Source of the DNA: a virus
Lineage: Duplodnaviria > Caudoviricetes
Length of the DNA stretch: 58,261 nucleotides
Strand: one strand, 5' to 3'
Virus record (IMG/VR): IMGVR_UViG_3300032240_000532
Coordinates: 1-58,261 of that record
A program made the translations under genes and the position numbers. Shown here one piece after another: positions 1 to 58,261 of the stretch; within the stretch, counting starts at the first letter, position 1, and each line of letters opens with the position of its first letter. The notes under the pieces were generated by a model. The model was not told the origin of the DNA. It saw only the letters and a list, made by a program, of their open reading frames with translations, and searched no databases.

Positions 1-123
1 ATCGCTGGTTGGACAGACGAGCGTGGTTTGCTGATTGCCGCTAAACCTAAGAAGTTGATTGTTCCTCCTGCATTGCAGTTTGTTGCAACTCGTTTGCTCG
101 AAACTTCTCTGCGTGTTGGTACA
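1..123. repeat. Terminal overlap identical to 58139-58261 (circular assembly overlap)
   Basis: atcgctggttgg...gtgttggtaca is identical at both ends, and joining them restores an in-frame capsid ORF. Confidence 0.95.
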
Positions 124-384
124 AACAACAACGACATCAACGCCTTGAAAAACAATGGTTCGATTCCAGAAGGTTATTCACAGAATCACTTCTTGACCGA
201 CACCAATGCTTGGTTCTTGACTACTGATGTGCCTAACGGCTTGAAGCACTTCGTGCGCACCCCATTGCAGAACAGCATGGACGGCGACTTCGATACTGGT
301 AACGTCCGTTACAAGTCTCGTGAGCGTTATTCATTCGGCTGGTCTGACCCACTGGGTGTTTACGGTTCTTCTGGTTCCTACTAA
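1..384 (+). CDS. Major capsid protein (Mu gpT-like), C-terminal part; continues from 57611
   Basis: In frame with 57611-58138. PKKLIVPPAL...NHFLTDTNAWF...GDFDTGNVRYKSRERYSFGWSDP resembles Mu gpT-like capsid proteins. Confidence 0.88.
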   Translation: MAGWTDERGLLIAAKPKKLIVPPALQFVATRLLETSLRVGTNNNDINALKNNGSIPEGYSQNHFLTDTNAWFLTTDVPNGLKHFVRTPLQNSMDGDFDTGNVRYKSRERYSFGWSDPLGVYGSSGSY

Positions 385-389
385 GCAAG

Positions 390-416
390 AAAGGGGGTTT
401 AAACGCCCCCTTTTTT
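390..416 (+). terminator. Rho-independent terminator after capsid gene
   Basis: aaaggggg-tttaaacg-ccccc-tttttt hairpin plus T-tract; GTTTAAAC (397-404) spans the loop. Confidence 0.85.
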
Positions 417-440
417 GTTGTTTTGTTGTAAGATTAAATC

Positions 441-515
441 ACTGGGGATTCATTTCTATTGACCTGCACCCAGCAGGACGATGCAACGACAATAGAGAGA
501 CTTTTGCATAAGGAG
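441..515 (+). other. Candidate structured (pseudoknotted) leader upstream of ORF 523
   Basis: Pairings tctattg/caataga, cctgc/gcagg, ctggg/cccag and atgcaa/ttgcat, ending next to the aaggag RBS. Confidence 0.4.
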
Positions 516-522
516 TTCCATC

Positions 523-1224
523 ATGGGACGTTCAACATTTGAAGGGCCAGTCCTTTCTGGCGATAACCGTTTCGGTCCTCTGCGCAACGTTGGTTACCAG
601 CGTCTGTCGCAAAACATTATTCTTGACTTTGCCGCCACTGGCGGTAGCGGCACAGCAAACTATGCTGGCGGCTCTGGTCAATTTGTTTCCTCAAATAACA
701 TCCCCAATCAGGCGGCTGTTATTTATACCCCCTCTGCCTCGGTATATCCTCCTACCGTTGTCACACCCACTGCTGATGCGTCTACTGCGATTTATCGTGG
801 CGCTGTGTTCTATTTGCCAATCAATTGCCAAATTGAAACCGTGGTGTTTGATTACATCACTACGATTGCTTGCACAAAAACAACCATCAGTTCAATTGCA
901 CTCTTGGTGTCCAACGGCTTTGTGACCAGTTCTCCTACCTACGCAACTGTGACTCTCAGTAGCACTGATTCGTTTGGTACAACTGGTCGTATTGCTACGA
1001 CTTACAGCGCCTCCAACTTGGGCAACATGTTGTCTACCCCTGCCGACATCACCACTGGCAACAACAACCCACCTCAACTTTCCCAAGTGGTTTGCACTTT
1101 GGCAATTGTTGGTACTGGTTTGTCTGCCTTGACTGCTGGCAAGTTCAACATTGACATCAATTACGTCCAAGACGACAACAACATCGGTAACAGCACAACT
1201 TACCCATACGGTAACTTTGACTGA
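523..1224 (+). CDS. Putative virion structural protein (capsid-associated)
   Basis: 233 aa, T/S/G-rich and beta-like; aaggag RBS; directly after the capsid gene. Confidence 0.6.
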   Translation: MGRSTFEGPVLSGDNRFGPLRNVGYQRLSQNIILDFAATGGSGTANYAGGSGQFVSSNNIPNQAAVIYTPSASVYPPTVVTPTADASTAIYRGAVFYLPINCQIETVVFDYITTIACTKTTISSIALLVSNGFVTSSPTYATVTLSSTDSFGTTGRIATTYSASNLGNMLSTPADITTGNNNPPQLSQVVCTLAIVGTGLSALTAGKFNIDINYVQDDNNIGNSTTYPYGNFD

Positions 1225-1229
1225 TTCTG

Positions 1230-1260
1230 AGCGGGGAGGAAACTCCCTGCTTTAACTTTT
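1230..1260 (+). terminator. Hairpin with GAAA tetraloop, possible weak terminator
   Basis: agcggggag-gaaa-ctccctgct followed by ttaactttt. Confidence 0.5.
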
Positions 1261-1274
1261 AAGGAGAATCAATC

Positions 1275-1559
1275 ATGATGCAAACCGATGTCAAGTCAAC
1301 GCATTTAAATGCGTCAGGTGTAATTTTTGCTGGACGCAGTCGTGTTAGAGGTTATCAAATTGCTCCAAGCGGTACTGCTGGACAAATTGATTTTTACGAT
1401 AACGCAACCACAAACAGCGGCAACATTTTGATGTCCGTGGATACAACAACCAATACTGCAATTATTTCGACAGTAATTCCCGCTGAAGGAATCTTGTTTC
1501 AAAATGGCGTGTATGTTGTTTTACCTGCAAGCACAAAAATTACGGTGTTCTATGGCTAA
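1275..1559 (+). CDS. Hypothetical virion-region protein
   Basis: 94-aa ORF with aaggag RBS, coupled to the next gene. Confidence 0.7.
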   Translation: MMQTDVKSTHLNASGVIFAGRSRVRGYQIAPSGTAGQIDFYDNATTNSGNILMSVDTTTNTAIISTVIPAEGILFQNGVYVVLPASTKITVFYG

Positions 1560-1881
1560 GAGTCCCGCTTGGCAACGTTCCGAAGGAAAAAATCCCAGTG
1601 GCGGTTTAAACGCCAAAGGGAGGGCTTCCTACAACGCCGCCAATCCGGGCAAGCCGGGTTTAAAGCGTCCTCAGCCTGAAGGCGGCAAGCGCCGTGATTC
1701 TTTTTGTGCCCGTATGGAAGGCATGAAGAAGAAACTCACCAGCGAAAAAACCGCTCATGACCCTGACTCTCGAATCAACAAAAGCCTACGTGCTTGGAAC
1801 TGTGCCGAAGGCGGCATGATTTCAGGTTTCAAGGGAGATGGTATTGCCCAAAAGGGAAAGACCAGAGGCAGGATGTGCTAA
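1552..1881 (+). CDS. Small basic protein (GGLN...SFCARM...WNC type, DUF6321-like)
   Basis: MAKSPAWQR...GGLNAKGR...SFCARM...SLRAWNC; ATG at 1552 overlaps the upstream gene end; C-terminal AEGG...DGIAQKGKTRG motif. Confidence 0.7.
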   Translation: MAKSPAWQRSEGKNPSGGLNAKGRASYNAANPGKPGLKRPQPEGGKRRDSFCARMEGMKKKLTSEKTAHDPDSRINKSLRAWNCAEGGMISGFKGDGIAQKGKTRGRMC

Positions 1882-2163
1882 ATGACACCGGAAATGTATT
1901 TGGGCGTTGGACTGGCTTTGTGGCAGTTGTTGACTTCAATCATTATTGGTCTTGCAATGACAGCAATGAAAGATTTCAAGTTGAGCATCAAAAAGATTGA
2001 TGAGGAATTGCTTCGTCAGAACATTCTTTTGAACAAAACAAGAGAGGAAATTGCTCGTGATTACATTACCAAAACAGAAGTTCGTAGCGATATGGCTCAA
2101 ATTATCAACCGCTTTGATAGGCTGGAAGAGAAACTTGACCGCTTTATTGAAACGAGGAAATGA
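1882..2163 (+). CDS. Small membrane protein with coiled coil
   Basis: N-terminal hydrophobic helix followed by a heptad-like charged C-terminus. Confidence 0.65.
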   Translation: MTPEMYLGVGLALWQLLTSIIIGLAMTAMKDFKLSIKKIDEELLRQNILLNKTREEIARDYITKTEVRSDMAQIINRFDRLEEKLDRFIETRK

Positions 2164-2885
2164 TGCCAAGTAGTTCAGCCAAACAACATCGTTTTATGGA
2201 GGCGATTGCCCATAATAAGGCGTTTGCCAAGAAGGTAGGAGTTCCACAATCTGTGGGACAAGATTTTGCAAATGCCGATAAGGGCAAAACTTTTAAAAGA
2301 GGTGGTGAAATGAAAGAATCAAAAGCAATGGTGGCTAAAGAAGTGAACTTCATGAAAAAGAAGGGCGCTCCTGCATCCATGATTAAGCACGAAATGTCTG
2401 AAGAAATGATGAAGCGTGGCGGCAAGGTCAAGAAAATGGCGGCTGGTGGTATGACCAACCCCAAGAAAGACCCCCGTGTTGCCGCAATGATGGGCGCTCG
2501 TCGTGCTCCTGCAATCCCCGGTGGCATGCCTATGGGCGCTCCCGCTCCCACAATGGCTCCTGCCCCAACAATGGGTGGCGTGGGTCCTGCTGGTCCTGCT
2601 CCCACAATGGGCATGAAAAAAGGCGGTAGCGTCAAGCCTTCAAGCATGAGTGGTGATGTGGAGAAAGGCTCCAACAAGAAACTCAAGTTTGGCGAAAGCG
2701 CAGTCCAGAAAAAAGGTCACACCAAAGGCCGTAACCTTGGCGATTCTGGTAAGAGCATTGGCATCGAATCCGGTGGCAAGCCTAAGCGTTTTGCTGAAGG
2801 CGGCTATGTGTCTTCTGCTGACGGCATCGCTGAACGTGGTCGCACTCGCTTCTCTCAGCCCAAGATGAAGGGTCGGGTAATCTAA
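2160..2885 (+). CDS. Basic K/M/G/P-rich protein with repeated xxGG motifs (putative internal head protein)
   Basis: FKRGG, MKRGG, MAAGG, MKKGG and FAEGG motifs; overlaps the upstream stop. Confidence 0.65.
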   Translation: MMPSSSAKQHRFMEAIAHNKAFAKKVGVPQSVGQDFANADKGKTFKRGGEMKESKAMVAKEVNFMKKKGAPASMIKHEMSEEMMKRGGKVKKMAAGGMTNPKKDPRVAAMMGARRAPAIPGGMPMGAPAPTMAPAPTMGGVGPAGPAPTMGMKKGGSVKPSSMSGDVEKGSNKKLKFGESAVQKKGHTKGRNLGDSGKSIGIESGGKPKRFAEGGYVSSADGIAERGRTRFSQPKMKGRVI

Positions 2886-3217
2886 TGGCTAAGAAACGCT
2901 ACGCAAGTGGCGGTATCACCATCTCAATGGGCGGCGGTCAGTCGTCCGATGGGGTGTTTGGTGAGAAAGCCAATTCAGGTAACCAGTACCCATTCCCCAA
3001 CGGAAATGCTGGCGATAGCCCAACGGCTACCACCGACAGTTCTCAAGGGACAAATCAAACATTCAACATCCAGCCGCCAGCCTCTTCATCTTCCGGCAAC
3101 CAAGACGATTCGTCTCCTGCCAAGATGTTTAAACGTGGTGGAACAGTCAAGTCATCAGCATCCAAGCGTGGTGACGGCATCGCCCAACGTGGCAAAACTC
3201 GTGGTAAATACCTTTAA
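2885..3217 (+). CDS. Small protein with YASGG/FKRGG and DGIAQRGKTRG motifs
   Basis: 110-aa coupled ORF sharing its C-terminal motif with 1552-1881. Confidence 0.65.
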   Translation: MAKKRYASGGITISMGGGQSSDGVFGEKANSGNQYPFPNGNAGDSPTATTDSSQGTNQTFNIQPPASSSSGNQDDSSPAKMFKRGGTVKSSASKRGDGIAQRGKTRGKYL

Positions 3218-3228
3218 GGAGAACTGAC

Positions 3229-3423
3229 ATGCGCAAGATGACAACCGAGCAAATGGAACCCGCAAAGAACATGCAACGCTTTGATGACTTCATCGCCGTT
3301 CATGAAGATGGCGGTCACAAGCATCACAAAAACGAATTCCAAAAACATGCGGCTGGTCATGAGTTTGAGCAAGACAAAGTTGCCAAACTCTGCGGCGGCG
3401 GTATGGCACGAGGCAAAAAGTGA
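3229..3423 (+). CDS. Small hypothetical protein
   Basis: aaggag RBS; 64 aa. Confidence 0.6.
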   Translation: MRKMTTEQMEPAKNMQRFDDFIAVHEDGGHKHHKNEFQKHAAGHEFEQDKVAKLCGGGMARGKK

Positions 3424-3674
3424 GACCGAGCCGTGGCATGGGGGATATAAACCCCAGCAAAATGCCCGGAAAGAAAGTCATTCATCGTTCGGACAATCCG
3501 GACGATGTTGACATGTACAAGAAGGGCGGAGCGGTGTGGGATAAACCACGCCCCGAGTCTTTGGGTGCACCAAAGAAACTGTCTTCCAAAGCAAAGTCCA
3601 AAGCCAAGGCGATGGCAAAAGCGGCAGGAAGACCTTATCCCAATTTGGTTGACAACATGAGGGCAAGCAAATGA
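3420..3674 (+). CDS. Small basic protein
   Basis: 84 aa, K-rich, YKKGG motif, ...AGRPYPNLVDNM; GTGA coupling. Confidence 0.65.
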   Translation: MRPSRGMGDINPSKMPGKKVIHRSDNPDDVDMYKKGGAVWDKPRPESLGAPKKLSSKAKSKAKAMAKAAGRPYPNLVDNMRASK

Positions 3675-3847
3675 CAAGTAAGAACTGGATTGCTGGCGCA
3701 GTCAAAAAGCCCGGAGCCTTAAAGAAGGAACTGGGCGTTAAGTCTGGCGAAAAAATCCCAAAGAAAAAATTGGATGCGGCGGCAAAGAAACCGGGCAAAC
3801 TTGGTCAACGTGCACGTCTTGCTGAGACACTAAGAGGCTTCAAATAA
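3671..3847 (+). CDS. Small basic protein (58 aa, not in ORF track)
   Basis: MTSKNWIAGAVKKPGALKKELGVKSGEKIPKKKLDAAAKKPGKLGQRARLAETLRGFK; ATGA overlap upstream and TAATG overlap downstream. Confidence 0.75.
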   Translation: MTSKNWIAGAVKKPGALKKELGVKSGEKIPKKKLDAAAKKPGKLGQRARLAETLRGFK

Positions 3848-4761
3848 TGGCTTACACGAGCGGAAACACAGCATTTAACCTCGACTTCAACGAAATCGCT
3901 GAGGAAGCGTATGAGCGTTGCGGCGTGGAAATGCGCTCTGGCTACCAGTTGCGTACCGCTCGTCGTTCTATGAACTTGCTGACCATCGAGTGGGCAAGCC
4001 GAGGCATCAATCTATGGACCGTAGAACAGGGCGAGATACCGCTTGCAACGGGTCAGGTAGCCTACCCTCTTCCCGTGGACACAATCGACCTCCTAGACCA
4101 CGTTGTGCGCCAATATCAAGGTACTCAGAACCAACAGGACATCTCGATTACCCGTATCTCTGAGACGACCTACCTTCAGATTCCAAACAAACTGGCTCAG
4201 GGTCGCCCAATTCAGTTGTGGATTAACCGTCAGTCTGGTCAAGAGAACCTGACCTCAGCCGTTTTATCAGCCAATATCTCGGCTACTGACACCACAATTC
4301 AGTTGAACTCGACAGCCAGTCTGCCAGCCTCTGGCTTCATTCGGATTGGCTCTGAGACCATTTTCTACACCAGCGTGGCAAACAATCAATTGCAGTTGTG
4401 CGCACGTGGTCAGGCTGGCACAACAGCCGCCGCTCACACCACAACTGAAGCCATTTACAACCAAAATTTGCCATCTGTCAGTGTCTGGCCTACCGCCAGC
4501 GCAGGTGGTGACTTCACCCTTGTTTACTACCGTCTACGCCGCATTCAAGATGCTGGCTCGGGTACAACGGTTCAAGACATTCCTTTCCGCTTGCTTCCCG
4601 CTGTGGTGGCTGGCTTGTCATATCACTTGGCAATCAAAAACCCCAAGAATGCAGACGTAGACCGTTTAAAAGCCGCTTATGACGAAGCATGGCTGATTGC
4701 CTCCACGGAAGACCGTGAGAAGGCATCTCTGCGCCTCGCCCCACGACAACTCTTCTGGTAA
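3847..4761 (+). CDS. Putative head-tail adaptor / tail tubular protein A-like
   Basis: 304 aa; EIAEEAYERCG...ARRSMNLLTIEWA...GINLWT; size and position fit podovirus adaptor genes. Confidence 0.6.
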   Translation: MAYTSGNTAFNLDFNEIAEEAYERCGVEMRSGYQLRTARRSMNLLTIEWASRGINLWTVEQGEIPLATGQVAYPLPVDTIDLLDHVVRQYQGTQNQQDISITRISETTYLQIPNKLAQGRPIQLWINRQSGQENLTSAVLSANISATDTTIQLNSTASLPASGFIRIGSETIFYTSVANNQLQLCARGQAGTTAAAHTTTEAIYNQNLPSVSVWPTASAGGDFTLVYYRLRRIQDAGSGTTVQDIPFRLLPAVVAGLSYHLAIKNPKNADVDRLKAAYDEAWLIASTEDREKASLRLAPRQLFW

Positions 4762-4764
4762 AGC

Positions 4765-5193
4765 ATGGCAACGCAATACGCTTCTGGCAAATACAGTATT
4801 GCTGAGTGCGATAGATGCGGTCAGCGGTACAAACTCAAGGAACTCAAAAAAGAGATTATCAAGACACGCCTGTTTAATTTGAAGGTGTGCCCTGAGTGCT
4901 GGGACCCAGACCAACCGCAGTTGTCTCTTGGTCTGTACCCTGTTCAAGACCCCCAAGCCGTCCGTGAACCACGTCCCGACGTGAGTTACTGGGCATCAGG
5001 TTTAAACGGCCTACAAACTGCCAATGGCAATGGGTATGGAGAAAGCCAAACTGGTTACCAAGACGAGGGTAGTCGAATTTTCCAGTGGGGATGGAATCCG
5101 GTTGGAGGTTCAAGCAGTATTGATGCGGGGCTTACCCCTAACAATCTTGCATTGAAATTTGCAATTGGAAGTGTGACAATATCAACCAGTTAA
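4765..5193 (+). CDS. Zn-ribbon protein
   Basis: CDRC and CPEC pairs, then DPQAVREPRPD. Confidence 0.65.
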   Translation: MATQYASGKYSIAECDRCGQRYKLKELKKEIIKTRLFNLKVCPECWDPDQPQLSLGLYPVQDPQAVREPRPDVSYWASGLNGLQTANGNGYGESQTGYQDEGSRIFQWGWNPVGGSSSIDAGLTPNNLALKFAIGSVTISTS

Positions 5194-5204
5194 GGAGTTT
5201 AAAC

Positions 5205-5369
5205 ATGGACCGCAAAACAGTTACCAAAATCGCTGACAAAGAAGCGAAAAAAGAAGTCAAGAAACATGAGAAGTCTATGCACGGCATGAAGAAGGGTGGG
5301 CCGACTTCTGTTGACATGATGAAAATGGGTCGCAACATGGCTCGTGCAACCAATCAAGGGAGCAAGTGA
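5205..5369 (+). CDS. Small basic protein (54 aa, not in ORF track)
   Basis: aaggag-tttaaac-ATG; MDRKTVTKIADKEAKKEVKKHEKSMHGMKKGG...; TGATG coupling to the next gene. Confidence 0.7.
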   Translation: MDRKTVTKIADKEAKKEVKKHEKSMHGMKKGGPTSVDMMKMGRNMARATNQGSK

Positions 5370-5638
5370 TGGCTAAGTTCAGCAAAAAAATGATGGGCAA
5401 AGAAGTTGGTGATGCCAGCGTCTATGCCGAACCACACACATCAAGCGGCAAAGGTTTGACCATCAACGAACTTGACCAGTCTCGTGGTGGCAAGCGTTAC
5501 TCTGCTTTGGATGACATGCGTGTGAGCGTGGGTGCAATCAACCGTGATGGCGGTCCTGAGATTAAAACTTCAGGCATTGAGACCCGTGGTAATGGTGCGG
5601 CAACCAAAGGTCGCATCGCTCGTGGCCCTATGTGCTGA
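5369..5638 (+). CDS. Small protein with RGNGAATKG C-terminal motif
   Basis: Coupled ORF; C-terminus resembles the DG.A.KG motif of neighbouring genes. Confidence 0.65.
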   Translation: MAKFSKKMMGKEVGDASVYAEPHTSSGKGLTINELDQSRGGKRYSALDDMRVSVGAINRDGGPEIKTSGIETRGNGAATKGRIARGPMC

Positions 5639-5648
5639 GGTTTAAACG

Positions 5649-6311
5649 ATGACCTACAATGAACTGGTAACCGCTGTCCAAGACTACTCGGAAAATAATT
5701 TTCCGACCTTGGACATGGACAGGTTCATCGAACAGGCTGAACAGCGCATTTACAACTCTGTTCAGTTGCCTTCGTTGCGCAAAAATGTGACGGGTGTGAC
5801 TTCGCCAGCCAACAAGTACGTGGCTTTGCCTCAAGACTATTTGTCAATTTTCTCCATCGCCATGATTGAGAACTACGGCACAGCGACTGAGACTTACACC
5901 TACCTGCTCAACAAAGATGCCAACTTTGTCCGTGAGGCTTACCCTTCTCCAACAGATACGGGTTTACCCCAGTACTATGGCTTGTTTGGTCAACAGTCCA
6001 GCAATCCTTTGGTGATGACGCTTATTCTTGGACCAACACCAGATGCTGTGTATCACATGGAGATGCACTACTACTACTACCCAGAGTCCATTGTGACTGC
6101 GGGTCAAACGTGGTTGGGTGAGAATTTTGATACTGCCCTGCTTTGCGGCACTTTGATGGAAGCCATCACCTACATGAAGGGCGAGGCAGACATGGTTGCG
6201 CTGTATCAAAAACGGTACGACGACTCTATGGCGCTTCTCAAACAGTTGGGCGATGCCAAAGAACAAGGCGACTTCTACCGAGATGGCGCACCAAAATACA
6301 AGGTCGTATGA
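5649..6311 (+). CDS. Putative adaptor / tail tubular protein A-like
   Basis: MTYNELVTAVQDY...FIEQAEQRIY...LGPTPD...ALLCGTLMEA; typical of phage adaptor proteins. Confidence 0.6.
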   Translation: MTYNELVTAVQDYSENNFPTLDMDRFIEQAEQRIYNSVQLPSLRKNVTGVTSPANKYVALPQDYLSIFSIAMIENYGTATETYTYLLNKDANFVREAYPSPTDTGLPQYYGLFGQQSSNPLVMTLILGPTPDAVYHMEMHYYYYPESIVTAGQTWLGENFDTALLCGTLMEAITYMKGEADMVALYQKRYDDSMALLKQLGDAKEQGDFYRDGAPKYKVV

Positions 6312-6724
6312 TTGTTCAAACAGTAACCACCTCGTTCAAGCAAGACATCCTCAAAGGGGTTCAAGACCTCTCGACGGATGTTTTGCGCATGGCGCTGTAT
6401 ACCGCTCTTGCCGATTTGGATGCCAACACATTGGCGTATACCAGCGTGGGCGAGGTTTCAGGAACAAATTACACGGCTGGCGGCAAGATTTGCCAAAACG
6501 TTGTCATCAAATCTGACACTCAAAATGGTATTGTTTATGTGACCTTCGACAACGTAATTTGGACAAATGTTTCCTTTACTTGTCGTGGTGCGCTAATTTA
6601 CAATGTAACGCAGGGAAATAAGTCAGTTGCCATCCTAAACTTCGGTTCAGATAAAACGGCAGGACCAAATTTCACAGTCACTTTGCCAGCGGATACGCCG
6701 TCAAGTGCTTTAATCAGAGTTTAA
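6308..6724 (+). CDS. Tail-associated protein, paralog 1
   Basis: ATGA-coupled start; TSFK...MALYT...GEVSGTNYTAGG...LIYN...FGSDK...ALIRV. Confidence 0.65.
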   Translation: MIVQTVTTSFKQDILKGVQDLSTDVLRMALYTALADLDANTLAYTSVGEVSGTNYTAGGKICQNVVIKSDTQNGIVYVTFDNVIWTNVSFTCRGALIYNVTQGNKSVAILNFGSDKTAGPNFTVTLPADTPSSALIRV

Positions 6725-6737
6725 ACAAGGAGCCAAC

Positions 6738-6932
6738 ATGCTGGTCAATACAACCAAAGGCGAGATGGACGATTCCCTGCTAGAAAAGCGGGAAGGCAGT
6801 GTCGATAACGACAATGAATCCACCACTTGGGTTGAGTACTGGCTGGATGGCGAACTTGTCCATCGTTCGGCTCACGTGACGCTGAAGAACATCCCTTCTT
6901 TCATGGTGGCTGACACCGCAACTTTAGGATAA
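6738..6932 (+). CDS. Small hypothetical protein
   Basis: aaggag RBS; 64 aa ...WVEYWLDGELVHRSAHV. Confidence 0.7.
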   Translation: MLVNTTKGEMDDSLLEKREGSVDNDNESTTWVEYWLDGELVHRSAHVTLKNIPSFMVADTATLG

Positions 6933-6935
6933 GTC

Positions 6936-7415
6936 ATGGCAAATACCCAATCCATGTGCACTTCGTTCCTCGGTGAACTTTTTAGTGCCACACACAATTT
7001 CAGTTCGGCAAACCCTGCACAAACCGCAAGTACTGCCAACACGTTTAAAGGCGCTTTGTATTTGACATCGGCTACTTTGAACGCATCAACAACCGTTTAC
7101 AGTTCTACTGGCGAAGTGACGGGCACAAACTATACCGCTGGTGGCGTGACCATCACCAATGCAACCAACCCTGCATCGACAAACAGTTCGACCACGGCTG
7201 GCGTTGGTTATTGGACTCCATCAGCAAGCGTGACGTATACCAACGTGACTTTGTCCACAGCGTTTGACACGATGCTGATGTACAACTCAAGCCAGTCCAA
7301 CAAGGCTGTGGCTGTGTTTACATTTGGCTCTCAGACAATTACTGCGGGTAACTTCACATTGACGATGCCTTCGAACACCACGACAACTGCACTGTTGCGC
7401 CTGTCAACTACCTGA
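6936..7415 (+). CDS. Tail-associated protein, paralog 2
   Basis: TSF...GALY...GEVTGTNYTAGG...MYN...FGSQ...ALLRL, similar to 6308-6724. Confidence 0.65.
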   Translation: MANTQSMCTSFLGELFSATHNFSSANPAQTASTANTFKGALYLTSATLNASTTVYSSTGEVTGTNYTAGGVTITNATNPASTNSSTTAGVGYWTPSASVTYTNVTLSTAFDTMLMYNSSQSNKAVAVFTFGSQTITAGNFTLTMPSNTTTTALLRLSTT

Positions 7416-7427
7416 TGAGGTGAGTTA

Positions 7428-8261
7428 ATGGCGCTCGGCTGGGGCAATAATGCGTGGGGCGACAATGGCTGGGGCGGGACACTTGCAGAGACTGGAGTCT
7501 CTGCAACAGGTGATGTAGGAACTTCAACTCCAAACATTACCATCGCCCTCAGCGGTGTTGGTGCGTCTGGTGCTGTTGGAACGGTTGTAGCGGCAGAGAA
7601 TCCTTCTGAAACAGGAACCTTTGCCAGTGGTTTTGTAGGAACGGTTGGAGTAACGCATTCAGAGGCTTTGACGGGTGTCAATGCCTCTGGAACATTAGGA
7701 ACAGTAAGTCCAAGCAAGTCAGTTGCGCTAAGTGGCGTAGCGGCTTCTGGATTGGCAGGAACAGCAACGCCAAACATATCGGTTGCATTGAGCGGAGTCT
7801 CTGCAAGCGGTTTTGTTGGAAGTGTTGTACAAAGTAAGAGCGTTGCGCTTTCGGGCGTGACGGCGGCAGGATTAACTGGTACGGTAGTCGCAGGAAGTGC
7901 ACAAGCCATATCAGGAGTCCTTGCAACAGGTGCGGTTGGAACTGAGGCAGAAAACATTGTTGTTGCCTTGACCGGAGTTGGTGCAAGAGGCTCGGCTGGA
8001 ACAATTGCCCCCGGCAAATCGACTGCTTTGACAGGTGTCAGAGCGTCAGGTGGAACGGCGGCATTGGTTGTCAATAAAACAGCGGTGTTGACAGGTGTCA
8101 ATGCAAGAGGTTTGACGGGCGACTTGGGTTACTATTATTGGAGTGTCATTGATGACAACCAAACACCAAATTGGACCGCAATCAATGACGATGAGTCTGC
8201 TGGATGGACAGAGGTAGATGACACGCAGGTTGCGAATTGGAACGAAATAACAACGGTGTAG
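7428..8261 (+). CDS. G/A/V/T-rich repeat fibre-like virion protein
   Basis: About ten imperfect ~21-aa repeats (A-L-S/T-G-V-x-A-x-G-x-x-G); WG repeats at the N-terminus and D-D-x-Q/E-x-x-x-W repeats at the C-terminus. Confidence 0.6.
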   Translation: MALGWGNNAWGDNGWGGTLAETGVSATGDVGTSTPNITIALSGVGASGAVGTVVAAENPSETGTFASGFVGTVGVTHSEALTGVNASGTLGTVSPSKSVALSGVAASGLAGTATPNISVALSGVSASGFVGSVVQSKSVALSGVTAAGLTGTVVAGSAQAISGVLATGAVGTEAENIVVALTGVGARGSAGTIAPGKSTALTGVRASGGTAALVVNKTAVLTGVNARGLTGDLGYYYWSVIDDNQTPNWTAINDDESAGWTEVDDTQVANWNEITTV

Positions 8262-8268
8262 GAACGCT

Positions 8269-11200
8269 ATGTCAACATACTCATCAAACCTCTATGTCGA
8301 ACTGATTGGTACTGGTGAACAAACTGGTACTTGGGGTTCGACTACCAACAACAACTTCCAATATGTGTTTGAGGAAGCAATTGTTGGTCGTGCAACCGTT
8401 GCCTTCAGTGATGCTGATGTCACCCTGACTCCCGTCTCCGCATCCACCAACCAGACGTTCCGTAACGTCTATTTGAACTGCACGGGAACAAACACTGCCA
8501 GCCGCAACCTGATTGTTCCAAACATCAACAAGAATTACATTGTTGAGAACAACACCACAGGCGGCTTCAACATTGTTGTGAAGACCTCCGCTGGCACAGG
8601 CATCACCGTGCCTAACGGGTTTAAATGCGCTGTGTATGTGGATGGCACAAACGTTGTTACCGCTTTCAACTATCTTGGCAGTGCACTGACTCTTTCTTCT
8701 CTGACTGTTACTGGCAATGAAACAGTCAACGGAACCGTTACTTGGACTGGCGGCACAGCCAACGGTGTGGTATATCTGAATGGTTCTAAAGTTGCTACAA
8801 GCGGTTCTGCGCTTACTTTTGATGGAACTAACTTTTCTATTGGTGGAACTTCAGACCCATTTGGGCGGTTTTACACTCGTTCTGTTGGAATTACATCAAG
8901 CGGTTCAAGTGTTCTTGAAATTAGCGGTACGAGTTATGGCGCTATTGATATGGGTACAGGCGCTACAAGATATTTTTCTCTTTTGGGAAATAGCACTGAT
9001 GCAATCATTGGAACATTAAATGGAGCAATTCCGCTTGAGTTTCAGATTAACGGCTCAGAACAAATGCGCCTAACCAGCACAGGTCTGGGTATTGGTACAA
9101 GTAGTCCTAGTTATAAGTTGGATGTTCAAAATACTGCCGCAACTACTTGGGCGCGAATTGGTTACTCAACAATTAATAGCGGTGCTGGTGTTATTTTTAA
9201 TGGAGCATCAACACAAAAAAACTGGGTAATTGCAAACCAATATAACGTAAATGGTGGCCTTGAATTTACCCAAACAACTGCTGGTGGCGGGTCTGCTATT
9301 GGGTCTACGCCATCAATGGTTCTCGACTCCTCAGGCAATCTAGGTATTGGTACAAGTAGTCCTTTATCAAAGGTTGATGTTCGTGCCGCAAATGCCACTA
9401 TGGGCAACTACCAAACCATACAAGCATTTAGCACAGACACAGCAACCATTGATTATGGTGGTGGTATTAGCCTTGGTGGTTATTACAGCGGCACAAGTTC
9501 TATTGCTCAGTTTGCATCTATTTCAGGGCGCAAAGAAAACGGAACAGCGGGTAACTATGCGGGTTATTTGCAATTTGGTACAAACAGCCAAGCAACTGGT
9601 GTGCGAGAGGTCATGCGCCTTGATAGCGCAGGTAATTTAGGCGTTGGAACCACAAGCCCAACTTCTTATGTTGGCAAAGTTGTTATCAATGGTCATCAAA
9701 GCATTATTGGCGGCAACTCTTTATTTTTGTGGGATTCTGGAAACGCTAATGCGCCAAGCATTTACGCACCAAGCGATTCAATAGCATTTAAAAACAATGC
9801 TGGCTCAGAACTAATGCGTATCAACAGCACAGGTCTGGGTATTGGTACAAGTAGTCCTTCACGAAAATTAAGTGTTGAAACAACAAACACATCAAGCCAA
9901 GAAATTACAAACATATTTGCAAATTCTCTTTCAAACAGCAATTATGTTGATGTGCTAATTGGTAAATCTGCTTCAACTGATAGAACTGGAATTATTCGCT
10001 TCCAAAACGGCACAGGCGCAGGCGACTCTAGTTTGCAACTTGGTTTATATGGTCAATCGCCACTTGCTTTAAATATTTCATACTCAGGCAATCTAGGCTT
10101 GGGAGTTACTCCTAGTGCTTGGGGTGGAAACTACAAAGCATTTGAAGGCTCTGCTTATGGTGGCGGACAACTTTGTTTTGGCAACGGTTCACCAATTATT
10201 TTTTCCAACGCTTATAACAATGGAACTAACTGGATATACAAATCAACTCAGTTAGCAAGTTACTATCAGCAGTTCCAAGGACAACATATTTGGTACAACG
10301 CCCCATCAGGCACAGCAGGAAACGCCATTACCTTTACTCAGGCAATGACTCTGGATGCTAGTGGGAATTTGCTGGTGGGTACTACATCCAGTTTAAGTTC
10401 TGCGGCTAATAGAACTGATTTAAGTGTCAATGGAACTAACACGGCTATCGTCAGCCTTGGTGTCGGCGGAACTCGTCAAGGATATTTATATACGCCCGGA
10501 TCGGGAGTTATTCTTGCGGCAGATGGCGCAAATGCAATTGCTTTTTGGACTAACGCAACAGAGCGTGCTCGTATAAGTTCAAACGGTAACTTTTCAATTG
10601 GTACTACTTCTTCAGCATACCCATTAACGATTTACCAAAATGGCTCAGTCAACAACCAGTATCTTGCATTATTAGATGGACAAAGTGGCGGTCACACATG
10701 GGTGTTGTCAAACAATGCCGCAAACGTAGTGGGTTCATTTGGTCTGTACGATTCAACCGCCAGTGGTTATAGATTTTTTATAGATGGTAATGGTTATGCA
10801 GGTATTGGCACGACTAGTCCATCATCTCTTTTGTATTTAAATGGTGGAACAGATGACCAAATTCTTCGTATTGGCAATACAAACGCAACTGGCAGTCAAT
10901 ATTTATCTATTTACGCAAATGGTGCTCAAGCGTATTACAACAGCGTAAACACTCAAAACTCTGTATATGGAAACCACATTTGGAACTCTCAAAATAACGG
11001 TGGAACAGTAGAGCGCGCCCGTATTGATTCAAGCGGTAATTTTCTTGTTGGAACCACAAGTGCTGGCACTAAAGTATCTGGTAGTTTAATTCAAGTTGGA
11101 CCTGCAGGTGGAGGCGGTCAAATCAATATTAGTGGTGGTTATACAGCGGATTCCGCATTAAATATTCGTGATCTTGGAAATAATCTTATATCATTTTTTT

Positions 11201-11577
11201 ATGGCCCAACAAAAGTCGGCTCTGTTACTACCAACGGAACAATAACTGTTTACAACACAACTTCAGACTATCGCTTAAAAAATGTCACAGGCAACTTGAC
11301 AGGGTACAAAGAGCGCTTGATGTCTTTGCAACCAAAGCAAGGTACTTGGATTGCTGATGGTTCTGAATTCCGTGGTTTCTTGGCGCATGAGTTTGCAGAT
11401 TCTTATAGTGCTTCTGTTACAGGAAAAAAAGACGCTGTAGATAAAGACGGCAAACCAGTCATGCAAGCAATGCAAGCATCAAGTTCAGAAGTTATGGCAG
11501 ACTTGGTGGCAATGATAAATGAATTGATAAATGAAAATCAATCACTCAAGGCACGTTTGGATGCCGCAAATCTTTAA
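8269..11577 (+). CDS. Tail fibre protein with C-terminal peptidase S74 intramolecular chaperone domain
   Basis: N-terminal GEQTGTWGSTTNNN anchor; repeated R(I/L)xSxGNxG(I/V)GTxSP junctions; TSDYRLK...GFLAHE autocleavage motif with terminal coiled coil. Confidence 0.88.
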   Translation: MSTYSSNLYVELIGTGEQTGTWGSTTNNNFQYVFEEAIVGRATVAFSDADVTLTPVSASTNQTFRNVYLNCTGTNTASRNLIVPNINKNYIVENNTTGGFNIVVKTSAGTGITVPNGFKCAVYVDGTNVVTAFNYLGSALTLSSLTVTGNETVNGTVTWTGGTANGVVYLNGSKVATSGSALTFDGTNFSIGGTSDPFGRFYTRSVGITSSGSSVLEISGTSYGAIDMGTGATRYFSLLGNSTDAIIGTLNGAIPLEFQINGSEQMRLTSTGLGIGTSSPSYKLDVQNTAATTWARIGYSTINSGAGVIFNGASTQKNWVIANQYNVNGGLEFTQTTAGGGSAIGSTPSMVLDSSGNLGIGTSSPLSKVDVRAANATMGNYQTIQAFSTDTATIDYGGGISLGGYYSGTSSIAQFASISGRKENGTAGNYAGYLQFGTNSQATGVREVMRLDSAGNLGVGTTSPTSYVGKVVINGHQSIIGGNSLFLWDSGNANAPSIYAPSDSIAFKNNAGSELMRINSTGLGIGTSSPSRKLSVETTNTSSQEITNIFANSLSNSNYVDVLIGKSASTDRTGIIRFQNGTGAGDSSLQLGLYGQSPLALNISYSGNLGLGVTPSAWGGNYKAFEGSAYGGGQLCFGNGSPIIFSNAYNNGTNWIYKSTQLASYYQQFQGQHIWYNAPSGTAGNAITFTQAMTLDASGNLLVGTTSSLSSAANRTDLSVNGTNTAIVSLGVGGTRQGYLYTPGSGVILAADGANAIAFWTNATERARISSNGNFSIGTTSSAYPLTIYQNGSVNNQYLALLDGQSGGHTWVLSNNAANVVGSFGLYDSTASGYRFFIDGNGYAGIGTTSPSSLLYLNGGTDDQILRIGNTNATGSQYLSIYANGAQAYYNSVNTQNSVYGNHIWNSQNNGGTVERARIDSSGNFLVGTTSAGTKVSGSLIQVGPAGGGGQINISGGYTADSALNIRDLGNNLISFFYGPTKVGSVTTNGTITVYNTTSDYRLKNVTGNLTGYKERLMSLQPKQGTWIADGSEFRGFLAHEFADSYSASVTGKKDAVDKDGKPVMQAMQASSSEVMADLVAMINELINENQSLKARLDAANL
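9075..9858 (+). repeat. 34-bp direct repeat at 9075-9108 and 9825-9858 within tail fibre gene
   Basis: cagcacaggtctgggtattggtacaagtagtcct occurs twice, with a partial third copy at ~9343-9363. Confidence 0.85.
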
Positions 11578-11595
11578 TCACTGAAAGGAAAAATC

Positions 11596-11937
11596 ATGTC
11601 AGCAACTATTACTTGGGTCATCGAATATATGCAGTGCAAACCCACTGAGGGTTCATACACTGATGTTGTAGTCACCGCAGGTTGGCGCTGTAATGGCGCT
11701 GAAACAGCAAATGCTGTGGACTACGCCGCAACCAACTACGGCACTTGCACATTCCCAATGCCTGAAGGCTCATTCACCCCTTACGACCAACTTACACAGC
11801 AACAAGTTTTGGGCTGGTGCTGGGCAAACGGTGTTGACCAGACTGCTACCGAGGCGGCTATTCAAGCATCAATTGATGCACAAATTAATCCACCAATTGT
11901 CACGCCACCTTTGCCTTGGGCGCAACCTTCGGCATAA
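11596..11937 (+). CDS. Putative tail fibre assembly/chaperone protein
   Basis: Follows the fibre gene; ...FTPYDQLTQQQVLGW...PPLPW. Confidence 0.6.
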   Translation: MSATITWVIEYMQCKPTEGSYTDVVVTAGWRCNGAETANAVDYAATNYGTCTFPMPEGSFTPYDQLTQQQVLGWCWANGVDQTATEAAIQASIDAQINPPIVTPPLPWAQPSA

Positions 11938-11988
11938 TGTTATGGGGTCAAAACGGCTTCCCCATCTAAGCCGTACATGGAGTTAAAA

Positions 11989-12153
11989 ATGGAAAAAATT
12001 TCATTGTCTTTGAACTTGGTTAACGCTGTTATGCAATACCTTGGAACCAAACCTTTCCAAGAAGTATTTCAGTTGGTTCAAGCGATTCAACAAGAATCGC
12101 AAGGCCAAATTAGTAACGGCGTTGAGCAAGCCGAAGCAAAACCTGCTGAGTAA
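11989..12153 (+). CDS. Small hypothetical protein (54 aa, not in ORF track)
   Basis: ggag RBS; MEKISLSLNLVNAVMQYLGTKPFQEVFQLVQAIQQE... Confidence 0.65.
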   Translation: MEKISLSLNLVNAVMQYLGTKPFQEVFQLVQAIQQESQGQISNGVEQAEAKPAE

Positions 12154-12218
12154 AACGAGACTCTTCGGGGGCTACGTGCCCCTGAAGACTTTCATGAAAG
12201 GCAATAGGATGCCAAATA

Positions 12219-12923
12219 ATGGTCACAAAAAAGAAGACGGGAGAAGTTGCGCCAGCACCTCGTAGAGTTCGAGCGCCAAAGGCTTCTGCGCCTCCAGTTG
12301 AGACTTCAAAGGTCGAAGTCTCAAAGAACACCGACATGGTCGGTCGTATCACTGACCTCATCAAATGGGTAGATAACCCGTTTAAACTCTTTACCGTTAT
12401 CCTGCTTTCTTTCCTTGCCTTTGCAGGATATTTTGCTTGGGATTCTCGTGTCGTCATTCTGAGCGCAATCACAAATTCAAAACACGAATCTGAACTCAAG
12501 GAAGTCAAAGTCCTTGAACACATTGCCCAAAGGCTCCAAAAAGACTTGGAGTCAGAAACTGTGCTGGTTCACAAAGTAGCCTTGACCGTTAACGGCAGGA
12601 CTACGCTACTTGCGTTTGGCCCCAAAGGACGTGAGACTGCCCTTGATGGCTATAACTCCACCCTATTTGGTAAAGACCCAGCCCGTAATGCCGCAGTGAT
12701 TGCAATGATGAATGGCGAGGTCTACTGCGATAAATTGGTCGCCACAGGTAAAACATCTGATTGGGAAGAAAAACAAGGCGTAAATTTTATTTGCCGTGGT
12801 TCTATTCCTCCCGAAATGGGCGCTTTTGAAGGGTATGTCTCGGTGGGATTTACCAAAGAGCCTCAAGACCTTGGCGCTGTAAAGACCCGAATAAATTTGG
12901 CATCAACAGAGATGGCGAAATGA
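12219..12923 (+). CDS. Single-pass membrane protein, possible T4 T-like holin (soluble GAF-like domain)
   Basis: One TM helix (FKLFTVILLSFLAFAGYFAW) followed by an alpha/beta domain with two Cys; located in the lysis region. Confidence 0.4.
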   Translation: MVTKKKTGEVAPAPRRVRAPKASAPPVETSKVEVSKNTDMVGRITDLIKWVDNPFKLFTVILLSFLAFAGYFAWDSRVVILSAITNSKHESELKEVKVLEHIAQRLQKDLESETVLVHKVALTVNGRTTLLAFGPKGRETALDGYNSTLFGKDPARNAAVIAMMNGEVYCDKLVATGKTSDWEEKQGVNFICRGSIPPEMGAFEGYVSVGFTKEPQDLGAVKTRINLASTEMAK

Positions 12924-12926
12924 TTG

Positions 12927-13214
12927 ATGCGCTGGTTTATTTTGTTACTGCTGTTGACGTTCTTTGGAGCAACGGCATTGAACGGATGCAGTACGGCAGA
13001 GTTTTATGCAATTGCTTTTTCAACGCACAACCCAACGGAGCGACATGAAAAGTTGGCTGGTTGGCTCCGAACAACCGGAGCAAGGTGTAGCGAAGAACAA
13101 TTGATTGTGATTTGGAATAACTTGCCCCACTGGGCAGGAACTTCTGATAGTGTTGAGTTGAGACAGGAAATCATTGCCTTGTATGAAAAGTTGGCGGCAA
13201 GGGGGAAAAAATGA
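12927..13214 (+). CDS. Exported or lipoprotein-like small protein
   Basis: Signal-like MRWFILLLLLTFFGATALNGC; two Cys. Confidence 0.55.
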   Translation: MRWFILLLLLTFFGATALNGCSTAEFYAIAFSTHNPTERHEKLAGWLRTTGARCSEEQLIVIWNNLPHWAGTSDSVELRQEIIALYEKLAARGKK

Positions 13215-13447
13215 TTACGTTGGGAAAGTGGTATCCAATGGTCGAGCCAAAGCATTCCATTCAAACGGAGGCTTTTGCAAAAATGGTTGAGCGCCGCATG
13301 GAGTCCTATAAGTTGGACGTTGCGGCACAAAAGGTCAGGGACGCTACGGCAGAACTTGATTTGGAGTTGTATACGAAGCGGTGCAGAGTGAACACCATCG
13401 AACTTGAGATGTTCTCTAACCGCAGACGTTTTGAAATTTTTGTGTAA
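13211..13447 (+). CDS. Hypothetical protein
   Basis: ATGA-coupled 78-aa ORF. Confidence 0.55.
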   Translation: MITLGKWYPMVEPKHSIQTEAFAKMVERRMESYKLDVAAQKVRDATAELDLELYTKRCRVNTIELEMFSNRRRFEIFV

Positions 13448-13456
13448 GGACACGCC

Positions 13457-13957
13457 ATGAGTTGGTTAGAACAAGTAGCACCCACAATTGCAACAGCCCT
13501 TGGCGGTCCATTGGCTGGCCTTGCCGTCGAAGCCGCATCAAAGGCGCTTGGTGTAAACCCTGATGATGCCAAGAAGATGTTGGATGAGGGAAAGATGTCT
13601 GCCGAACAGATTGCCCAAGTCAAAGTTGCTGAACTTGAACTTCAAAAGCAAGCCCAGTCATTGGGTTTGAATTTTGAGGAATTGGCAGTTGCTGACCGCA
13701 AATCAGCACGAGATATGCAAGTAGCAACCAAATCTCGTCTTGTGCCTTTCTTGGCAATCATTATTGTGCTATCTTTCATCAGTGTGGTAGTGGGAACCTT
13801 GGCGGGTTTTTCCAAAATTGAATCTGCGATGGCGGGTACTTTAATTGGGTATTTGTCAGCCAAAGCGGAACAGGTGATTTCGTTTTATTTTGGGTCTTCT
13901 GCTGGTAGCCAAGCAAAAGACCACATGCTTTACAACTCAACGCCAAATAAACAATGA
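13457..13957 (+). CDS. Putative holin (3TM/GTA-holin-like)
   Basis: APTIATALGGPLAG, DRKSARDMQ, two C-terminal TM helices and FYFGSS; adjacent to the endolysin. Confidence 0.7.
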   Translation: MSWLEQVAPTIATALGGPLAGLAVEAASKALGVNPDDAKKMLDEGKMSAEQIAQVKVAELELQKQAQSLGLNFEELAVADRKSARDMQVATKSRLVPFLAIIIVLSFISVVVGTLAGFSKIESAMAGTLIGYLSAKAEQVISFYFGSSAGSQAKDHMLYNSTPNKQ

Positions 13958-14382
13958 ACCTCTCAGAACACTTTACCCTCGAAGAACTGACTCACACCGA
14001 CCATCGGGAGTTCGACAACACTCCTAATGACGCTGAGTTGGCAAACCTCAATCGTCTGGCTTCGTTTTTGGAAGAGGTCAAAACAGCACTTGGCGGCAAG
14101 CCAGTGATGATTAACTCGGCTTTCCGAAGCAAACAGGTCAACGATGCCGTTGGCTCCAAGGACACATCTCAGCATCGAATTGGATGCGCCGCCGATTTGC
14201 GTATTCCGGGCATGACACCGGACGAAGTCGTTCAGACAATCAAAGCCTCTGGTATTGGATATGACCAGTTGATTCGAGAATTTGACCGTTGGACACACAT
14301 ATCAATTCCCAATACAGTTGACGAGAAACCTCGCCAGCAAGTCTTGATTATTGATAAGGCTGGCACACGCCTCTACTTATAA
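13954..14382 (+). CDS. Endolysin, peptidase M15 family
   Basis: INSAFRS...SQHRIGCAAD...WTHIS, matching the H-x6-D...H zinc-ligand pattern. Confidence 0.88.
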   Translation: MNLSEHFTLEELTHTDHREFDNTPNDAELANLNRLASFLEEVKTALGGKPVMINSAFRSKQVNDAVGSKDTSQHRIGCAADLRIPGMTPDEVVQTIKASGIGYDQLIREFDRWTHISIPNTVDEKPRQQVLIIDKAGTRLYL

Positions 14383-14390
14383 GGTTATGT

Positions 14391-16517
14391 ATGCCGCTAA
14401 AAAAAATAGTCTTTAAACCCGGTGTAAACAGAGAAAACACTCGATACACAACCGAAGGTGGCTGGTATGAGGGCGATAAAATTCGCTTTCGTCAAGGCAC
14501 ACCTGAGAAGATTGGCGGATGGGTTCAAATCTCTGCGGCAACTTTTCTTGGCGTTTGCCGTGCGCTGTGGAACTGGATTACTCTTTCCAGTTTAAACGTC
14601 CTAGCAGTAGGAACAAACCTCAAATACTACATTGAAAGCGGTGGTGCTTATTACGACATCACCCCATATCGGTATTCAACACGTACTGATATTCTGACTA
14701 ATCCGTTTACAACAACAGCATCTTCGTACACGGTGACCGTTACCGATGCCTCATCCAACGTTCAAACGGGCGATGTGGTCAACATCAGCAACGTGACTGT
14801 TGCGGTCAATGGCATTCCTGCCGCCAATTTAAACGGTCAATTTACCGTTACCCGTGTAAACAGCACACAGTACACCATTACCACGACCGTTGCGGCATCC
14901 TCTCCGGGGACTGGTGGCGGCAGTGTAACCATCCAGTATTTCTACTATACCGTTGCCTTAACCAATCCTTACACAACCACAAATCTTTCAAAGGTTGTCA
15001 GGGTTCATGCGCCAAGCCACGGGGCGGTAAACAATGACTTTGTAACACTCACTCCTACCGTGACTTTCAATGGCGTGACGGTTTTTGGTGAGTATCAAAT
15101 TACATACGTTGATGCAAACTATTACGACATCACAGTATCCACAGCCGCAACATCAAGCGGAACATACTCTGGAACTACGTACGCCAAGTATGAAATCAAT
15201 ACTGGACCTGAAGTACAAGTTCCATTGACTGGCTGGGGTTCTGGCGCTTGGAGTTCTGGTTCGTGGGGATTTAGCGCATCAACCACCGTTCAGATTCGCC
15301 TTTGGTCTCAAGCCAACTTTGGCGAAAATTTGGTTTTTGCCCCGCTTGGTGGACCCATATATTATTGGACTGCGGCAAACGGAGTTTTGAGTCATGGCGT
15401 AGATGTTTCAACCATTTATGGCGCTTCAGATGTGCCAACAGTTCAAAACTGGGTGGCGGTATCAGATGTGTCTCGTTTTGTTTTTGCATTTGGTTGCAAT
15501 GACTACGGCTCTGCCGTGCAAGACCCCATGCTGATTCGTTGGTCTGACCAAGAATCTATTACCAACTGGACACCTGATGCTGTTAATCAAGCGGGTAGCG
15601 TTCGTCTTTCGCATGGCTCCGGCATCATGACCGCCATGCAGGTTCGTCAGGAAATCTTGGTGTGGACTGACTCGACCTTGTATTCCTTGCAATACCTTGG
15701 ACCACCTGCAATTTGGGGTTCTCAATTGGTGGGCGACAACATCTCCCTTATCAGCCCCAATGCCACAGCCTTGGCTTCGGGCGTTGTGTACTGGATGGGT
15801 CGAGACAAGTTCTACATGTATGACGGTAGCGTGGGCACATTGTCTTGCGACTTGCGTCAGTTTGTGTTTGGCAATATCAACTTGGATGAGAACTACCAAG
15901 CCTTTGCCAGCACCAATGAAGGTTTCAATGAAGTATGGTTCTATTACTGCTCTGCGGGTAGCACGAAGATTGACACCTATGTCGTCTACAACTATTTGGA
16001 AAAGATTTGGTACTACGGCTATCTTGGTCGCACTGCATGGTTAGATTCCGGCCTACGTGCTTACCCGATGGCGGCAACCTATGCCAAGAACGTTGTGTTC
16101 CATGAAAATGGTACAGATGATGGCACATTGAATCCTCCATCCGCTATTGATTCATACATTCAGTCTTCTGAGTTTGACATTGATGACGGTCACAACTTTG
16201 GCTTCATCTACCGCATCTTGCCTGACCTGACCTTCCGCAACTCAACAAGCGACAACCCAAGTGCGGTTATGACATTGATTCCATTGCAGAACTCAGGCTC
16301 TGGTTACACCAACCCAGCCTCGGTTGGCGGTATTGACTACGGCACTGTAAACCGCATCACACAGGTTCCGGTAGAGGAGTTCACTGGTACTCTGTACATC
16401 CGTGTGCGTGGTCGTCAATTGGTGTTCAAGATTGAGAACAACAACCTTGGAGACCAGTGGCAGTTGGGTGCACCCCGTATTGACATCCGTCCCGATGGTC
16501 GTCGAGGAAACTCATGA
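14391..16517 (+). CDS. Tail tube/nozzle (P22 gp10 / T7 gp12-like stabilisation) protein with T-rich beta insertions
   Basis: 708 aa; GWY..DKIRFRQG.PEKIGGW, LIRWSDQE, EVWFYY, WYYG.L.RTAW.D, C-terminal PDGRR. Confidence 0.7.
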   Translation: MPLKKIVFKPGVNRENTRYTTEGGWYEGDKIRFRQGTPEKIGGWVQISAATFLGVCRALWNWITLSSLNVLAVGTNLKYYIESGGAYYDITPYRYSTRTDILTNPFTTTASSYTVTVTDASSNVQTGDVVNISNVTVAVNGIPAANLNGQFTVTRVNSTQYTITTTVAASSPGTGGGSVTIQYFYYTVALTNPYTTTNLSKVVRVHAPSHGAVNNDFVTLTPTVTFNGVTVFGEYQITYVDANYYDITVSTAATSSGTYSGTTYAKYEINTGPEVQVPLTGWGSGAWSSGSWGFSASTTVQIRLWSQANFGENLVFAPLGGPIYYWTAANGVLSHGVDVSTIYGASDVPTVQNWVAVSDVSRFVFAFGCNDYGSAVQDPMLIRWSDQESITNWTPDAVNQAGSVRLSHGSGIMTAMQVRQEILVWTDSTLYSLQYLGPPAIWGSQLVGDNISLISPNATALASGVVYWMGRDKFYMYDGSVGTLSCDLRQFVFGNINLDENYQAFASTNEGFNEVWFYYCSAGSTKIDTYVVYNYLEKIWYYGYLGRTAWLDSGLRAYPMAATYAKNVVFHENGTDDGTLNPPSAIDSYIQSSEFDIDDGHNFGFIYRILPDLTFRNSTSDNPSAVMTLIPLQNSGSGYTNPASVGGIDYGTVNRITQVPVEEFTGTLYIRVRGRQLVFKIENNNLGDQWQLGAPRIDIRPDGRRGNS

Positions 16518-16831
16518 AAATACAGTCGCCCTCAGTACCAAACCTTCCGTTACCCAAGGATGAGTACAGCAAACTCTATTTGGCGCAACTGACGAACGTA
16601 CTGCGTTTGTATTTCAATCAACTGAATGATGCGGTGACTCAAATCACCAATCAGGCCCCATCCAACACCGTTTACACGGTAAGTACTTTGCCAGATGCGA
16701 CTGCATCCGGTGTTGGTGCTCGTGCCTTTGTGACAGACTCCTCCGTCTCAACCTTTGGGACAACTGTTGCGTCAGGCGGTTCGAGCAAAGTGCCAGTCTA
16801 TTCTGACGGAGTAGACTGGAAGATAGGTTAA
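16514..16831 (+). CDS. Small tail-associated protein
   Basis: PNLPLPKDEY...LRLYFNQL...PVYSDGVDWKIG; coupled to the upstream gene. Confidence 0.6.
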   Translation: MKIQSPSVPNLPLPKDEYSKLYLAQLTNVLRLYFNQLNDAVTQITNQAPSNTVYTVSTLPDATASGVGARAFVTDSSVSTFGTTVASGGSSKVPVYSDGVDWKIG

Positions 16832-16863
16832 TTGTGAATCCAACACAAACACAAGGAGAAAAA

Positions 16864-17157
16864 ATGGACGACAAAGACTTTCTTGAACTGTTTAAACGGG
16901 TTGCTAAGATTGTGCGCCCAGCACACCAAGGCGACTTCAACGTTCGGGACATGGATGAAGACCTAAAAGAAACTGGTCTGGACAGTCTTGATGCTTTGAT
17001 GGCTGGCATTTATTTGTCTGAAGTCTATGGGATTGACGAAGAGACTTGCAAGGAATGGCATCCCAAGACCCCACGTGAGTACAAAGACTTCCTTGAACAA
17101 CACAAAACCATCACCCCAGCCTCGGTGGACGAGGCGATTGCGAGTGTGCAATGGTGA
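16864..17157 (+). CDS. Acyl carrier protein (ACP)
   Basis: 97 aa, acidic; LKETGLDSLD phosphopantetheine motif (Ser codon 16984-16986) followed by ...LSEVYGID; ggag RBS. Confidence 0.85.
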   Translation: MDDKDFLELFKRVAKIVRPAHQGDFNVRDMDEDLKETGLDSLDALMAGIYLSEVYGIDEETCKEWHPKTPREYKDFLEQHKTITPASVDEAIASVQW

Positions 17158-18272
17158 TATACCTCACAGAGTCCAGAACCGCCTCTACGGAGGATTTGAC
17201 GTTCATGGACGACCTACCCTACCCCCAACAGGTTCATTGGTTCCCAGAGACCTATGCTCGCAAGAACAGCGGCATGTTCTATGCTCCCCATAAACTGGCT
17301 GAGAAAGTCCTAGACCCAGTACTTTTGCAGACACTTAGGGAAAACCCTTGTCGTACTGCATTCATCCTTGCGGCGGGTAACAGCCACTTTGCTGGCATCA
17401 ATCCCAAAGACTTCGGCAATACGCAACTTACGTACACTTACAAGTTCCTCCCGCTGACTTTGACTCAGGTCTATGCTGGACGAATAGCCAGTTCTTGCGG
17501 TGCTTCTGACCACGTATCCAGCGATTCATCGGCATGCGCCTCCAGCCTCAAGGTGATGATGGATGTGCGTCACTTAATTCAGTTGTACGGATTTGAGCGA
17601 GTCATTGTCCTTGGAGTCGAAGATGCGGTCACCAACTCGGTGACCACTTTTTTTGGCGAATCAGGAGCAGTCCTGACCAGCAGTTTAGATTCCGAGGGCA
17701 TCTTGCCTTCAGCCTTTGACGACAAGCATTATGGTTTCCACATAGGTCAAGGCGCAGTCTTTGCCGTCTTTGAAACAGAAGCCAGCATGAAGAAGACAGG
17801 GTTTAAACCTAAAGCCCAACTTCTGGGAGCCTACACAGCCGCCGAAGAATGCACAAACGCCATAGGCCAGAGAGAAGATGGACAAGGATTTAAACGAGCG
17901 ATTGAAGGTGCGATGTATGTATCTCAAGTCCAGCCCCATCAGATTCGAACTGTAAAGGCTCATGGAACAGGGACAAAGTCCAACAACCTCTCTGAAAAAG
18001 CCGCTTTGACTAGCGTTTTGAAAGATTTTGTGGCAACATCGTTTAAACAGAGAATCGGTCACACAATGGGTGCAAGCGGATTGCTTGAAACCCTATTATT
18101 GTTGGATAATATAAAAAACGGTTTCGTGCCTGAAATTCTGAACCGTACAGACGAAGATAAAGTATTTTTGAGCAAACCCGCTCCCGCAGAGCGAGGGGGT
18201 TTGGTTTTAAGTCTTGCGGCTGGAATGGGCAATGTCTACTCGGCGGCAATTTTTAAGGATGCGCAATGCTAG
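17151..18272 (+). CDS. Beta-ketoacyl-ACP synthase (FabF/FabB-type ketosynthase)
   Basis: SACASS (Cys 17535), AHGTGT (His 17961), FKQRIGHTMGASG (His 18060), PSAFD...GFHIGQGA and LAAGMGN; the Cys-His-His triad is intact. Confidence 0.92.
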   Translation: MVIYLTESRTASTEDLTFMDDLPYPQQVHWFPETYARKNSGMFYAPHKLAEKVLDPVLLQTLRENPCRTAFILAAGNSHFAGINPKDFGNTQLTYTYKFLPLTLTQVYAGRIASSCGASDHVSSDSSACASSLKVMMDVRHLIQLYGFERVIVLGVEDAVTNSVTTFFGESGAVLTSSLDSEGILPSAFDDKHYGFHIGQGAVFAVFETEASMKKTGFKPKAQLLGAYTAAEECTNAIGQREDGQGFKRAIEGAMYVSQVQPHQIRTVKAHGTGTKSNNLSEKAALTSVLKDFVATSFKQRIGHTMGASGLLETLLLLDNIKNGFVPEILNRTDEDKVFLSKPAPAERGGLVLSLAAGMGNVYSAAIFKDAQC

Positions 18273-18715
18273 TAGACAGCACAAAAAAGATGTTGAACTC
18301 TCAAGAAATCATTCTTGAGGCGGCTCAACACGCTGGCGGCGAGTACAGCCCTGAACAAGTATATGCCGCTATGGTGACTGAAGCCCACATGAAGGATGCC
18401 ATCCTCATGCGCCAAGGCAACACCCTCTTTATTGTGCACAAAGGCAAGGACCGGGTAGCGGTATTTCGTGCTTTAAACGCTGATACCGCAAACAACTATC
18501 TCCAGAACTCCTTGATTTTTACCAAAGCAATGTACATGGCTGGCTTTGATGCAATGGTCAGCAACTTTGACAATCCTGCGCTTTTGAAAATTTTTAAGTA
18601 CGTCAGCAAGAACCCTCCTCAAGAAAACATGGGTTTTAAAGCAAACAGGCTGACCGATGGCTCCTACCAAGTTGTGGTTCAACTGGGTAAGCCACGTGAA
18701 GGGGATATGCAATGA
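18266..18715 (+). CDS. Hypothetical protein, possible GNAT-like acyltransferase
   Basis: 149-aa alpha/beta ORF coupled to the KS and the first ejection-protein candidate; the fold is inferred mainly from size and position. Confidence 0.45.
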   Translation: MLVDSTKKMLNSQEIILEAAQHAGGEYSPEQVYAAMVTEAHMKDAILMRQGNTLFIVHKGKDRVAVFRALNADTANNYLQNSLIFTKAMYMAGFDAMVSNFDNPALLKIFKYVSKNPPQENMGFKANRLTDGSYQVVVQLGKPREGDMQ

Positions 18716-21213
18716 GCGCAGTTGTAAGTGCAGTTACGCATGCGATAGAGGGCGTTGTAGATGCCGTAGGCAATGTTGTTGAATCGGTTGCTCATGCGGC
18801 TGAAAAAGTTGTCACCACAGTTGTTGATACCGCAGAGAAAGTGGTTGAGGGTGCTCTTAAAGACCCCATAGGAACGATTGCCAAAGTTGCCGCAGTCGCA
18901 ACAGGTCAGTTTGAATTACTACCCGCCATCTCTGCCGTTGATACGGTAGCGCATGGCGGTAGTTTAAAAGATGCCGCACTCAGTGCTGGTATTGCTTACA
19001 TTGCTCCTACCGTTACATCCGGTGTTTCGGGTGCATTTGCCAACACTGCCATTGGTGAAACCCTTGCATCTGCCGCAGAGTCAACAGGCTTTGATAGCCT
19101 TCCCGGTGCGGTTGCAAAAGGCGTGAGCACAGCAGGTTTAAACACTGCGGCTAACTTGCTTAAAGGCCAAGATTTTGAAACAGCGGTTGCTGGCGGTGTG
19201 ACATCCGGTATTGGTGCTGGTGTTGGCAACGTTGTTGGCAAAGAGATTGGTGATTCTGATTTTGATACCGGAAACAAAGGCATCAACTCATTGTTGGCAA
19301 ATGCCGCTGGTGCGGCAACCACCGCAGAACTGCGTGGCAAGGACGTTTCAACGGCTATCGCAAACTCAGTCGCCCCCGGTCTTTTGGGTCTTGGTGCTGG
19401 CAATGTGTACGACACCCTAAAAACTCCCTCGCAAACAGTTGCTCTTGAAGACAATACTCCAGAGAAAACTGTTACGGCAGACAATAGTGTTGTCACGCCA
19501 AGCCAAACCATTGGTTTGCCCACTTTGTTGGCAAGCAATACTTCAAGCACTGCAAGCGATGCGGAAGACCAAAATGCCGCCATCAAGACTGCATTGCAAA
19601 ACAATGCGCCAGCACCATCCAATGATGTTGGCACTCAGCAATTGTTGGATGCCTTGTATCCAAATCGTGGAACAACAGAGGTCAAGCAAGAAGAAACCAA
19701 CATATCGACCGACCCAATTGTTGCTGAGGCTCCAAAGGCTCCAGAGGGAACTGAGTTAACAAGTTACTCTCAAACTCCAAGCGGTGCAATTGTTTACAAC
19801 TATTCCGATGGAACGCAACTTAAATCAGACGGAACGGTTGTCACAGAACTAAAAGCACCCGAGGGAGGGATTTCTGTTGAAACAAATAGCCCTCAATCAG
19901 AACTGACAAAACTTACAGAAGGAGTTGTTGAGCAAAAATCACCAGAAGGCGGGATTGCCACCGAAACTGCTGAAAGTAATCCAAGTCTTATGAATCTTGG
20001 TAATGGCATTTTCATGACTCCAGATGGACAATTCGTCAATCAAGATGGCGAATCTGTCAATGCAATGGGTCAGAAAGTTGATGAGCAAGGCAATACCTCT
20101 AACGAAGTTGCAACCACATCGCCAGTTTCTTCGCCAAGCGTTACCTCGACCGAACTTGCATCGTTGACCAAGCCTTCTGATGAAGGAACCACGTTTACGG
20201 GCTTAGGAGGAACTCTTGGTGACCAAGCGGGAGACTACCCTCAGAGTATCGAAAATCAAGCGGATGGCTCAACCAAAGTCACTGAGTTTGATGGTTCTGT
20301 GAGCATCTTCAATACCGATGGGACAATCCAAAGATTTGACCCTGATGGTACTCCAATCATTGAAATTATTGGAAAAAAAGAAGGCACAACAGATACCGAC
20401 CCGTTGGGCACATTTATCAACAATCTTGGTGTGGACAAAGTAGATGTTACAAAAACTGATAACACTACCGATACCACCAAGACTGACGACACTACAAAGA
20501 CCGATGACACAACCAAAACAACGGACACATCAAATCCAACCAATTTGACAAACCTTGTTACTTCATTGATTCCAAACGTTGTTAAGCCAGCAGTGAATTG
20601 GGTGGCAAATAATCCATTAACCACTGCCGCTGGTATAGGTACTTTGGCTGGCGCTTTCTCGGGCGGTAATACACAAGGTCCAACTGGCATGGACATGGGT
20701 CAAGGTTATGGTTTCAATTGGAACCAAAACATGGGCAATGGTCCTCAGAACGGTGTGTACTACGGCTCTCAAATGCTTCACCCAACATACACAAAACATG
20801 CGGCTGAAGGCGGCTTGATGAATGCTCCTCAGTTTATTCAGCCAACTGTTGCCAACAATGGCATCCAAATGTCTCAAGGTGGAGACCCAACCAACGCAGT
20901 CAACATGTATGCGATGGGAGGTATTGCAAGCCTTGGTCACTATTCAGATGGCGGCAGATTCCTCAAAGGTCCGGGGGATGGTATGTCTGACGACATCCCT
21001 GCAACTATTGCTGGCAAGCAACCCGCAAGACTGGCAAACGAAGAATTTGTGATTCCCGCCGATGTTGTTTCCCACTTGGGTAACGGCTCATCTGAGGCTG
21101 GCTCCAAAGTCCTTTACAAAATGATGGAACAAGTGCGTAAAGCACGTACAGGCAACTCAAAGCAGGGTAAGCAAATCAACCCTGAAAAGTTTATGCCAAA
21201 AGTGAGAGGCTAA
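18712..21213 (+). CDS. Putative internal virion/ejection protein
   Basis: 833 aa; G/A-rich hydrophobic N-terminal third, low-complexity T/D/E middle with TKTDDT repeats, C-terminal GPGDGMSDDIPA...EFVIPADVVS domain. Confidence 0.65.
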   Translation: MSAVVSAVTHAIEGVVDAVGNVVESVAHAAEKVVTTVVDTAEKVVEGALKDPIGTIAKVAAVATGQFELLPAISAVDTVAHGGSLKDAALSAGIAYIAPTVTSGVSGAFANTAIGETLASAAESTGFDSLPGAVAKGVSTAGLNTAANLLKGQDFETAVAGGVTSGIGAGVGNVVGKEIGDSDFDTGNKGINSLLANAAGAATTAELRGKDVSTAIANSVAPGLLGLGAGNVYDTLKTPSQTVALEDNTPEKTVTADNSVVTPSQTIGLPTLLASNTSSTASDAEDQNAAIKTALQNNAPAPSNDVGTQQLLDALYPNRGTTEVKQEETNISTDPIVAEAPKAPEGTELTSYSQTPSGAIVYNYSDGTQLKSDGTVVTELKAPEGGISVETNSPQSELTKLTEGVVEQKSPEGGIATETAESNPSLMNLGNGIFMTPDGQFVNQDGESVNAMGQKVDEQGNTSNEVATTSPVSSPSVTSTELASLTKPSDEGTTFTGLGGTLGDQAGDYPQSIENQADGSTKVTEFDGSVSIFNTDGTIQRFDPDGTPIIEIIGKKEGTTDTDPLGTFINNLGVDKVDVTKTDNTTDTTKTDDTTKTDDTTKTTDTSNPTNLTNLVTSLIPNVVKPAVNWVANNPLTTAAGIGTLAGAFSGGNTQGPTGMDMGQGYGFNWNQNMGNGPQNGVYYGSQMLHPTYTKHAAEGGLMNAPQFIQPTVANNGIQMSQGGDPTNAVNMYAMGGIASLGHYSDGGRFLKGPGDGMSDDIPATIAGKQPARLANEEFVIPADVVSHLGNGSSEAGSKVLYKMMEQVRKARTGNSKQGKQINPEKFMPKVRG

Positions 21214-21214
21214 T

Positions 21215-23095
21215 ATGGCATTGTTTTCTTCACCGGGTTTAAACAGCGTACCCACAACTTCAACACAGCAGGATGTCAGCAAGCCATTCCAGCCGTATGT
21301 TGCCGACCTGCTGAATAAAACTCAGGCTCTGACCGATGCTGGCATTCCAGCATATACAGGTCAGATGACCTCCGGTCCTTCAACGCTTCAAAATCAAGCG
21401 TGGCAGGGTCTTGCAAGCCTTACCGTGCCAACTGCTTTGCAAAATGCGGGAAGCAACCTTGATGCAATTTCCAAGGCCGAGGCTGGCTTAGACTTTAAAC
21501 CTCAAGATTTCACAAATACCTACAACGCACCCTCTGCGTATCAAGGCACGAACTTTACAAACCAATATCAGGGAACAACGCCCTATCAGGCATCTGATAT
21601 TTCCAATCAATACAATGCCGCTCCCGCATATCAATCCACCAACTTTGGTAATCAATACCAAGCGGCGGCTCCGTATCAAGCATCCAACATTCAAAGTACT
21701 TACCAGTCTCCATCGGCTCAGTACGCACCAACCAATGTGACCACTGGCTCGTTCAACCAACAGGCGGCTGAACAGTACATGAATCCTTACATCCAACAGG
21801 CGCTCAATCCGCAGTTGGAGGCTCTCAAACGTCAACAGCAAATCAACCAACAGGCTGACATGGCTAAGTTGACTCAGGCTGGCGCTTTTGGCGGTTCACG
21901 CCAAGCCGTTCTGCAAGGTCAGAACAACTACAACTTGCTGGCTCAACAAGCCAACCTTATTGGTCAGGGCTACAACCAAGCCTATCAACAGGCGGGTCAA
22001 CAGTTTACGGCTGACCAAGCACGTGCATTGCAAGCACAGCAAGCGAATGTCCAACAGGCACAATTTGCCGCACAGCAGGGCATGACCGATGCTCAGTTGA
22101 AGGCACAGTACGGCATGACTGCCGCACAAGCAAACGAGGCTTCCAAACAGTTTGCACAGAATCAGGCGGCTACTGCGGCTCAATTGCAAGCGCAATACGG
22201 TCTTTCTGGTCAACAGGCTACCGAAGCATCAAAGCAATTTGCTCAAAACCAAGCCGCCACTGCCGCACAGTTGCAAGCCCAGTATGGAATGTCTGCCGAG
22301 CAAGCCAACGAGACATCACGTCAGTTTGCACAAAGCCAATCGGCAAATGCGGCACAACTCATGGCGCAGTATGGTTTGTCTGCACAACAGGCAAACGAGG
22401 CAACGAAGCAGTTTGGCTATGGTCAGCAGATGACTCAGGCTCAGTTGAAGTCTGCCGCAGAGCAAGCAAAGCAAGCCGCTCAAGAGAATGCGGCTCAGTT
22501 CCAAGCAACCTACGGTTTGCAAGGTCTGCAAGCGGCTCAACAGGCTCAGACTGCCGCCGCCAATGCTGGCGCTCAGGCAAGTCAGTATGGTTTGGCAAAT
22601 CTGCAAGCCCTCAGCACCGCTGGCGGTCAGCAACAGGCGCTCAACCAAGCCGCTCTCAATGCTCAGTACAACGAGTTCTTGCGTCAGCAAAAGGCTCCAC
22701 AGGACTTGCTCAACCTTCAAAAAAACATTCTGTCTGGTTTGCCAATCACCACCACCAATCAGTATGGTGCGGCACAAAGCACCGCTCAGAAAATTGCTGG
22801 CGGTGTTTCGGGCGCTATCGACATGGTCAGCAAACTCAAAGGCTTGGGCTACTCAACAGACAAGATTGCAAGTTACATCAAAGATATGTTCAAAGACAGC
22901 ACAGGCAAACCATTACTCGACGATGCGGCGGTTCAAGCGGAACTCGACCGTGTCACGGCTTCTCAACAGAAGTACTTGCCCGAGGGCGCTAAAGAAGATG
23001 GTCAGGGCGGCTACTACCGAGATGACAATGGCGTACGCACCTACTATGACGCAGAGGGTCAGACCACTGGCGCTGAAGCCACGCCGGATGAATAA
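21215..23095 (+). CDS. Putative DNA ejection/transfer protein, Q/A-rich repeats
   Basis: YMNPYIQQ...AGAFGGSR motif and ~29-aa AQLxAQYGxxxxQAxExSxQFAQ repeats. Confidence 0.65.
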   Translation: MALFSSPGLNSVPTTSTQQDVSKPFQPYVADLLNKTQALTDAGIPAYTGQMTSGPSTLQNQAWQGLASLTVPTALQNAGSNLDAISKAEAGLDFKPQDFTNTYNAPSAYQGTNFTNQYQGTTPYQASDISNQYNAAPAYQSTNFGNQYQAAAPYQASNIQSTYQSPSAQYAPTNVTTGSFNQQAAEQYMNPYIQQALNPQLEALKRQQQINQQADMAKLTQAGAFGGSRQAVLQGQNNYNLLAQQANLIGQGYNQAYQQAGQQFTADQARALQAQQANVQQAQFAAQQGMTDAQLKAQYGMTAAQANEASKQFAQNQAATAAQLQAQYGLSGQQATEASKQFAQNQAATAAQLQAQYGMSAEQANETSRQFAQSQSANAAQLMAQYGLSAQQANEATKQFGYGQQMTQAQLKSAAEQAKQAAQENAAQFQATYGLQGLQAAQQAQTAAANAGAQASQYGLANLQALSTAGGQQQALNQAALNAQYNEFLRQQKAPQDLLNLQKNILSGLPITTTNQYGAAQSTAQKIAGGVSGAIDMVSKLKGLGYSTDKIASYIKDMFKDSTGKPLLDDAAVQAELDRVTASQQKYLPEGAKEDGQGGYYRDDNGVRTYYDAEGQTTGAEATPDE

Positions 23096-23106
23096 GGATA
23101 AAGACC

Positions 23107-24852
23107 ATGTATAACTTAGTTCAAGCACAAGAAGCATTGCAAGGGATGCCTACGGCTGATGTGATGAAGTACGCCAATCAGCAGAACCCACAGGTTCCAG
23201 CGTACCTTGCATTGTCTGAATTGAATCGTCGCAAGCAACTTGAGCAGACTCAGTCTGCCTTTTCCGGTCAACCACAGACCGTCAAAGAACAGATTGAAGG
23301 AGCGTTTACACAGGCTCCACAAGGGCAGGTAAACCCATCCTTGGCTCCTCGCATGGTCAACCCCGCTGGCGCTCGTCCCAACGCAGTCAATCCAACAGCA
23401 TTGCCTCCTCAGTTGGCTCCTGAGACACCCGTGCCAGTTAACCCAACACAGGCTCCCCCTGCCCCTCAAATGGCAGAGGGTGGCCTTGCCTCATTGCCAC
23501 TGCACAAAATGTTCCGTAATGACTCCTATGCAACCGGAGGCATCGTTGCGTTTGGAACTGGCACTGAAGACAAGAACGTCAAAGACGCAACTGATGCTCA
23601 ATTGAAGTCAGACCGTGAGTCTTTCTTGGGCGGTTTAGAGTCAATTGGTGCGGCGGCAAAAGACATTTTCACAATGCCCGTTCGTGCTGGCGCTGGCATT
23701 ATCAACAACGCAATCATTCGTCCCGCACGTGCCGTAAGTGGCTCAAGCATCCCATACATTTTTGGCTCCGACCCCAACTACACGGAAAGTATGACTCCGT
23801 ATTACGACAAGATTCGTGAGCGTGAGGCAAAAGAACAAGCCCAATTAACTGGGCCTACTGCCGCTGATAAAGAAGATGCAAATGCTGGAGCCGCCGCTCG
23901 TGCGCTGGCTGAATCAAACGCCAAAAAACGCCAAGTTGCAGATTCCACAAGCCGTGTAAACAATCCATCGGCTCCCCCGGCGGCTCCTCCTGCTCCTGCC
24001 ACACCTGCGCAACCTACGTTCTCAACAACTCTGCCAAAAGCAGAAGACTTGACCGACGAAGAGTTGTACAACCGTCAAAAGAAACTTCAGCAACTGGCTG
24101 GCGTATCTCAAGACCCATACGCAGACTATAAAAAACGTTTGTCTGATATTGAAGCCAAACGTGCCAAGGATGCTGAGGGTGATGCTTTGCGTGGTCTTGC
24201 CGCCTCGCTAAGTGGCTATGCAACTGCCGCTCCTGAGAAGGGTGGTGGCTATGCCGCCGCTATGATGGCTGAAGCCGGAGGCAAGTTCGACAAGGAGACT
24301 GCCGCATTGCGTGACAAGCAAGCAATGGAGATGGCTGAACTCAATAGGAACTTGGAGAAAGAAGACGATGCTCGTCGTCGTGGTGACGTGGCTGGTGTTG
24401 AAGCCGCTCGTGCCGCTCAAGCCAAGAACCGCCTTGACATTGCTAAGTTAGAGACTGAACGAGTCACCGCTGGTGCACACGTTACTTCCGCTGAAGCCGC
24501 CAAGAAAGGTGCTGAGGCTCAGTGGTATCACGCCACCCACCCACAGGCAAGCCAAACTCAGCAACTTATTGACTTGTACACCAAGGCTCCCGAGGTATTT
24601 AATGCTCTGCATCCAAAGGAAAACCCATTGGTTACAACGGCGGCAAAAAATTATTTTGAAAATGAAACGATTTTGAAGAAAGAATTCCCAACCGTTCAAG
24701 ATTATTTGGCGGCAAAAGGTTTAACATCACGTACACCCTCGGCTCCAAAAGTCATGACTATGGCTGATGTCCAAGCAACTGCAAAAGCACGTGGCATGAC
24801 TGAACAACAGGTAATTGAGGCGGCTAAAGCCAAGGGCTACACCATTCAATAA
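23107..24852 (+). CDS. Putative internal virion/ejection protein
   Basis: 581 aa; VPAYLALSELNRRK, MAEGGL and YATGGIVAF motifs; helical C-terminal half. Confidence 0.6.
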   Translation: MYNLVQAQEALQGMPTADVMKYANQQNPQVPAYLALSELNRRKQLEQTQSAFSGQPQTVKEQIEGAFTQAPQGQVNPSLAPRMVNPAGARPNAVNPTALPPQLAPETPVPVNPTQAPPAPQMAEGGLASLPLHKMFRNDSYATGGIVAFGTGTEDKNVKDATDAQLKSDRESFLGGLESIGAAAKDIFTMPVRAGAGIINNAIIRPARAVSGSSIPYIFGSDPNYTESMTPYYDKIREREAKEQAQLTGPTAADKEDANAGAAARALAESNAKKRQVADSTSRVNNPSAPPAAPPAPATPAQPTFSTTLPKAEDLTDEELYNRQKKLQQLAGVSQDPYADYKKRLSDIEAKRAKDAEGDALRGLAASLSGYATAAPEKGGGYAAAMMAEAGGKFDKETAALRDKQAMEMAELNRNLEKEDDARRRGDVAGVEAARAAQAKNRLDIAKLETERVTAGAHVTSAEAAKKGAEAQWYHATHPQASQTQQLIDLYTKAPEVFNALHPKENPLVTTAAKNYFENETILKKEFPTVQDYLAAKGLTSRTPSAPKVMTMADVQATAKARGMTEQQVIEAAKAKGYTIQ

Positions 24853-24861
24853 AGGGGCGTT

Positions 24862-27800
24862 ATGGCACGGGATTTCAGCGCCGAGTTGTTTGGCTCACCA
24901 CAGGGTGCGGGTAAGGACTTTGGCGCAGAATTGTTTGGCGCTGAACCGCCACCGGACACTGGCTTTACTGGTGCGCTAAAGTCATCCTACGAGCGGATGA
25001 AGGGCGAAGGCGCTCTTCTCGCTGGTAAAGTTGGTTTGATGAGTCTTCCCGAGGCGGAAGAGTACAACAAACAACAAGAACTCAAAGCGCAAAAAGCGTT
25101 TAAACCTACCCAAGAGGGCTGGACGGAAGCGCCATTTACCAAGTTGAAAGAACTTGCTGGCGGCTCTTTGCCCTATATGGTTGCCCCTCTTGCCGCTGGT
25201 GCGGCGGCGGCTGGTACGGTTGCCCTTGCTCCCGAAGCCGCAGTGCTTGGAGGTCTTGCCACTGCCGCTGAAGCCGCTGGTTTCCTTGGCGCTACTGCCG
25301 CTTCTGCTACTCAGTTCACTGGCTCCAACTTGGCTCGCCAAATGGAAGAGGGCAAGAAACTTGAAGACACAAGCCTTTTAGCGGCTGGCGCAACTGCTAT
25401 CCCACAGGCTTTGCTTGATACCGCATCATCATTCATCACCCCCGGTCTTGGTCGTATTCTTGGTAAGGCTGGTATCAAAGCCACCGAAAAAGAAATTGGC
25501 GAGATAGCGAAGAAGGGCATCATGTCCACCGCTGGAGAATATGCGCTTCAAGGCGCAAAAATCTCCGGTATTGAGGGCGCAACAGAGGCTGGTCAACAGT
25601 TCCTTGAGCGCATGCAAGCGGGTTTAAACCTCACAGACGAAGATGCTCGCAAAGAGTATTACGACAACTTCCTTGGTGGCGCTATTCTTGGTGGCGTTAT
25701 GGGTGGCGCTGGTCACGCATACGAAAAGGCTTTTCCACAGAAGGCGGCTAAGGCACTTCCTGATACGCCTCCTCAAAATAAACAAGAGGCTCAAGACACT
25801 GCGGTCAAGATTCTTGCGCTCCCTGCTCCCGAAGAAATTATTGCTGATACTCGTCGCTACGACCCAGTGATGAACCCGTTGGGCAATTTCATTGATGATG
25901 ATCTCAAGGACATCCTGACCCCTGCTCAAATCAAGCGCATCAATGATGACCGCAAAGAGGCGGGTAAACCCAAAATCAATTCGTACTCAGTTGAGGACGT
26001 GCATGATGCCATCCAAAACAGTACAGACGACCAAGGCAATGCACTGACACCGGAAGCCCAGCAGGGCATCCTGAACAGCCTTATCACGTTTAAATCAGGC
26101 TATGACGGCACGATGCCAGTCACGCCTGAGACCGTGCTTCAGATGGCTGAACAGAAGAACGTTGAACCCAATACACAGGGCTTCAATGACTTCCTGACCC
26201 GAGTCACTGGACTGGATGATTTAAACAACATGCAACCGCCGCAACTCTATGCGGCGTGGAAAGCATTGAGCAACCTTGATGACTCACCTCAGTTGCGCAT
26301 CTTGCCTCAAGGCACAAACGCAGTACGTTTCACTGAGAAGCAGTACACCAACGCCTTGGACGGTTTGCAAACTGTGTTTGGCGAACTGGGGACTGACGCT
26401 CTTTCTGCAACTAGTGTCAAAGCAGAATTAAAAGAATTCTCCGGTTTGGAGCGTGACGCTGACGTAGACGCTCTATACCGTGCGGCAGTGCAACGTGGCG
26501 ACCTTGAGGAGAACTTCCAAGAGGTCAAGACCACCGAGGGTGTAAAGCATCCCTTGACAGTTTCTTTTGCTGGAAAAGTTGAAGCACTCCCCGGCGGGTT
26601 TGACATTCGCAATCAAGCGTTTAAACAGGGTGAGATTCCAGAACACTACGAAGTTCGCAACGGTCGTGTTGTGCAGGGTCGTGCTCCGACTATGGAAGAG
26701 GCTCAGAAGATTCTTGATGAGCAAACCCAAGTCAATGCCGAGGTTGCCAAGAAACCCGAAGCGGCTATCACCAAACTGCGCAAAGACATCGACATGCGCA
26801 ACCGTGTGTTGGCTGAGAAACGTGCGACAGGTTACTACGACACAGATGGCTACAAGGCTCTGGAGGCCCACCTAAACGGTTTAAACAGGCGAGCCGAGGC
26901 CCAGATTGCCCAGCATGAAAACGACATCCGCAATCTGACCAACCCTCTTTCCATCGTTCCATCGGAAACGACAAAGCCAGTGGTTGGCAAGAAGCACGTC
27001 TTCTATGAGGGCGAAAAGCCCTTGGCATCGTTTGAGAACAAGACTCAAGCGGAAGAGTACGGCATGATGCGCAAGAACGAGAATGGTGAGTATGCCGTTC
27101 CCGATTCAATGCTTCAGCAAATCATCGACACTGCACCAACAACCAAGGGCATCTTGCCCAAGCGTTATGCAGAGATGGCGAAGAAAGAACTTGCTCGTCG
27201 CCAAGGCACTGCCCCCAAGGGTATTGAAATCCGCAGAAGCATTTACAACCCCGAGGTCGATGCGGCCTTGGATGGTCTGCGTCAGACTCTTCTCCCGCAA
27301 CTCAAGAAGTTTGGTTTGGAGAAGGTTGGCTTGCGTATCGTCAACAGCATTGCTGACGGTCAAGCGGATGGTGCATATCTCAAAAACCTAATTACCGTAG
27401 CATTGGATGCCAAGAACCCTATGGGTGTCTTGCGTCATGAAACCATTCACGCCCTCAAAGACTTGGGCGCTTTCACTCCACAGGAATGGAAGGTCTTGGA
27501 GAACAAAGCCAAGAGCGAGTGGGTTCAGAAGTACATCAAAGATGCTGGCTTGTACAAAGCCTATCAAGATGCGTACAAAAAGGAACACGGCAACCTCAAC
27601 GGCTTTGATGCGTACATCAATGAAGAGGCAATTGCTGAAGCGTTTAAAGACTTTGCCAATAACAAACCGCCAGCCGGATTGATTGGCAACATCTTTTACC
27701 GTATTGGAGAAATGCTCCGGGGCATCGCTAACACGTTTAAACGTCTTGGTTTTACCAGCGTTGACCAGATTTTCCGCAAGATTGAAGCGGGTGAGATGCG

Positions 27801-30800
27801 CACTGCCGCAGAACCAACCACAACTGAGAAGAAGTCATACAAGCGTTTTGAACCCGAAAGCATGAAGGTTGTGTTTGAGGTTGCACCCGACCCCAACAAT
27901 ACTGAGTTGAGTGAGCGTTGGAATGCAATGCCGCAAGCGGGGCGCTTGGAAATCAGCAACCGTGTTGCCGAGCAAATTGTTAAGAAGGCGCTTCAAGAGA
28001 CTGGCTTCAAGGGTAAGGTCGAAAGCCAAGTCGGTAGTTACTTGAACGATACCAACCCATCGTTTGCGCTTGTTTTGCAAAAGGGCGACCCCGTTGTCAT
28101 GGCAAAGTTCTTGGGGCATGCACTGTCCCAAGATTCCATGATGGTTCTTTCTCCTACTGCGGGAAAAGGTTTGGATGCCACTGGTGCAATCACTGTTGCG
28201 GTTGGAGACAAGACCGCAGAAGAGGTAGATGCAATCTATCAAAAATTGCGCAAGATTCGTTTATACGGTGAGCAACCTATTGGCGGTCAATCGACCATCA
28301 ATGGCAATATGGTCATCTTGAATTACTCAAACGTTGAGACAGAAAAACTCGCAAGAGAAATTGACTATGCGCTTGGTCGTGAATACAATGTAGAACACAC
28401 GGAAATCTATACTGCTTTCCCTGAAAAAGAGGATTACAACTATGCCAGTACAGAAGATGTCGGAACAGAGGAAGAGAGAAATCTTCGGGGCAGGAGTAAT
28501 TCTCTCAGGGCAGAAGCATCGCAACTCCTTCAAGAAGAACTCGACTCCTATCGACCTCCAGAACCTACCGTTCGACCCAGCCGTCGAAGCGCAGAAGGAA
28601 TCGTCCTTGGCGAAAAGCAAGATGGTGCGCTGAGTTACGAAGGCACACACTACGGCAAAGTACAAGCCAACACTCTTGTTGGCAGAATGTACGGCTCAGG
28701 AATCCGAGGCGCAGAGCGTGAGCGCCTAGACCAATCAAACGACTCACGCATCAAGAAGCGTGTGTACTTCTACATCGAGAAGCCCAACGGTCAGATGCCG
28801 TTGCGTGAGGCTGGACTCGGCCCTCATATCCATAGACAGAACTTTGACAACATCCTCGGCCCAAGTTCCGAGATGAATCGCATTTCAAATCTTGCAAAGG
28901 GCGACTCCAACAAGTTTGAGAGTTTGGTTGTTGACGAAGGCTTTGATGGATACGCCATCCCCGATATGGGCGTGATGGTCATTCTCAATCACGATGTGCC
29001 CGTCAAATACGAAGGCTCTACTGCTGAAGGCAAGTACTCTTTGAAAACGCCCGAGGGTGGTTATAAGAGCAATGCACTCAACATCATGGAAGGTGTTGTA
29101 GAAAAGCCTGACCTCGGCAAGAAACCTACGGTTGAAGCCATCGCCAAATACTTTGACGGCTTGTATCCTGAGCGTTTGGATTACAACGACCCTACCAACT
29201 TTGCGCAAGCGGTTGACAAAGCCAAGGAAGAATTGAAGCATCAGATTGCCAAAGAAAACTCCGGTTTGGATTGGTACGATGAAGACATTGCCAAGGCATT
29301 TAAAGAAACTGCACGTGTCATCCCTGAGTTGAAGAAGCCCAACAAGCGGGTCTTGTTCACCATCATCGCTGGCATCATGTCTCCCGAAACAACTGCACGG
29401 GACAACTGGGTTATTGCGGCACAAGCGTTTAAACACTACATTGATACCGGGGAGATTCCGGGGAACAATCCTGCGACCGGAGGTTTGTGGCAAGGTGGTG
29501 TGACATCGCCAAACAAACGCACTCAACTTAATCTCTTGAACAACATGGTCAAAGATTTGGGCGAGAAGGGTGCGCTCAATTGGCTGACCACAGACCACAC
29601 GGTTCGTGAGATTAACGAAGCCCGTGCAAAGTACGGAAACATCAAGAGCGGTATCGGTGGCAAGGCTACCGACATGGTTCCTGCGCTTTACACATTCGGA
29701 CCGAAGGTCGGCCCATTCGTATCGAATTTAAACGGCATTCATGATGTCACTGTTGACAAGTGGATGACACGAACGTTCAATCGTTATTTTGGTACAATGA
29801 TTGGTGCGAACGGTGAAGTCGCAGACGCACCAACTGAACCACAACGTAGGGCAATTAAAAATCTAATTAACGAGGTAGCCAAAGATGCAAACGTCAAGCC
29901 GTACCAAGCACAGTCCCTCTTATGGTTCTTTGAGCAAAGCCTCTTCCGTGAACTCGGAGCGCCAGCACCATCCTATGGATTCAGCGATGGAGCAACCAAA
30001 TTTCTTGGACAGAATTCACAAGGAAGAGATGGAGGCGGTGCGAAGGGTGCAGGAAGCAATGCGCCGTCAACTGCAACTCTAGGTCGTCTATCAATTCGTG
30101 CGCCCGAAACGCCCGAGTTTAAACGTTGGTTTGGTGACAGCAAAATTGTTGATGAGGATGGCAATCCCAAAGTGATGTACCACGGCACTGCCCGTGACAT
30201 TACCGAGTTCAAACCCAAGCAAGCCAACGCCATTTTTGTAACTGAAAACGCTGGCTTTGCCGACCACTTCACAAGCGCAAGTGAAGACTACATGCGCAAA
30301 GAATTGTGGAATAAATCAGACCACAAAAAACATATTGAGTGGATAAAGAAAGCCACGAACCAAGCCAAGAAAGATGGCTACGTAACTCCCAAAGAGGCAT
30401 CAAGAATTATTTCTGAATCGGAAATGATTGATGGAACTTACGGCACTATTCCTTCCGAAATTGAAGTTCAAGTTTGGGATGTGTTGAATGACCAACTGCC
30501 ATCAAAAGCAAACATAATGCCCGTCTATGTAAGGGCAGAAAATCCTTTTGATTACGAAAACCCTAAACATGTTGAACGGGTTTTGGCTGAGGTCTATCCA
30601 AACTTGGACATGAAAAATTCAAGCGCAGAAGAAAGCCTACAACTGGGTAATTGGGAGCGCATTGAAAGTAAAGAATATCAAAACGCTATCAAGGCTTTGG
30701 GGTTTGATTCTTTCTACGTTAAAGAAGGCGATGTTAAAAACCTTGCCGTTTACAACCCAAATCAAATCAAGTCTGCCACTGGAAACGTTGGCACATTTGG

Positions 30801-33546
30801 CGAGACTCCCGACATCCGTTACTCTTTGAATCAAGAGGCGGTGGCTTCTGACGTTGAAGAGACTGGTCGCAGAGACAACCTTATCTATTTGTTGCAAGAC
30901 AAACAGATTGACTTGAAGCGTGTCATCGACAACATCCGCAAGTACGGCAAGGAAATCTCCGATAAGTGGAATGCTTACCTCCAAGAAGAACTGTTCCACG
31001 GTCGCTCTGCCGCTCGTGTGAAGTACTTCATTGACCGTGAGTTGCAACCGTTGCTCCGTCAGATGTCAGATGCAAACATCACTCTCGATGAGATGGATGA
31101 CTATCTGCTTGCCCGTCATGCGAAAGAGGCGAACGCCTACATCCGCACAATCAACAAAGACCCGAAAGCCAATTCGGGTATGACGGACAAAGAGGCTGAC
31201 GATTACATTGCGGCTATCCCCGCACCTCGTCGCCAAGCGTTTGAACGCATTGCCAAACAAGTGGATGCCATGACCAAAGAGACCCGCCAGTTGATGGTGG
31301 ACTATGGTCTTGAGAAGCAAAGCACAATTGACACTTGGGAAAAGACCTACAAGAACTATGTGCCGTTGTTCCGTGAGGAAACTGAAGGTTCGCCTATTAG
31401 CACTGGTCGTGGTTATTCCATCCGTGGTTCGACTACCCGCACCCGTACAGGTTCGTCCAAGGGTGTGGTCGATGTGTTGGCAAACATCGCCATGCAACGT
31501 GAGCGCACTATTGCCCGTGGTGAGAAGAACCGTGTGGGCAACGCACTGTATGGCTTAGTTGCTCAGAACCCCGACAATAAGTTTTGGATGGCTATTGCGC
31601 CCGACAATGTCAGCAGAGCAAACCTTGAGAGCGAACTCTTGGGCATGGGCTTGCCGCCCGATGTGGCAGACAACCTTGCCAAGAAACCCAAAGAGCGTGT
31701 TCTCAATACGGTCACTGGCGAGTACGAGTACAAAACAAATCCGCTGTGGCTCCAGCAACCCAACGTTTTCCTAACCCGTGTAAACGGGGAAGACCGAGTC
31801 ATCGTGTTCAACATGGACAACGAACGTGCTTCACGCATGGCGGTGACCTTCAACAACTTGGATGCCAACCAACAGTCTCAGGCGCTTGCCATGATGGGAA
31901 CTGCGGGTGAGTATGTCCAAGGAACCATTAACACCGTTGGCAAGGCTACCCGTTACTTTGCCGCAGTGAACACCCAATACAACCCTGCGTTCAGTATCTA
32001 CAACTTCATGCGTGATATTGGCGGTGCAGTTTTGAACTTGCAGAGCACCAAACTTAAAGGCAAAGAGTTTGAGGTTATCTCTAATGCGTTCACCGCATTG
32101 AAGGATGTGTATCAAGACTTGCGCTTGGTCAGAGCGGGTGAACGGGCTACATCGAAGTGGGCACAAATCTTTGAAGAGTTTGAACTCGAAGGCGGTAAGA
32201 CTGGCTTCCGTGATTTATTCAACTCCTCTGAAGACAGAGCCAAAGCACTGCAAGCAGAACTTGACTCGTTTAAACATGGTGGAGTTAAGACCAAGGCTAA
32301 GGCGGTGTTTGACTGGTTGTCGGATTTCAACGAAGCCGTGGAAAACTCTATACGTGTTTCTGCGTATGCGTCTGCCAAAGAGATGGGCATGTCCAACGCA
32401 CAGGCGGCAAGCCTTGCCAAGAACCTGACCGTGAACTTCAACCGCACTGGTGCGGCAAGCAAGAACTTCACAACCCTCTATGCGTTCTTCAACGCATCGG
32501 TACAGGGTTCCGCTCGTATTGCTCAGACCCTCATGAACCCTGACGGCAAACTGAGTTCAGCAGGGAAGATGATTGTCAAAGGTGGTTTGTCACTGGGTGT
32601 CATGCAAGCCGTGTTGTTGGCAATCGCTGGCTTTGAGGAAGATGAACCGCCTGAGTTTGTTAAGGACAAGAACTTCATCATCCCCTATGGCGATAAGAAG
32701 TATCTTGCTATCCCGATGCCACTGGGGTTCAACGTCTTCCCATCGTTCGGTAGACGTGCCACTGAGTTTGCAATGTCCCGTGACAAGAACGTGGGCAAGG
32801 CAATGTTCGGCATGACCGAGATGGTATTGGATGCGTTCAACCCGTTGGGCAGTGCAACCTTTGCGCAAACTCTGACTCCAACCTTGCTTGACCCGATTGT
32901 TGCTTTGGCTGAGAACAAAGACTTCTCCGGCAGACCAATTGCCAAGGAAGACATAAACAGTTTAAACCCTACACCGGGCTATACACGAGGCAAAGAAAAC
33001 GCTTCTGCGGTTAGCACGGGCTTGGCTTATGCGGTCAACTTGCTCTCAGGTGGAAGCGAATTCAAGAAGGGTGTCATCAGTCCAACGCCTGACCAAATTG
33101 ATTATTTGATTGGTCAAATTACAGGCGGTGTGGGTCGTGAGATTCTGAAAGTTGAGAAGACTCTAACTGCCAAATCAACTGGTGAGGAACTGGCAACCTA
33201 CAACATTCCAGTGGTGGGTCGCATGCTTGGTGACGTGAAGCAGAAGACGGTTGAGACATCACGCTTCTACGACAACGTTCAGAAAATGAACGAGCATCAG
33301 CATGAGATTGAAGGTCTTGCCAAGTCGGGCAGGGATGCAAGCGAGTATCTGCAAGACAATCCCGAAGCCGCATTGTACAAAGTCGCAGACAAAATCTACA
33401 ACAAAGTCTCTGACTTGAAGCACAAGCGCAAAGAGTTGAAGGCTAAGGGCGCAACCGATGCAGACTTGAAAGGTTACGACGAAGCCATTCTTCTCTACAT
33501 GCAAGCCTTCAACGAAGCGGTCAAGGACGCTAAGTCTTCCCGCTAA
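24862..33546 (+). CDS. Giant polyvalent virion protein (zincin metallopeptidase, glycosylase-like, ADP-ribosyltransferase-like and LPD38-like domains)
   Basis: 2894 aa; HETIH (~27436); GLDWY...GPKV..F..NL...VTVDKWM.R; FKRWFGDSKIVDEDGNPKVMYHGT...NPNQIKSATGN; C-terminal LAIPMPLGF...ENKDFSGRPI...PDQIDYLI. Confidence 0.78.
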   Translation: MARDFSAELFGSPQGAGKDFGAELFGAEPPPDTGFTGALKSSYERMKGEGALLAGKVGLMSLPEAEEYNKQQELKAQKAFKPTQEGWTEAPFTKLKELAGGSLPYMVAPLAAGAAAAGTVALAPEAAVLGGLATAAEAAGFLGATAASATQFTGSNLARQMEEGKKLEDTSLLAAGATAIPQALLDTASSFITPGLGRILGKAGIKATEKEIGEIAKKGIMSTAGEYALQGAKISGIEGATEAGQQFLERMQAGLNLTDEDARKEYYDNFLGGAILGGVMGGAGHAYEKAFPQKAAKALPDTPPQNKQEAQDTAVKILALPAPEEIIADTRRYDPVMNPLGNFIDDDLKDILTPAQIKRINDDRKEAGKPKINSYSVEDVHDAIQNSTDDQGNALTPEAQQGILNSLITFKSGYDGTMPVTPETVLQMAEQKNVEPNTQGFNDFLTRVTGLDDLNNMQPPQLYAAWKALSNLDDSPQLRILPQGTNAVRFTEKQYTNALDGLQTVFGELGTDALSATSVKAELKEFSGLERDADVDALYRAAVQRGDLEENFQEVKTTEGVKHPLTVSFAGKVEALPGGFDIRNQAFKQGEIPEHYEVRNGRVVQGRAPTMEEAQKILDEQTQVNAEVAKKPEAAITKLRKDIDMRNRVLAEKRATGYYDTDGYKALEAHLNGLNRRAEAQIAQHENDIRNLTNPLSIVPSETTKPVVGKKHVFYEGEKPLASFENKTQAEEYGMMRKNENGEYAVPDSMLQQIIDTAPTTKGILPKRYAEMAKKELARRQGTAPKGIEIRRSIYNPEVDAALDGLRQTLLPQLKKFGLEKVGLRIVNSIADGQADGAYLKNLITVALDAKNPMGVLRHETIHALKDLGAFTPQEWKVLENKAKSEWVQKYIKDAGLYKAYQDAYKKEHGNLNGFDAYINEEAIAEAFKDFANNKPPAGLIGNIFYRIGEMLRGIANTFKRLGFTSVDQIFRKIEAGEMRTAAEPTTTEKKSYKRFEPESMKVVFEVAPDPNNTELSERWNAMPQAGRLEISNRVAEQIVKKALQETGFKGKVESQVGSYLNDTNPSFALVLQKGDPVVMAKFLGHALSQDSMMVLSPTAGKGLDATGAITVAVGDKTAEEVDAIYQKLRKIRLYGEQPIGGQSTINGNMVILNYSNVETEKLAREIDYALGREYNVEHTEIYTAFPEKEDYNYASTEDVGTEEERNLRGRSNSLRAEASQLLQEELDSYRPPEPTVRPSRRSAEGIVLGEKQDGALSYEGTHYGKVQANTLVGRMYGSGIRGAERERLDQSNDSRIKKRVYFYIEKPNGQMPLREAGLGPHIHRQNFDNILGPSSEMNRISNLAKGDSNKFESLVVDEGFDGYAIPDMGVMVILNHDVPVKYEGSTAEGKYSLKTPEGGYKSNALNIMEGVVEKPDLGKKPTVEAIAKYFDGLYPERLDYNDPTNFAQAVDKAKEELKHQIAKENSGLDWYDEDIAKAFKETARVIPELKKPNKRVLFTIIAGIMSPETTARDNWVIAAQAFKHYIDTGEIPGNNPATGGLWQGGVTSPNKRTQLNLLNNMVKDLGEKGALNWLTTDHTVREINEARAKYGNIKSGIGGKATDMVPALYTFGPKVGPFVSNLNGIHDVTVDKWMTRTFNRYFGTMIGANGEVADAPTEPQRRAIKNLINEVAKDANVKPYQAQSLLWFFEQSLFRELGAPAPSYGFSDGATKFLGQNSQGRDGGGAKGAGSNAPSTATLGRLSIRAPETPEFKRWFGDSKIVDEDGNPKVMYHGTARDITEFKPKQANAIFVTENAGFADHFTSASEDYMRKELWNKSDHKKHIEWIKKATNQAKKDGYVTPKEASRIISESEMIDGTYGTIPSEIEVQVWDVLNDQLPSKANIMPVYVRAENPFDYENPKHVERVLAEVYPNLDMKNSSAEESLQLGNWERIESKEYQNAIKALGFDSFYVKEGDVKNLAVYNPNQIKSATGNVGTFGETPDIRYSLNQEAVASDVEETGRRDNLIYLLQDKQIDLKRVIDNIRKYGKEISDKWNAYLQEELFHGRSAARVKYFIDRELQPLLRQMSDANITLDEMDDYLLARHAKEANAYIRTINKDPKANSGMTDKEADDYIAAIPAPRRQAFERIAKQVDAMTKETRQLMVDYGLEKQSTIDTWEKTYKNYVPLFREETEGSPISTGRGYSIRGSTTRTRTGSSKGVVDVLANIAMQRERTIARGEKNRVGNALYGLVAQNPDNKFWMAIAPDNVSRANLESELLGMGLPPDVADNLAKKPKERVLNTVTGEYEYKTNPLWLQQPNVFLTRVNGEDRVIVFNMDNERASRMAVTFNNLDANQQSQALAMMGTAGEYVQGTINTVGKATRYFAAVNTQYNPAFSIYNFMRDIGGAVLNLQSTKLKGKEFEVISNAFTALKDVYQDLRLVRAGERATSKWAQIFEEFELEGGKTGFRDLFNSSEDRAKALQAELDSFKHGGVKTKAKAVFDWLSDFNEAVENSIRVSAYASAKEMGMSNAQAASLAKNLTVNFNRTGAASKNFTTLYAFFNASVQGSARIAQTLMNPDGKLSSAGKMIVKGGLSLGVMQAVLLAIAGFEEDEPPEFVKDKNFIIPYGDKKYLAIPMPLGFNVFPSFGRRATEFAMSRDKNVGKAMFGMTEMVLDAFNPLGSATFAQTLTPTLLDPIVALAENKDFSGRPIAKEDINSLNPTPGYTRGKENASAVSTGLAYAVNLLSGGSEFKKGVISPTPDQIDYLIGQITGGVGREILKVEKTLTAKSTGEELATYNIPVVGRMLGDVKQKTVETSRFYDNVQKMNEHQHEIEGLAKSGRDASEYLQDNPEAALYKVADKIYNKVSDLKHKRKELKAKGATDADLKGYDEAILLYMQAFNEAVKDAKSSR

Positions 33547-33841
33547 CCCGATTGCCTCTGAGTTCGTCAGCCAACCTCCTGACTTGCTCAAGCAATTCCA
33601 TCTCAGTGCCGTAGCGTTTCTCGAACTCCTTTTTCCAAGGATGTCGGGAAACGACTATCTCATTGTTGACACCAAGGCGGTGGTGCGATGGACAAAGCGG
33701 TATGGTGTGGAAGTCATCAATCCGTTTACCCGCATGCAAAATGTGATGGATGTCTGGGTCAGACTTAACGCCCATCGTGTTTAAACAGCAGATGCAACCC
33801 ATGTCCTGCAACAGCAGGAACCACTCTTTACGTTTGTCCAT
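33530..33841 (-). CDS. Ref-like/HNH-type Zn nuclease
   Basis: GCICC...IHH...TIPLCPSHHR...FEKRYGTE. Confidence 0.7.
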   Translation of the reverse strand: MDKRKEWFLLLQDMGCICCLNTMGVKSDPDIHHILHAGKRIDDFHTIPLCPSHHRLGVNNEIVVSRHPWKKEFEKRYGTEMELLEQVRRLADELRGNRVSGKT

Positions 33842-33992
33842 TGCGTCTTACCTCCTTGCGCCAAGCGTCATGAAGAATATCGTTGTCAAGACGGAGTTCA
33901 CGGTTTTCCTCTTGAAGTTTGACCCAAGCCTCGTAAGCATCTTTGGCAAACTTCTCAAGGGTATCCCTCTCCCATGTTCTAAAGTCAGGCAT
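33828..33992 (-). CDS. Small coiled-coil protein
   Basis: MPDFRTWERDTLEKFAKDAY...; overlaps both neighbours. Confidence 0.55.
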   Translation of the reverse strand: MPDFRTWERDTLEKFAKDAYEAWVKLQEENRELRLDNDILHDAWRKEVRRNGQT

Positions 33993-34761
33993 CGGTAGAC
34001 TCAAGTCTTGGAAATGGTGAACCCTCCGGTTTGGCAAAGTCTGTCTCATCAATCCGGTACTCGGGGATGGCAAGGCGCATGCGAATCTTGTGCAGTTGTG
34101 TTTTCTCTTTGAAGAATCGCAAAGACTGAGTCTCCCAATCCCAATCAACATTCTCGGGAACATCAATCGGTGGCAAGTCGCTATCTCGATTCAAATTCTC
34201 AGGAACTTTAAACGCCCATTGAGTCAAGTGTCGTTCAGTGTCTACACCTTTTACTTTCCTAAAATCTATATGCAAGTCTGTTCGGTCTTCAATTTGTTCT
34301 GATGTCATGTAGGTATCGCCCCATTTAATAATTTCCACAGATGTAAAGTGTGGTTTAGTTCTCCAAATCAACATCTTCTGTTCGTTGCCTTTGGCAATTG
34401 ATTCAAACTCATCAAGGCAGAACTGAACCAACTTGGCTTCTGCTTCCTTGGCATCACCGCCCTCGATGGCGTAGCCAATCGTTTGATAAGTGATGCGGAT
34501 GAGTTCTTTCTCTTTATCACGCACCGCTTGGAATGCGTTGGGTGTTAGAAATTTATGTGCCGCCAACATGTCTGTCCATTCCATGTAGGCTTGGGCTTGA
34601 CCCATCTTGCATTTAAACAACCTTTCAAGCGCCCCGGTGAGCGCATCAGCCGTGTAAACGCTGTTTGCTTGCGCCAGATTGCTGGCAGAAAGAACGATGG
34701 ACGGCATCGCCAACGATGCGGCTCCAACGGATATAGCCTTTAAAAAGTTTCTGCGTTCCAT
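33985..34761 (-). CDS. Hypothetical protein with twin-arginine (Tat)-like signal peptide
   Basis: MERRNFLK followed by hydrophobic AISVGAASLAMPSIVLSA; aggag RBS. Confidence 0.65.
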   Translation of the reverse strand: MERRNFLKAISVGAASLAMPSIVLSASNLAQANSVYTADALTGALERLFKCKMGQAQAYMEWTDMLAAHKFLTPNAFQAVRDKEKELIRITYQTIGYAIEGGDAKEAEAKLVQFCLDEFESIAKGNEQKMLIWRTKPHFTSVEIIKWGDTYMTSEQIEDRTDLHIDFRKVKGVDTERHLTQWAFKVPENLNRDSDLPPIDVPENVDWDWETQSLRFFKEKTQLHKIRMRLAIPEYRIDETDFAKPEGSPFPRLESTDA

Positions 34762-34762
34762 G

Positions 34763-35038
34763 TCATTCTCCTATTCCAAGATAAGTTTGAAGTGCGTTTG
34801 CGAATTCGTAGACAAAGGTGTCAGGGTTCAGTTGACTGTATGGCGGGTACAAGGTAGTCCAAATATGGAGCACCTCCGCTTTGGTCAATCGTTTGGGCTG
34901 GTCAGTGGTAGAGAGTTTAAACACTGCAAGTGCGCTCGCCGGAACGGTGAAAGAAATGTTCTCCGTTTCGTGGTGCTTCATTGCTTGCTCCCGCTCAATG
35001 CGCTCAAACTCTTCGTCCTCGGGTTCCTTGAATGTCAT
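34763..35038 (-). CDS. Hypothetical protein
   Basis: 91-aa ORF within the leftward operon. Confidence 0.55.
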   Translation of the reverse strand: MTFKEPEDEEFERIEREQAMKHHETENISFTVPASALAVFKLSTTDQPKRLTKAEVLHIWTTLYPPYSQLNPDTFVYEFANALQTYLGIGE

Positions 35039-35040
35039 AA

Positions 35041-35190
35041 TTATTTTCCTTTGAGATTGCTAAAGCCAATCCGATTCTTTAAGTCGTGACAAGTTTGGCA
35101 TCGCCACATTTTTCTGCCATCACTTGTACGTACCTGTTTCACCGCAGGGCGAATACGGCACACCTGACAAGTGGGTTGTTTGTCGTTCAT
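35041..35190 (-). CDS. Small Zn-finger protein (49 aa, not in ORF track)
   Basis: MNDKQPTCQVC...WRCQTCHD... Confidence 0.6.
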   Translation of the reverse strand: MNDKQPTCQVCRIRPAVKQVRTSDGRKMWRCQTCHDLKNRIGFSNLKGK

Positions 35191-35345
35191 TCTTTATCTT
35201 TTGATTTAAAAGTGTATGAGTTGTAAGCAACCGCCCACAACAAAACAATTCCCGATACGGCACACACGTAAGGGTTTTCCCATACCCACATACCGAGTTC
35301 TACTCCAGTTAATCCAACAAGCATTGCGACTGTTACAAGCCTCAT
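35187..35345 (-). CDS. Small two-helix membrane protein (52 aa, not in ORF track)
   Basis: MRLVTVAMLVGLTGVELGMWVWENPYVCAVSGIVLLWAVAY...; ATGA overlaps on both sides. Confidence 0.55.
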   Translation of the reverse strand: MRLVTVAMLVGLTGVELGMWVWENPYVCAVSGIVLLWAVAYNSYTFKSKDKE

Positions 35346-35818
35346 GTCTTTCTCCCAAACTCAGGGTTCAACTTGTCCCGAGCCACAGAGTAGTAGGGCT
35401 TCTTCACACCATCCACAATGTTCTCAGGCTTGATGAACGCCTTACGGTTTATCCATCCCACAATGTCAGCACCGCCTTCTTGTAACTCGCACAAAACATA
35501 CAAGTCAAAGTTCTTGTCTGCTGATGTCAATGTGGCGTTTAAATTGCCACCCTTCTTTCGGGTTGTCTTCACGTCAATTGTCTTGCCGTGGTAGGTGATT
35601 AGGTCAGCGCCCCAATCACGTAGGTCAGTGTCCAAACTGAAATGCAAGTTCAAATGCTTGGCGACACAGTACTCTCCAATCACCCCATCAATCACGATGT
35701 CAAGCGGGTTCATGGCAGATTGAATCTGCTCCTCGCATGCTCGGCTTGTGGTGTGGTAACGCATCGTGCCAACGAATTGACAGGTGCGAAACTCGGAGTT
35801 GGATAAGTCGATACGCAT
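35342..35818 (-). CDS. Putative PD-(D/E)XK nuclease-fold protein
   Basis: GVIGEYCVAK...GADL...TIDVKT pattern. Confidence 0.5.
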   Translation of the reverse strand: MRIDLSNSEFRTCQFVGTMRYHTTSRACEEQIQSAMNPLDIVIDGVIGEYCVAKHLNLHFSLDTDLRDWGADLITYHGKTIDVKTTRKKGGNLNATLTSADKNFDLYVLCELQEGGADIVGWINRKAFIKPENIVDGVKKPYYSVARDKLNPEFGRKT

Positions 35819-35826
35819 TTAAACGC

Positions 35827-35964
35827 TCAGTCCCGTTTGTTCAAAGAGTTAAAGCGACTGTTGCAATACCAATTGAAGAACACGATGAATGCGGCAAGCC
35901 CAGTCACCACGAGTCCAATGAATGCAAAGCCCAGTAAAAGGAATATGAGAAAAGCCTCAAGCAT
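35827..35964 (-). CDS. Small membrane protein
   Basis: aggag RBS; MLEAFLIFLLLGFAFIGLVVTGLAAFIVFF. Confidence 0.55.
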   Translation of the reverse strand: MLEAFLIFLLLGFAFIGLVVTGLAAFIVFFNWYCNSRFNSLNKRD

Positions 35965-36160
35965 CGTTGTCTCCTTTGCGTTTGTATGGTCGCTTGGGTT
36001 TGATTGCGGCAATGCCACCCTCTTCCTCAAGCATGCGTCTTGCCATGTCCTTCGACATGTCGGGGATGTCTTCGAGGTGTTCGCCACTGATGATGAAACC
36101 AATCATGGCAAACCCTGTGTAGAGCATCTCAAGGTGTTCCCTGTCTTGCTCAGTCATCAA
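35957..36160 (-). CDS. Hypothetical protein
   Basis: Coupled 67-aa ORF. Confidence 0.55.
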   Translation of the reverse strand: MMTEQDREHLEMLYTGFAMIGFIISGEHLEDIPDMSKDMARRMLEEEGGIAAIKPKRPYKRKGDNDA

Positions 36161-36378
36161 TGAATGTCCTTTAGAACTTGCTTTAAACGCCTCTCCGCTT
36201 TCCCGTAGGATTTGCGAAACGCGTACATAGCCTTCTCCTCTTCCACCCCCGCCTCGACTGCAATGGCGGCAAGCACCATGCTGACTGCGGCAAGGATGGT
36301 CTGCGTATCAAGTTCAGCCTTGGGAGCCAAGAACTTGAATATCTCGATTGCCAGTTCTTTTGATTTGTCTTCTGACAT
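36157..36378 (-). CDS. Hypothetical protein
   Basis: MSEDKSKELAIEIFK...; coupled ORF. Confidence 0.55.
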   Translation of the reverse strand: MSEDKSKELAIEIFKFLAPKAELDTQTILAAVSMVLAAIAVEAGVEEEKAMYAFRKSYGKAERRLKQVLKDIH

Positions 36379-36379
36379 G

Positions 36380-36706
36380 TCAGCCTTTCTTCTCACGGAT
36401 GTACCGTTCAATCTCTTCACATACCAACTGACCAAAAGACTTGCCCGAGGGGAACATCATCTTCGCTCCCTCGGTATCTTTGACAATCCGCATAGCCTCG
36501 TTTAAACCGCCATTGAAGCCAGCGTTGTATGGGTCGTCATCGCCCATCAGCCTCATGGCGATGCCTTCACTTGCCACCTTTGAACCTGACAACTTACTCT
36601 TCTTCACAAAGCGTTTGAGTTGGTCGTTCAATTCAATGGGCAAATAAATCATCACCGGAGTCACCGTTTTAAAACGGCTCTTCTTTGTTCCATCTTTCAT
36701 ATTCAT
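36380..36706 (-). CDS. Possible ribbon-helix-helix DNA-binding protein
   Basis: PVMIYLPIELNDQLKRF...SKVASEGI pattern. Confidence 0.45.
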   Translation of the reverse strand: MNMKDGTKKSRFKTVTPVMIYLPIELNDQLKRFVKKSKLSGSKVASEGIAMRLMGDDDPYNAGFNGGLNEAMRIVKDTEGAKMMFPSGKSFGQLVCEEIERYIREKKG

Positions 36707-37079
36707 TCACCATTTCATCGAATAGTTGTTGCGCTTCTTGTTTGCCGTTAAGTTCAGTTCTTGATTTGATTCCGCATATTGCGTAGATGGCTTTGATTGC
36801 ATCATCCTCGTTTACACGGTCAGCGTGGCCCGCCTCTTTCAACCAAAACTGAAACTCTCTTGATTTGCACAGCATCCCCGCCCGTTGCACACGGTTGTGA
36901 TATGGCGTTGGCGATTCATCATCTTGGATGCGAACCATTGCCACGCCATACCGAGAACCGACAAAGTCCCTGAGAAGTTCCTCGGGGATTTCATCGGGGT
37001 GCATGCTCAGAGTAAGAACGTAGCCAGTACGGTCTTGCTTGAGCGCAACCTTGACACATTCAAACTGGAGTGCATTCAT
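36669..37079 (-). CDS. Hypothetical protein
   Basis: 136 aa, ...CGIKSRTEL... Confidence 0.6.
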   Translation of the reverse strand: MNALQFECVKVALKQDRTGYVLTLSMHPDEIPEELLRDFVGSRYGVAMVRIQDDESPTPYHNRVQRAGMLCKSREFQFWLKEAGHADRVNEDDAIKAIYAICGIKSRTELNGKQEAQQLFDEMVNEYERWNKEEPF

Positions 37080-37438
37080 TGAGAACTCCTCAACCCAATC
37101 TGATTTTCAAGATAAGAGATGACCGCACGGTAGCCAATCATTTGGTGCTCAAGATTTGTGACCTGAGCAAGCAACACCGAGTTGTCATCCATCAACTGCA
37201 AGTTGTCATCGGTCAACTTCTTGATTCGATTCCAACGTTCTTGCATCGAGATGGATTGCTTCTTGATGGTGTCCTGACGTTTCAGTGCAACCATTTCTTT
37301 GACGAACTTCTCTTTGGGAACGCCAAGTTTTTCAGCGATTGCAATTTGGCTTGCAGTCACGATGATTTTCTTGGGCTTGTTCTTTGAACCCTTTGGGCGA
37401 CCAATAGGTTTAACTGCGGTATCAGAAGGGGATGTCAT
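37076..37438 (-). CDS. Hypothetical protein with GRPKGSKNK DNA-binding motif and coiled coil
   Basis: AT-hook-like GRPKG motif. Confidence 0.55.
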   Translation of the reverse strand: MTSPSDTAVKPIGRPKGSKNKPKKIIVTASQIAIAEKLGVPKEKFVKEMVALKRQDTIKKQSISMQERWNRIKKLTDDNLQLMDDNSVLLAQVTNLEHQMIGYRAVISYLENQIGLRSSQ

Positions 37439-37718
37439 CGTCTTGCTCCTGTGAATGCTGAGGTTGTTGATAGCCGCCTTGTTCTTCTTTCTTCCAAGGC
37501 TTGGAGATGGTCAGGCTCAGGCGAGGCTTGCCGCTTTGAGTTGTCTCTTTCCATCCTGAGATGGAGATGTCAATCATCCCGTCCACCACATCGAACTGAC
37601 TCAGGTCGATACGGGCGTTGCCCTTGTAGTCGGGCGACTTGGGATTCGTCTTCACTGAGACGGGAACAATGCTTCCCTTGTTGGGTTTGTTCACGTAGGG
37701 TTTATCGTATGCAGTCAT
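37422..37718 (-). CDS. Putative single-stranded DNA-binding protein
   Basis: PDYKG...ISGW...LSLTI plus acidic C-terminal DDDIPF tail. Confidence 0.7.
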   Translation of the reverse strand: MTAYDKPYVNKPNKGSIVPVSVKTNPKSPDYKGNARIDLSQFDVVDGMIDISISGWKETTQSGKPRLSLTISKPWKKEEQGGYQQPQHSQEQDDDIPF

Positions 37719-37719
37719 T

Positions 37720-38412
37720 TCAGTCTTCCTTTACATTGGCTGATTTCAGGGATGCGAATCCATCTTTAAGTCGTTTAAACAACTCAGGCTCGCTGGTTTT
37801 CAGGTCGTCAATCTGACTCTGATTTGCTTTCCACAAACCTTGGAGTTCGGCAGTGGATGAGAACTGCGAGGCGACATCCAAGAGGGAATCGACAAGCAGT
37901 ACTTTGTTGGGGTCAGGCACACCTTTGCTTGCGGCTTTGGCGGCAATCTTTTCGTAGGCGGGTGCGTCTTCCTGTTTGGTGAGTTCACCCATAGGACGCA
38001 CGGCTTCTTTCGGTTTGGCTTTTGTCTCAGGTGCAACACCGCCTGTCGTTGCATCAAGCGCATCGTGTTCAACGATAGCCATCGCAGTGACATAGAGGTA
38101 TCGACGTTGGTACGTTTCAACCGCACCAATGTTCTGCACCTCGTGGCATCCCTTCAACTGGGCTGAACCCATAGGCGATGTAAACACCACAGACGAGCCA
38201 TCCTCGCAGTCGTAGATAGTCATCGTTGAAAGGTCAGCGGTGAATGTGATGACATCCACCAAGCCCACCTCAGCAAAGATGGATTGAATCTCAGGCAAGA
38301 AGTCACCGAGTTCAAAGTATTGATACCCCGCAAACTTGTTGTGCCCCGACTTCTTCAAAGCCTTGTGCGCAAGGATGTTCCTTGCCAATACCAATTTCGA
38401 ATAGACCTTCAT
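37720..38412 (-). CDS. ERF-family ssDNA annealing protein
   Basis: KKSGHNKFAGYQYFELGD...QNIGAVETYQRRYLY. Confidence 0.82.
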   Translation of the reverse strand: MKVYSKLVLARNILAHKALKKSGHNKFAGYQYFELGDFLPEIQSIFAEVGLVDVITFTADLSTMTIYDCEDGSSVVFTSPMGSAQLKGCHEVQNIGAVETYQRRYLYVTAMAIVEHDALDATTGGVAPETKAKPKEAVRPMGELTKQEDAPAYEKIAAKAASKGVPDPNKVLLVDSLLDVASQFSSTAELQGLWKANQSQIDDLKTSEPELFKRLKDGFASLKSANVKED

Positions 38413-38630
38413 TTCATTTCCCCTTTAACACCGTAAATCACACAAATCGTTTTGTCATCGTGCATGTTTAAAGCGCATGCAACTTTCATTGGGTCAGCAC
38501 CGTTGCTCACCATCTCACTCATCATGAGTCGCTTCCCCGCCATCGTGTAAGTGACGGCAAAGATAAGTGCCAACACAAACGCCAGTAGGTAACCCCACAT
38601 CCAAATCCAAAACCTATCTTCATTACTCAT
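38409..38630 (-). CDS. Small membrane protein
   Basis: One TM helix; aggaggctca RBS. Confidence 0.6.
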   Translation of the reverse strand: MSNEDRFWIWMWGYLLAFVLALIFAVTYTMAGKRLMMSEMVSNGADPMKVACALNMHDDKTICVIYGVKGEMK

Positions 38631-39513
38631 CTTGAGCCTCCTTCAAAGATTGTTGATACTGCGTACACCATTGCGCTACACCACAGAAGTTGCCAGTGCA
38701 TCGAACGGCTTCACCCTTGCGGATTTCTATGAACCCTTTATCTTTCTCGGGCATGTCTTTCAACAATGCCTGAGCCTCCTCCTCGGTGTCCAAGACTCTG
38801 ATTGCAGTCTTGCGACCTTCCTTCTTGACTGCATACTTGGTTTCCCGAATCCATCGGTCTTCCTCGGTGCACAGTGGCAACTCTTCATCCCAGTCAGCCT
38901 TGACCTTGGACTCACGGTGAGCCTCAATGCGTGACCGTATAAACGCCTCAACCTTCTCGGTGTCCCACATCGGGATGTCGAGAACTTGAATGGGTGCTTG
39001 TGGGTAGTTGGCTTTGTTCTGCGCATCACGACGAGACCAGTCTCGAACCAGTGCACAAATCTTCAAGCCCTTGACGGGTTTCTTTTTTACTCGTTCAATG
39101 AGGTACTTGTAGATGTTCTGTTGTTGTTCCCACTCGGGCTTGTCATTCATGAGCGCCCATGCTGAAGTGAACTTGTAGTCATAGATGATGACCCCGTCCT
39201 CATCGTCTTGTTGCAAGTCGATAGCGCCTGAGAGAAGCACATCATCAAATCCAACGATGATGCGTTCCTCATTGGTGTGACCCTCAACAACTGAGCGTTC
39301 TGCAACAACGTGCAGTGCAGTGCCCAAGAGCATCCACAACATGTCGCTGACATCCTGTTCAATGTCATCGAAGTGGCGCTTGCGTAGGCGCTGAATGCGA
39401 GGGGGAGAGATGATTTCAGTAACAGAGTAGTCAGCCCTACCCTTGGTATAGAAGTCCCTCTGTGCCAGTGCCACGAGAGTGGCGGGTACATTAAACTTGT
39501 TCGTAATCTTCAT
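38623..39513 (-). CDS. PD-(D/E)XK (Cas4/lambda-exonuclease-like) exonuclease
   Basis: GTALH...E...SGAIDL...YDYKFT...QQNIY; C-terminal Cys cluster. Confidence 0.8.
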   Translation of the reverse strand: MKITNKFNVPATLVALAQRDFYTKGRADYSVTEIISPPRIQRLRKRHFDDIEQDVSDMLWMLLGTALHVVAERSVVEGHTNEERIIVGFDDVLLSGAIDLQQDDEDGVIIYDYKFTSAWALMNDKPEWEQQQNIYKYLIERVKKKPVKGLKICALVRDWSRRDAQNKANYPQAPIQVLDIPMWDTEKVEAFIRSRIEAHRESKVKADWDEELPLCTEEDRWIRETKYAVKKEGRKTAIRVLDTEEEAQALLKDMPEKDKGFIEIRKGEAVRCTGNFCGVAQWCTQYQQSLKEAQDE

Positions 39514-39560
39514 GAAGCCTCCAGTTAAAGAACCTACATGCTAACACTACTTTTACAACA

Positions 39561-39929
39561 ATGCAAACACTATCACTAAAAATATTTGGAGAACCGTGCT
39601 CCAAAGCAAATAGCCGTCGAATCGTAAAGATGGGAGGGCGCATAGCCTCCATCAAGTCTCAGAAGGCGCTGTCTTACTCAGAGTCGTTTAAACAGCAGTG
39701 CGTTGTACCGCCTCTGCTAAGATTCATGTCGGAGGATGTTGCGGTAACGATTCGCATTTGGTACGCATCTCGTCGCCCTGATTTGGATGAGTCGCTCATC
39801 CTTGACTTGCTTCAAGACGTTGCGTATCACAACGACCGCCAAGTTAAAGAGAAGCACATCTACTGGATGGGCGTGGATAAGGGCAACCCACGGTGTGAGA
39901 TAGAGGTAACACCTATCGCACAGGCATAA
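39561..39929 (+). CDS. rusA: RusA-like Holliday junction resolvase
   Basis: GEPCSKANSR...RPDLD...LDLLQ...YHNDRQV...PRCEIEV. Confidence 0.78.
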   Translation: MQTLSLKIFGEPCSKANSRRIVKMGGRIASIKSQKALSYSESFKQQCVVPPLLRFMSEDVAVTIRIWYASRRPDLDESLILDLLQDVAYHNDRQVKEKHIYWMGVDKGNPRCEIEVTPIAQA

Positions 39930-39955
39930 AAAAAGCCACCGCTGAGGGTGGCTTT
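39928..39955 (-). terminator. Intrinsic terminator (U-tract on minus strand)
   Basis: aaagccacc/ggtggcttt stem preceded on the + strand by a 7-A tract. Confidence 0.8.
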
Positions 39956-39999
39956 CCGACCTACTGGTCTACTGACAGGAGGCTCATTTCCAATCGAGT
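39928..39999 (-). ncRNA. Candidate ~70-nt small RNA carrying anti-SD UGAGCCUCC
   Basis: Leftward TTGACT-16-TACCAT promoter (40033-40006), terminator at 39928-39955 and no ORF between them. Confidence 0.5.
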
Positions 40000-40005
40000 G
40001 ATGCT

Positions 40006-40033
40006 ATGGTAACGCATCTACACGTGAAGTCAA
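40006..40033 (-). promoter_or_regulatory. Sigma70-like leftward promoter
   Basis: -35 TTGACT, 16-nt spacer, -10 TACCAT on the minus strand. Confidence 0.5.
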
Positions 40034-40112
40034 CAACCAAGAACGTTCTTCTTGTAAATTATTTTTAGGTGTGCAAAATCAGTTGTGCAGTTGCCACCAC
40101 AAGCGGCAATTT

Positions 40113-40148
40113 AGGGAGTGTTTAAACGACACTCCCTTTTTTATTTTT
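40113..40148 (+). terminator. Intrinsic terminator with GTTTAAAC at the loop
   Basis: agggagtgt...acactccct followed by a T-tract. Confidence 0.75.
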
Positions 40149-40220
40149 CATCCCGGCTGAGTTGAACATCGTTTAAACATTCGATGCTAAAAATAAATAT
40201 CGTTCGCATGTCAAACCCTC

Positions 40221-40250
40221 TTGTGTTCGTATCGTAATTGGCGCTATCAT
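40221..40250 (+). promoter_or_regulatory. Sigma70-like promoter
   Basis: TTGTGT-18-TATCAT. Confidence 0.4.
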
Positions 40251-40259
40251 GAACATTCG

Positions 40260-40440
40260 TTTCAGTCGTCGGTGAAAAACGGTGGGGCTGAAACTTGATA
40301 CTGATACCGTGGGAAGTGCTGAAACATCAGGTGAGGTGGCGAAGATAGAACCTCTTGCACGAAAAGTCTGTCGGGTCGCACACGTGCGTGAAGGCAGACT
40401 AGGATAGGGCTTGGTCTGCCCACAAAAGGGCAGACAACAA
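40260..40440 (+). ncRNA. Candidate structured RNA / long leader upstream of HNH and primase-helicase
   Basis: Several helices: acggt/accgt, ctgat/atcag, agtctg/cagact, cgcac/gtgcg and gtctgccc/gggcagac. Confidence 0.4.
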
Positions 40441-40482
40441 CATACATCACAACAATACGTACATCACAACAATAGGCAAGTT

Positions 40483-40719
40483 ATGGCAACAAGTAAATCA
40501 CGTGACTGGAAACATGAATACGCTTTGCAATTAAAGCGTGGTGATGACAAGGGTCAACTTGAACGCCAAAAGGCTCGTCGCCTATACGATAAGGAAGGAA
40601 TCAAACGCACAGGAAAAAACATCGACCACATCAAACCCATCAAGTCAGGCGGTAAAACAACCGCAGGGAACTTGAGACTACGTTCACCAAAGGCGAACAA
40701 GTCAGACAATAAAAAATAA
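40483..40719 (+). CDS. Small HNH-like basic protein
   Basis: NIDHIKPIKSGG...NLRLRSPKANKS. Confidence 0.65.
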   Translation: MATSKSRDWKHEYALQLKRGDDKGQLERQKARRLYDKEGIKRTGKNIDHIKPIKSGGKTTAGNLRLRSPKANKSDNKK

Positions 40720-40744
40720 TTTTCAATCAATCGGAGGCTCACTC

Positions 40745-42442
40745 TTGAATGCAATCGCAGATGTAATTCTTTCCATGCACGTTGATGACCATCAACGCAT
40801 CGCATGTCCTGAGTGCTCATACGAGCGCAGAAAATCCAACTTGAAAGACCTCGTCATTGACCGCAAGGATGACGGATGGACTTACTTTTGCCATCACTGT
40901 GGCACAGGAGGATTTGTCACCGCCAAGCAAAAAACTTTTCAACCCATTTACCGTCCGGAGACCAAAGTGATTCCACTAAGAACAATGCCCACAACCCAGT
41001 TGCAACCTCAGCACTACGACTTTCTGAAGAAGCGAGGCATATCGGAACACACCGCCAATGAGTTGAAATTGTTTTCTGCCCAGAAATACTTTCAGCGTTT
41101 AAACAAGCAGACCGATGCAATCGGCTTTCCTTATTTTAAAAACGGTCAGTTCGTTTCAGCCAAGTACCGCAGTATCGAATCGAAGGACTTCACTCAAGAC
41201 TCAGGCGGTGCTCACGACTTCTTTGGCATCGACCACATCGACCAGTCGCAACCAGTTGTCATAGTCGAAGGCGAGATGGATGCACTGACCGTATGGGAAT
41301 GCGGCATCAAGAATGTTTTGTCAGTTCCAAGCGGTGCACCCATGAAGGTGACCGATGGCAAGATTGACGCAAGCGAAGACAAGAAGTTCAGTTTCGTTTG
41401 GAGTGCGTTTGACATGCTCAAAGCAGTTCCATACGTCATCATCGCCACTGATACCGACACTGCGGGACAAGCACTCGCTGAAGAACTCGCAAGGCGAATT
41501 GGAAAAGACAAGTGCAGAGTTGCCAAGTTTGGTTACAAGGATTTGAACGAGGCGTTTCTTGCCGAAGGTGAGGACATCGTTAAGGACATCATCGACAAAG
41601 CAGAACCATACCCAGTTGCAGGTTTATCATCCGCCAGCAAGTTTGCAGAGCGTTTAAACGACTTGTTTGTAAAAGGAACAGGCAAAGGAACATCGACAGG
41701 GTATTCGAACGTTGACCAAATCTACACGGTGGCAGAAGGTCAACTCACAGTGGTGACAGGTTATCCATCATCAGGCAAGTCGAACTTTGTTGACCAACTC
41801 ATGGTCAACCTCGGGCGGTCAAACGATTGGAAGTTTGCACTCTGTTCATTTGAGAATCAGCCCGAGATTCACATCAGCCGCTTGATGGAGATTTACAAAG
41901 AGAAGCGATTCTTTGACGGCTCACAACGGATGACAGAAGAAGAAAAGAATGAAGCGTTTAAATGGGTTGAAGACCACTTCATGTTCCTTGACTCCGAAAG
42001 CGTAGAACCCGCAACCATCGACTCAATCCTCGAACGAGCAAAAGTGGCAGTCGCAAGGACTGGCATCCGAGGTTTGGTCATCGACCCCTACAACTACATC
42101 GACAACAAGAGCGGCATGGCTGAGACAGAGTTCATCAGCAACATGCTTACCCGAGTACAGGCGTTTGCAAAGGCGTACGGTGTGCACGTGTGGTTCGTTG
42201 CTCACCCCGCAAAGATTACCCGCTCAGGCATGGACTTGCCCCGTCCTGACGGCATGGCAATCTCAGGCTCAATGGCTTGGTGGGCGAAAGCAGACTGCGG
42301 CATGACCGTACACCGCACGAAGAACCACGGTGTCGAGGTTGCCGTTTGGAAGTGTCGCTATCGTTGGGTTGGTACGCAAGGCGAGACCACATTGGTCTAC
42401 AACAAAATCACTGGCACGTACTCCGAACCCGATGCGTTCTGA
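40745..42442 (+). CDS. T7 gp4/Twinkle-like primase-helicase
   Basis: Zn finger CPEC...CHHC; TOPRIM IVEGEMDAL and ATDTD; Walker A GYPSSGKS; LVIDP; ggagg RBS before a TTG start. Confidence 0.92.
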   Translation: MNAIADVILSMHVDDHQRIACPECSYERRKSNLKDLVIDRKDDGWTYFCHHCGTGGFVTAKQKTFQPIYRPETKVIPLRTMPTTQLQPQHYDFLKKRGISEHTANELKLFSAQKYFQRLNKQTDAIGFPYFKNGQFVSAKYRSIESKDFTQDSGGAHDFFGIDHIDQSQPVVIVEGEMDALTVWECGIKNVLSVPSGAPMKVTDGKIDASEDKKFSFVWSAFDMLKAVPYVIIATDTDTAGQALAEELARRIGKDKCRVAKFGYKDLNEAFLAEGEDIVKDIIDKAEPYPVAGLSSASKFAERLNDLFVKGTGKGTSTGYSNVDQIYTVAEGQLTVVTGYPSSGKSNFVDQLMVNLGRSNDWKFALCSFENQPEIHISRLMEIYKEKRFFDGSQRMTEEEKNEAFKWVEDHFMFLDSESVEPATIDSILERAKVAVARTGIRGLVIDPYNYIDNKSGMAETEFISNMLTRVQAFAKAYGVHVWFVAHPAKITRSGMDLPRPDGMAISGSMAWWAKADCGMTVHRTKNHGVEVAVWKCRYRWVGTQGETTLVYNKITGTYSEPDAF

Positions 42443-42458
42443 CCAACTGCTGTATTTT

Positions 42459-42494
42459 CCGCACTTGCGGTAATCCACGCCGCACTTGCGGTAA
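42459..42494. repeat. 15-bp tandem direct repeat, 21-bp period
   Basis: ccgcacttgcggtaa at 42459 and 42480. Confidence 0.85.
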
Positions 42495-42537
42495 GCGTTT
42501 AAACGGCTTGCGTTTAGGGAATTCCCACGCAAAAAGC

Positions 42538-42575
42538 AAAAAAAATCCCCCCGAGGTTTGCACCAAGGGGGGAGA
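42538..42575 (-). terminator. Terminator for leftward early operon
   Basis: tcccccc/gggggga stem with an A-tract on the + strand. Confidence 0.7.
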
Positions 42576-42604
42576 ACTAGTGTCAGTTGGCTTGTCCAGT
42601 CTGC

Positions 42605-42874
42605 TTAATCGTTGACCACATCGTCAATGCAAGACTCGATGAAGTCCCAGTTGATTCCAATGTTTGCATCGTGGTAGTGCTCCATGTATCGAAGCACATC
42701 ACGGGCTTGCTCATCGGTCAGGTCTTGCCTGACCTCTTGCACATCAGACACATGCCAAAACGAGGATGACCAGTTGTGGTCGATGCCACGCTCTGCCCAG
42801 TCCTTTGCTCGTTTAAACATCTCAACGTCCGGTGTGATGTCGTCTCTGATTTCAATCTCGATTGTGTATTTCAT
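42605..42874 (-). CDS. Hypothetical protein
   Basis: ggagg RBS; W..SDV...DLTDEQARDVL...HDANIGINW. Confidence 0.7.
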   Translation of the reverse strand: MKYTIEIEIRDDITPDVEMFKRAKDWAERGIDHNWSSSFWHVSDVQEVRQDLTDEQARDVLRYMEHYHDANIGINWDFIESCIDDVVND

Positions 42875-42888
42875 GATGCCTCCAGTGG

Positions 42889-43107
42889 TTAGTGAACGGG
42901 TTCGTTGTTGTGAGAATTCTCAACATAGTGAAACACGATGGTCATGGTCACATACTTGAGAAGGTCTTCAAGCGGGATGCCGCACATCACACCCGCACTC
43001 GCCAGTTGATTGGAGAGCACGGGAATGACGATGCCGATTTCCTTGTTGTTGAGTTCAGCGCCCACAGAATTCATGAGCGCCTCGATTTGTTTTTGTTCAG
43101 TGGTCAT
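42889..43107 (-). CDS. Hypothetical protein
   Basis: ATGA-coupled to the VWA gene. Confidence 0.55.
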   Translation of the reverse strand: MTTEQKQIEALMNSVGAELNNKEIGIVIPVLSNQLASAGVMCGIPLEDLLKYVTMTIVFHYVENSHNNEPVH

Positions 43108-43907
43108 TGCAGTTCCTTGAGCAACTTGTTGAATGATGTCGAGGTCAAGTCGCCAACACTGCGCACATTCTCTGCACTGCGGAAGCATTCCTTGACATCG
43201 GTGTTGCCGATACCGATGGCGACAATCTTGATGCCCTCACGGTCAGCGACCGACTGCAAAAACTTCATGTTGGTGATGTTGTACCCGTTTGCATCGGTCA
43301 ACAAGAACAAGATTTTGCGGAACTCTGAACGACTTGCCAAGTCTTCAAGGGCAAGGGTGATGGACGAGTAGTCGGGCGTTGCAGAGTTTGCCCAACGGTT
43401 AATCGAACCCAACTTGGCAGAGGCACGTTGCAAAGAGTCACGCCATGTCTTGAATGGGATGAGGCTTGGAGCCTCGTACTTGACTACCAGTCTGCCACTC
43501 GCACCAGTCGCATCCTTGTGCATCACATCGCTACTGCCACGAAAGCCAGTCACATTGAACGGCACATTCGCTTTGTCGAGAATGCGGGAGAGTTGAATTG
43601 CAACCGACTCGGCAACCTCGATGCGGTCGTAGTCGTTCATTGAACCTGAGCAGTCGATGAGGATGGACACCGCAGATGTCTCAGCCTCACGATACTCACG
43701 CTTAGAGAAAATGGCGGTACTGCCAGTGGCAAAGCGTGTAAACGCTTTACGGTCAAGGCGACCCGACTCTTCATGAGTTGACCAACCGACCAAGTCGAGA
43801 GAGCGAAGCAAGCGCAAGAGGTTTGCACGAGTCGCACCCAAGCCACTGGGTTGTGAGTTGTAGATTTGGGAGAAGTTGTTTTCGCATTCTGCTTTGTTGA
43901 GGTACAT
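43104..43907 (-). CDS. VWA domain protein (CobT C-terminal-like)
   Basis: SGRLD, MIDAS motif DCSGSM, TPD, LLTDA, AIGIG. Confidence 0.85.
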   Translation of the reverse strand: MYLNKAECENNFSQIYNSQPSGLGATRANLLRLLRSLDLVGWSTHEESGRLDRKAFTRFATGSTAIFSKREYREAETSAVSILIDCSGSMNDYDRIEVAESVAIQLSRILDKANVPFNVTGFRGSSDVMHKDATGASGRLVVKYEAPSLIPFKTWRDSLQRASAKLGSINRWANSATPDYSSITLALEDLASRSEFRKILFLLTDANGYNITNMKFLQSVADREGIKIVAIGIGNTDVKECFRSAENVRSVGDLTSTSFNKLLKELQ

Positions 43908-43910
43908 GAT

Positions 43911-45029
43911 TCAAATCCATGAAAAAGTTGTGAAAGATGGTTTGCCAATTGATGGACGATGCACGAGTGAACCGTCAACCTTGGCATGCTTGCCGAGTTC
44001 GTTCTCGATGAAGTCGGATGGTTCAACATCACGACCGCCCTCGAAGTCCTCGTTGGAATAGCCCCCGCCAGTTTGGTCGGATGGCTTGTCACCGTCTTGC
44101 CCGTCACCGCCCTGACCATCAGCGGGTTGACCATCGTCAGGCTGACCGTCATCCGATTGACCGTCAGTGGGCTGACCGTTCGTATCAGAACCCCAGTCAT
44201 CCGCATCAGAACCGCCCTCAGAGGGATTTTCTGAACCGTCCGAGGGGTTGCCCTCACCTTGACCGTTCGCATCGTCTGAGCCGTTGTCATCTTGCGGTGT
44301 GCTCTCATCGGGCTGACCATCGGATGGCTGACCCTGACCTTGCTCGGGTTGCTGAGGTTGCTCAGGCGGTTGCTGAGGTTTTTGTTTCTCTTGTTCCTTG
44401 ATGCGCTCGAACAACTCGATGGCAATCTTGGCGATGGTGCGGGTGTCCTTGGCGACTTGCGCTCTCTTGAGTGCCCACTTGATGTGCTTTGCCCAAGGCG
44501 AGGCGTTGACGATGCTTGGAACGCAGATGTCATAGCCGTTTAAACGCCTACCCTCGACCGCAAGCAGGAACGGGATGTTGCGCTTGTCATCAGCCTTGAC
44601 ATACCCGTCACGCTTGAGCACTGAGTTGATGAGATTCTCGAAGAGCACACGAGAGTTCGGTGCACGACCCGAGTCAATCACCAGTCGCTCGATGCGAGGG
44701 TCTTCAAGACCGTTGATGAGGTTGCTGACATACGAGCCGTGTTGCTCACGAGCATTGTCCCAAGGTCTGTTGTCGGTGTACCAAGCATGACCGAGTTCAT
44801 GCAGAGCGTAGCCGATGAGGTTGTTGAAAGTCTCTTGCGGGATGTTCGCCAGTTCGTCAATCGAGGGGAAGATTAACTTGGCATCACACCGATACTCGTT
44901 GCGGTCAAAGATGATTCCCGCAGTCGAACCCGACCACAAGACTTCCAACTTGCCGAACTCAAAACCCGCTGAGTTGTGAACCCGTTCGAGGGTAGTGGCA
45001 ACGCCACGCTTGACATTTAAACCGAGCAT
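43911..45029 (-). CDS. CobT N-terminal-like HExxH metallopeptidase with acidic G/D/Q-rich linker
   Basis: GYALHELGH...NGLEDPRIE followed by a long low-complexity D/G/Q tail. Confidence 0.75.
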   Translation of the reverse strand: MLGLNVKRGVATTLERVHNSAGFEFGKLEVLWSGSTAGIIFDRNEYRCDAKLIFPSIDELANIPQETFNNLIGYALHELGHAWYTDNRPWDNAREQHGSYVSNLINGLEDPRIERLVIDSGRAPNSRVLFENLINSVLKRDGYVKADDKRNIPFLLAVEGRRLNGYDICVPSIVNASPWAKHIKWALKRAQVAKDTRTIAKIAIELFERIKEQEKQKPQQPPEQPQQPEQGQGQPSDGQPDESTPQDDNGSDDANGQGEGNPSDGSENPSEGGSDADDWGSDTNGQPTDGQSDDGQPDDGQPADGQGGDGQDGDKPSDQTGGGYSNEDFEGGRDVEPSDFIENELGKHAKVDGSLVHRPSIGKPSFTTFSWI

Positions 45030-45031
45030 GA

Positions 45032-46507
45032 TTAAACCTTTCTGAGATAAGACTTCAAAGCGACCGTGTCGATGGTTGCTTGGAACACACCCCGCAGTTC
45101 TGATTCACAGTCAGCGGGAAACTTGTTGATGATGGCGTTGTCGAATGCGAGAGCGACTGGCACACCTTTTTGAATCGACCGTGCCCAAGCGAACAACTGA
45201 CGCAACGATGGAGGCTGAGTCAAGATTCCGGCACGGGCTTTCTCACGAGCCACGGTTGCAAACTTCACGAGCACGGTGCTTGCATCGTGTGACAAGCCAG
45301 TTCGTTTTGTGATGAGGTTGACCTCGTCAGCGAATGGCAAGTACTCGAAGTTCAGCGTGTACGAGAAGCGGTCAATGAAAGCCGTGTTTTGGTCACGCAC
45401 ACCCGCAAAGTTACCGGACGCATCGCCATGACCGTTCGAGTTGTCAGCGCAGAAGAACGCCACATGCGAAGCGACTGGGATGCGAGTACCCGTCTCAGCA
45501 ATGACGATGGAGCGGTGAGGTGAGCGTTCGCACAAAGCATGCAAGACCGCCAAGTTCTGCGCACGGGCAAAGCCAATCTCATCGAGCAACACGAGAGCAC
45601 CCGTGTGTTGGATTGCCTGAGTGATGACACCCGCTTTCCACTCGACATTGCCATTGACGATGGTGTTGCCGCCAATGAATTCAGCCCGTTCGATTGCCTC
45701 ATCGAAGTTCACTCGGAAGAGTCTACGACCGAGGCGTGATGCAACTTGTGACACGAACTCAGACTTGCCAGTGCCACGCTCACCCGCAAGCCACACATTG
45801 TCGGGCAGTGGGTCATCGAGGGCGATGAGTGCTTGGTGCAAGTGCTTAGGGTTGAAAATGTAATCATCGACAAGAGCGGGGGTGTTGACATCGTTCCACA
45901 CATCGACATCGAGGTCACCGAAGTCGATGCTCTCATTGCCGACCTCGTATTGCAAGGGGGCGGGAAAGACATCACGAGCCTTGACACGCTTGCTCGTGGG
46001 CAGAGCGTTCGCAATGACGGTGAGTTCCTCCGGTGTTGACTGAGTGCGGAAAGTGTCGAACAGAGCGGAGACCTCCGAGCGAATGATGTTCTCGACCTTG
46101 CCGTAGTCCACGCCTTGGATGGCTTGAATGTCAGCGTTTAAACGGGTTGCAAGGTCGGTGATTTTCTTCTCGTTGGAGATGGCGTTTTTGTGCACGGTGT
46201 CAAGAACATTGTTGGCAACCTCTTGCACCGCCTTGACGGATTCGACCGCCTTGGCAACCTCGAACTGGGTGTTGAGAATTTTCTTGCGAATCTCATCGGG
46301 CACTGCGGGTTCGAGAGCGACCTTGGTCGTTTGAGTGGGGACGCAAGCACGAACTTGGTCGATGGTGATGCGACCTTGTTGGACGGCACGAACGAGAGCG
46401 GTGACCGCATCGTTCTTTGTGGTGCACAAGGGTTCGCCAATCGAGGTCAAGGCGATGTTGAGTTGTTGGGTTGGGATGAGAGCGAGTTCACGAGTGAAGT
46501 TGGACAT
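45032..46507 (-). CDS. MoxR/CobS/CbbQ-type AAA+ ATPase
   Basis: Walker A GERGTGKS; Walker B LLDE; FIDRF; SLRQL; ggaggctca RBS. Confidence 0.88.
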   Translation of the reverse strand: MSNFTRELALIPTQQLNIALTSIGEPLCTTKNDAVTALVRAVQQGRITIDQVRACVPTQTTKVALEPAVPDEIRKKILNTQFEVAKAVESVKAVQEVANNVLDTVHKNAISNEKKITDLATRLNADIQAIQGVDYGKVENIIRSEVSALFDTFRTQSTPEELTVIANALPTSKRVKARDVFPAPLQYEVGNESIDFGDLDVDVWNDVNTPALVDDYIFNPKHLHQALIALDDPLPDNVWLAGERGTGKSEFVSQVASRLGRRLFRVNFDEAIERAEFIGGNTIVNGNVEWKAGVITQAIQHTGALVLLDEIGFARAQNLAVLHALCERSPHRSIVIAETGTRIPVASHVAFFCADNSNGHGDASGNFAGVRDQNTAFIDRFSYTLNFEYLPFADEVNLITKRTGLSHDASTVLVKFATVAREKARAGILTQPPSLRQLFAWARSIQKGVPVALAFDNAIINKFPADCESELRGVFQATIDTVALKSYLRKV

Positions 46508-46531
46508 TTGAGCCTCCAAAAAAAAGTTAAA

Positions 46532-47101
46532 TTACAGAGTGAAAGTTGAGCCATCATTCGGGCAAGTGGGCAAGCCTTGGTCAGCCCAAGTCTTGGTGAG
46601 TCGGATGGTGTACCCGCAAGAGGGGCACACCGCCTTGAGCATGCGAGTCGATTGCACCTTGCGGTCAGCCGATACATTTAAACGGGCATGAGGGTAGTCA
46701 CCAAGCGAAGCGACAAGGTCACCGAATTGCACTCTGAAGTTGTCACCGACCTTGGTCGATGTTGGCTTGCCCTCAAGGTAAAACTTGCGAACACAAGCGG
46801 GAAAGCGTCCACGGTGTCCGTCCCCGTCAGTGGCGGCATGTGCCAGTTCATGCACGAGAATGCCAAACACCTCGAACACATCCGACTCCACGGGAGAGAT
46901 GAGAATCTCATGGGTGTTGTCAGCCGATGCACGGGCAGAGTGATGCTCACCGATTGCACGGTTCAGAGAGCGAGCGTGACGGGAGGGGAAACCGCAAGTC
47001 ACACGAATGCGGTCAGGCAAGGGAAAGCCGTTCGCATCGAAGAGAGGACGCAGTTCATCGACTGCGGATGAGAGCCAGTTTTCACGGGTAGATGTGGTCA
47101 T
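46532..47101 (-). CDS. SprT-like zinc metalloprotease with C-terminal Zn ribbon
   Basis: LVHELAHA...GHRGRF; CPSC...CPND; ggaggctca RBS. Confidence 0.72.
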   Translation of the reverse strand: MTTSTRENWLSSAVDELRPLFDANGFPLPDRIRVTCGFPSRHARSLNRAIGEHHSARASADNTHEILISPVESDVFEVFGILVHELAHAATDGDGHRGRFPACVRKFYLEGKPTSTKVGDNFRVQFGDLVASLGDYPHARLNVSADRKVQSTRMLKAVCPSCGYTIRLTKTWADQGLPTCPNDGSTFTL

Positions 47102-47292
47102 TTTGTGAGCCTCCGAAAAGTTGATTTGACAAGGTTGCGACCGATGCACTCGCCTGAGTGCACCGAGCCGTCAGCGTAGGTGAAAGATTCCCCGCAACCT
47201 CCCGCCCAGTCGAGCAGACCGATGAGCAAGAGAATGACGAGAACGAGGGAAAGGGTGAAGCCGATGATGTATTCGGTTGCCTTGTGCATCAT
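47098..47292 (-). CDS. Small membrane protein
   Basis: One TM helix followed by GCGE...GEC. Confidence 0.6.
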   Translation of the reverse strand: MMHKATEYIIGFTLSLVLVILLLIGLLDWAGGCGESFTYADGSVHSGECIGRNLVKSTFRRLTK

Positions 47293-47435
47293 GCTTCCCC
47301 CTTGATGGATTCGAGCCGAGCGATGCAGTCCTCGATGGCGGGGATTGCGTCAGAGGGGTTGCCCTCGGTCAATTCGTAGAGTGCACCGTTGAGTTGTTCC
47401 CAAAGTACTTGCAGAGTGGATTCGATTTCAGACAT
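47289..47435 (-). CDS. Small hypothetical protein, first gene of leftward operon
   Basis: ggaggctca RBS; 48 aa. Confidence 0.6.
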   Translation of the reverse strand: MSEIESTLQVLWEQLNGALYELTEGNPSDAIPAIEDCIARLESIKGEA

Positions 47436-47824
47436 GGTTTGAGCCTCCATTGAGAGTTGAGAATTGATGCGATTGCATCCGCAAGTGCACTGCGAACAAT
47501 GCACTTGAAGGGCAATCCCTTGTCACCCTTATTCACGAGGGTGAGACATGGGGTCAGAGCCTTGCGCACACTGCTGAGAGTGTCAGACCGACTTTGCTTG
47601 CCCCCCGAAAATGTGTAGGTGGTAGGGCGTGAGTGAGTCGGTCAGCGTAGGTGTCTGACATAGTCATGAGGGCTTGCGTTTTCTCAGTCTGTCCCCGAAT
47701 GGTGTAGGTGGGTGACATGTCGAGAGGTGCGTTCCTCACGGGCTTTCTGCTCGGGCTAGAGTGTTTGCGAGTCACTCATCAAAGCCGTCATTTGTCGTTC
47801 AGTGCAAGCACCGAACTGAGACGA

Positions 47825-47854
47825 ATGATAGCACGGTTTAAACACCCCATGCAA
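47825..47854 (-). promoter_or_regulatory. Sigma70-like promoter of leftward early operon with GTTTAAAC in spacer
   Basis: TTGCAT-18-TATCAT with an extended -10 TG; GTTTAAAC at 47836-47843. Confidence 0.6.
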
Positions 47855-48337
47855 GCACTTTGTGAAAATCTTTTTTTGGGGTGTTTTCCCTCGAAGGGAC
47901 GGGCAAAGACAATCCCGACTAAGTTGTGGGGTTATTGCCAAAAAAGGGTGTTTCCAGCCTATCCATCGACCCCCATTTTTGACCCCGTTTTGACCTCTTT
48001 TTTTCAGCCCGTTTAAACCTCCGATGTTGGATGTCCTCACCCACGGTGATGACCTCCAAGGGTAAGCGTTTAAACGATGAGCCACTGGCTCACGGCATGA
48101 GCCACTGAAAGCGGGAAAGCGAAGCGATGCGGTCTCATCCTCAGAGAGAGCATGCACGACACAACACAATGCGAAGTGTCGTGCTCTGCGCACCGAGTTG
48201 TCACGCCTCGCACTGCATTTTGTCGTGCTTGTTGCGAACACACTGCGAACAGAGTGCGAACATCGTTGACCACTCGATGTTTAAACCTCGACAATGTGAG
48301 TCATTCCCGCAAGGGTTCACGAATGGAGAAAACCAAC

Positions 48338-48970
48338 ATGCGCAACGACAAACACACTGCAAAGAGCACCGAACACAACACAAGCACTGCAAGCACGAAC
48401 GATGCTATCGAGGGGGAATCTTATGTCGAAGACATGCGGTCAAGGGTTGAAAGCGTACAAGTAAAGACAAAGAAGAACGGATTGCCAGTAGGTGTGCATA
48501 CAGAGGCAACCTCCACGAGTAGTGGACGAGACAAACGCCTCACTGCAAAGATGCAGTTGTTCTGCTCTCTCATGGCAAAGGACATGTCACCGAAAGAGGC
48601 TTACCGCAAAGCATACGACTGCTCTCGAATGTCAGAAGCGTCAGTGCAAGCGTGTGCGAACGAATTAATGCGAGACCCTCGAATCAGTATGCTAATGGAG
48701 TCTTTGTGGCAAGACACCAAAGAAGCCATCATTGCAGACAATGTCTCAGCAAGACGAATGGTCATGGCAGACCTTTACAAGCATGCGAAGAACGAAAAGG
48801 AAAACCTGAGCAACCGTCTGAAAGCACTCGAACTCATTGGGCGGTCGATTGGCATGTTCACGGACAAAGTAGAGCAGACCGTGGAGGAAGTGAGTGTTGA
48901 CCAGTTGAAGAAAGAACTTGAGTCATCACTGGCGTTGCTCGACAAGACACCGAAGCGATTGATGCAGTGA
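48338..48970 (+). CDS. terS: Terminase small subunit
   Basis: LTAKMQLFC...EAYRKAY...ANELMRDPRI...RLKALELIGRSIGMFTDK; ggag RBS before ATG 48338. Confidence 0.82.
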   Translation: MRNDKHTAKSTEHNTSTASTNDAIEGESYVEDMRSRVESVQVKTKKNGLPVGVHTEATSTSSGRDKRLTAKMQLFCSLMAKDMSPKEAYRKAYDCSRMSEASVQACANELMRDPRISMLMESLWQDTKEAIIADNVSARRMVMADLYKHAKNEKENLSNRLKALELIGRSIGMFTDKVEQTVEEVSVDQLKKELESSLALLDKTPKRLMQ

Positions 48971-49095
48971 CGGCATGCGGTGTGCGATGCGTGGCGGTGC
49001 GACCCCACCCGTACCCCACCCCCGCAGATGTACCCCCATGCTCGTGAGCGCCACTACACTGTAAACCACACATCCCACTACCTACCCCTATCACT

Positions 49096-49152
49096 TACGA
49101 ACGTTCTCCCCCTACCCCTACATATAAATTCCTGATAACATACGAACGTTCT
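49096..49152. promoter_or_regulatory. Paired TACGAACGTTCT boxes (operator-like)
   Basis: Identical 12-mers at 49096 and 49141 with palindromic core GAACGTTC; the second abuts the aggagg RBS. Confidence 0.5.
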
Positions 49153-49163
49153 TAGGAGGTTAT

Positions 49164-49499
49164 ATGAAACAAGAATCTACTGAAATTATTCACCCAACAG
49201 GTGGCTTTGGTCTTTTAGAATCAAAACCAAACTACATGCTGTCTTTCCACAAAGAAGGCAAACAAGTTGGCACGTTTGACTTTAACGAAGGCAAGATGCA
49301 CTTTGAAGGCGAACTATCTGAGAGCGGTGAAATATTTGTTGACTGGGTTATTGGTGCGTTTAAACAGCGTCTTGATGATGCGGTTAAAGCGGAGCGTGAG
49401 GCATGCGCAAAACGAGCAAGCGTTGCACTTCTTGGTACGCTTCAAAAAACATCAGACAGAGTCTTGAGAGCCATTCAAAAAGGTAATGATGCCACTTAA
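49164..49499 (+). CDS. Hypothetical protein
   Basis: aggagg RBS; ...AVKAEREACAK. Confidence 0.7.
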   Translation: MKQESTEIIHPTGGFGLLESKPNYMLSFHKEGKQVGTFDFNEGKMHFEGELSESGEIFVDWVIGAFKQRLDDAVKAEREACAKRASVALLGTLQKTSDRVLRAIQKGNDAT

Positions 49500-49695
49500 A
49501 CCTCATCCAACAGACCTTGACAAGATGGTCTATGTAAGTCGTCAGTACGACTTGCGTGACTACCGCAAAGAGATGCTAAATTTCATTGATGAGTTCACAG
49601 GGGCGGAGCAGGAACGTCACCCGATGTTCTCTGAAGGTTATGACTTGGCTCTTTTACACATGAAGCAATTGATTGAAGGAAAGACTTATGAGTGA
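49486..49695 (+). CDS. Hypothetical protein
   Basis: Coupled 69-aa ORF. Confidence 0.55.
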   Translation: MMPLKPHPTDLDKMVYVSRQYDLRDYRKEMLNFIDEFTGAEQERHPMFSEGYDLALLHMKQLIEGKTYE

Positions 49696-49891
49696 CGGCG
49701 GCAAAGGCGACAAACAGCGCCCTACAAACCATCGGAGTTTTGCTGAAAACTTTGACAGAATCTTTGGGAAGAAGAGTACGGAACAAGAACGTTCTGGTAC
49801 AATGGAAGGCCAACAATCTTCTGGAGAAACCAATGGCTCTGCACCGAATTTACCTTGTGACCCACCCGAGCGGCGAAATGCGTCTCGTTAA
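49688..49891 (+). CDS. Small hypothetical protein
   Basis: MSDGGKGDKQRP...FAENFDRIFGKK. Confidence 0.5.
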   Translation: MSDGGKGDKQRPTNHRSFAENFDRIFGKKSTEQERSGTMEGQQSSGETNGSAPNLPCDPPERRNASR

Positions 49892-50057
49892 GGCTGGAGT
49901 CCGCTCCCAAGCCCTGACCCATGTGGCGATGTCCACCTTTGGCGTTCGTGTTGCAACTCAGGATGACCTTGTGTCTTGTTTGACCAAAGGCATTCAAGTT
50001 GAAAATATGAAGTCTCCTGACCAAACTGAGTTTGAGTTGGAAGACAAGGCGGTTTAA
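49833..50057 (+). CDS. Hypothetical protein
   Basis: ggag RBS; RIYLV...RLVKA...QALTHVA...VRVATQDDL. Confidence 0.6.
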   Translation: MALHRIYLVTHPSGEMRLVKAGVRSQALTHVAMSTFGVRVATQDDLVSCLTKGIQVENMKSPDQTEFELEDKAV

Positions 50058-50070
50058 GTTATAGTTTGTT

Positions 50071-50281
50071 TTCCACCGTGGGTGCTCTAGCGAAGCACAG
50101 CCCGACAAGGGACGGTGACTTGGTGCAAATCCAAGGCGGTGGAATCAATAAGTCTGGAGATTGGCGGGTATGAAGTCGGTCAGTGGAAGCCTATGTCGTC
50201 CCTTGTGCGCACAACACGACACGCAACCTTAATCCCGATGCTCCGTGTGGGTCGCACCCACAACAGTCTCCAGTCTTATTG
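50071..50281 (+). ncRNA. Candidate ncRNA: tRNA-like cloverleaf plus multibranch domain
   Basis: ttccaccgt/gcggtggaa acceptor, gtgct/agcac D-like arm, cttgg-tgcaaat-ccaag T-like arm; long stem 50146-50163/50264-50281. Confidence 0.55.
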
Positions 50282-50295
50282 TTTCACGTGAAACG
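50280..50295. promoter_or_regulatory. parS: parS-like centromere site
   Basis: TGTTTCACGTGAAACG, 15/16 to the widespread parS consensus TGTTTCACGTGAAACA; intergenic. Confidence 0.75.
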
Positions 50296-50359
50296 TGACA
50301 ATGTTTAAACACTTGTGGCACAATACCCAGAACGTTTCCTATTTGTTCTGAGGTAGCAA

Positions 50360-50545
50360 GTGAATCTAAAGTTAGTCGAACTCGCACAACAATGTGAAGA
50401 CCTGACGGTTGATGAAGCCAAGGCGCTCATCCACCACCTCAAGTTATTGGTCGATGCTGAAGAACTTGCCTCCCGTCCTGCAACCGGATGGCGCAAAAGA
50501 ATCGTAAGTCAGCACATCAAAAACGAGGAGCATCTGAATGACTGA
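50360..50545 (+). CDS. Small hypothetical protein
   Basis: gaggt RBS with GTG start. Confidence 0.55.
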   Translation: MNLKLVELAQQCEDLTVDEAKALIHHLKLLVDAEELASRPATGWRKRIVSQHIKNEEHLND

Positions 50546-50768
50546 ACGACAGAAATTGGTGTTGGACTTTATCAACACATTCATTAAGATGAAGGGCTTT
50601 GCCCCGTCTTACGCAGAGATTGCTCGTGGTTTAAACATGTCAAGCAAGTCAAATATCCACAGACTTGTGCACACCTTAAAAGACAGGGGTCTTCTCAAAG
50701 TCCAACCCCACATGATTCGCAGTCTCAAGGTGGTTGACCAGTCCATAGACAAAATCGTCAAGTTGTAA
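50538..50768 (+). CDS. LexA-like N-terminal winged-helix DNA-binding protein (no peptidase domain)
   Basis: MTERQKLVLDFI...GFAPSYAEIA...SKSNIHRLVHTLKDRGLL...RSL. Confidence 0.85.
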   Translation: MTERQKLVLDFINTFIKMKGFAPSYAEIARGLNMSSKSNIHRLVHTLKDRGLLKVQPHMIRSLKVVDQSIDKIVKL

Positions 50769-52276
50769 TGGCACTCCTTACAGAAGACGAACTTAAAAAA
50801 TACAGGGAGTTACTCGATGTACTCCCAGAGAATCACAAAGACATCCCTAAGATACGAACGTTACTGCGAGAAGACAAGAAAGAACGGTGCAGAAACAACT
50901 TTCTGCCCTTCGTAAAGGACATGTGGTCGGCCTTTATCCCCGGAAAACACCACAGAGACATGGCGGATGCCTTCGAAAGAGTGGCAAATGGTAGCCTAAA
51001 GCGGCTCATCATCAACATGCCACCCCGTCACACCAAGTCTGAGTTTGCTTCCTACCTGTTTCCTGCTTGGTTTCTAGGTAAATACCCTGAGAAAAAGATT
51101 ATTCAGACCGCTCACACCGCAGAATTGGCGGTTGGATTCGGTCGAAAGGTGCGAAATCTGGTCAATACGCCCGACTATCAGGGCATTTTTCCCACAAAAC
51201 TCTCCACAGATAGCAAGGCGGCTGGTCGTTGGAACACCCACAAGGGCGGTGACTACTTTGCTATCGGCGTTGGCGGTGCTGTGACGGGTAAAGGCGCTGA
51301 TGTGCTCATCATTGACGACCCACACTCCGAACAAGAGGCGATGCAAGGCACTCCGGGGGTGTATGACCGTGTGTTTGAGTGGTACAACTCCGGTCCCCGT
51401 CAGCGTTTACAGCCGGGAGGAGCCATTGTCATCGTCATGACTCGATGGTCTAAGCGGGACTTGACCGGACAAATCATCAATTCCTCCACAAAACGAGACG
51501 GCACAGATGATTGGGAAGTGATTGAATTCCCTGCCCTGATGCCTAGTGGTAAACCCCTATGGCCTGAGTTCTGGAGCCAAAAAGAACTCGAGGCAATCAA
51601 GGCTGAACTTCCAGTTGGTAAGTGGGAAGCCCAGTATCAACAGAATCCCACATCCGAAGAAGGTGCGATTATCAAACGAGATTACTGGCGGATATGGGAT
51701 AGCGATGTTCCACCAGCATGCGAGTACATCATCCAGTCTTGGGACACGGCGTTTGAGAAAAACAACCGTGCTGATTTCTCCGCTTGTACAACGTGGGGTA
51801 TTTTTTACAAACCCAATGAACAAGGCGATACGGTTGCCAACATTATTCTTCTTGAAGCCATCAAAAAACGTTTGGAGTTTCCAGAATTAAAGGACGAGGC
51901 CATGCGCCAGTTCAAAGAATGGAACCCAGATACCCTGATTGTGGAAAAGAAAGCGGCGGGTGCACCACTCATTTATGAAATGAGGCGGATGGGAATACCA
52001 ATTTCAGAGTACACACCAAGCAAAGGCAGTGATAAGATAGCCCGTGTAAACGCCATATCAGACCTGTTTGCTTCTGGTTTGGTTTGGTGTCCAGATACTC
52101 GCTGGGCTGATGAAGTCATGGAAGAGTGCGCCTCTTTCCCAAATGGAGAGCACGACGACCTTGTTGACTCGACAAGTCAGGCGTTGTTGAGATTCCGTCA
52201 AGGCGGCTTTATCAAATTGCAATCAGATGAGCCAGACGAAGTCCCTGTGTTTAAACGCAAAGTTGCGTACTACTAA
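50768..52276 (+). CDS. terL: Terminase large subunit
   Basis: INMPPRHTKS, LIIDDPH, VMTRW, QSWDTA, FPNGEHDDLVDS. Confidence 0.95.
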   Translation: MALLTEDELKKYRELLDVLPENHKDIPKIRTLLREDKKERCRNNFLPFVKDMWSAFIPGKHHRDMADAFERVANGSLKRLIINMPPRHTKSEFASYLFPAWFLGKYPEKKIIQTAHTAELAVGFGRKVRNLVNTPDYQGIFPTKLSTDSKAAGRWNTHKGGDYFAIGVGGAVTGKGADVLIIDDPHSEQEAMQGTPGVYDRVFEWYNSGPRQRLQPGGAIVIVMTRWSKRDLTGQIINSSTKRDGTDDWEVIEFPALMPSGKPLWPEFWSQKELEAIKAELPVGKWEAQYQQNPTSEEGAIIKRDYWRIWDSDVPPACEYIIQSWDTAFEKNNRADFSACTTWGIFYKPNEQGDTVANIILLEAIKKRLEFPELKDEAMRQFKEWNPDTLIVEKKAAGAPLIYEMRRMGIPISEYTPSKGSDKIARVNAISDLFASGLVWCPDTRWADEVMEECASFPNGEHDDLVDSTSQALLRFRQGGFIKLQSDEPDEVPVFKRKVAYY

Positions 52277-52284
52277 GGAAAATT

Positions 52285-54726
52285 ATGGCAATCGAAAAGA
52301 GTCTGTACCAAGCGCCTCAAGGTTTAGATAGTCTGGCAGAGCAAATGCCAGATATTGAAATTGAGATTGAAGACCCAGAGGCGGTTCATTTAGATATGGA
52401 CGGCATTGAAATCGACATTGAAAAAGGCGAAGGCGATTTAGACTTCAATGCCAACCTTGTCGAGTATCTTGATGACGATGTCGTTGAAGAAATCGTAGGC
52501 GACTTGGTTGGAGACTTTGACGATGACGTAGCCTCTCGCCGTGACTGGATGCAGACCTATGTCGATGGACTTGAACTCCTCGGCATGAAGATTGAAGAGC
52601 GCACAGACCCTTGGCCCGGAGCCTGTGGCGTTTATCACCCGCTTCTCTCAGAAGCCTTGGTGAAGTTCCAAGCCGAAACCATCATGGAAATCATGCCAGC
52701 GGCTGGCCCCGTTAAGACGGAAATCATTGGCAAAGAAACACCCGAAAAAAAAGATGCGGCGGTTCGAGTTCAGAATGACATGAACTATCAAATCACTGAC
52801 GTGATGACTGAGTATCGCCCTGAGACAGAGCGCATGCTGTGGGGCTTGGGACTGGCGGGTAATGCGTTCAAGAAGGTCTACTATGACCCCAACTTTGAGC
52901 GTCAGATGTCCATCTTCATTCCCGCTGAGGATGTGGTTGTGCCTTATGGTGCTTCCAACCTTGAGACGGCAGAGCGTGTAACGCACGTGATGCGCAAAAC
53001 AGAAAACGATTTGCGCAAGTTGCAAGTTGCTGGTTTTTATGCTGACATTGATTTGGGAGAACCCAACAATGTCATGGACGAAGTTGAAAAGAAAATTGCG
53101 GAGAAGATGGGTTTCCGTGCAACCTCAGACAGCAGATACAAACTGCTTGAGATGCACGTTAACTTGGACATCGAAGGATATGAACATAAGGATGAGAATG
53201 GAGAACCGACAGGCATTGCATTGCCGTATGTGGTCACAATTGAAAAGGGTAGCAACAAGTGTTTGGCTATCCGTCGCAATTGGAAAGAGGGCGATGAGAC
53301 TTATCAGAAGCGCCAGCACTTTGTGCACTATGGATACGTTCCGGGCTTTGGGTTTTATTGTTTTGGCCTCATTCACCTTGTGGGCGCTTTTGCTAAGTCT
53401 GGTACTTCTATTATCAGACAACTTGTTGATGCAGGTACATTGTCCAACCTCCCCGGTGGTTTTAAGACTCGTGGGTTGCGAGTTAAAGGTGATGACACAC
53501 CAATAGCGCCAGCAGAGTTCCGTGACGTGGATGTGCCGTCTGGAACCATCAAAGACAACATCATGACCCTGCCCTACAAGGAGCCAAGCCAAGTCTTGTC
53601 TTCCTTGCTGGACAAGATTGTCGAAGAGGGTCGCCGCTTTGCCAATGCCGCAGACATGCAGGTGTCGGACATGTCATCCAACTCCCCAGTGGGTACAACG
53701 TTGGCAATCCTTGAGCGAACCATGAAGGTGATGAGTGCGGTTCAAGCCCGTATCCATTATTCTTTAAAACAAGAGTTGCGTTTGCTCAAAGACATTATTC
53801 GTGACTACACACCAGAGGAGTATCCGTATGAACCTGAATTGGGTGACCGCAAGGCTAAGAAGTCTGACTATGATTTGGTCGATGTCATACCCGTGTCAGA
53901 CCCGAATGCGGCTACGCTTTCTCAGAAAGTTGTCCAATACCAAGCGGTCATTCAACTTGCGCAGACAGCGCCGCAACTCTACGACCTAGCCTACCTGCAC
54001 CGTCAGATGCTTGAGGTTCTTGGCATCAAGAATCCTCAGAAGTTGGTGAAGTTGGAAGACGACCAAGAGCCTCTTGACCCCATCAGTGAAAACATGAATG
54101 CGGTCAATGGCAAGCCCATGAAGGCATTCATCTACCAAGACCATGATGCCCATATTGCGGCTCACCAAGCATTCATGACTGACCCCGTGGTCACCAAAAC
54201 TATTGGTCAGAACCCACAGGCCAATCAAATTACTGCGGCCTTGCAAGCGCACATGGCAGAGCACTTGGGCTTTCAGTACCGCTCACAGATTGAAAAACAA
54301 CTGGGCGTTACCTTGCCAGAACCCGGCAAGACTTTGCCAGAACAGGTCGAGGTCGAGTTGTCCCGTCTGGTGGCTACCGCTTCTCAGCAATTGCTTCAAA
54401 TCCACAAGAGCGACGAAGCAAAACAAAAAGCCGACGAGCAAGCCAAAGACCCGCTGGTTCAAATGCAACAGCAAGAGTTGCAAATCAAACAGCAGGACAT
54501 TCAGCGCAAAGCCGCCAAGGACCAAACCGATGCACAGGCTCGCATGGCACAAATCCAAACCGAACAACAACGAATCCAAAGCCAAGCCGATATGGAACGT
54601 CTAAAGATGAACGTCAATGCACAGAAGTTTGCCGCAGACTACCAGCACGACTTGGAGTTGGAGAAGATGCGCCTTGGGGTCAAGGCCGCAATCGAAGACG
54701 CAAAGTTAGGAGGAAAACTTGATTGA
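52285..54726 (+). CDS. Portal protein (P22-like, long C-terminal Q-rich barrel)
   Basis: 813 aa directly after TerL; GNAFKKVYYD, LVDAGTLSNLP; Q-rich coiled C-terminus. Confidence 0.85.
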   Translation: MAIEKSLYQAPQGLDSLAEQMPDIEIEIEDPEAVHLDMDGIEIDIEKGEGDLDFNANLVEYLDDDVVEEIVGDLVGDFDDDVASRRDWMQTYVDGLELLGMKIEERTDPWPGACGVYHPLLSEALVKFQAETIMEIMPAAGPVKTEIIGKETPEKKDAAVRVQNDMNYQITDVMTEYRPETERMLWGLGLAGNAFKKVYYDPNFERQMSIFIPAEDVVVPYGASNLETAERVTHVMRKTENDLRKLQVAGFYADIDLGEPNNVMDEVEKKIAEKMGFRATSDSRYKLLEMHVNLDIEGYEHKDENGEPTGIALPYVVTIEKGSNKCLAIRRNWKEGDETYQKRQHFVHYGYVPGFGFYCFGLIHLVGAFAKSGTSIIRQLVDAGTLSNLPGGFKTRGLRVKGDDTPIAPAEFRDVDVPSGTIKDNIMTLPYKEPSQVLSSLLDKIVEEGRRFANAADMQVSDMSSNSPVGTTLAILERTMKVMSAVQARIHYSLKQELRLLKDIIRDYTPEEYPYEPELGDRKAKKSDYDLVDVIPVSDPNAATLSQKVVQYQAVIQLAQTAPQLYDLAYLHRQMLEVLGIKNPQKLVKLEDDQEPLDPISENMNAVNGKPMKAFIYQDHDAHIAAHQAFMTDPVVTKTIGQNPQANQITAALQAHMAEHLGFQYRSQIEKQLGVTLPEPGKTLPEQVEVELSRLVATASQQLLQIHKSDEAKQKADEQAKDPLVQMQQQELQIKQQDIQRKAAKDQTDAQARMAQIQTEQQRIQSQADMERLKMNVNAQKFAADYQHDLELEKMRLGVKAAIEDAKLGGKLD

Positions 54727-54916
54727 CAAAACCCTTAAACACCTCATCGGTCAAATCGACGAGAAGGTGACACAAATTCAGAACGCCCTTGGGGACGGAA
54801 GTCCCAAAGACTGGGCTGAATACAGAGCGATGGTCGGAGAGATAAAAGGTCTTCTCACTGCCCGTTTAAACATGATAGACCTACAAAAAAACATCGAGGA
54901 ATCTGATGACGACTGA
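54719..54916 (+). CDS. Small hypothetical protein
   Basis: aggagg RBS; EYRAMVGEIKGL. Confidence 0.7.
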   Translation: MIDKTLKHLIGQIDEKVTQIQNALGDGSPKDWAEYRAMVGEIKGLLTARLNMIDLQKNIEESDDD

Positions 54917-55322
54917 CATCCTACTGGCTACCAACCCAGACAACCCTGTGATTATTGGGTCGTTTCACAAGCCCCAAGAAGAGAAAGCAAAACAACTTCC
55001 TAAACCAAGCGGATACCACATCTTGTGCGCCATCCCTGAACAGGAAGAAACCATCGAAGGCACTACGTTGATTAAACCAACGGAGACAATTCGATACGAA
55101 GAGATGTTAACTACTGTGCTGTTTGTGGTCGCCCTCGGCCCAGACTGCTACACCGACAAAGACCGCTATCCCACAGGACCGTGGTGCAAGGTCGGTGACT
55201 TCATCCTTGTCCGTCCCAATGTTGGTTCTCGCCTTGTCATTCATGGCAAAGAGTTCCGCATGATTAATGAAGACACGGTCGAGGGAACGGTAGACGACCC
55301 CCGAGGAATTAAACGCAAATAA
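54906..55322 (+). CDS. GroES/Cpn10-like co-chaperonin
   Basis: PKPSGYHIL...VVALGPD...KVGDFIL...GKEFRMINED. Confidence 0.78.
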   Translation: MTTDILLATNPDNPVIIGSFHKPQEEKAKQLPKPSGYHILCAIPEQEETIEGTTLIKPTETIRYEEMLTTVLFVVALGPDCYTDKDRYPTGPWCKVGDFILVRPNVGSRLVIHGKEFRMINEDTVEGTVDDPRGIKRK

Positions 55323-55333
55323 GGAGTTTAAAC

Positions 55334-56290
55334 ATGGCTGAATACAAAGGCGACGAATTTAAATTCCCAGATGAACTTGAAGATGAAATCAAGGAACACT
55401 CTGAGGAATTAAAAAAAGAAAAAGAACAAGAGAGTTCTTTTGAAATTGAAGTCATAGACGATACGCCTGAGAAAGACCGTAACGTCAAACCCATCCCCAA
55501 AGAAAAGCGGGATGAACTCTATGACGATGAACTGCAAGACTATTCTGCAAAAGTAAAACAAAAACTAATGCAGATGAAAAAACTTGCTCACGATGAGCGC
55601 CGAGAGAAAGAACAGGCGTTCCGTGAACAACAAGAGGCGGTTGCTTTTGCGCAACGAGTTTCTGAAGAGAATAAACGCCTCAAGCAACTTGCCAATGAGC
55701 ACGAGAAGAACGTTCTCATGTCCGTTACCAGAGCGGTTGAACTGGAAATGGAGCAAGCCAAGCGAGCATACAAAGAAGCGTATGACGCAGGTGATACTGA
55801 CAAGGTATTAGAAGCCCAGCAGAAAATGACTGAGGCGGCTATGAAACAGGAAAAGGTAAGAAATTACCGTCCTACCCCTTTACAAGTCGAAGAACCTGTT
55901 GTACAAATGAGGCAACCAGTGGTGCAAGCGCCACGCCCTGACAATTCCGCTATTGATTGGCAACAAGAAAATCAGTGGTTTGGTCAAGATAAGTTGATGA
56001 CTGGAATGGCTTTGGCCCTCCATGAACAACTTAAAGAAGAGGGTGTTGCGCTATCATCCAAAGAATACTATCGACGCATTGATGAAACAATGCGACAACG
56101 CTTTCCAGAGAAGTTTGCTTCTCGAACAAACGAGGAAACTCGTACACGTCCCAGCACGGTTGTAGCGTCTGCTACCCGGAGCACATCCCCCAAGAAAATC
56201 CGACTGACCCAGTCACAACTGGCTATTTCGAAGAAACTTGGCTTAACGCCAGAGCAATACGCTCAGGCTGTACTCAAAATGGAGGCTTAA
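55334..56290 (+). CDS. Putative capsid scaffolding protein
   Basis: Acidic coiled-coil protein between portal and capsid; C-terminal LTQSQLAISKKLGLTPEQYA. Confidence 0.7.
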   Translation: MAEYKGDEFKFPDELEDEIKEHSEELKKEKEQESSFEIEVIDDTPEKDRNVKPIPKEKRDELYDDELQDYSAKVKQKLMQMKKLAHDERREKEQAFREQQEAVAFAQRVSEENKRLKQLANEHEKNVLMSVTRAVELEMEQAKRAYKEAYDAGDTDKVLEAQQKMTEAAMKQEKVRNYRPTPLQVEEPVVQMRQPVVQAPRPDNSAIDWQQENQWFGQDKLMTGMALALHEQLKEEGVALSSKEYYRRIDETMRQRFPEKFASRTNEETRTRPSTVVASATRSTSPKKIRLTQSQLAISKKLGLTPEQYAQAVLKMEA

Positions 56291-56740
56291 ATGGCTTACA
56301 ACAAAAAACCCCGTGAACTTGAAACCCGTGCACAAGAGGTGCGCCCCATGCAGTGGAAGCCTCCTGAGTTGTTGCCAGAACCTGACAAACAACCCGGTTA
56401 CAAGTACAGATGGATTCGTGTTTCTCTTTTGAACAGTCCTGACCCTCGCAATATCTCTCGCTCACTGCGAGAAGGTTACGAGCCAGTGCCAGTGGAAGAG
56501 CAACCAAAGTTTAAACTGCTAATCGACCGAAACAGCCAGTTCACTGGCAATATCGAAATCGGTGGGTTGTTGTTATGCAAGGCTCCTGAAGAAATGATGG
56601 AAGCCAGAGCCAAGTACTACGATGATATGACTCGTGCACAGGCTGATGCTGTTGACAACAATTTAATGCGCCAAAGCGATGCGAGGATGCCGCTCTTCCA
56701 AGAGCGTAAGTCTTCGACGAGTTTTGGAAAAGGTACTTAA
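56291..56740 (+). CDS. Hypothetical head-region protein
   Basis: WKPPELLP...YRWIR...EGYEPV...GGLLLCK. Confidence 0.7.
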   Translation: MAYNKKPRELETRAQEVRPMQWKPPELLPEPDKQPGYKYRWIRVSLLNSPDPRNISRSLREGYEPVPVEEQPKFKLLIDRNSQFTGNIEIGGLLLCKAPEEMMEARAKYYDDMTRAQADAVDNNLMRQSDARMPLFQERKSSTSFGKGT

Positions 56741-56757
56741 TCTCTAGGAGTGTTTAA

Positions 56758-57597
56758 ATGGCTTATCCTCAAGTTGCCGCCCCGTACGGCCTGAAGCCAA
56801 TTAACCTAATCGGTGGTCAAGTGTTTGCTGGTGCGACTCGCAGTCTCCCCATCCAATACGGCTACGCTACCGACATCGGTTATGGCGATTTCGTGAAGTT
56901 GGTTCGTGGAACTATCCAACGTCAAGCAGTTTCTACCGCAGGTGGAGCCGCTGGCATGGTCGGTATTTTCCTCGGCTGTTCTTTCACCAACCCTGTCACC
57001 AAGCAAAAGACCTTCAGCCAATACTGGCCCTCTGGTACTGCCGCTGGTGATGCTGTCGCTATCGTTTGCGACGACCCTGACACCGTGTTTAAAGCGGTTG
57101 TTTGCTCTGCTAGTACAACTGTCGCTTCTGGCTCTATCGCCATGATTGGTCAGAACTACCAGATGATTGACAACAACCCCAACTTGAACACTGGTGATTC
57201 GAACAACGCTTTGTTGTACTCGGCTACTTTGACCACTGGCACATTCGCTATGCGAGCCGTGGGCGTGGTTCCTGATACCGCAATCGTGACTTCGGCTACT
57301 GGTAGTTCTTCTAGCACTACCATCACCCTGACTGGCTCCGGTTTGCCTAGCGCAATCCCTGTCGGTACGGATGTGGCTTATGTCGCTTCGAACGGTCAGT
57401 TGATTGAAACAGGTTCTTTCGTGTCTGTTGCCGCCACCGCTGGTGCGACTTCAATCACGATTAACTCTGCAATCGCAGTTCCCGGTAGCGTTACCGCTAT
57501 TCCGGCTTCTTCAACTATTGTGTTTACTCAGTATCCTGAGATGTTGGTGAAAATCAACTTCGGTATCCATGAGTACTACACTGCTACTGCCGTTTAA
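56758..57597 (+). CDS. Putative capsid decoration/minor head protein
   Basis: 279 aa, beta-rich, immediately upstream of the capsid gene. Confidence 0.6.
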   Translation: MAYPQVAAPYGLKPINLIGGQVFAGATRSLPIQYGYATDIGYGDFVKLVRGTIQRQAVSTAGGAAGMVGIFLGCSFTNPVTKQKTFSQYWPSGTAAGDAVAIVCDDPDTVFKAVVCSASTTVASGSIAMIGQNYQMIDNNPNLNTGDSNNALLYSATLTTGTFAMRAVGVVPDTAIVTSATGSSSSTTITLTGSGLPSAIPVGTDVAYVASNGQLIETGSFVSVAATAGATSITINSAIAVPGSVTAIPASSTIVFTQYPEMLVKINFGIHEYYTATAV

Positions 57598-57610
57598 GGA
57601 GTGATATAAC

Positions 57611-58261
57611 ATGGCTATCTCTCGTGCCCAACTACTGAAAGAACTCCTGCCCGGCTTGAATGCGCTGTTTGGTTTGGAATACGCCCGTTACGGTGAAGAG
57701 CATAAAGAAATTTATGAAACTGAAACCTCTGAGCGTTCTTTCGAAGAAGAAACTAAGTTGTCTGGTTTCTCTGCCGCTCCTGTCAAGGCTGAAGGCTCTG
57801 CCATCGCTTATGACAATGCGCAGGAAGCATGGACTGCTCGCTACAACCACGAAACCATTGCTTTGGGTTTTTCGCTGACCGAAGAGGCCATCGAAGACAA
57901 CTTGTACGACAGCCTGTCTGCTCGTTACACCAAAGGTTTGGCTCGTGCTATGGCATACACCAAGCAGGTGAAAGCCGCCGCTACCTTGAACAACGGCTTC
58001 AGCGCCGCTTACACAGGTGGTGATGGCGTGGCATTGTTCAGCACTGCTCACCCTCTGGTGTCTGGTGGTACTAACGCAAACACTCCTTCTACCCAATCTG
58101 ACTTGAACGAAACATCGTTGGAAAACGCTGTGATTCAAATCGCTGGTTGGACAGACGAGCGTGGTTTGCTGATTGCCGCTAAACCTAAGAAGTTGATTGT
58201 TCCTCCTGCATTGCAGTTTGTTGCAACTCGTTTGCTCGAAACTTCTCTGCGTGTTGGTACA
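57611..58261 (+). CDS. Major capsid protein (Mu gpT-like), N-terminal part; ~303 aa after circularisation (not in ORF track)
   Basis: aaggag RBS; MAISRAQLLKELLPGLNALFGLEY...EEAIEDNLY...DGVALFSTAHP; open to the window end. Confidence 0.9.
   Translation, partial: MAISRAQLLKELLPGLNALFGLEYARYGEEHKEIYETETSERSFEEETKLSGFSAAPVKAEGSAIAYDNAQEAWTARYNHETIALGFSLTEEAIEDNLYDSLSARYTKGLARAMAYTKQVKAAATLNNGFSAAYTGGDGVALFSTAHPLVSGGTNANTPSTQSDLNETSLENAVIQIAGWTDERGLLIAAKPKKLIVPPALQFVATRLLETSLRVGT
58139..58261. repeat. Terminal overlap identical to 1-123
   Basis: Direct sequence identity. Confidence 0.95.

Follow-up and report, generated by a model that had tools for sequence, protein, structure and literature searches.

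The window analysed here, a complete virus record of 58,261 bp with an exact 123-bp terminal repeat at its ends, harbors 47 exact copies of the palindrome GTTTAAAC, at a density of about 1 copy per 1.2 kb (Table 1). The terminal repeat contains no copy, so none was counted twice. On one side of a probable control region lies a leftward operon led by the gene of a SprT-like zincin, the candidate motif reader; on the other side lies the small-terminase (TerS) gene, directed rightward.

Table 1. Features of the window: motif copies, one-mismatch variants, and the candidate reader gene with its probable control region.
Feature	Position	Strand	Context
GTTTAAAC	397..404		intergenic; G/C hairpin loop, then T run
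GTTTAAAC	1604..1611		ORF 1504-1881(+), G TTT AAA C
GTTTAAAC	3127..3134		ORF 2885-3217(+), GT TTA AAC
GTTTAAAC	5000..5007		ORF 4765-5193(+), G TTT AAA C
GTTTAAAC	5197..5204		intergenic; aagga 5', ATG 3'
GTTTAAAC	5640..5647		intergenic; ATG 1 nt downstream
GTTTAAAC	6719..6726		intergenic; aaggag immediately downstream
GTTTAAAC	12380..12387		ORF 12219-12923(+), GT TTA AAC
GTTTAAAC	14590..14597		ORF 14391-16517(+), G TTT AAA C
GTTTAAAC	16890..16897		called ORF 16644-17009(-); ORF 16834-17157(+) overlaps
GTTTAAAC	17801..17808		ORF 17151-18272(+), GT TTA AAC
GTTTAAAC	18041..18048		ORF 17151-18272(+), GT TTA AAC
GTTTAAAC	19136..19143		ORF 18712-21213(+), G TTT AAA C
GTTTAAAC	21237..21244		ORF 21215-23095(+), G TTT AAA C
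GTTTAAAC	25098..25105		2894-aa ORF 24862-33546(+), GT TTA AAC
GTTTAAAC	25622..25629		2894-aa ORF, G TTT AAA C
GTTTAAAC	26619..26626		2894-aa ORF, GT TTA AAC
GTTTAAAC	26879..26886		2894-aa ORF, G TTT AAA C
GTTTAAAC	27735..27742		2894-aa ORF, GT TTA AAC; full 10-mer CGTTTAAACG
GTTTAAAC	29427..29434		2894-aa ORF, GT TTA AAC
GTTTAAAC	30117..30124		2894-aa ORF, GT TTA AAC
GTTTAAAC	32268..32275		2894-aa ORF, GT TTA AAC
GTTTAAAC	32960..32967		2894-aa ORF, G TTT AAA C
GTTTAAAC	33779..33786		ORF 33530-33841(-), RecA-dependent nuclease family, G TTT AAA C
GTTTAAAC	34915..34922		ORF 34763-35038(-), GT TTA AAC
GTTTAAAC	36500..36507		ORF 36380-36706(-), G TTT AAA C
GTTTAAAC	37773..37780		ERF ORF 37720-38412(-), GT TTA AAC
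GTTTAAAC	39686..39693		RusA ORF 39561-39929(+), GT TTA AAC
GTTTAAAC	40120..40127		intergenic; within terminator-like hairpin 40113-40137
GTTTAAAC	40171..40178		intergenic; TTGAAC 3 nt upstream; 51 bp from copy 40120
GTTTAAAC	41097..41104		primase/helicase ORF 40745-42442(+), G TTT AAA C
GTTTAAAC	41652..41659		primase/helicase ORF, G TTT AAA C; full 10-mer
GTTTAAAC	42497..42504		intergenic; full 10-mer
GTTTAAAC	42811..42818		ORF 42684-42959(+), G TTT AAA C
GTTTAAAC	44538..44545		ORF 43911-45029(-), G TTT AAA C; full 10-mer
GTTTAAAC	46136..46143		MoxR-like AAA+ ORF 45032-46519(-), G TTT AAA C; full 10-mer
GTTTAAAC	47836..47843		divergent region upstream of SprT-like operon; in doubtful ORF 47708-48016
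GTTTAAAC	48011..48018		divergent region; on stop of doubtful ORF 47708-48016
GTTTAAAC	48068..48075		divergent region, intergenic; full 10-mer; ATG 1 nt downstream
GTTTAAAC	48279..48286		small-terminase ORF 48152-48970(+), G TTT AAA C
GTTTAAAC	49358..49365		ORF 49164-49499(+), GT TTA AAC
GTTTAAAC	50303..50310		on stop of called ORF 50305-50496(-)
GTTTAAAC	50629..50636		LexA-DBD-like ORF 50538-50768(+), G TTT AAA C
GTTTAAAC	52249..52256		TerL 50768-52276(+) near 3' end, GT TTA AAC; in 19/81 TerL genes
GTTTAAAC	54864..54871		ORF 54719-54916(+); ATG directly after
GTTTAAAC	55326..55333		intergenic; aagga 5', ATG of ORF 55334-56290 3'
GTTTAAAC	56509..56516		ORF 56291-56740(+), GT TTA AAC
GTGTAAAC/GTTTACAC, 11 copies	13551..52051	unstranded	one-mismatch variant, actinophage form; starts 13551, 14422, 14854, 16670, 23304, 23954, 31778, 34652, 36810, 43736, 52044
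Candidate motif reader	46532..47101	-	189-aa SprT-like zincin; phrog_6361, E 1.5e-36
Probable control region	47570..48151		between leftward SprT-like operon and rightward TerS gene; copies 47836, 48011, 48068

About one copy is expected by chance. Dinucleotide-preserving shuffles (n = 100) gave a mean of 1.22 and a maximum of 5, none of the 100 reaching 47, and Markov models of order 0, 1 and 2 predicted 0.96, 1.14 and 0.78 copies, respectively. The first-pass annotation had arrived at both figures, 47 found and about one by chance, and all 24 coordinates that it named are among the 47. With rough, self-made gene calls, 36 copies were placed in ORFs on both strands, 2 on a stop codon (GTT TAA) and 9 in intergenic DNA, although the latter makes up only about 5% of the genome. 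Within ORFs the motif is read as G TTT AAA C (Phe-Lys) in 19 cases and as GT TTA AAC (Leu-Asn) in 17. Shuffling synonymous codons within genes yielded 2.50 +/- 1.50 copies (maximum 7 in 500 shuffles) and shuffling codon order 0.76 in coding sequence, against the 36 observed. The dipeptides themselves are in modest excess (Phe-Lys 55 versus 40.1 expected, Leu-Asn 89 versus 72.8), and TTA-AAC spells 26 of the 89 Leu-Asn pairs, TTA being only 121 of 1413 Leu codons. The excess thus persists after controlling for codon and dipeptide usage, and the selected signal proposed earlier is upheld as selection at the DNA level. An ATG follows 7 of the 47 copies within 0-1 nt. Other reported placements were also recovered: the aaggaGTTTAAACatg contexts between Shine-Dalgarno and ATG at 5197 and 55326, the hairpins with a T run at 397 and 40113-40137, and a tail fibre gene (8269-11577) free of copies. 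A 5661-bp gap is ordinary for 47 random sites, whose simulated largest gap averages 5480 bp, and the spacing in the window is indistinguishable from random (CV 0.82, P 0.13).

Relatives of the window were taken as 80 loci found by the large terminase (TerL; 77-86% TerL identity, 39-56% GC). GTTTAAAC is enriched in all 80 (594 copies in 820,689 bp versus 16.7 expected) and ranks first among palindromic 8-mers in 72 of them. At one TerL column, 30 of the 32 genes encoding Arg-Leu-Asn spell it CGT TTA AAC, whereas codon use is varied in those with a different residue at this position; the site is therefore conserved at synonymous positions. Mapped on the TerL tree, a site with 30 carriers at one column takes 5 changes, and a site with only 6 carriers at another column also takes 5, which indicates repeated gains. 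The complete word is a 10-bp palindrome, CGTTTAAACG, with GTTTAAAC as its core, and actinophages carry the variant CGTGTAAACG. Many one-mismatch variants had also been reported. This holds for GTGTAAAC (11 copies in the window versus 1.9 expected, 5.9x) and A/CTTTAAAC, whereas the others occur at expectation. GTGTAAAC, the same as the actinophage form, is the largest variant excess in the clade (152 versus 23.8 in the 80 relatives, 6.4x), and ATTTAAAC is also in excess there (3.2x). Both excesses are consistent with a specificity shared by this clade and the actinophages, and the eleven GTGTAAAC/GTTTACAC copies are probably weaker sites.

Enrichment extends to at least two unrelated lineages of uncultured phages and, among cultured ones, to phages of Arthrobacter, Microbacterium, Streptomyces and Dinoroseobacter. 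Further motif-rich lineages were found by an IMG/VR scan for site pairs, and the TerL of these other lineages is only 22-34% identical. The SprT-like protein is the only family common to all motif-rich phages by BLAST at E 1e-4, a threshold at which fast-diverging small HTH or RHH regulators could be missed. Besides TerL, it is the sole family common to all three motif-rich lineages, and Dinoroseobacter phage R26L has no other BLAST-detectable protein in common with the freshwater lineages. The association was found in both directions. The gene is present in 16 of 23 motif-dense loci versus 0 of 30 loci having only the seeding chance pair (18 of 37 versus 0 of 76 with metagenome loci included), loci within one lineage not being independent. 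Conversely, 11 of 17 named phages selected solely for a SprT-like homologue carry the motif: seven are strongly enriched (Reedo 28, Caron 19, Floof 17, Bogota 40, JackieB 42, Microdon 43 and R26L 21 copies), with 10-mers 476-1152x above expectation in the four scanned at k=10, and four have few copies (MQ-4 7, Persinger 4, Mano 4, F_TK1718 2). The other six have 0-1 copies. The densest arrays belong to lineage B (about 3 per kb, 246 copies versus 2.9 expected). Lineages B and C have their sites only within 8-10 kb of the early module; in one locus, G310, all 22 sites fall in 5.1-15.4 kb, and 20 kb of structural genes contain none. Sites are spaced more evenly than at random in R26L (CV 0.36) and Bogota (CV 0.52), with 0 of 5000 simulations as low in either, and in Reedo (CV 0.70, P 0.036). 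A simple operator accounts neither for this strongly even spacing in R26L and Bogota nor for the early-module confinement in lineages B and C versus the genome-wide spread in the window.

The SprT-like protein has HELAH at residues 84-88 and a C-terminal zinc ribbon, with the element KVQSTRMLK directly before the first Cys pair. KQxTR(M/L)xK precedes the ribbon in 11 of 11 motif-bearing named phages and in the five metagenomic proteins. Five of six motif-free phages (ChiliPepper, Coltrane, Franklin22, LK3 and MW2, with Epa5 left out) have SRSGKSIK or PKGWFLVK in its place, a comparison with few independent contrasts, as the named phages form about 5 motif-bearing and 2-3 motif-free groups. Q150, T152 and R153 are invariant in an alignment of 21 homologues. 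The homologue of lineage B lacks HExxH and retains the N-terminal RExWL, YPH, KQxTR and the ribbon; since the densest arrays occur there, the conserved feature is not proteolysis. The AF2 model has a pLDDT of 87.7, with a mean of only 50 at residues 141-150, just before KQxTR. Its best fold match is abylysin (4jiu, E 9.6e-3); the matches are minimal zincins and ribosomal zinc ribbons, with no known sequence-specific DNA binder among them. A symmetric homodimer is predicted, with an ipSAE of 0.69 versus 0.00 for the best of 3 controls. Of 30 proteins solved as one-chain pairs, 20 reach this value, as does 1 of 23 single-chain proteins, a calibration that is only rough here because our own alignment was used. 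The runs agreed in at least 87% of contacts, with a partner pLDDT of at least 86, and the modelled interface comprises the conserved CGFP, YPH and zinc-ribbon segments.

A copy begins 10-80 nt before the start of the SprT-like gene in 10 of the 11 named phages that bear the motif, and in R26L it lies 293 nt upstream. The distance is 55-107 nt in lineages B and C and in the locus G306. For seven named phages the combined chance of upstream placement is about 1e-6, somewhat overstated because Bogota and JackieB are related; for other phages, promoters were placed by visual inspection. In the window the gene has its nearest upstream copy 735 nt away. The interval between the SprT-like operon and TerS holds at least three copies in 24, and at least one in 35, of the 41 relatives having both genes. 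A consensus promoter scan of 47400-48200 called no promoter-like site, which does not bear out the promoter spacer claimed at 47836, and so for the probable control region we only infer a regulatory role.

On the strength of these associations, we lean toward the motif being the binding site of the SprT-like protein, as operator at its own operon and as genome-wide array. Binding by a phage protein is the best supported of the options raised in the first-pass annotation. The binders it proposed, LexA-like (50538), RHH-like (36380) and AT-hook (37076), are not common to all motif-bearing lineages by BLAST: 36380 and 50538 occur only in loci related to the clade of the window and 37076 in one locus, and Pfam gave no family match for ORF 36380 or ORF 37076. 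The shared gene at 46532-47101 (-) was absent from its candidates. Our literature search found no published description of the motif with a SprT-like partner. Although we infer that the SprT-like protein rather than another factor binds the site, there is perhaps a lesser chance that another phage DNA-binding protein, a small HTH, RHH, winged-helix or sigma-like protein undetected by BLAST, reads it, the SprT-like gene being a mere member of the regulated operon. Sites in the promoter or leader of the operon led by this gene would be just as likely were the gene a target, and according to a preprint, a sigma-like HTH protein is retained beside the SprT-like gene in cluster AZ phages (10.1101/2025.05.26.655371). 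Genes for a sigma70-region-4 protein and WhiB are present in lineage B, and one for the LexA-DBD-like protein (50538-50768) in the window. However, no such candidate is common to the motif-bearing lineages at BLAST level, and the loss of the motif that tracks KQxTR replacement in the SprT-like protein is left unexplained. Moreover, the element recognised by a sigma region 4, which binds as a monomer, is asymmetric rather than palindromic.

It is improbable that the copies are replication-related sites, such as recognition sites of the phage primase/helicase or loading sites, although this would account for a need for them genome-wide on both strands. The even spacing in R26L, Bogota and Reedo would suit such a role, as would a mean spacing of 1.2-4 kb, the order of Okazaki fragments, but the spacing in the window is random-like and the sites of lineages B and C, and of G310, are confined as described above. 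A Toprim primase family is common to lineages A, B and C, Reedo and Caron; it is also found in motif-free ChiliPepper and in Persinger, and is undetected by BLAST in R26L and Bogota. Known DnaG-type primases recognise trinucleotides.

A HIP1-type signature, spread by the host genome or by a methyltransferase with biased repair, seems even less plausible. The motif does resemble HIP1 as described (PMC4390886, PMC5861425): it is an 8-bp palindrome, occurs about once per kb and decays at its outer positions, and the genome scan covered only one bacterial order. Three candidate host MAGs (2.1-3.2 Mb) that hold related contigs contain 41, 68 and 45 copies, no more than a control word, and none of the 301 Burkholderiales genomes sampled exceeds 87 copies or is enriched, a result unchanged when the unpublished G299, G031 and G210 are left out. 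These genomes thus do not sustain the earlier comparison with HIP1, uptake sequences or matS where it implies a trait of cellular genomes. The same word also occurs in phages of Actinobacteria, Alpha- and Gammaproteobacteria, and phages of one strain, Microbacterium foliorum B-24224, differ (Floof 17 copies, ChiliPepper and Coltrane 0). As for a methylation mark, [DNS]PP[YFWH] was found in 0 of the 76 ORFs of the window, and Pfam or PHROGs scans covering 38 of the 76 gave no methyltransferase family. Least credible is an RNA-level signal or translation by-product, whether GUUUAAAC in mRNA (UUUAAAC is a classical slippery heptamer), an A/U-rich translation enhancer or codon-pair bias: the nearby ATGs, the two copies after a Shine-Dalgarno-like aagga and the likeness to ribosomal zinc-ribbon proteins would fit, but both open frames are used equally, in genes on both strands, and non-coding DNA has sites as well, the excess is gone in synonymous and codon-order shuffles, the actinophage variant, which is asymmetric, is found both ways round with respect to transcription (19 and 9 in Reedo) and differs in orientation to the SprT-like gene between Caron and Bogota, and a single RNA strand has no use for dyad symmetry.

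If the SprT-like protein is the reader, a phage-encoded early protein, a small zincin with a zinc ribbon, would recognise CGTTTAAACG/CGTGTAAACG, probably binding as a symmetric homodimer by means of the ribbon and the invariant KQxTR that directly precedes it. Autoregulation is suggested by the one or few sites that lie in the promoter or leader of its own gene or operon. In several lineages, selection would have raised the number of sites to tens; in the window, 47 copies would have been written into genes by synonymous codons (TTT-AAA, TTA-AAC) and by the choice of residues where positions vary. Phage DNA, not host DNA, is then where the protein would accumulate. The outcome may be transcriptional silencing or a roadblock, for which we propose a likeness to stoperators, or alternatively DNA-tethered proteolysis, as with Spartan-type proteases.

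The 47 exact copies of the palindromic 8-mer GTTTAAAC that the first-pass annotation had counted by eye were all recovered in the window at the same positions. In 100 dinucleotide-preserving shuffles the mean was 1.22 copies (maximum 5), and Markov models of order 0 to 2 for the window gave an expectation of 0.8-1.1. The inner hexamer TTTAAA occurs 85 times, 47 of which are flanked by G...C, and the bases outside the octamer are skewed to C/T on the 5' side and to G/A on the 3' side. YGTTTAAACR accounts for 23 of the 47 sites and the full 10-bp palindrome CGTTTAAACG for six. Our own gene calls, which are rough, gave 76 ORFs covering 95% of the genome. Within these ORFs, in genes of both strands, lie 36 of the 47 sites, read as G-TTT-AAA-C in 19 cases and as GT-TTA-AAC in 17; two other sites cross a stop codon and nine are intergenic. 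After synonymous codons were shuffled within genes, 2.50 +/- 1.50 coding sites were obtained (maximum 7 in 500 runs) instead of the 36 observed, and shuffling of the codon order gave 0.76. The count thus stays above expectation once codon and dipeptide usage, a possibility raised in the first-pass annotation, is controlled for, and the two shuffles rule out an artefact of this kind as the cause. The motif is a real feature under strong selection.

The record is that of a complete virus, with an exact 123-bp direct repeat at both ends that holds no motif site. Seven of the 47 copies (5197, 5640, 32268, 48068, 50629, 54864 and 55326) are followed by an ATG after 0-1 nt, where about 1.5 would be expected by chance (own estimate), and two of the seven have an aagga Shine-Dalgarno-like box on one side and the start codon on the other. 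The lack of sites in the tail-fibre gene was discarded as a signal, the gap falling within random expectation.

Named phages are distant from the window by terminase (TerL), 023Pt_psg01 being 58% identical and the Pelagibacter phages HTVC027P and HTVC023P 53%; megablast of 14 kb of window sequence against named phages gave no match. At this distance (TerL 53-58%) the two named relatives counted are not motif-enriched, with three copies in 023Pt_psg01 and none in DSL-LC04. Closer relatives, here called lineage A, were represented by the best 80 of 598 confirmed IMG/VR relatives, with a TerL identity of 77-86%. These best 80 loci, the GC content of which ranges from 39 to 56%, contain 594 copies of GTTTAAAC in 820,689 bp against 16.7 expected, and the word tops the list of palindromic 8-mers in 72 of them. 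Among the one-mismatch variants in lineage A, the largest excess is that of GTGTAAAC, the form found in actinophages (6.4-fold), followed by ATTTAAAC (3.2-fold), the rest being near expectation. In a codon alignment of 81 TerL genes, 58 motif sites are confined to four columns. At one of these, Arg-Leu-Asn is spelled CGT TTA AAC in 30 of the 32 genes that encode it, whereas the Arg and Leu codons are mixed where the third residue is different. This contrast indicates that the synonymous positions are held for the word, towards which the variable residue is drawn as well. In the TerL tree, the column with 30 carriers requires five changes and mostly reflects inheritance; another requires five changes for six carriers, a sign of repeated gain.

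Three MAGs, two of Burkholderiales and one of Saprospiraceae (G001-G003), include contigs with 74-79% TerL identity, such binning of phage contigs being weak evidence of a host. The motif is not in excess in these three MAGs (41, 68 and 45 copies in 2.1-3.2 Mb, not above a reversed control word), nor in 301 sampled Burkholderiales genomes, where the highest count of GTTTAAAC was 87, in 3.7 Mb, at or below control level. Three of the sampled genomes (G299, G031 and G210) are unpublished, and the outcome is independent of them. Within this set of candidate hosts, mirroring of the host was accordingly rejected as the origin of the motif. In the Burkholderiaceae MAG G001, copies are clustered on short contigs (C18 and C30; e.g. 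three within 3.5 kb), which are probably phage fragments binned into the MAG rather than host sequence. Furthermore, Microbacterium foliorum NRRL B-24224 is the isolation host of phages Floof, with 17 copies, and ChiliPepper and Coltrane, with none, which rules out a host cause there. The motif is a property of phages, not of hosts. No tRNA was found in the window as a clue to the host. The phage was found in sequencing runs of metagenomes only, mostly with freshwater or aquatic labels, and half or more of its words were present in two runs of one study, one of which may be its source; runs with a small share of the words were left out of account.

These results bear on the classes to which the first-pass annotation had compared the motif. 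A relation to DNA uptake sequences or matS-like sites finds no backing, the enrichment of host chromosomes that marks this class being absent from the three MAGs and the 301 Burkholderiales genomes. HIP1 (GCGATCGC) of cyanobacteria is, in the available text of the reports, an octameric palindrome with a frequency of about 1/kb, 15- to 300-fold over-represented and conserved beyond codon expectation, with deviations chiefly at the outer bases; it is an element of cellular genomes tied to orphan methyltransferases (PMC4390886, PMC5861425). The analogy with HIP1 holds for the form, that of a hyper-abundant palindromic octamer (47 against 1.2; 36 against 2.5), but not for the owner, since the excess is here in phages and the candidate hosts are without it. 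It also does not extend to a cognate methyltransferase: the pattern [DNS]PP[YFWH] occurs in none of the 76 window ORFs, and no methyltransferase family was found among the 38 of the 76 ORFs scanned by profile, the other 38 being covered by the pattern only.

A scan of IMG/VR for two motif copies 20-50 bp apart gave 80 loci among the matches listed. Among these, there are at least two motif-rich groups besides lineage A, both of uncultured phages: lineage B, with a TerL about 22% identical to that of the window, and lineage C (genome G310), with 34%. Lineage B has a total of 246 copies against 2.9 expected, with densities of 43 copies in 33.9 kb (G307), 42 in 19.8 kb (G308) and 37 in 12.4 kb (L097); G306, a complete record of 39.7 kb, is more distant. 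In lineages B and C the sites are crowded in the non-structural module, and in G310 all 22 lie at 5.1-15.4 kb, with none in 20 kb of structural genes. The lineage B module (12242-18801 in L209 (G307), and its relatives) encodes Amidoligase_2, a class-II glutamine amidotransferase, WhiB, a dNMP kinase, a sigma70-region-4 protein, a Toprim primase, DUF3846, DUF7249 and a glycosyltransferase. The presence of WhiB is indicative of an actinobacterial host, and the module as a whole suggests freshwater actinobacterial hosts and possibly a modification pathway. No WhiB was found in the window. G310 (L211-L212) also repeats non-palindromic 8-mers, namely CCGCTGTA and CCGCTATA (16 copies each), CCAGAGTA (15) and CCCGATCC (11), each 20-26 times over expectation. 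Three dense metagenome contigs (L240, L263 and L245) were set aside from the dispersed-site loci, as they are tandem arrays of GTTTAAAC with periods of 21 bp (L240, 730-905), 39 bp (L263) and 22-23 bp (L245), which are a different phenomenon. Four large virus records with a chance pair have the word at control level (4-13 forward copies against 3-12 for the control).

By BLAST, lineages A, B and C have a single family in common besides TerL, an SprT-like protein encoded at window 46532-47149 (minus strand). Its gene is found in 16 of 23 dense motif-selected IMG/VR loci and in none of 30 that hold just the seeding pair; when metagenome loci are included, 18 of 37 dense loci have it against 0 of 76, loci within one lineage not being independent. 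L224 and L290, short dense metagenome contigs of other composition, also carry the SprT-like gene.

The association was also followed from the gene to the motif. Homologues of the SprT-like gene occur in 164 of 50,697 named phage records, chiefly annotated as 'SprT-like protease', and 17 named phages were chosen by this gene alone, with copies counted as GTGTAAAC or GTTTAAAC. Seven of the 17 are strongly enriched: Arthrobacter phage Reedo (28 copies), Microbacterium phages Caron (19) and Floof (17), Dinoroseobacter phage R26L (21) and Streptomyces phages Bogota (40), JackieB (42) and Microdon (43). Four have few copies, i.e. Serratia phage MQ-4 (7), Pseudomonas phages Persinger (4) and F_TK1718 (2, in 29 kb) and Achromobacter phage Mano (4), and six have none or one (ChiliPepper, Coltrane and Epa5, 0; Franklin22, LK3 and MW2, 1). 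The control word is absent from 16 of the 17 phages and occurs once in MQ-4. In an unbiased k-mer scan the word ranks first in Reedo, Caron, Bogota and R26L. The 10-mer CGTGTAAACG is 476-1152 times over expectation, and CGTTTAAACG 691 times in R26L, which shows that the full word spans 10 bp and is palindromic; in the actinophage form one half-site is altered, with CGTGT in place of CGTTT. R26L has no further protein in common with the freshwater lineages beyond the SprT-like one (BLAST).

With six of 17 carriers having no copy or one, the SprT-like gene alone is not sufficient for the motif, and we therefore examined what separates the two sets of proteins, in an alignment of 14 and five more. 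In all motif-bearing phages the sequence K-Q-x-T-R-(M/L/N)-x-K (the KQxTR element) stands directly before the first Cys pair of the C-terminal zinc ribbon. At this position, among the motif-free phages (0-1 copies), ChiliPepper, Coltrane and Franklin22 have SRSGKSIK, and LK3 and MW2 have PKGWFLVK, the cysteines being lost too; the comparison leaves out the C-terminus of Epa5. Q150, T152 and R153 are invariant in 21 homologues, including those of lineage B. In lineage B, the HExxH motif and the next 13 residues are lost, yet the arrays are the densest, and hence the conserved activity is not proteolysis. L060, an IMG/VR locus with a TerL 78% identical to that of the window, has only four copies of GTTTAAAC in 8.8 kb and repeats other words (AATGCATT, five copies; ATTGCAAT, four); its SprT-like protein is only 36% identical, yet KQSTR is kept. 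Bordetella phage LK3 (KX961385.2; L351-L353) iterates 10-mers of its own, AAGAAGTATA (eight copies, about 1500-fold) and TAGATAGATA (eight copies), and has one copy of TATACTTCTT about 40 nt upstream of the SprT-like gene.

The window protein matches phrog_6361 (E 1.5e-36). The PF10263 profile gave no hit to it even at E up to 10, and among its homologues G310 scores 26.3 bits, above the cut-off of 25.6, and G306 21.4 bits, below it. The protein carries HExxH, as HELAH, on a predicted zincin fold (AF2 model, pLDDT 87.7). The best fold matches of the model are abylysin (4jiu; E 9.6e-3, probability 0.99) and selecase, with ribosomal zinc ribbons also matched; a search of solved structures with the family profile gave marginal hits only (abylysin, E 0.45; WLM protease, E 0.81). 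A two-copy model reached an ipSAE of 0.69, against 0.00 for the best of three controls, a level reached by 20 of 30 proteins with a solved structure of two like chains and 1 of 23 solved as single chains, counts that apply only approximately here since our own alignment was used. Contact agreement between runs was at least 87% and partner pLDDT at least 86. The two copies are predicted to meet symmetrically through the near-invariant CGFP, YPH and ribbon segments, so that the modelled dimer would fit a palindromic site. In the window the gene stands first in an operon, and a recombination module is also present (see table). No DNA polymerase family was found among the 38 of 76 window ORFs scanned, the structural-region ORFs lying mostly outside the scan.

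Coordinates of the SprT-like operon and other features of the window
Feature	Position	Strand	Description
2894-aa ORF	24862-33546		Family not assigned; contains 9 of the 47 motif sites
Recombination module	33530-39929		Ref-like RecA-dependent nuclease, ERF, exonuclease, RusA
SprT-like operon	43104-47101	-	SprT-like gene first
SprT-like protein	46532-47101 (likely start 47101)	-	189 aa; HELAH; C-terminal Cys-x2-Cys...Cys-Pro ribbon
MoxR/CbbQ-type AAA+ ATPase	45032-46519	-	SprT-like operon
372-aa protein without family	43911-45029	-	SprT-like operon
CobT-like VWA protein	43104-43907	-	SprT-like operon

A copy starts 10-80 nt upstream of the start codon of the SprT-like gene in Reedo, Caron, Floof, Bogota, JackieB, Microdon, MQ-4, Persinger, Mano and F_TK1718, and 293 nt upstream in R26L. 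Even phages with merely 2-7 copies still put one there. The combined chance of this placement is about 1e-6 over seven phages, a figure somewhat too favourable in that Bogota and JackieB are related to each other. Lineages B and C and G306 have their nearest copy 55-107 nt upstream of the aligned start. By eye, a TTGACA-like hexamer precedes the upstream copy in G306, G309 and Bogota, as a -10 element does in Reedo and Floof. Small ORFs separate the SprT-like gene of the window from the three nearest upstream copies (47836, 48011 and 48068), which are situated in the divergent region that precedes the small-terminase gene; at least three copies are present in the same interval in 24 of 41 relatives. 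A consensus promoter scan found no promoter-like site in 47400-48200 and one unrelated site in 39900-40500. A regulatory role of this divergent region is inferred from the other phages.

From these sequence comparisons, the SprT-like protein emerges as the candidate reader of the motif, an assignment towards which we lean slightly. The copies placed before its gene would also be explained if another fast-evolving regulator read the motif and the SprT-like gene were merely its first target; with the gene being the one family shared by the three lineages, and its KQxTR element following the motif across cultured phages, we regard such a regulator as rather unlikely.

The distribution of the sites adds two features. 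R26L (vB_DshS_R26L, PP882867.1; L362-L365) has 20 copies of GTTTAAAC spaced 1.3-6.1 kb apart in a 79.5-kb genome. The coefficient of variation of the spacing is 0.36 in R26L and 0.52 in Bogota, and in each case none of 5000 random placements was as even; evenness is weak in Reedo (P 0.036) and absent in the window (CV 0.82, P 0.13) and in Caron. The window, Reedo, Bogota and R26L have sites along the whole genome, whereas those of lineages B and C are restricted to the early module. Neither the even spacing nor this split follows from a plain operator model, and a need to cover the whole DNA molecule would account for the even spacing. The arrays might be address labels for a protease, a reading which we consider quite unlikely. 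A dimeric SprT-like zincin would dock on CGTTTAAACG and so label phage DNA as self; once docked it would be turned on by DNA, as Spartan is, and would cut proteins on the phage DNA, for instance silencers from the host, defence factors or early regulators made by the phage itself. Replication would provide more sites and thereby a copy-number timer of the early-to-late switch, and lineages without HExxH would retain only the docking and silencing half. If true, a viral genome would for the first time be seen to carry a sequence-addressed protease system, one that is conserved from actinophages to roseophages.

The motif belongs to a known kind of element, the genome-wide iterated binding site in a phage, and its candidate reader is specific and testable. 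The closest working model for such arrays is that of the stoperators of Cluster A mycobacteriophages such as L5 and Bxb1 (PMC9283540). As in that system, most phages have copies ahead of the SprT-like gene or operon, together with 17-47 more genome-wide. Stoperators comprise one operator at an early promoter and tens of copies over the genome, all read by one phage protein, the monomeric HTH immunity repressor of temperate phages; each is an asymmetric 13-mer whose orientation follows transcription, and most lie in short gaps between genes. The window site, in contrast, is an exact palindrome and mostly intragenic, and the protein proposed to read it combines a zincin domain with a zinc ribbon. 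The actinophage variant, which is asymmetric, is found pointing either way (19 and 9 in Reedo, 23 and 18 in Bogota). Among the 38 window ORFs scanned, neither an integrase nor a repressor family turned up. The operators of C1 in phage P1, of which more than 12 are scattered over the genome for one repressor, are asymmetric 17-mers at promoters; the scatter of many copies is alike, but the window motif is embedded in coding sequence at about 1 per kb.

Cluster O mycobacteriophages have a 17-bp dyad repeat, 5'-TGTTCGGNNNCCGAACA, that occurs more than 30 times, roughly one copy in three being intragenic; according to the available text, it is not in the host genome, its carriers are without integrase, and its reader and function were not known (PMC4351075). 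The window motif is likewise short, dyad-symmetric, present in more than 30 copies between and inside genes and not in excess in candidate hosts. It differs in the word, CGTTTAAACG and not TGTTCGGNNNCCGAACA, the latter being longer (7+3+7) and described in that text from one cluster, and in that it spans phages of different bacterial phyla, is embedded synonymously and has a candidate reader gene. The SprT/Spartan/Wss1 metalloproteases (PF10263) are presented in the text of the Cluster AZ preprint as enzymes whose activity is coupled to DNA binding (10.1101/2025.05.26.655371). The window protein resembles them in having a zincin HExxH domain followed by a small zinc-binding module. Spartan-type enzymes bind to DNA structures rather than to a particular sequence. 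The present observations imply a defined 10-bp site, and lineage B, without the catalytic motif, has the densest arrays.

In the literature outside subscription journals, GTTTAAAC, GTGTAAAC, CGTGTAAACG, GTTTACAC and CGTTTAAACG were met only in cloning or unrelated uses. The Cluster AZ preprint describes the SprT-like gene and an adjacent sigma-like protein, and its text, supplements aside, has no passage on the word as a repeat, motif or palindrome (10.1101/2025.05.26.655371); the text of the R26L paper, supplements aside, mentions neither the word nor the gene. No prior description of the link between motif and gene was found in the literature covered.

Genome-wide arrays of one short site are known in a few mycobacteriophage clusters, and the reader and function of the Cluster O repeat have been missing since 2015. 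What is new is that one 10-bp word, with its one-base variant, is kept against coding constraint across phages of Actinobacteria, Alphaproteobacteria and uncultured freshwater hosts, and that a single candidate reader gene accompanies it over an unexpectedly wide distribution. Since several carriers are cultured on laboratory hosts that are harmless (Arthrobacter globiformis, Microbacterium foliorum and Dinoroseobacter shibae), binding, regulation and proteolysis are directly testable. If the link holds, it would give a function to the widespread phage annotation 'SprT-like protease', a practical sequence marker for the motif-bearing phage group in metagenomes and a way for a virus to distinguish its own DNA from that of the host.

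What the first reader, a model, noticed from the sequence alone, without database searches (positions are those of the whole stretch)
39928..40033. Candidate anti-Shine-Dalgarno sRNA targeting a GGAGGCUCA regulon
Seen: a leftward promoter (TTGACT-16-TACCAT) and a terminator with its U-tract on the minus strand bracket about 70 nt with no ORF. This RNA would contain UGAGCCUCC (39978-39986). The exact complement, GGAGGCUCA, is the RBS of five genes: primase-helicase (40733), AAA+ ATPase (46509), SprT-like (47106), the first leftward ORF (47440) and the 38630 ORF upstream of ERF (38633). Partial matches precede 39513, 42874 and 56291, and one copy is gene-internal (38771). Most late genes use AAGGAG instead. 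Inference: one trans-acting sRNA translationally silences early and replication genes through a shared extended RBS, acting as a timing or dormancy switch.
Basis: partly seen in the sequence, partly recalled or inferred. Interest (0 to 1): 0.8.

Follow-up and report, generated by a model that had tools for sequence, protein, structure and literature searches.

The report
Phage sRNA that masks ribosome-binding sites
A freshwater phage and dozens of its uncultured relatives carry a tiny RNA gene whose exposed loop mirrors the ribosome-landing sites of the phage's own DNA-replication genes, and the two change together in evolution, which points to an RNA brake on those genes.

Summary
GGAGGCTCA occurs 7 times against 0.29 expected. 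Five copies are ribosome-binding sites (RBSs). One copy, at 39978-39986 (+), has no ORF.

That orphan copy lies inside a ~73-nt minus-strand unit (39999->39927):
- a sigma-70-like promoter and no conserved ORF;
- three hairpins, then a U7 terminator tail;
- the loop of hairpin 1 carries UGAGCCUCC.

A covariance model finds this unit in 57 of 81 sources, plus one found by pattern and one on a betaproteobacterial MAG contig. In 12 of 13 modelled pairs both sides have changed.

The seed varies between lineages (UGA/UAA/UUA/AAA-GCCUCC, UAAGCCCCC, UUGGCCUCC). The RBSs of primase-helicase, a CobS-like ATPase, the exonuclease and small ORFs change with it. This needs about 7 switches on the primase tree. 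Relatives without the RNA lack the RBS extension.

Best reading (0.75): a trans-acting anti-Shine-Dalgarno sRNA that represses the phage's own replication and early genes. Expression, repression and the biological role (timing or immunity) are untested. No Rfam family or paper found describes it.

The parts
39927..39999 (-). Candidate sRNA gene, about 73 nt. The 5' end is inferred from the -10 box and the 3' end from the U-tract.
   Evidence: Covariance model R1 scores 75.3 bits, E 5.6e-16. The fold has three hairpins. There is one copy per genome in 6 of 6 genomes.
40006..40033 (-). Sigma-70-like promoter of the sRNA: -35 TTGACT at 40033-40028, 16-nt spacer, -10 TACCAT at 40011-40006.
   Evidence: Found. 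An equivalent promoter with at least 9 of 12 matches is present in 40 of 44 distinct homologues. Its -10 box ends 2-9 nt before the model hit in 39 of 44.
39978..39986 (-). Seed UGAGCCUCC, an anti-Shine-Dalgarno sequence, in the loop of hairpin 1.
   Evidence: The core AGCC-CC is invariant in 27 aligned homologues while the flanks vary. The seed is enclosed by a stem with at least 5 of 7 core nt unpaired in 33 of 45 minimum-free-energy folds.
39971..39999 (-). Hairpin 1 (SL1). Its stem is built from lineage-specific flanks around the seed.
   Evidence: Cognate 5'/3' flank duplexes average -4.72 kcal/mol against -2.59 for non-cognate flanks. 0 of 5000 permutations are as low.
39958..39969 (-). 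Hairpin 2 (SL2): GACC AGUA GGUC.
   Evidence: All 4 pairs show changes on both sides and 100% of cells are paired.
39928..39957 (-). Hairpin 3, the intrinsic terminator, with a U7 tail.
   Evidence: 8 of 9 pairs show changes on both sides. At least 6 T in the last 9 nt in 44 of 44 distinct homologues.
40733..40741 (+). Target: RBS of primase-helicase (TTG start at 40745).
   Evidence: The orthologous RBS co-varies with the seed in relatives. Duplex rank is 4 of 89.
46509..46517 (-). Target: RBS of the CobS-like AAA+ ATPase (ATG at 46507).
   Evidence: The orthologous RBS is complementary to the cognate seed in 6 of 6 genomes. Duplex rank is 3 of 89.
47106..47114 (-). Target: RBS of the 189-aa protein (phrog_6361, function unknown).
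   Evidence: Duplex rank is 7 of 89.
47440..47448 (-). Target: RBS of the 48-aa first ORF of the leftward 47.4-42.6 kb operon.
   Evidence: Duplex rank is 2 of 89.
38633..38641 (-). Target: RBS of the 73-aa hydrophobic ORF upstream of ERF.
   Evidence: Duplex rank is 1 of 89.
39514..39522 (-). Possible weaker target: GGAGGCTTC before the PD-(D/E)XK exonuclease gene. It would give 8 pairs, one of them G-U.
   Evidence: The orthologous exonuclease RBS is an exact seed complement in several relatives.
40039..40050 (.). 12-bp palindrome AAGAACGTTCTT that starts 5 bp upstream of the -35 box. It looks like an operator.
   Evidence: Read directly. Other copies are listed. A GAACG half-site upstream of the -35 box recurs in relatives.

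Best explanation
Positions 39999->39927 on the minus strand encode a ~73-nt trans-acting small RNA. Host sigma-70 RNA polymerase would start it at the promoter 40033-40006, and an intrinsic terminator would end it.

The RNA forms three hairpins. The loop of the first presents UGAGCCUCC, a copy of the ribosome's CCUCC anti-Shine-Dalgarno core extended by four phage-specific bases.

This loop pairs over 9-10 nt (9-14 nt in relatives) with the Shine-Dalgarno sequence and spacer of several of the phage's own early mRNAs. The core targets are the primase-helicase and the CobS-like AAA+ ATPase. Lineage-variable targets include the PD-(D/E)XK exonuclease, a 189-aa protein and small ORFs. Pairing there would keep 30S subunits off those mRNAs and so lower their translation.

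Shown here:
- the conserved gene anatomy;
- the complementarity;
- its co-evolution with the target sites.

Inferred:
- that the RNA is made;
- that pairing represses rather than activates;
- when and why it acts. I favour shut-down or dosing of replication and early proteins during infection. Exclusion of related phages is the alternative role.
For: (1) Motif statistics and positions. There are 7 copies against 0.29 expected, and 5 are RBSs.

(2) The RNA gene is conserved.
- Model R1 finds a full-length minus-strand match in 57 of 81 sources.
- L064 was added by pattern and a MAG contig by the model.
- There is one copy per genome in 6 of 6.
- A promoter with at least 9 of 12 matches is present in 40 of 44 distinct genes. 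A U-tract is present in 44 of 44.
- In hairpins 2 and 3, 12 of 13 pairs changed on both sides and 99.8% of cells are paired. 0 of 500 shuffles are as high.
- Hairpin 1 flanks co-vary, with 0 of 5000 permutations as low.
- 12 cells are G-U or U-G pairs on this strand. They would be A-C mismatches on the other strand. Only 1 cell is unpaired.

(3) The seed core is the only invariant block outside the stems.

(4) Seed and target co-vary.
- The primase RBS has at least 9 nt of exact complement in 53 of 57 sources.
- Cognate pairs average 10.4 nt against 8.1 for non-cognate, with 0 of 10000 permutations as high.
- The seed class needs 7 changes on the primase tree, where 4 is the minimum possible.
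- In L064 the otherwise invariant A became G, and 4 RBSs read GGAGGCC.
- In the GGGGG clade the SD itself changed.

(5) Orthologous targets persist through seed changes. The CobS-like ATPase and the primase are targeted in 6 of 6 genomes.

(6) Presence and absence agree. 14 loci have at least 2900 nt of upstream sequence but no RNA. None of the 14 has GGAGGC[T/C] at the primase RBS. A search with filters off on 10 loci, 9 of them among these 14, found nothing better than E 0.12.

(7) The five exact-motif genes rank 1, 2, 3, 4 and 7 of 89 in duplex energy.

(8) The CUNA extension does not match the bases that follow CCUCC in the usual bacterial 16S 3' end. That rRNA sequence is recalled, not tested here.
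Against: - There is no expression evidence. No RNA run holds this DNA.
- Repression was not tested.
- A strand test by folding energy does not favour the minus strand. The mean is -25.7 against -26.5 kcal/mol for the complement, and the minus strand is more stable in only 13 of 45.
- A wobble-asymmetry test separates pairing from mere sequence identity. At internal positions there are 12 G-U-compatible against 6 incompatible transitions, plus 15 transversions. This is inconclusive.
- Two lineages fit poorly at the primase. L041 has 5 nt, although three other sites in that locus, two of them before ORFs of 80 aa or more, carry its variant. L037 has 7 Watson-Crick nt, or 10 with one G-U.
- Five of the nine paired bases are the generic SD, so part of the complementarity costs nothing.
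- Some relatives do without the RNA.
- The permutation tests ignore shared ancestry, and the tree is a quick search.
Confidence: 0.75

Rival explanations
1. Shared same-sense motif. GGAGGCUNA would be an extended RBS read by some other factor, such as a phage RNA-binding protein or a ribosome feature. The copy at 39978 (+) would be an orphan or decoy RBS on a plus-strand RNA. All copies would then evolve together because the factor changes, and the minus-strand RNA's complementarity would be incidental.
For: Co-variation seen as sequence identity fits this as well as it fits pairing. The wobble test is inconclusive. In one clade (L027-L034) an ATG follows the orphan copy, giving ORFs of 23-52 aa. 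The plus-strand complement folds as stably as the minus strand.
Against: In most lineages the orphan copy has no start codon and no conserved ORF. It lies in the loop of a hairpin inside a unit whose promoter and U-tract are on the minus strand in 40 of 44 and 44 of 44 genes. On the plus strand it lies downstream of the hairpin that follows rusA. G-U pairs in the stems favour the minus strand, 12 cells against 1. No candidate factor is known.
Confidence: 0.1
2. Not a free-standing regulator. The hairpin would be the two-way terminator after rusA, or the leader and attenuator of a leftward early transcript that reads on, antisense through rusA, into the exonuclease operon. The short RNA would be a by-product.
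For: The gap between the divergent exonuclease and rusA starts is only 47 bp. At the stringency the only leftward promoter found in 38500-41000 is the sRNA's. A weaker leftward candidate (TTTGCA-18-TAGCAT, 8 of 12) lies at 39567-39538.
Against: The terminator has 11 pairs in the minimum-free-energy fold and U7. This does not explain the invariant seed, its display in a loop, or its co-variation with RBSs that lie in other operons on both strands.
Confidence: 0.07
3. Chance. Under this rival the promoter match, the hairpin and the 9-mer repeat coincide by accident.
For: One promoter-like site in 2.5 kb is no more than shuffles give.
Against: 0 of 100 shuffles reach 7 copies. The whole unit is conserved with compensatory changes in more than 50 contigs at 63-80% primase identity.
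Confidence: 0.01

Closest known systems
c4 antisense RNA of phages P1 and P7. Passages of the review PMC12197685 were read with find. The original papers are recalled only.
   Same: A small phage RNA whose loop sequences pair with a phage mRNA around the ribosome-binding site and block translation. Specificity differs between related phages through matched changes in RNA and target (heteroimmunity).
   Different: c4 acts on one transcript (icd-ant). It is described, from recall, as processed from the same transcript as its target. Here the RNA has its own divergent promoter and terminator and lies 734 nt from the nearest target. It matches at least 5 RBSs in three operons on both strands. The targets are replication genes, not an antirepressor. 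No Rfam family, c4 included, appears among the matches up to E 10 over 39850-40450.
sar RNA of P22 and OOP RNA of lambda, both cis-antisense phage RNAs (reference list of PMC12197685; mechanisms recalled)
   Same: Short phage RNAs ending in intrinsic terminators that act on phage mRNAs by pairing. sar covers the ant RBS.
   Different: Those RNAs are transcribed opposite their single target and are fully complementary to it. This RNA overlaps no target gene and uses a 9-14 nt seed.
RegA translational repressor of phage T4 (recalled)
   Same: It works alike in logic: one phage product binds the translation initiation regions of many phage early mRNAs and shuts them down.
   Different: RegA is a protein that recognises loosely defined AU-rich sites. 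Here the proposed effector is an RNA that recognises a shared SD extension by base pairing.
C-rich-seed sRNAs of Firmicutes such as RsaE/RoxS (recalled)
   Same: Trans-acting sRNAs whose C-rich loop motifs pair with the G-rich SD of many mRNAs.
   Different: Those are bacterial chromosomal genes controlling host metabolism, with several UCCC motifs. Here a phage gene has one CCUCC-plus-4 seed aimed at the phage's own genes. No Rfam match was found.
SviR sRNA of the Vibrio PLE satellite (bioRxiv 10.1101/2022.04.08.487710). Only the search listing and the start of the abstract were seen.
   Same: A mobile-element sRNA reported to regulate genes across viral genomes.
   Different: It is satellite-encoded and acts on a different phage and on the satellite. 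I saw no report there of an anti-SD seed or of seed and RBS co-variation, and I did not read the paper.

Membership tests
Trans-encoded base-pairing sRNA (bacterial type) | Own promoter and Rho-independent terminator bracketing a short non-coding transcript | tested here: met
   No conserved ORF.
Trans-encoded base-pairing sRNA (bacterial type) | Conserved, accessible seed | tested here: met
   The seed core is invariant in 27 sequences. It lies in a loop in 33 of 45 folds. The hairpin 1 flanks co-vary.
Trans-encoded base-pairing sRNA (bacterial type) | Short complementarity to several unlinked mRNAs at their initiation regions, kept through evolution | tested here: met
Trans-encoded base-pairing sRNA (bacterial type) | The RNA is expressed and changes target translation or stability | not testable with these tools
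   No RNA run was listed.
Trans-encoded base-pairing sRNA (bacterial type) | Dependence on an RNA chaperone such as Hfq | not testable with these tools
   Only the U7 tail is compatible with it. The host is unknown.
P1/P7 c4 antisense RNA family | Match to the Rfam covariance model | tested here: not met
   c4 is not among the 9 matches listed up to E 10 for 39850-40450 against all 4227 families.
P1/P7 c4 antisense RNA family | Encoded upstream of, and on the same transcript as, its target operon (feature recalled) | tested here: not met
   The RNA has its own promoter and is on the opposite strand to the nearest target, the primase at 40733.
Cis-antisense phage RNAs (sar, OOP) | The gene overlaps its target on the opposite strand | tested here: not met
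   No ORF of 25 aa or more overlaps 39930-40070 on the plus strand. The targets lie 0.4-7.5 kb away.
Any curated Rfam family | Score at or above the gathering threshold | tested here: not met
   Only Betaproteobacteria-1 RNA (40258-40376) passes in the window. The sub-threshold hits over the sRNA are terminator look-alikes.

The most novel reading that the evidence does not exclude
The seed plus RBS extension would be a private 'translation code' that works as an immunity or exclusion specificity. A resident or first-arriving phage makes the RNA and silences the replication genes of any incoming relative that uses the same RBS extension. Lineages escape by switching the seed and all target RBSs together.

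This would explain three things:
- a change that needs 3-6 simultaneous compensations has happened about 7 times among close relatives;
- even the SD core (GGAGG to GGGGG) and an otherwise invariant position (GGCT to GGCC) have been altered;
- G-U pairing predicts one-way cross-immunity, in which a UGA seed still covers UUA-type targets but not the reverse.

It would be an RNA-based heteroimmunity system aimed at replication genes in an apparently lytic phage group.
Probability: 0.25. Interest if true: 0.9.

Novelty: new variant of a known kind. Interest (0 to 1): 0.8.

Why it matters
Known phage regulatory RNAs mostly act on a single phage transcript (c4, sar, OOP) or on host genes. I found no report of a phage sRNA that controls a regulon of the phage's own replication and recombination genes through a shared, co-evolving extension of the Shine-Dalgarno sequence. 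The searches were made, plus passages of a 2025 review.

Nature has already made at least six matched seed and RBS classes, so the hypothesis can be tested directly with ready-made orthogonal pairs in reporter assays. If it holds, it gives three things:
- an RNA counterpart of T4 RegA-type early shut-off, or an RNA immunity code;
- a new RNA family for annotating uncultured freshwater phages;
- a natural set of orthogonal translational repressors.

It also shows that extended RBS motifs in phage genomes can point to hidden sRNA regulons.

Tried and rejected
- RNA evidence: no RNA holder is listed for 37000-44000.
- blastn of 39500-40800 against isolate phages gave no match. The best primase identity to any isolate is 32.5%, so there is no cultured relative and no annotated model.
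- The strand test by folding energy does not discriminate.
- The wobble-asymmetry test is inconclusive.
- Shuffling the 3' flank as a control for hairpin 1 gave only z -0.53, with 31 of 45 below control. I replaced it with the cognate against non-cognate flank test.
- RNAalifold on the MAFFT alignment recovered only hairpin 3 and part of hairpin 2, because the hairpin 1 stems sit at variable offsets.
- The careful tree search did not finish. The quick tree was used.
- The idea that the CUNA extension lengthens pairing with 16S rRNA was rejected from the recalled rRNA 3' end only.
- The idea that the sRNA pairs with the neighbouring Betaproteobacteria-1 RNA through GCCACC/GGUGGC was dropped. 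Distant homologues have other terminator sequences.
- Lysogeny genes: none appeared among the 19 window ORFs scanned against Pfam. The genome was not scanned exhaustively.
- Supplements of papers were not opened. The supplement of the paper that defined Betaproteobacteria-1 RNA may describe its genomic context.

Full report
**What the window is.** The window is a complete 58,261-bp virus record with direct terminal repeats. No isolate phage matches it at the DNA level, and the best primase identity to any isolate is 32.5%. Two short contigs binned into an 'uncultured beta proteobacterium' MAG and a Burkholderiaceae MAG encode a 74-76% identical primase. DNA runs that hold the stretch are mostly labelled freshwater or aquatic metagenomes. 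The finding lies in the early region. To its left is a leftward operon with a PD-(D/E)XK exonuclease, ERF and small ORFs, then a rightward rusA. To its right are a rightward HNH and primase-helicase pair and a second leftward operon with a CobS-like AAA+ ATPase and a CobT-like protein.

GGAGGCTCA occurs 7 times against 0.29 expected, and 0 of 100 shuffles reach 7.
- Five copies lie 1-4 nt before the start codons of the primase-helicase (40745), the AAA+ ATPase (46507), a 189-aa protein (47101), a 48-aa ORF (47435) and a 73-aa ORF (38630).
- One copy is internal to the exonuclease gene.
- One copy, at 39978-39986 on the plus strand, has no start codon behind it.

On the minus strand the orphan copy is flanked by TTGACT-16-TACCAT (40033-40006). 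It is also flanked by a GCCACC/GGUGGC hairpin followed by seven U. The terminator scan did not list that hairpin. The fold of the 76-nt RNA is -27.3 kcal/mol with z -3.2. 'SprT-like' was not confirmed. 'Most late genes use AAGGAG' is an overstatement: 7 of 37 by my crude gene list. Only 1 of those 37 late genes carries GGAGGCT.

**The RNA gene is real in the evolutionary sense.**
- The primase-helicase retrieved 170 related viral stretches, of which 80 were kept.
- BLAST found the 39914-39995 segment in 31 of them.
- A covariance model built from 27 distinct sequences found a full-length minus-strand match in 57 of 81 sources.
- L064 was added by pattern and a MAG contig by the model.
- Each of six genomes read whole or nearly whole has exactly one copy.
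- Across 44 distinct genes, 40 have a sigma-70-like promoter with at least 9 of 12 matches. In 39 its -10 box ends 2-9 nt before the model hit. All 44 end in a U-rich tail.
- In hairpins 2 and 3, 12 of 13 pairs show changes on both sides and 99.8% of cells are paired. 0 of 500 shuffles are as high, and slid controls fall to 28-56%. That alignment was fitted to the model, which favours the structure.
- Twelve cells are G-U or U-G on this strand and would be A-C on the other. Only one cell is unpaired.
- The flanks of the seed form a first hairpin whose sequence differs between lineages. Cognate flanks pair better than non-cognate ones, at -4.72 against -2.59 kcal/mol, with 0 of 5000 permutations as low.
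- The seed sits in the loop in 33 of 45 minimum-free-energy folds.
- Outside the stems, the only invariant block is AGCC-CC.
- No Rfam family covers it.

**Seed and RBSs co-vary.** The seed occurs as UGAGCCUCC (the window, L017, L008, L022), UAAGCCUCC, UUAGCCUCC, AAAGCCUCC (L041), UAAGCCCCC and UUGGCCUCC (L064).
- In 53 of 57 sources the seed region has 9-14 nt of exact complementarity to the cognate primase initiation region. Two more have 8 nt. L037 has 7 nt, or 10 with one G-U. L041 has 5 nt.
- Among 31 distinct representatives, cognate pairs average 10.4 nt against 8.1 for non-cognate pairs. 0 of 10000 permutations are as high.
- On a quick maximum-likelihood primase tree the seed class needs 7 changes, where 4 is the minimum. 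L024 (UUA) is nested in a UAA clade with support 96. The CCCCC clade is nested in a UAA clade with support 100 for the clade.
- In the CCCCC clade the Shine-Dalgarno sequence itself became GGGGCUUA at the primase and GGGGGCUUA at other genes.
- In L064 the otherwise invariant A of the seed is G. Four RBSs in 5.9 kb, including the primase and the exonuclease, read GGAGGCC, against one GGAGGCT.
- Flanking bases also match in a lineage-specific way, for example UCGGAGGCUAAUC or AACCGGAGGCUA.

**Targets and absence.**
- In six genomes carrying four seed variants, the CobS-like ATPase RBS is complementary to the cognate seed in 6 of 6. The primase RBS is complementary in 6 of 6: five by the filter, and G004.
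- The exonuclease, the 189-aa protein and small ORFs are targets in some lineages.
- Fourteen loci have at least 2900 nt upstream of the primase but no RNA. None of them has GGAGGC[T/C] at the primase RBS.
- Ten loci lacking the RNA (L058 and nine of those fourteen) were searched again with filters off and gave nothing better than E 0.12.
- L058 keeps the motif, but only 1.4 kb of its upstream sequence is held.
- In the window the five exact-motif genes rank 1, 2, 3, 4 and 7 of 89 by duplex energy with the first 32 nt of the RNA.

**How it most likely works.** The loop carries the ribosome's own CCUCC plus four phage-specific bases. Pairing covers the SD and the spacer up to the start codon, inside the 30S footprint, so the simplest outcome is translational repression. 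This step is inferred.

A 12-bp palindrome, AAGAACGTTCTT (40039-40050), starts 5 bp upstream of the -35 box. It recurs at 49098, 49143, 49786 and 55707, and a GAACG half-site is kept in relatives. That suggests the RNA's promoter, or the divergent one, is itself regulated, but I cannot say in which direction.

No lysogeny gene appeared among the 19 window ORFs scanned against Pfam. I therefore favour dosing or shut-off of replication and early proteins during infection over 'dormancy'.

**What weakens the reading.**
- No RNA data exist for this DNA.
- Co-variation seen as identity would also fit a same-sense motif read by another factor. My wobble test cannot separate the two readings: 12 G-U-compatible against 6 incompatible transitions at internal positions.
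- Folding energy does not favour either strand.
- The orientation of the promoter and U-tract, the G-U pairs in the stems, the loop display and the lack of any ORF behind the orphan copy make the pairing model clearly more economical.

**Comparison with known systems.** It works like the c4 RNA of P1 and P7, which has loop sequences that block an RBS and matched RNA and target changes between related phages. I read passages of PMC12197685 for this. In logic it also works like the T4 RegA protein and the C-rich anti-SD sRNAs of Firmicutes, both recalled.

It is not a member of the c4 or cis-antisense families:
- no model match;
- its own promoter;
- no overlap with a target;
- several targets in three operons.

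Four full-text searches found no description of a phage sRNA with an anti-SD seed controlling the phage's own replication genes. Supplements were not available. I rate it a new variant of a known kind.

**Boldest open reading.** The repeated, coordinated switching of the seed and several RBSs among close relatives may reflect selection for new specificities. That would make the system an RNA-based cross-immunity or exclusion code. I put this at about 0.25.

Noticed in passing
whole window; for example 397, 5197, 40120, 40171, 42497, 55326: The 8-bp palindrome GTTTAAAC occurs 47 times against 1.2 expected. It occurs 29-40 times in each of five related genomes. By my crude gene list, 35 of the 47 are inside ORFs and spread evenly, which suggests a DNA-level role. 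Some lie between the SD and ATG of late genes, or at the centre of terminator hairpins. It remains unexplained.
   Followed up: partly
window 40258-40376 (+): There is a full-length match to Rfam Betaproteobacteria-1 RNA (86 bits). It lies directly after a promoter-like TTGTGT-18-TATCAT (40221-40250) and upstream of the HNH and primase genes. The same motif sits 400-740 nt upstream of the primase in 9 of 16 related loci scanned, including three without the anti-SD sRNA. It looks like a phage leader element.
   Followed up: partly
window 40052-40145 (+): A possible second small transcript diverges from the sRNA promoter. It has a promoter-like TTGTAA-16-CAAAAT, then a TTGCC/GGCAA hairpin read by eye. 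A strong plus-strand terminator follows at 40113-40137 with GUUUAAAC in its loop. The terminator segment is conserved in some relatives.
   Followed up: no
window 40039-40050; also 49098, 49143, 49786, 55707: The palindrome AAGAACGTTCTT lies next to the sRNA promoter. Exact or one-mismatch copies of AGAACGTTCT occur at four other places, two of them flanking a likely promoter before the gene at 49164. It looks like an operator, but no regulator was identified.
   Followed up: partly
window 24862-33546 (+): A 2894-aa ORF carries polyvalent-protein domains: ART-PolyVal and LPD38.
   Followed up: no
window 39514-39560: Only 47 bp separate the divergent starts of the exonuclease operon and rusA, and rusA has no recognisable SD. 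The promoters must overlap coding DNA. A weak leftward candidate lies at 39567-39538.
   Followed up: partly
L075 8676-8735 and 8982-9041 (-): Two type II hammerhead ribozyme matches just above the gathering score (39.8 and 37.4 bits) occur in a relative that lacks the sRNA.
   Followed up: no
window 43104-46507 (-): A CobS-like AAA+ ATPase is followed by proteins with CobT-like and peptidase-family PHROG matches. The ATPase is one of the two RBS targets complementary to the seed in all six genomes.
   Followed up: partly
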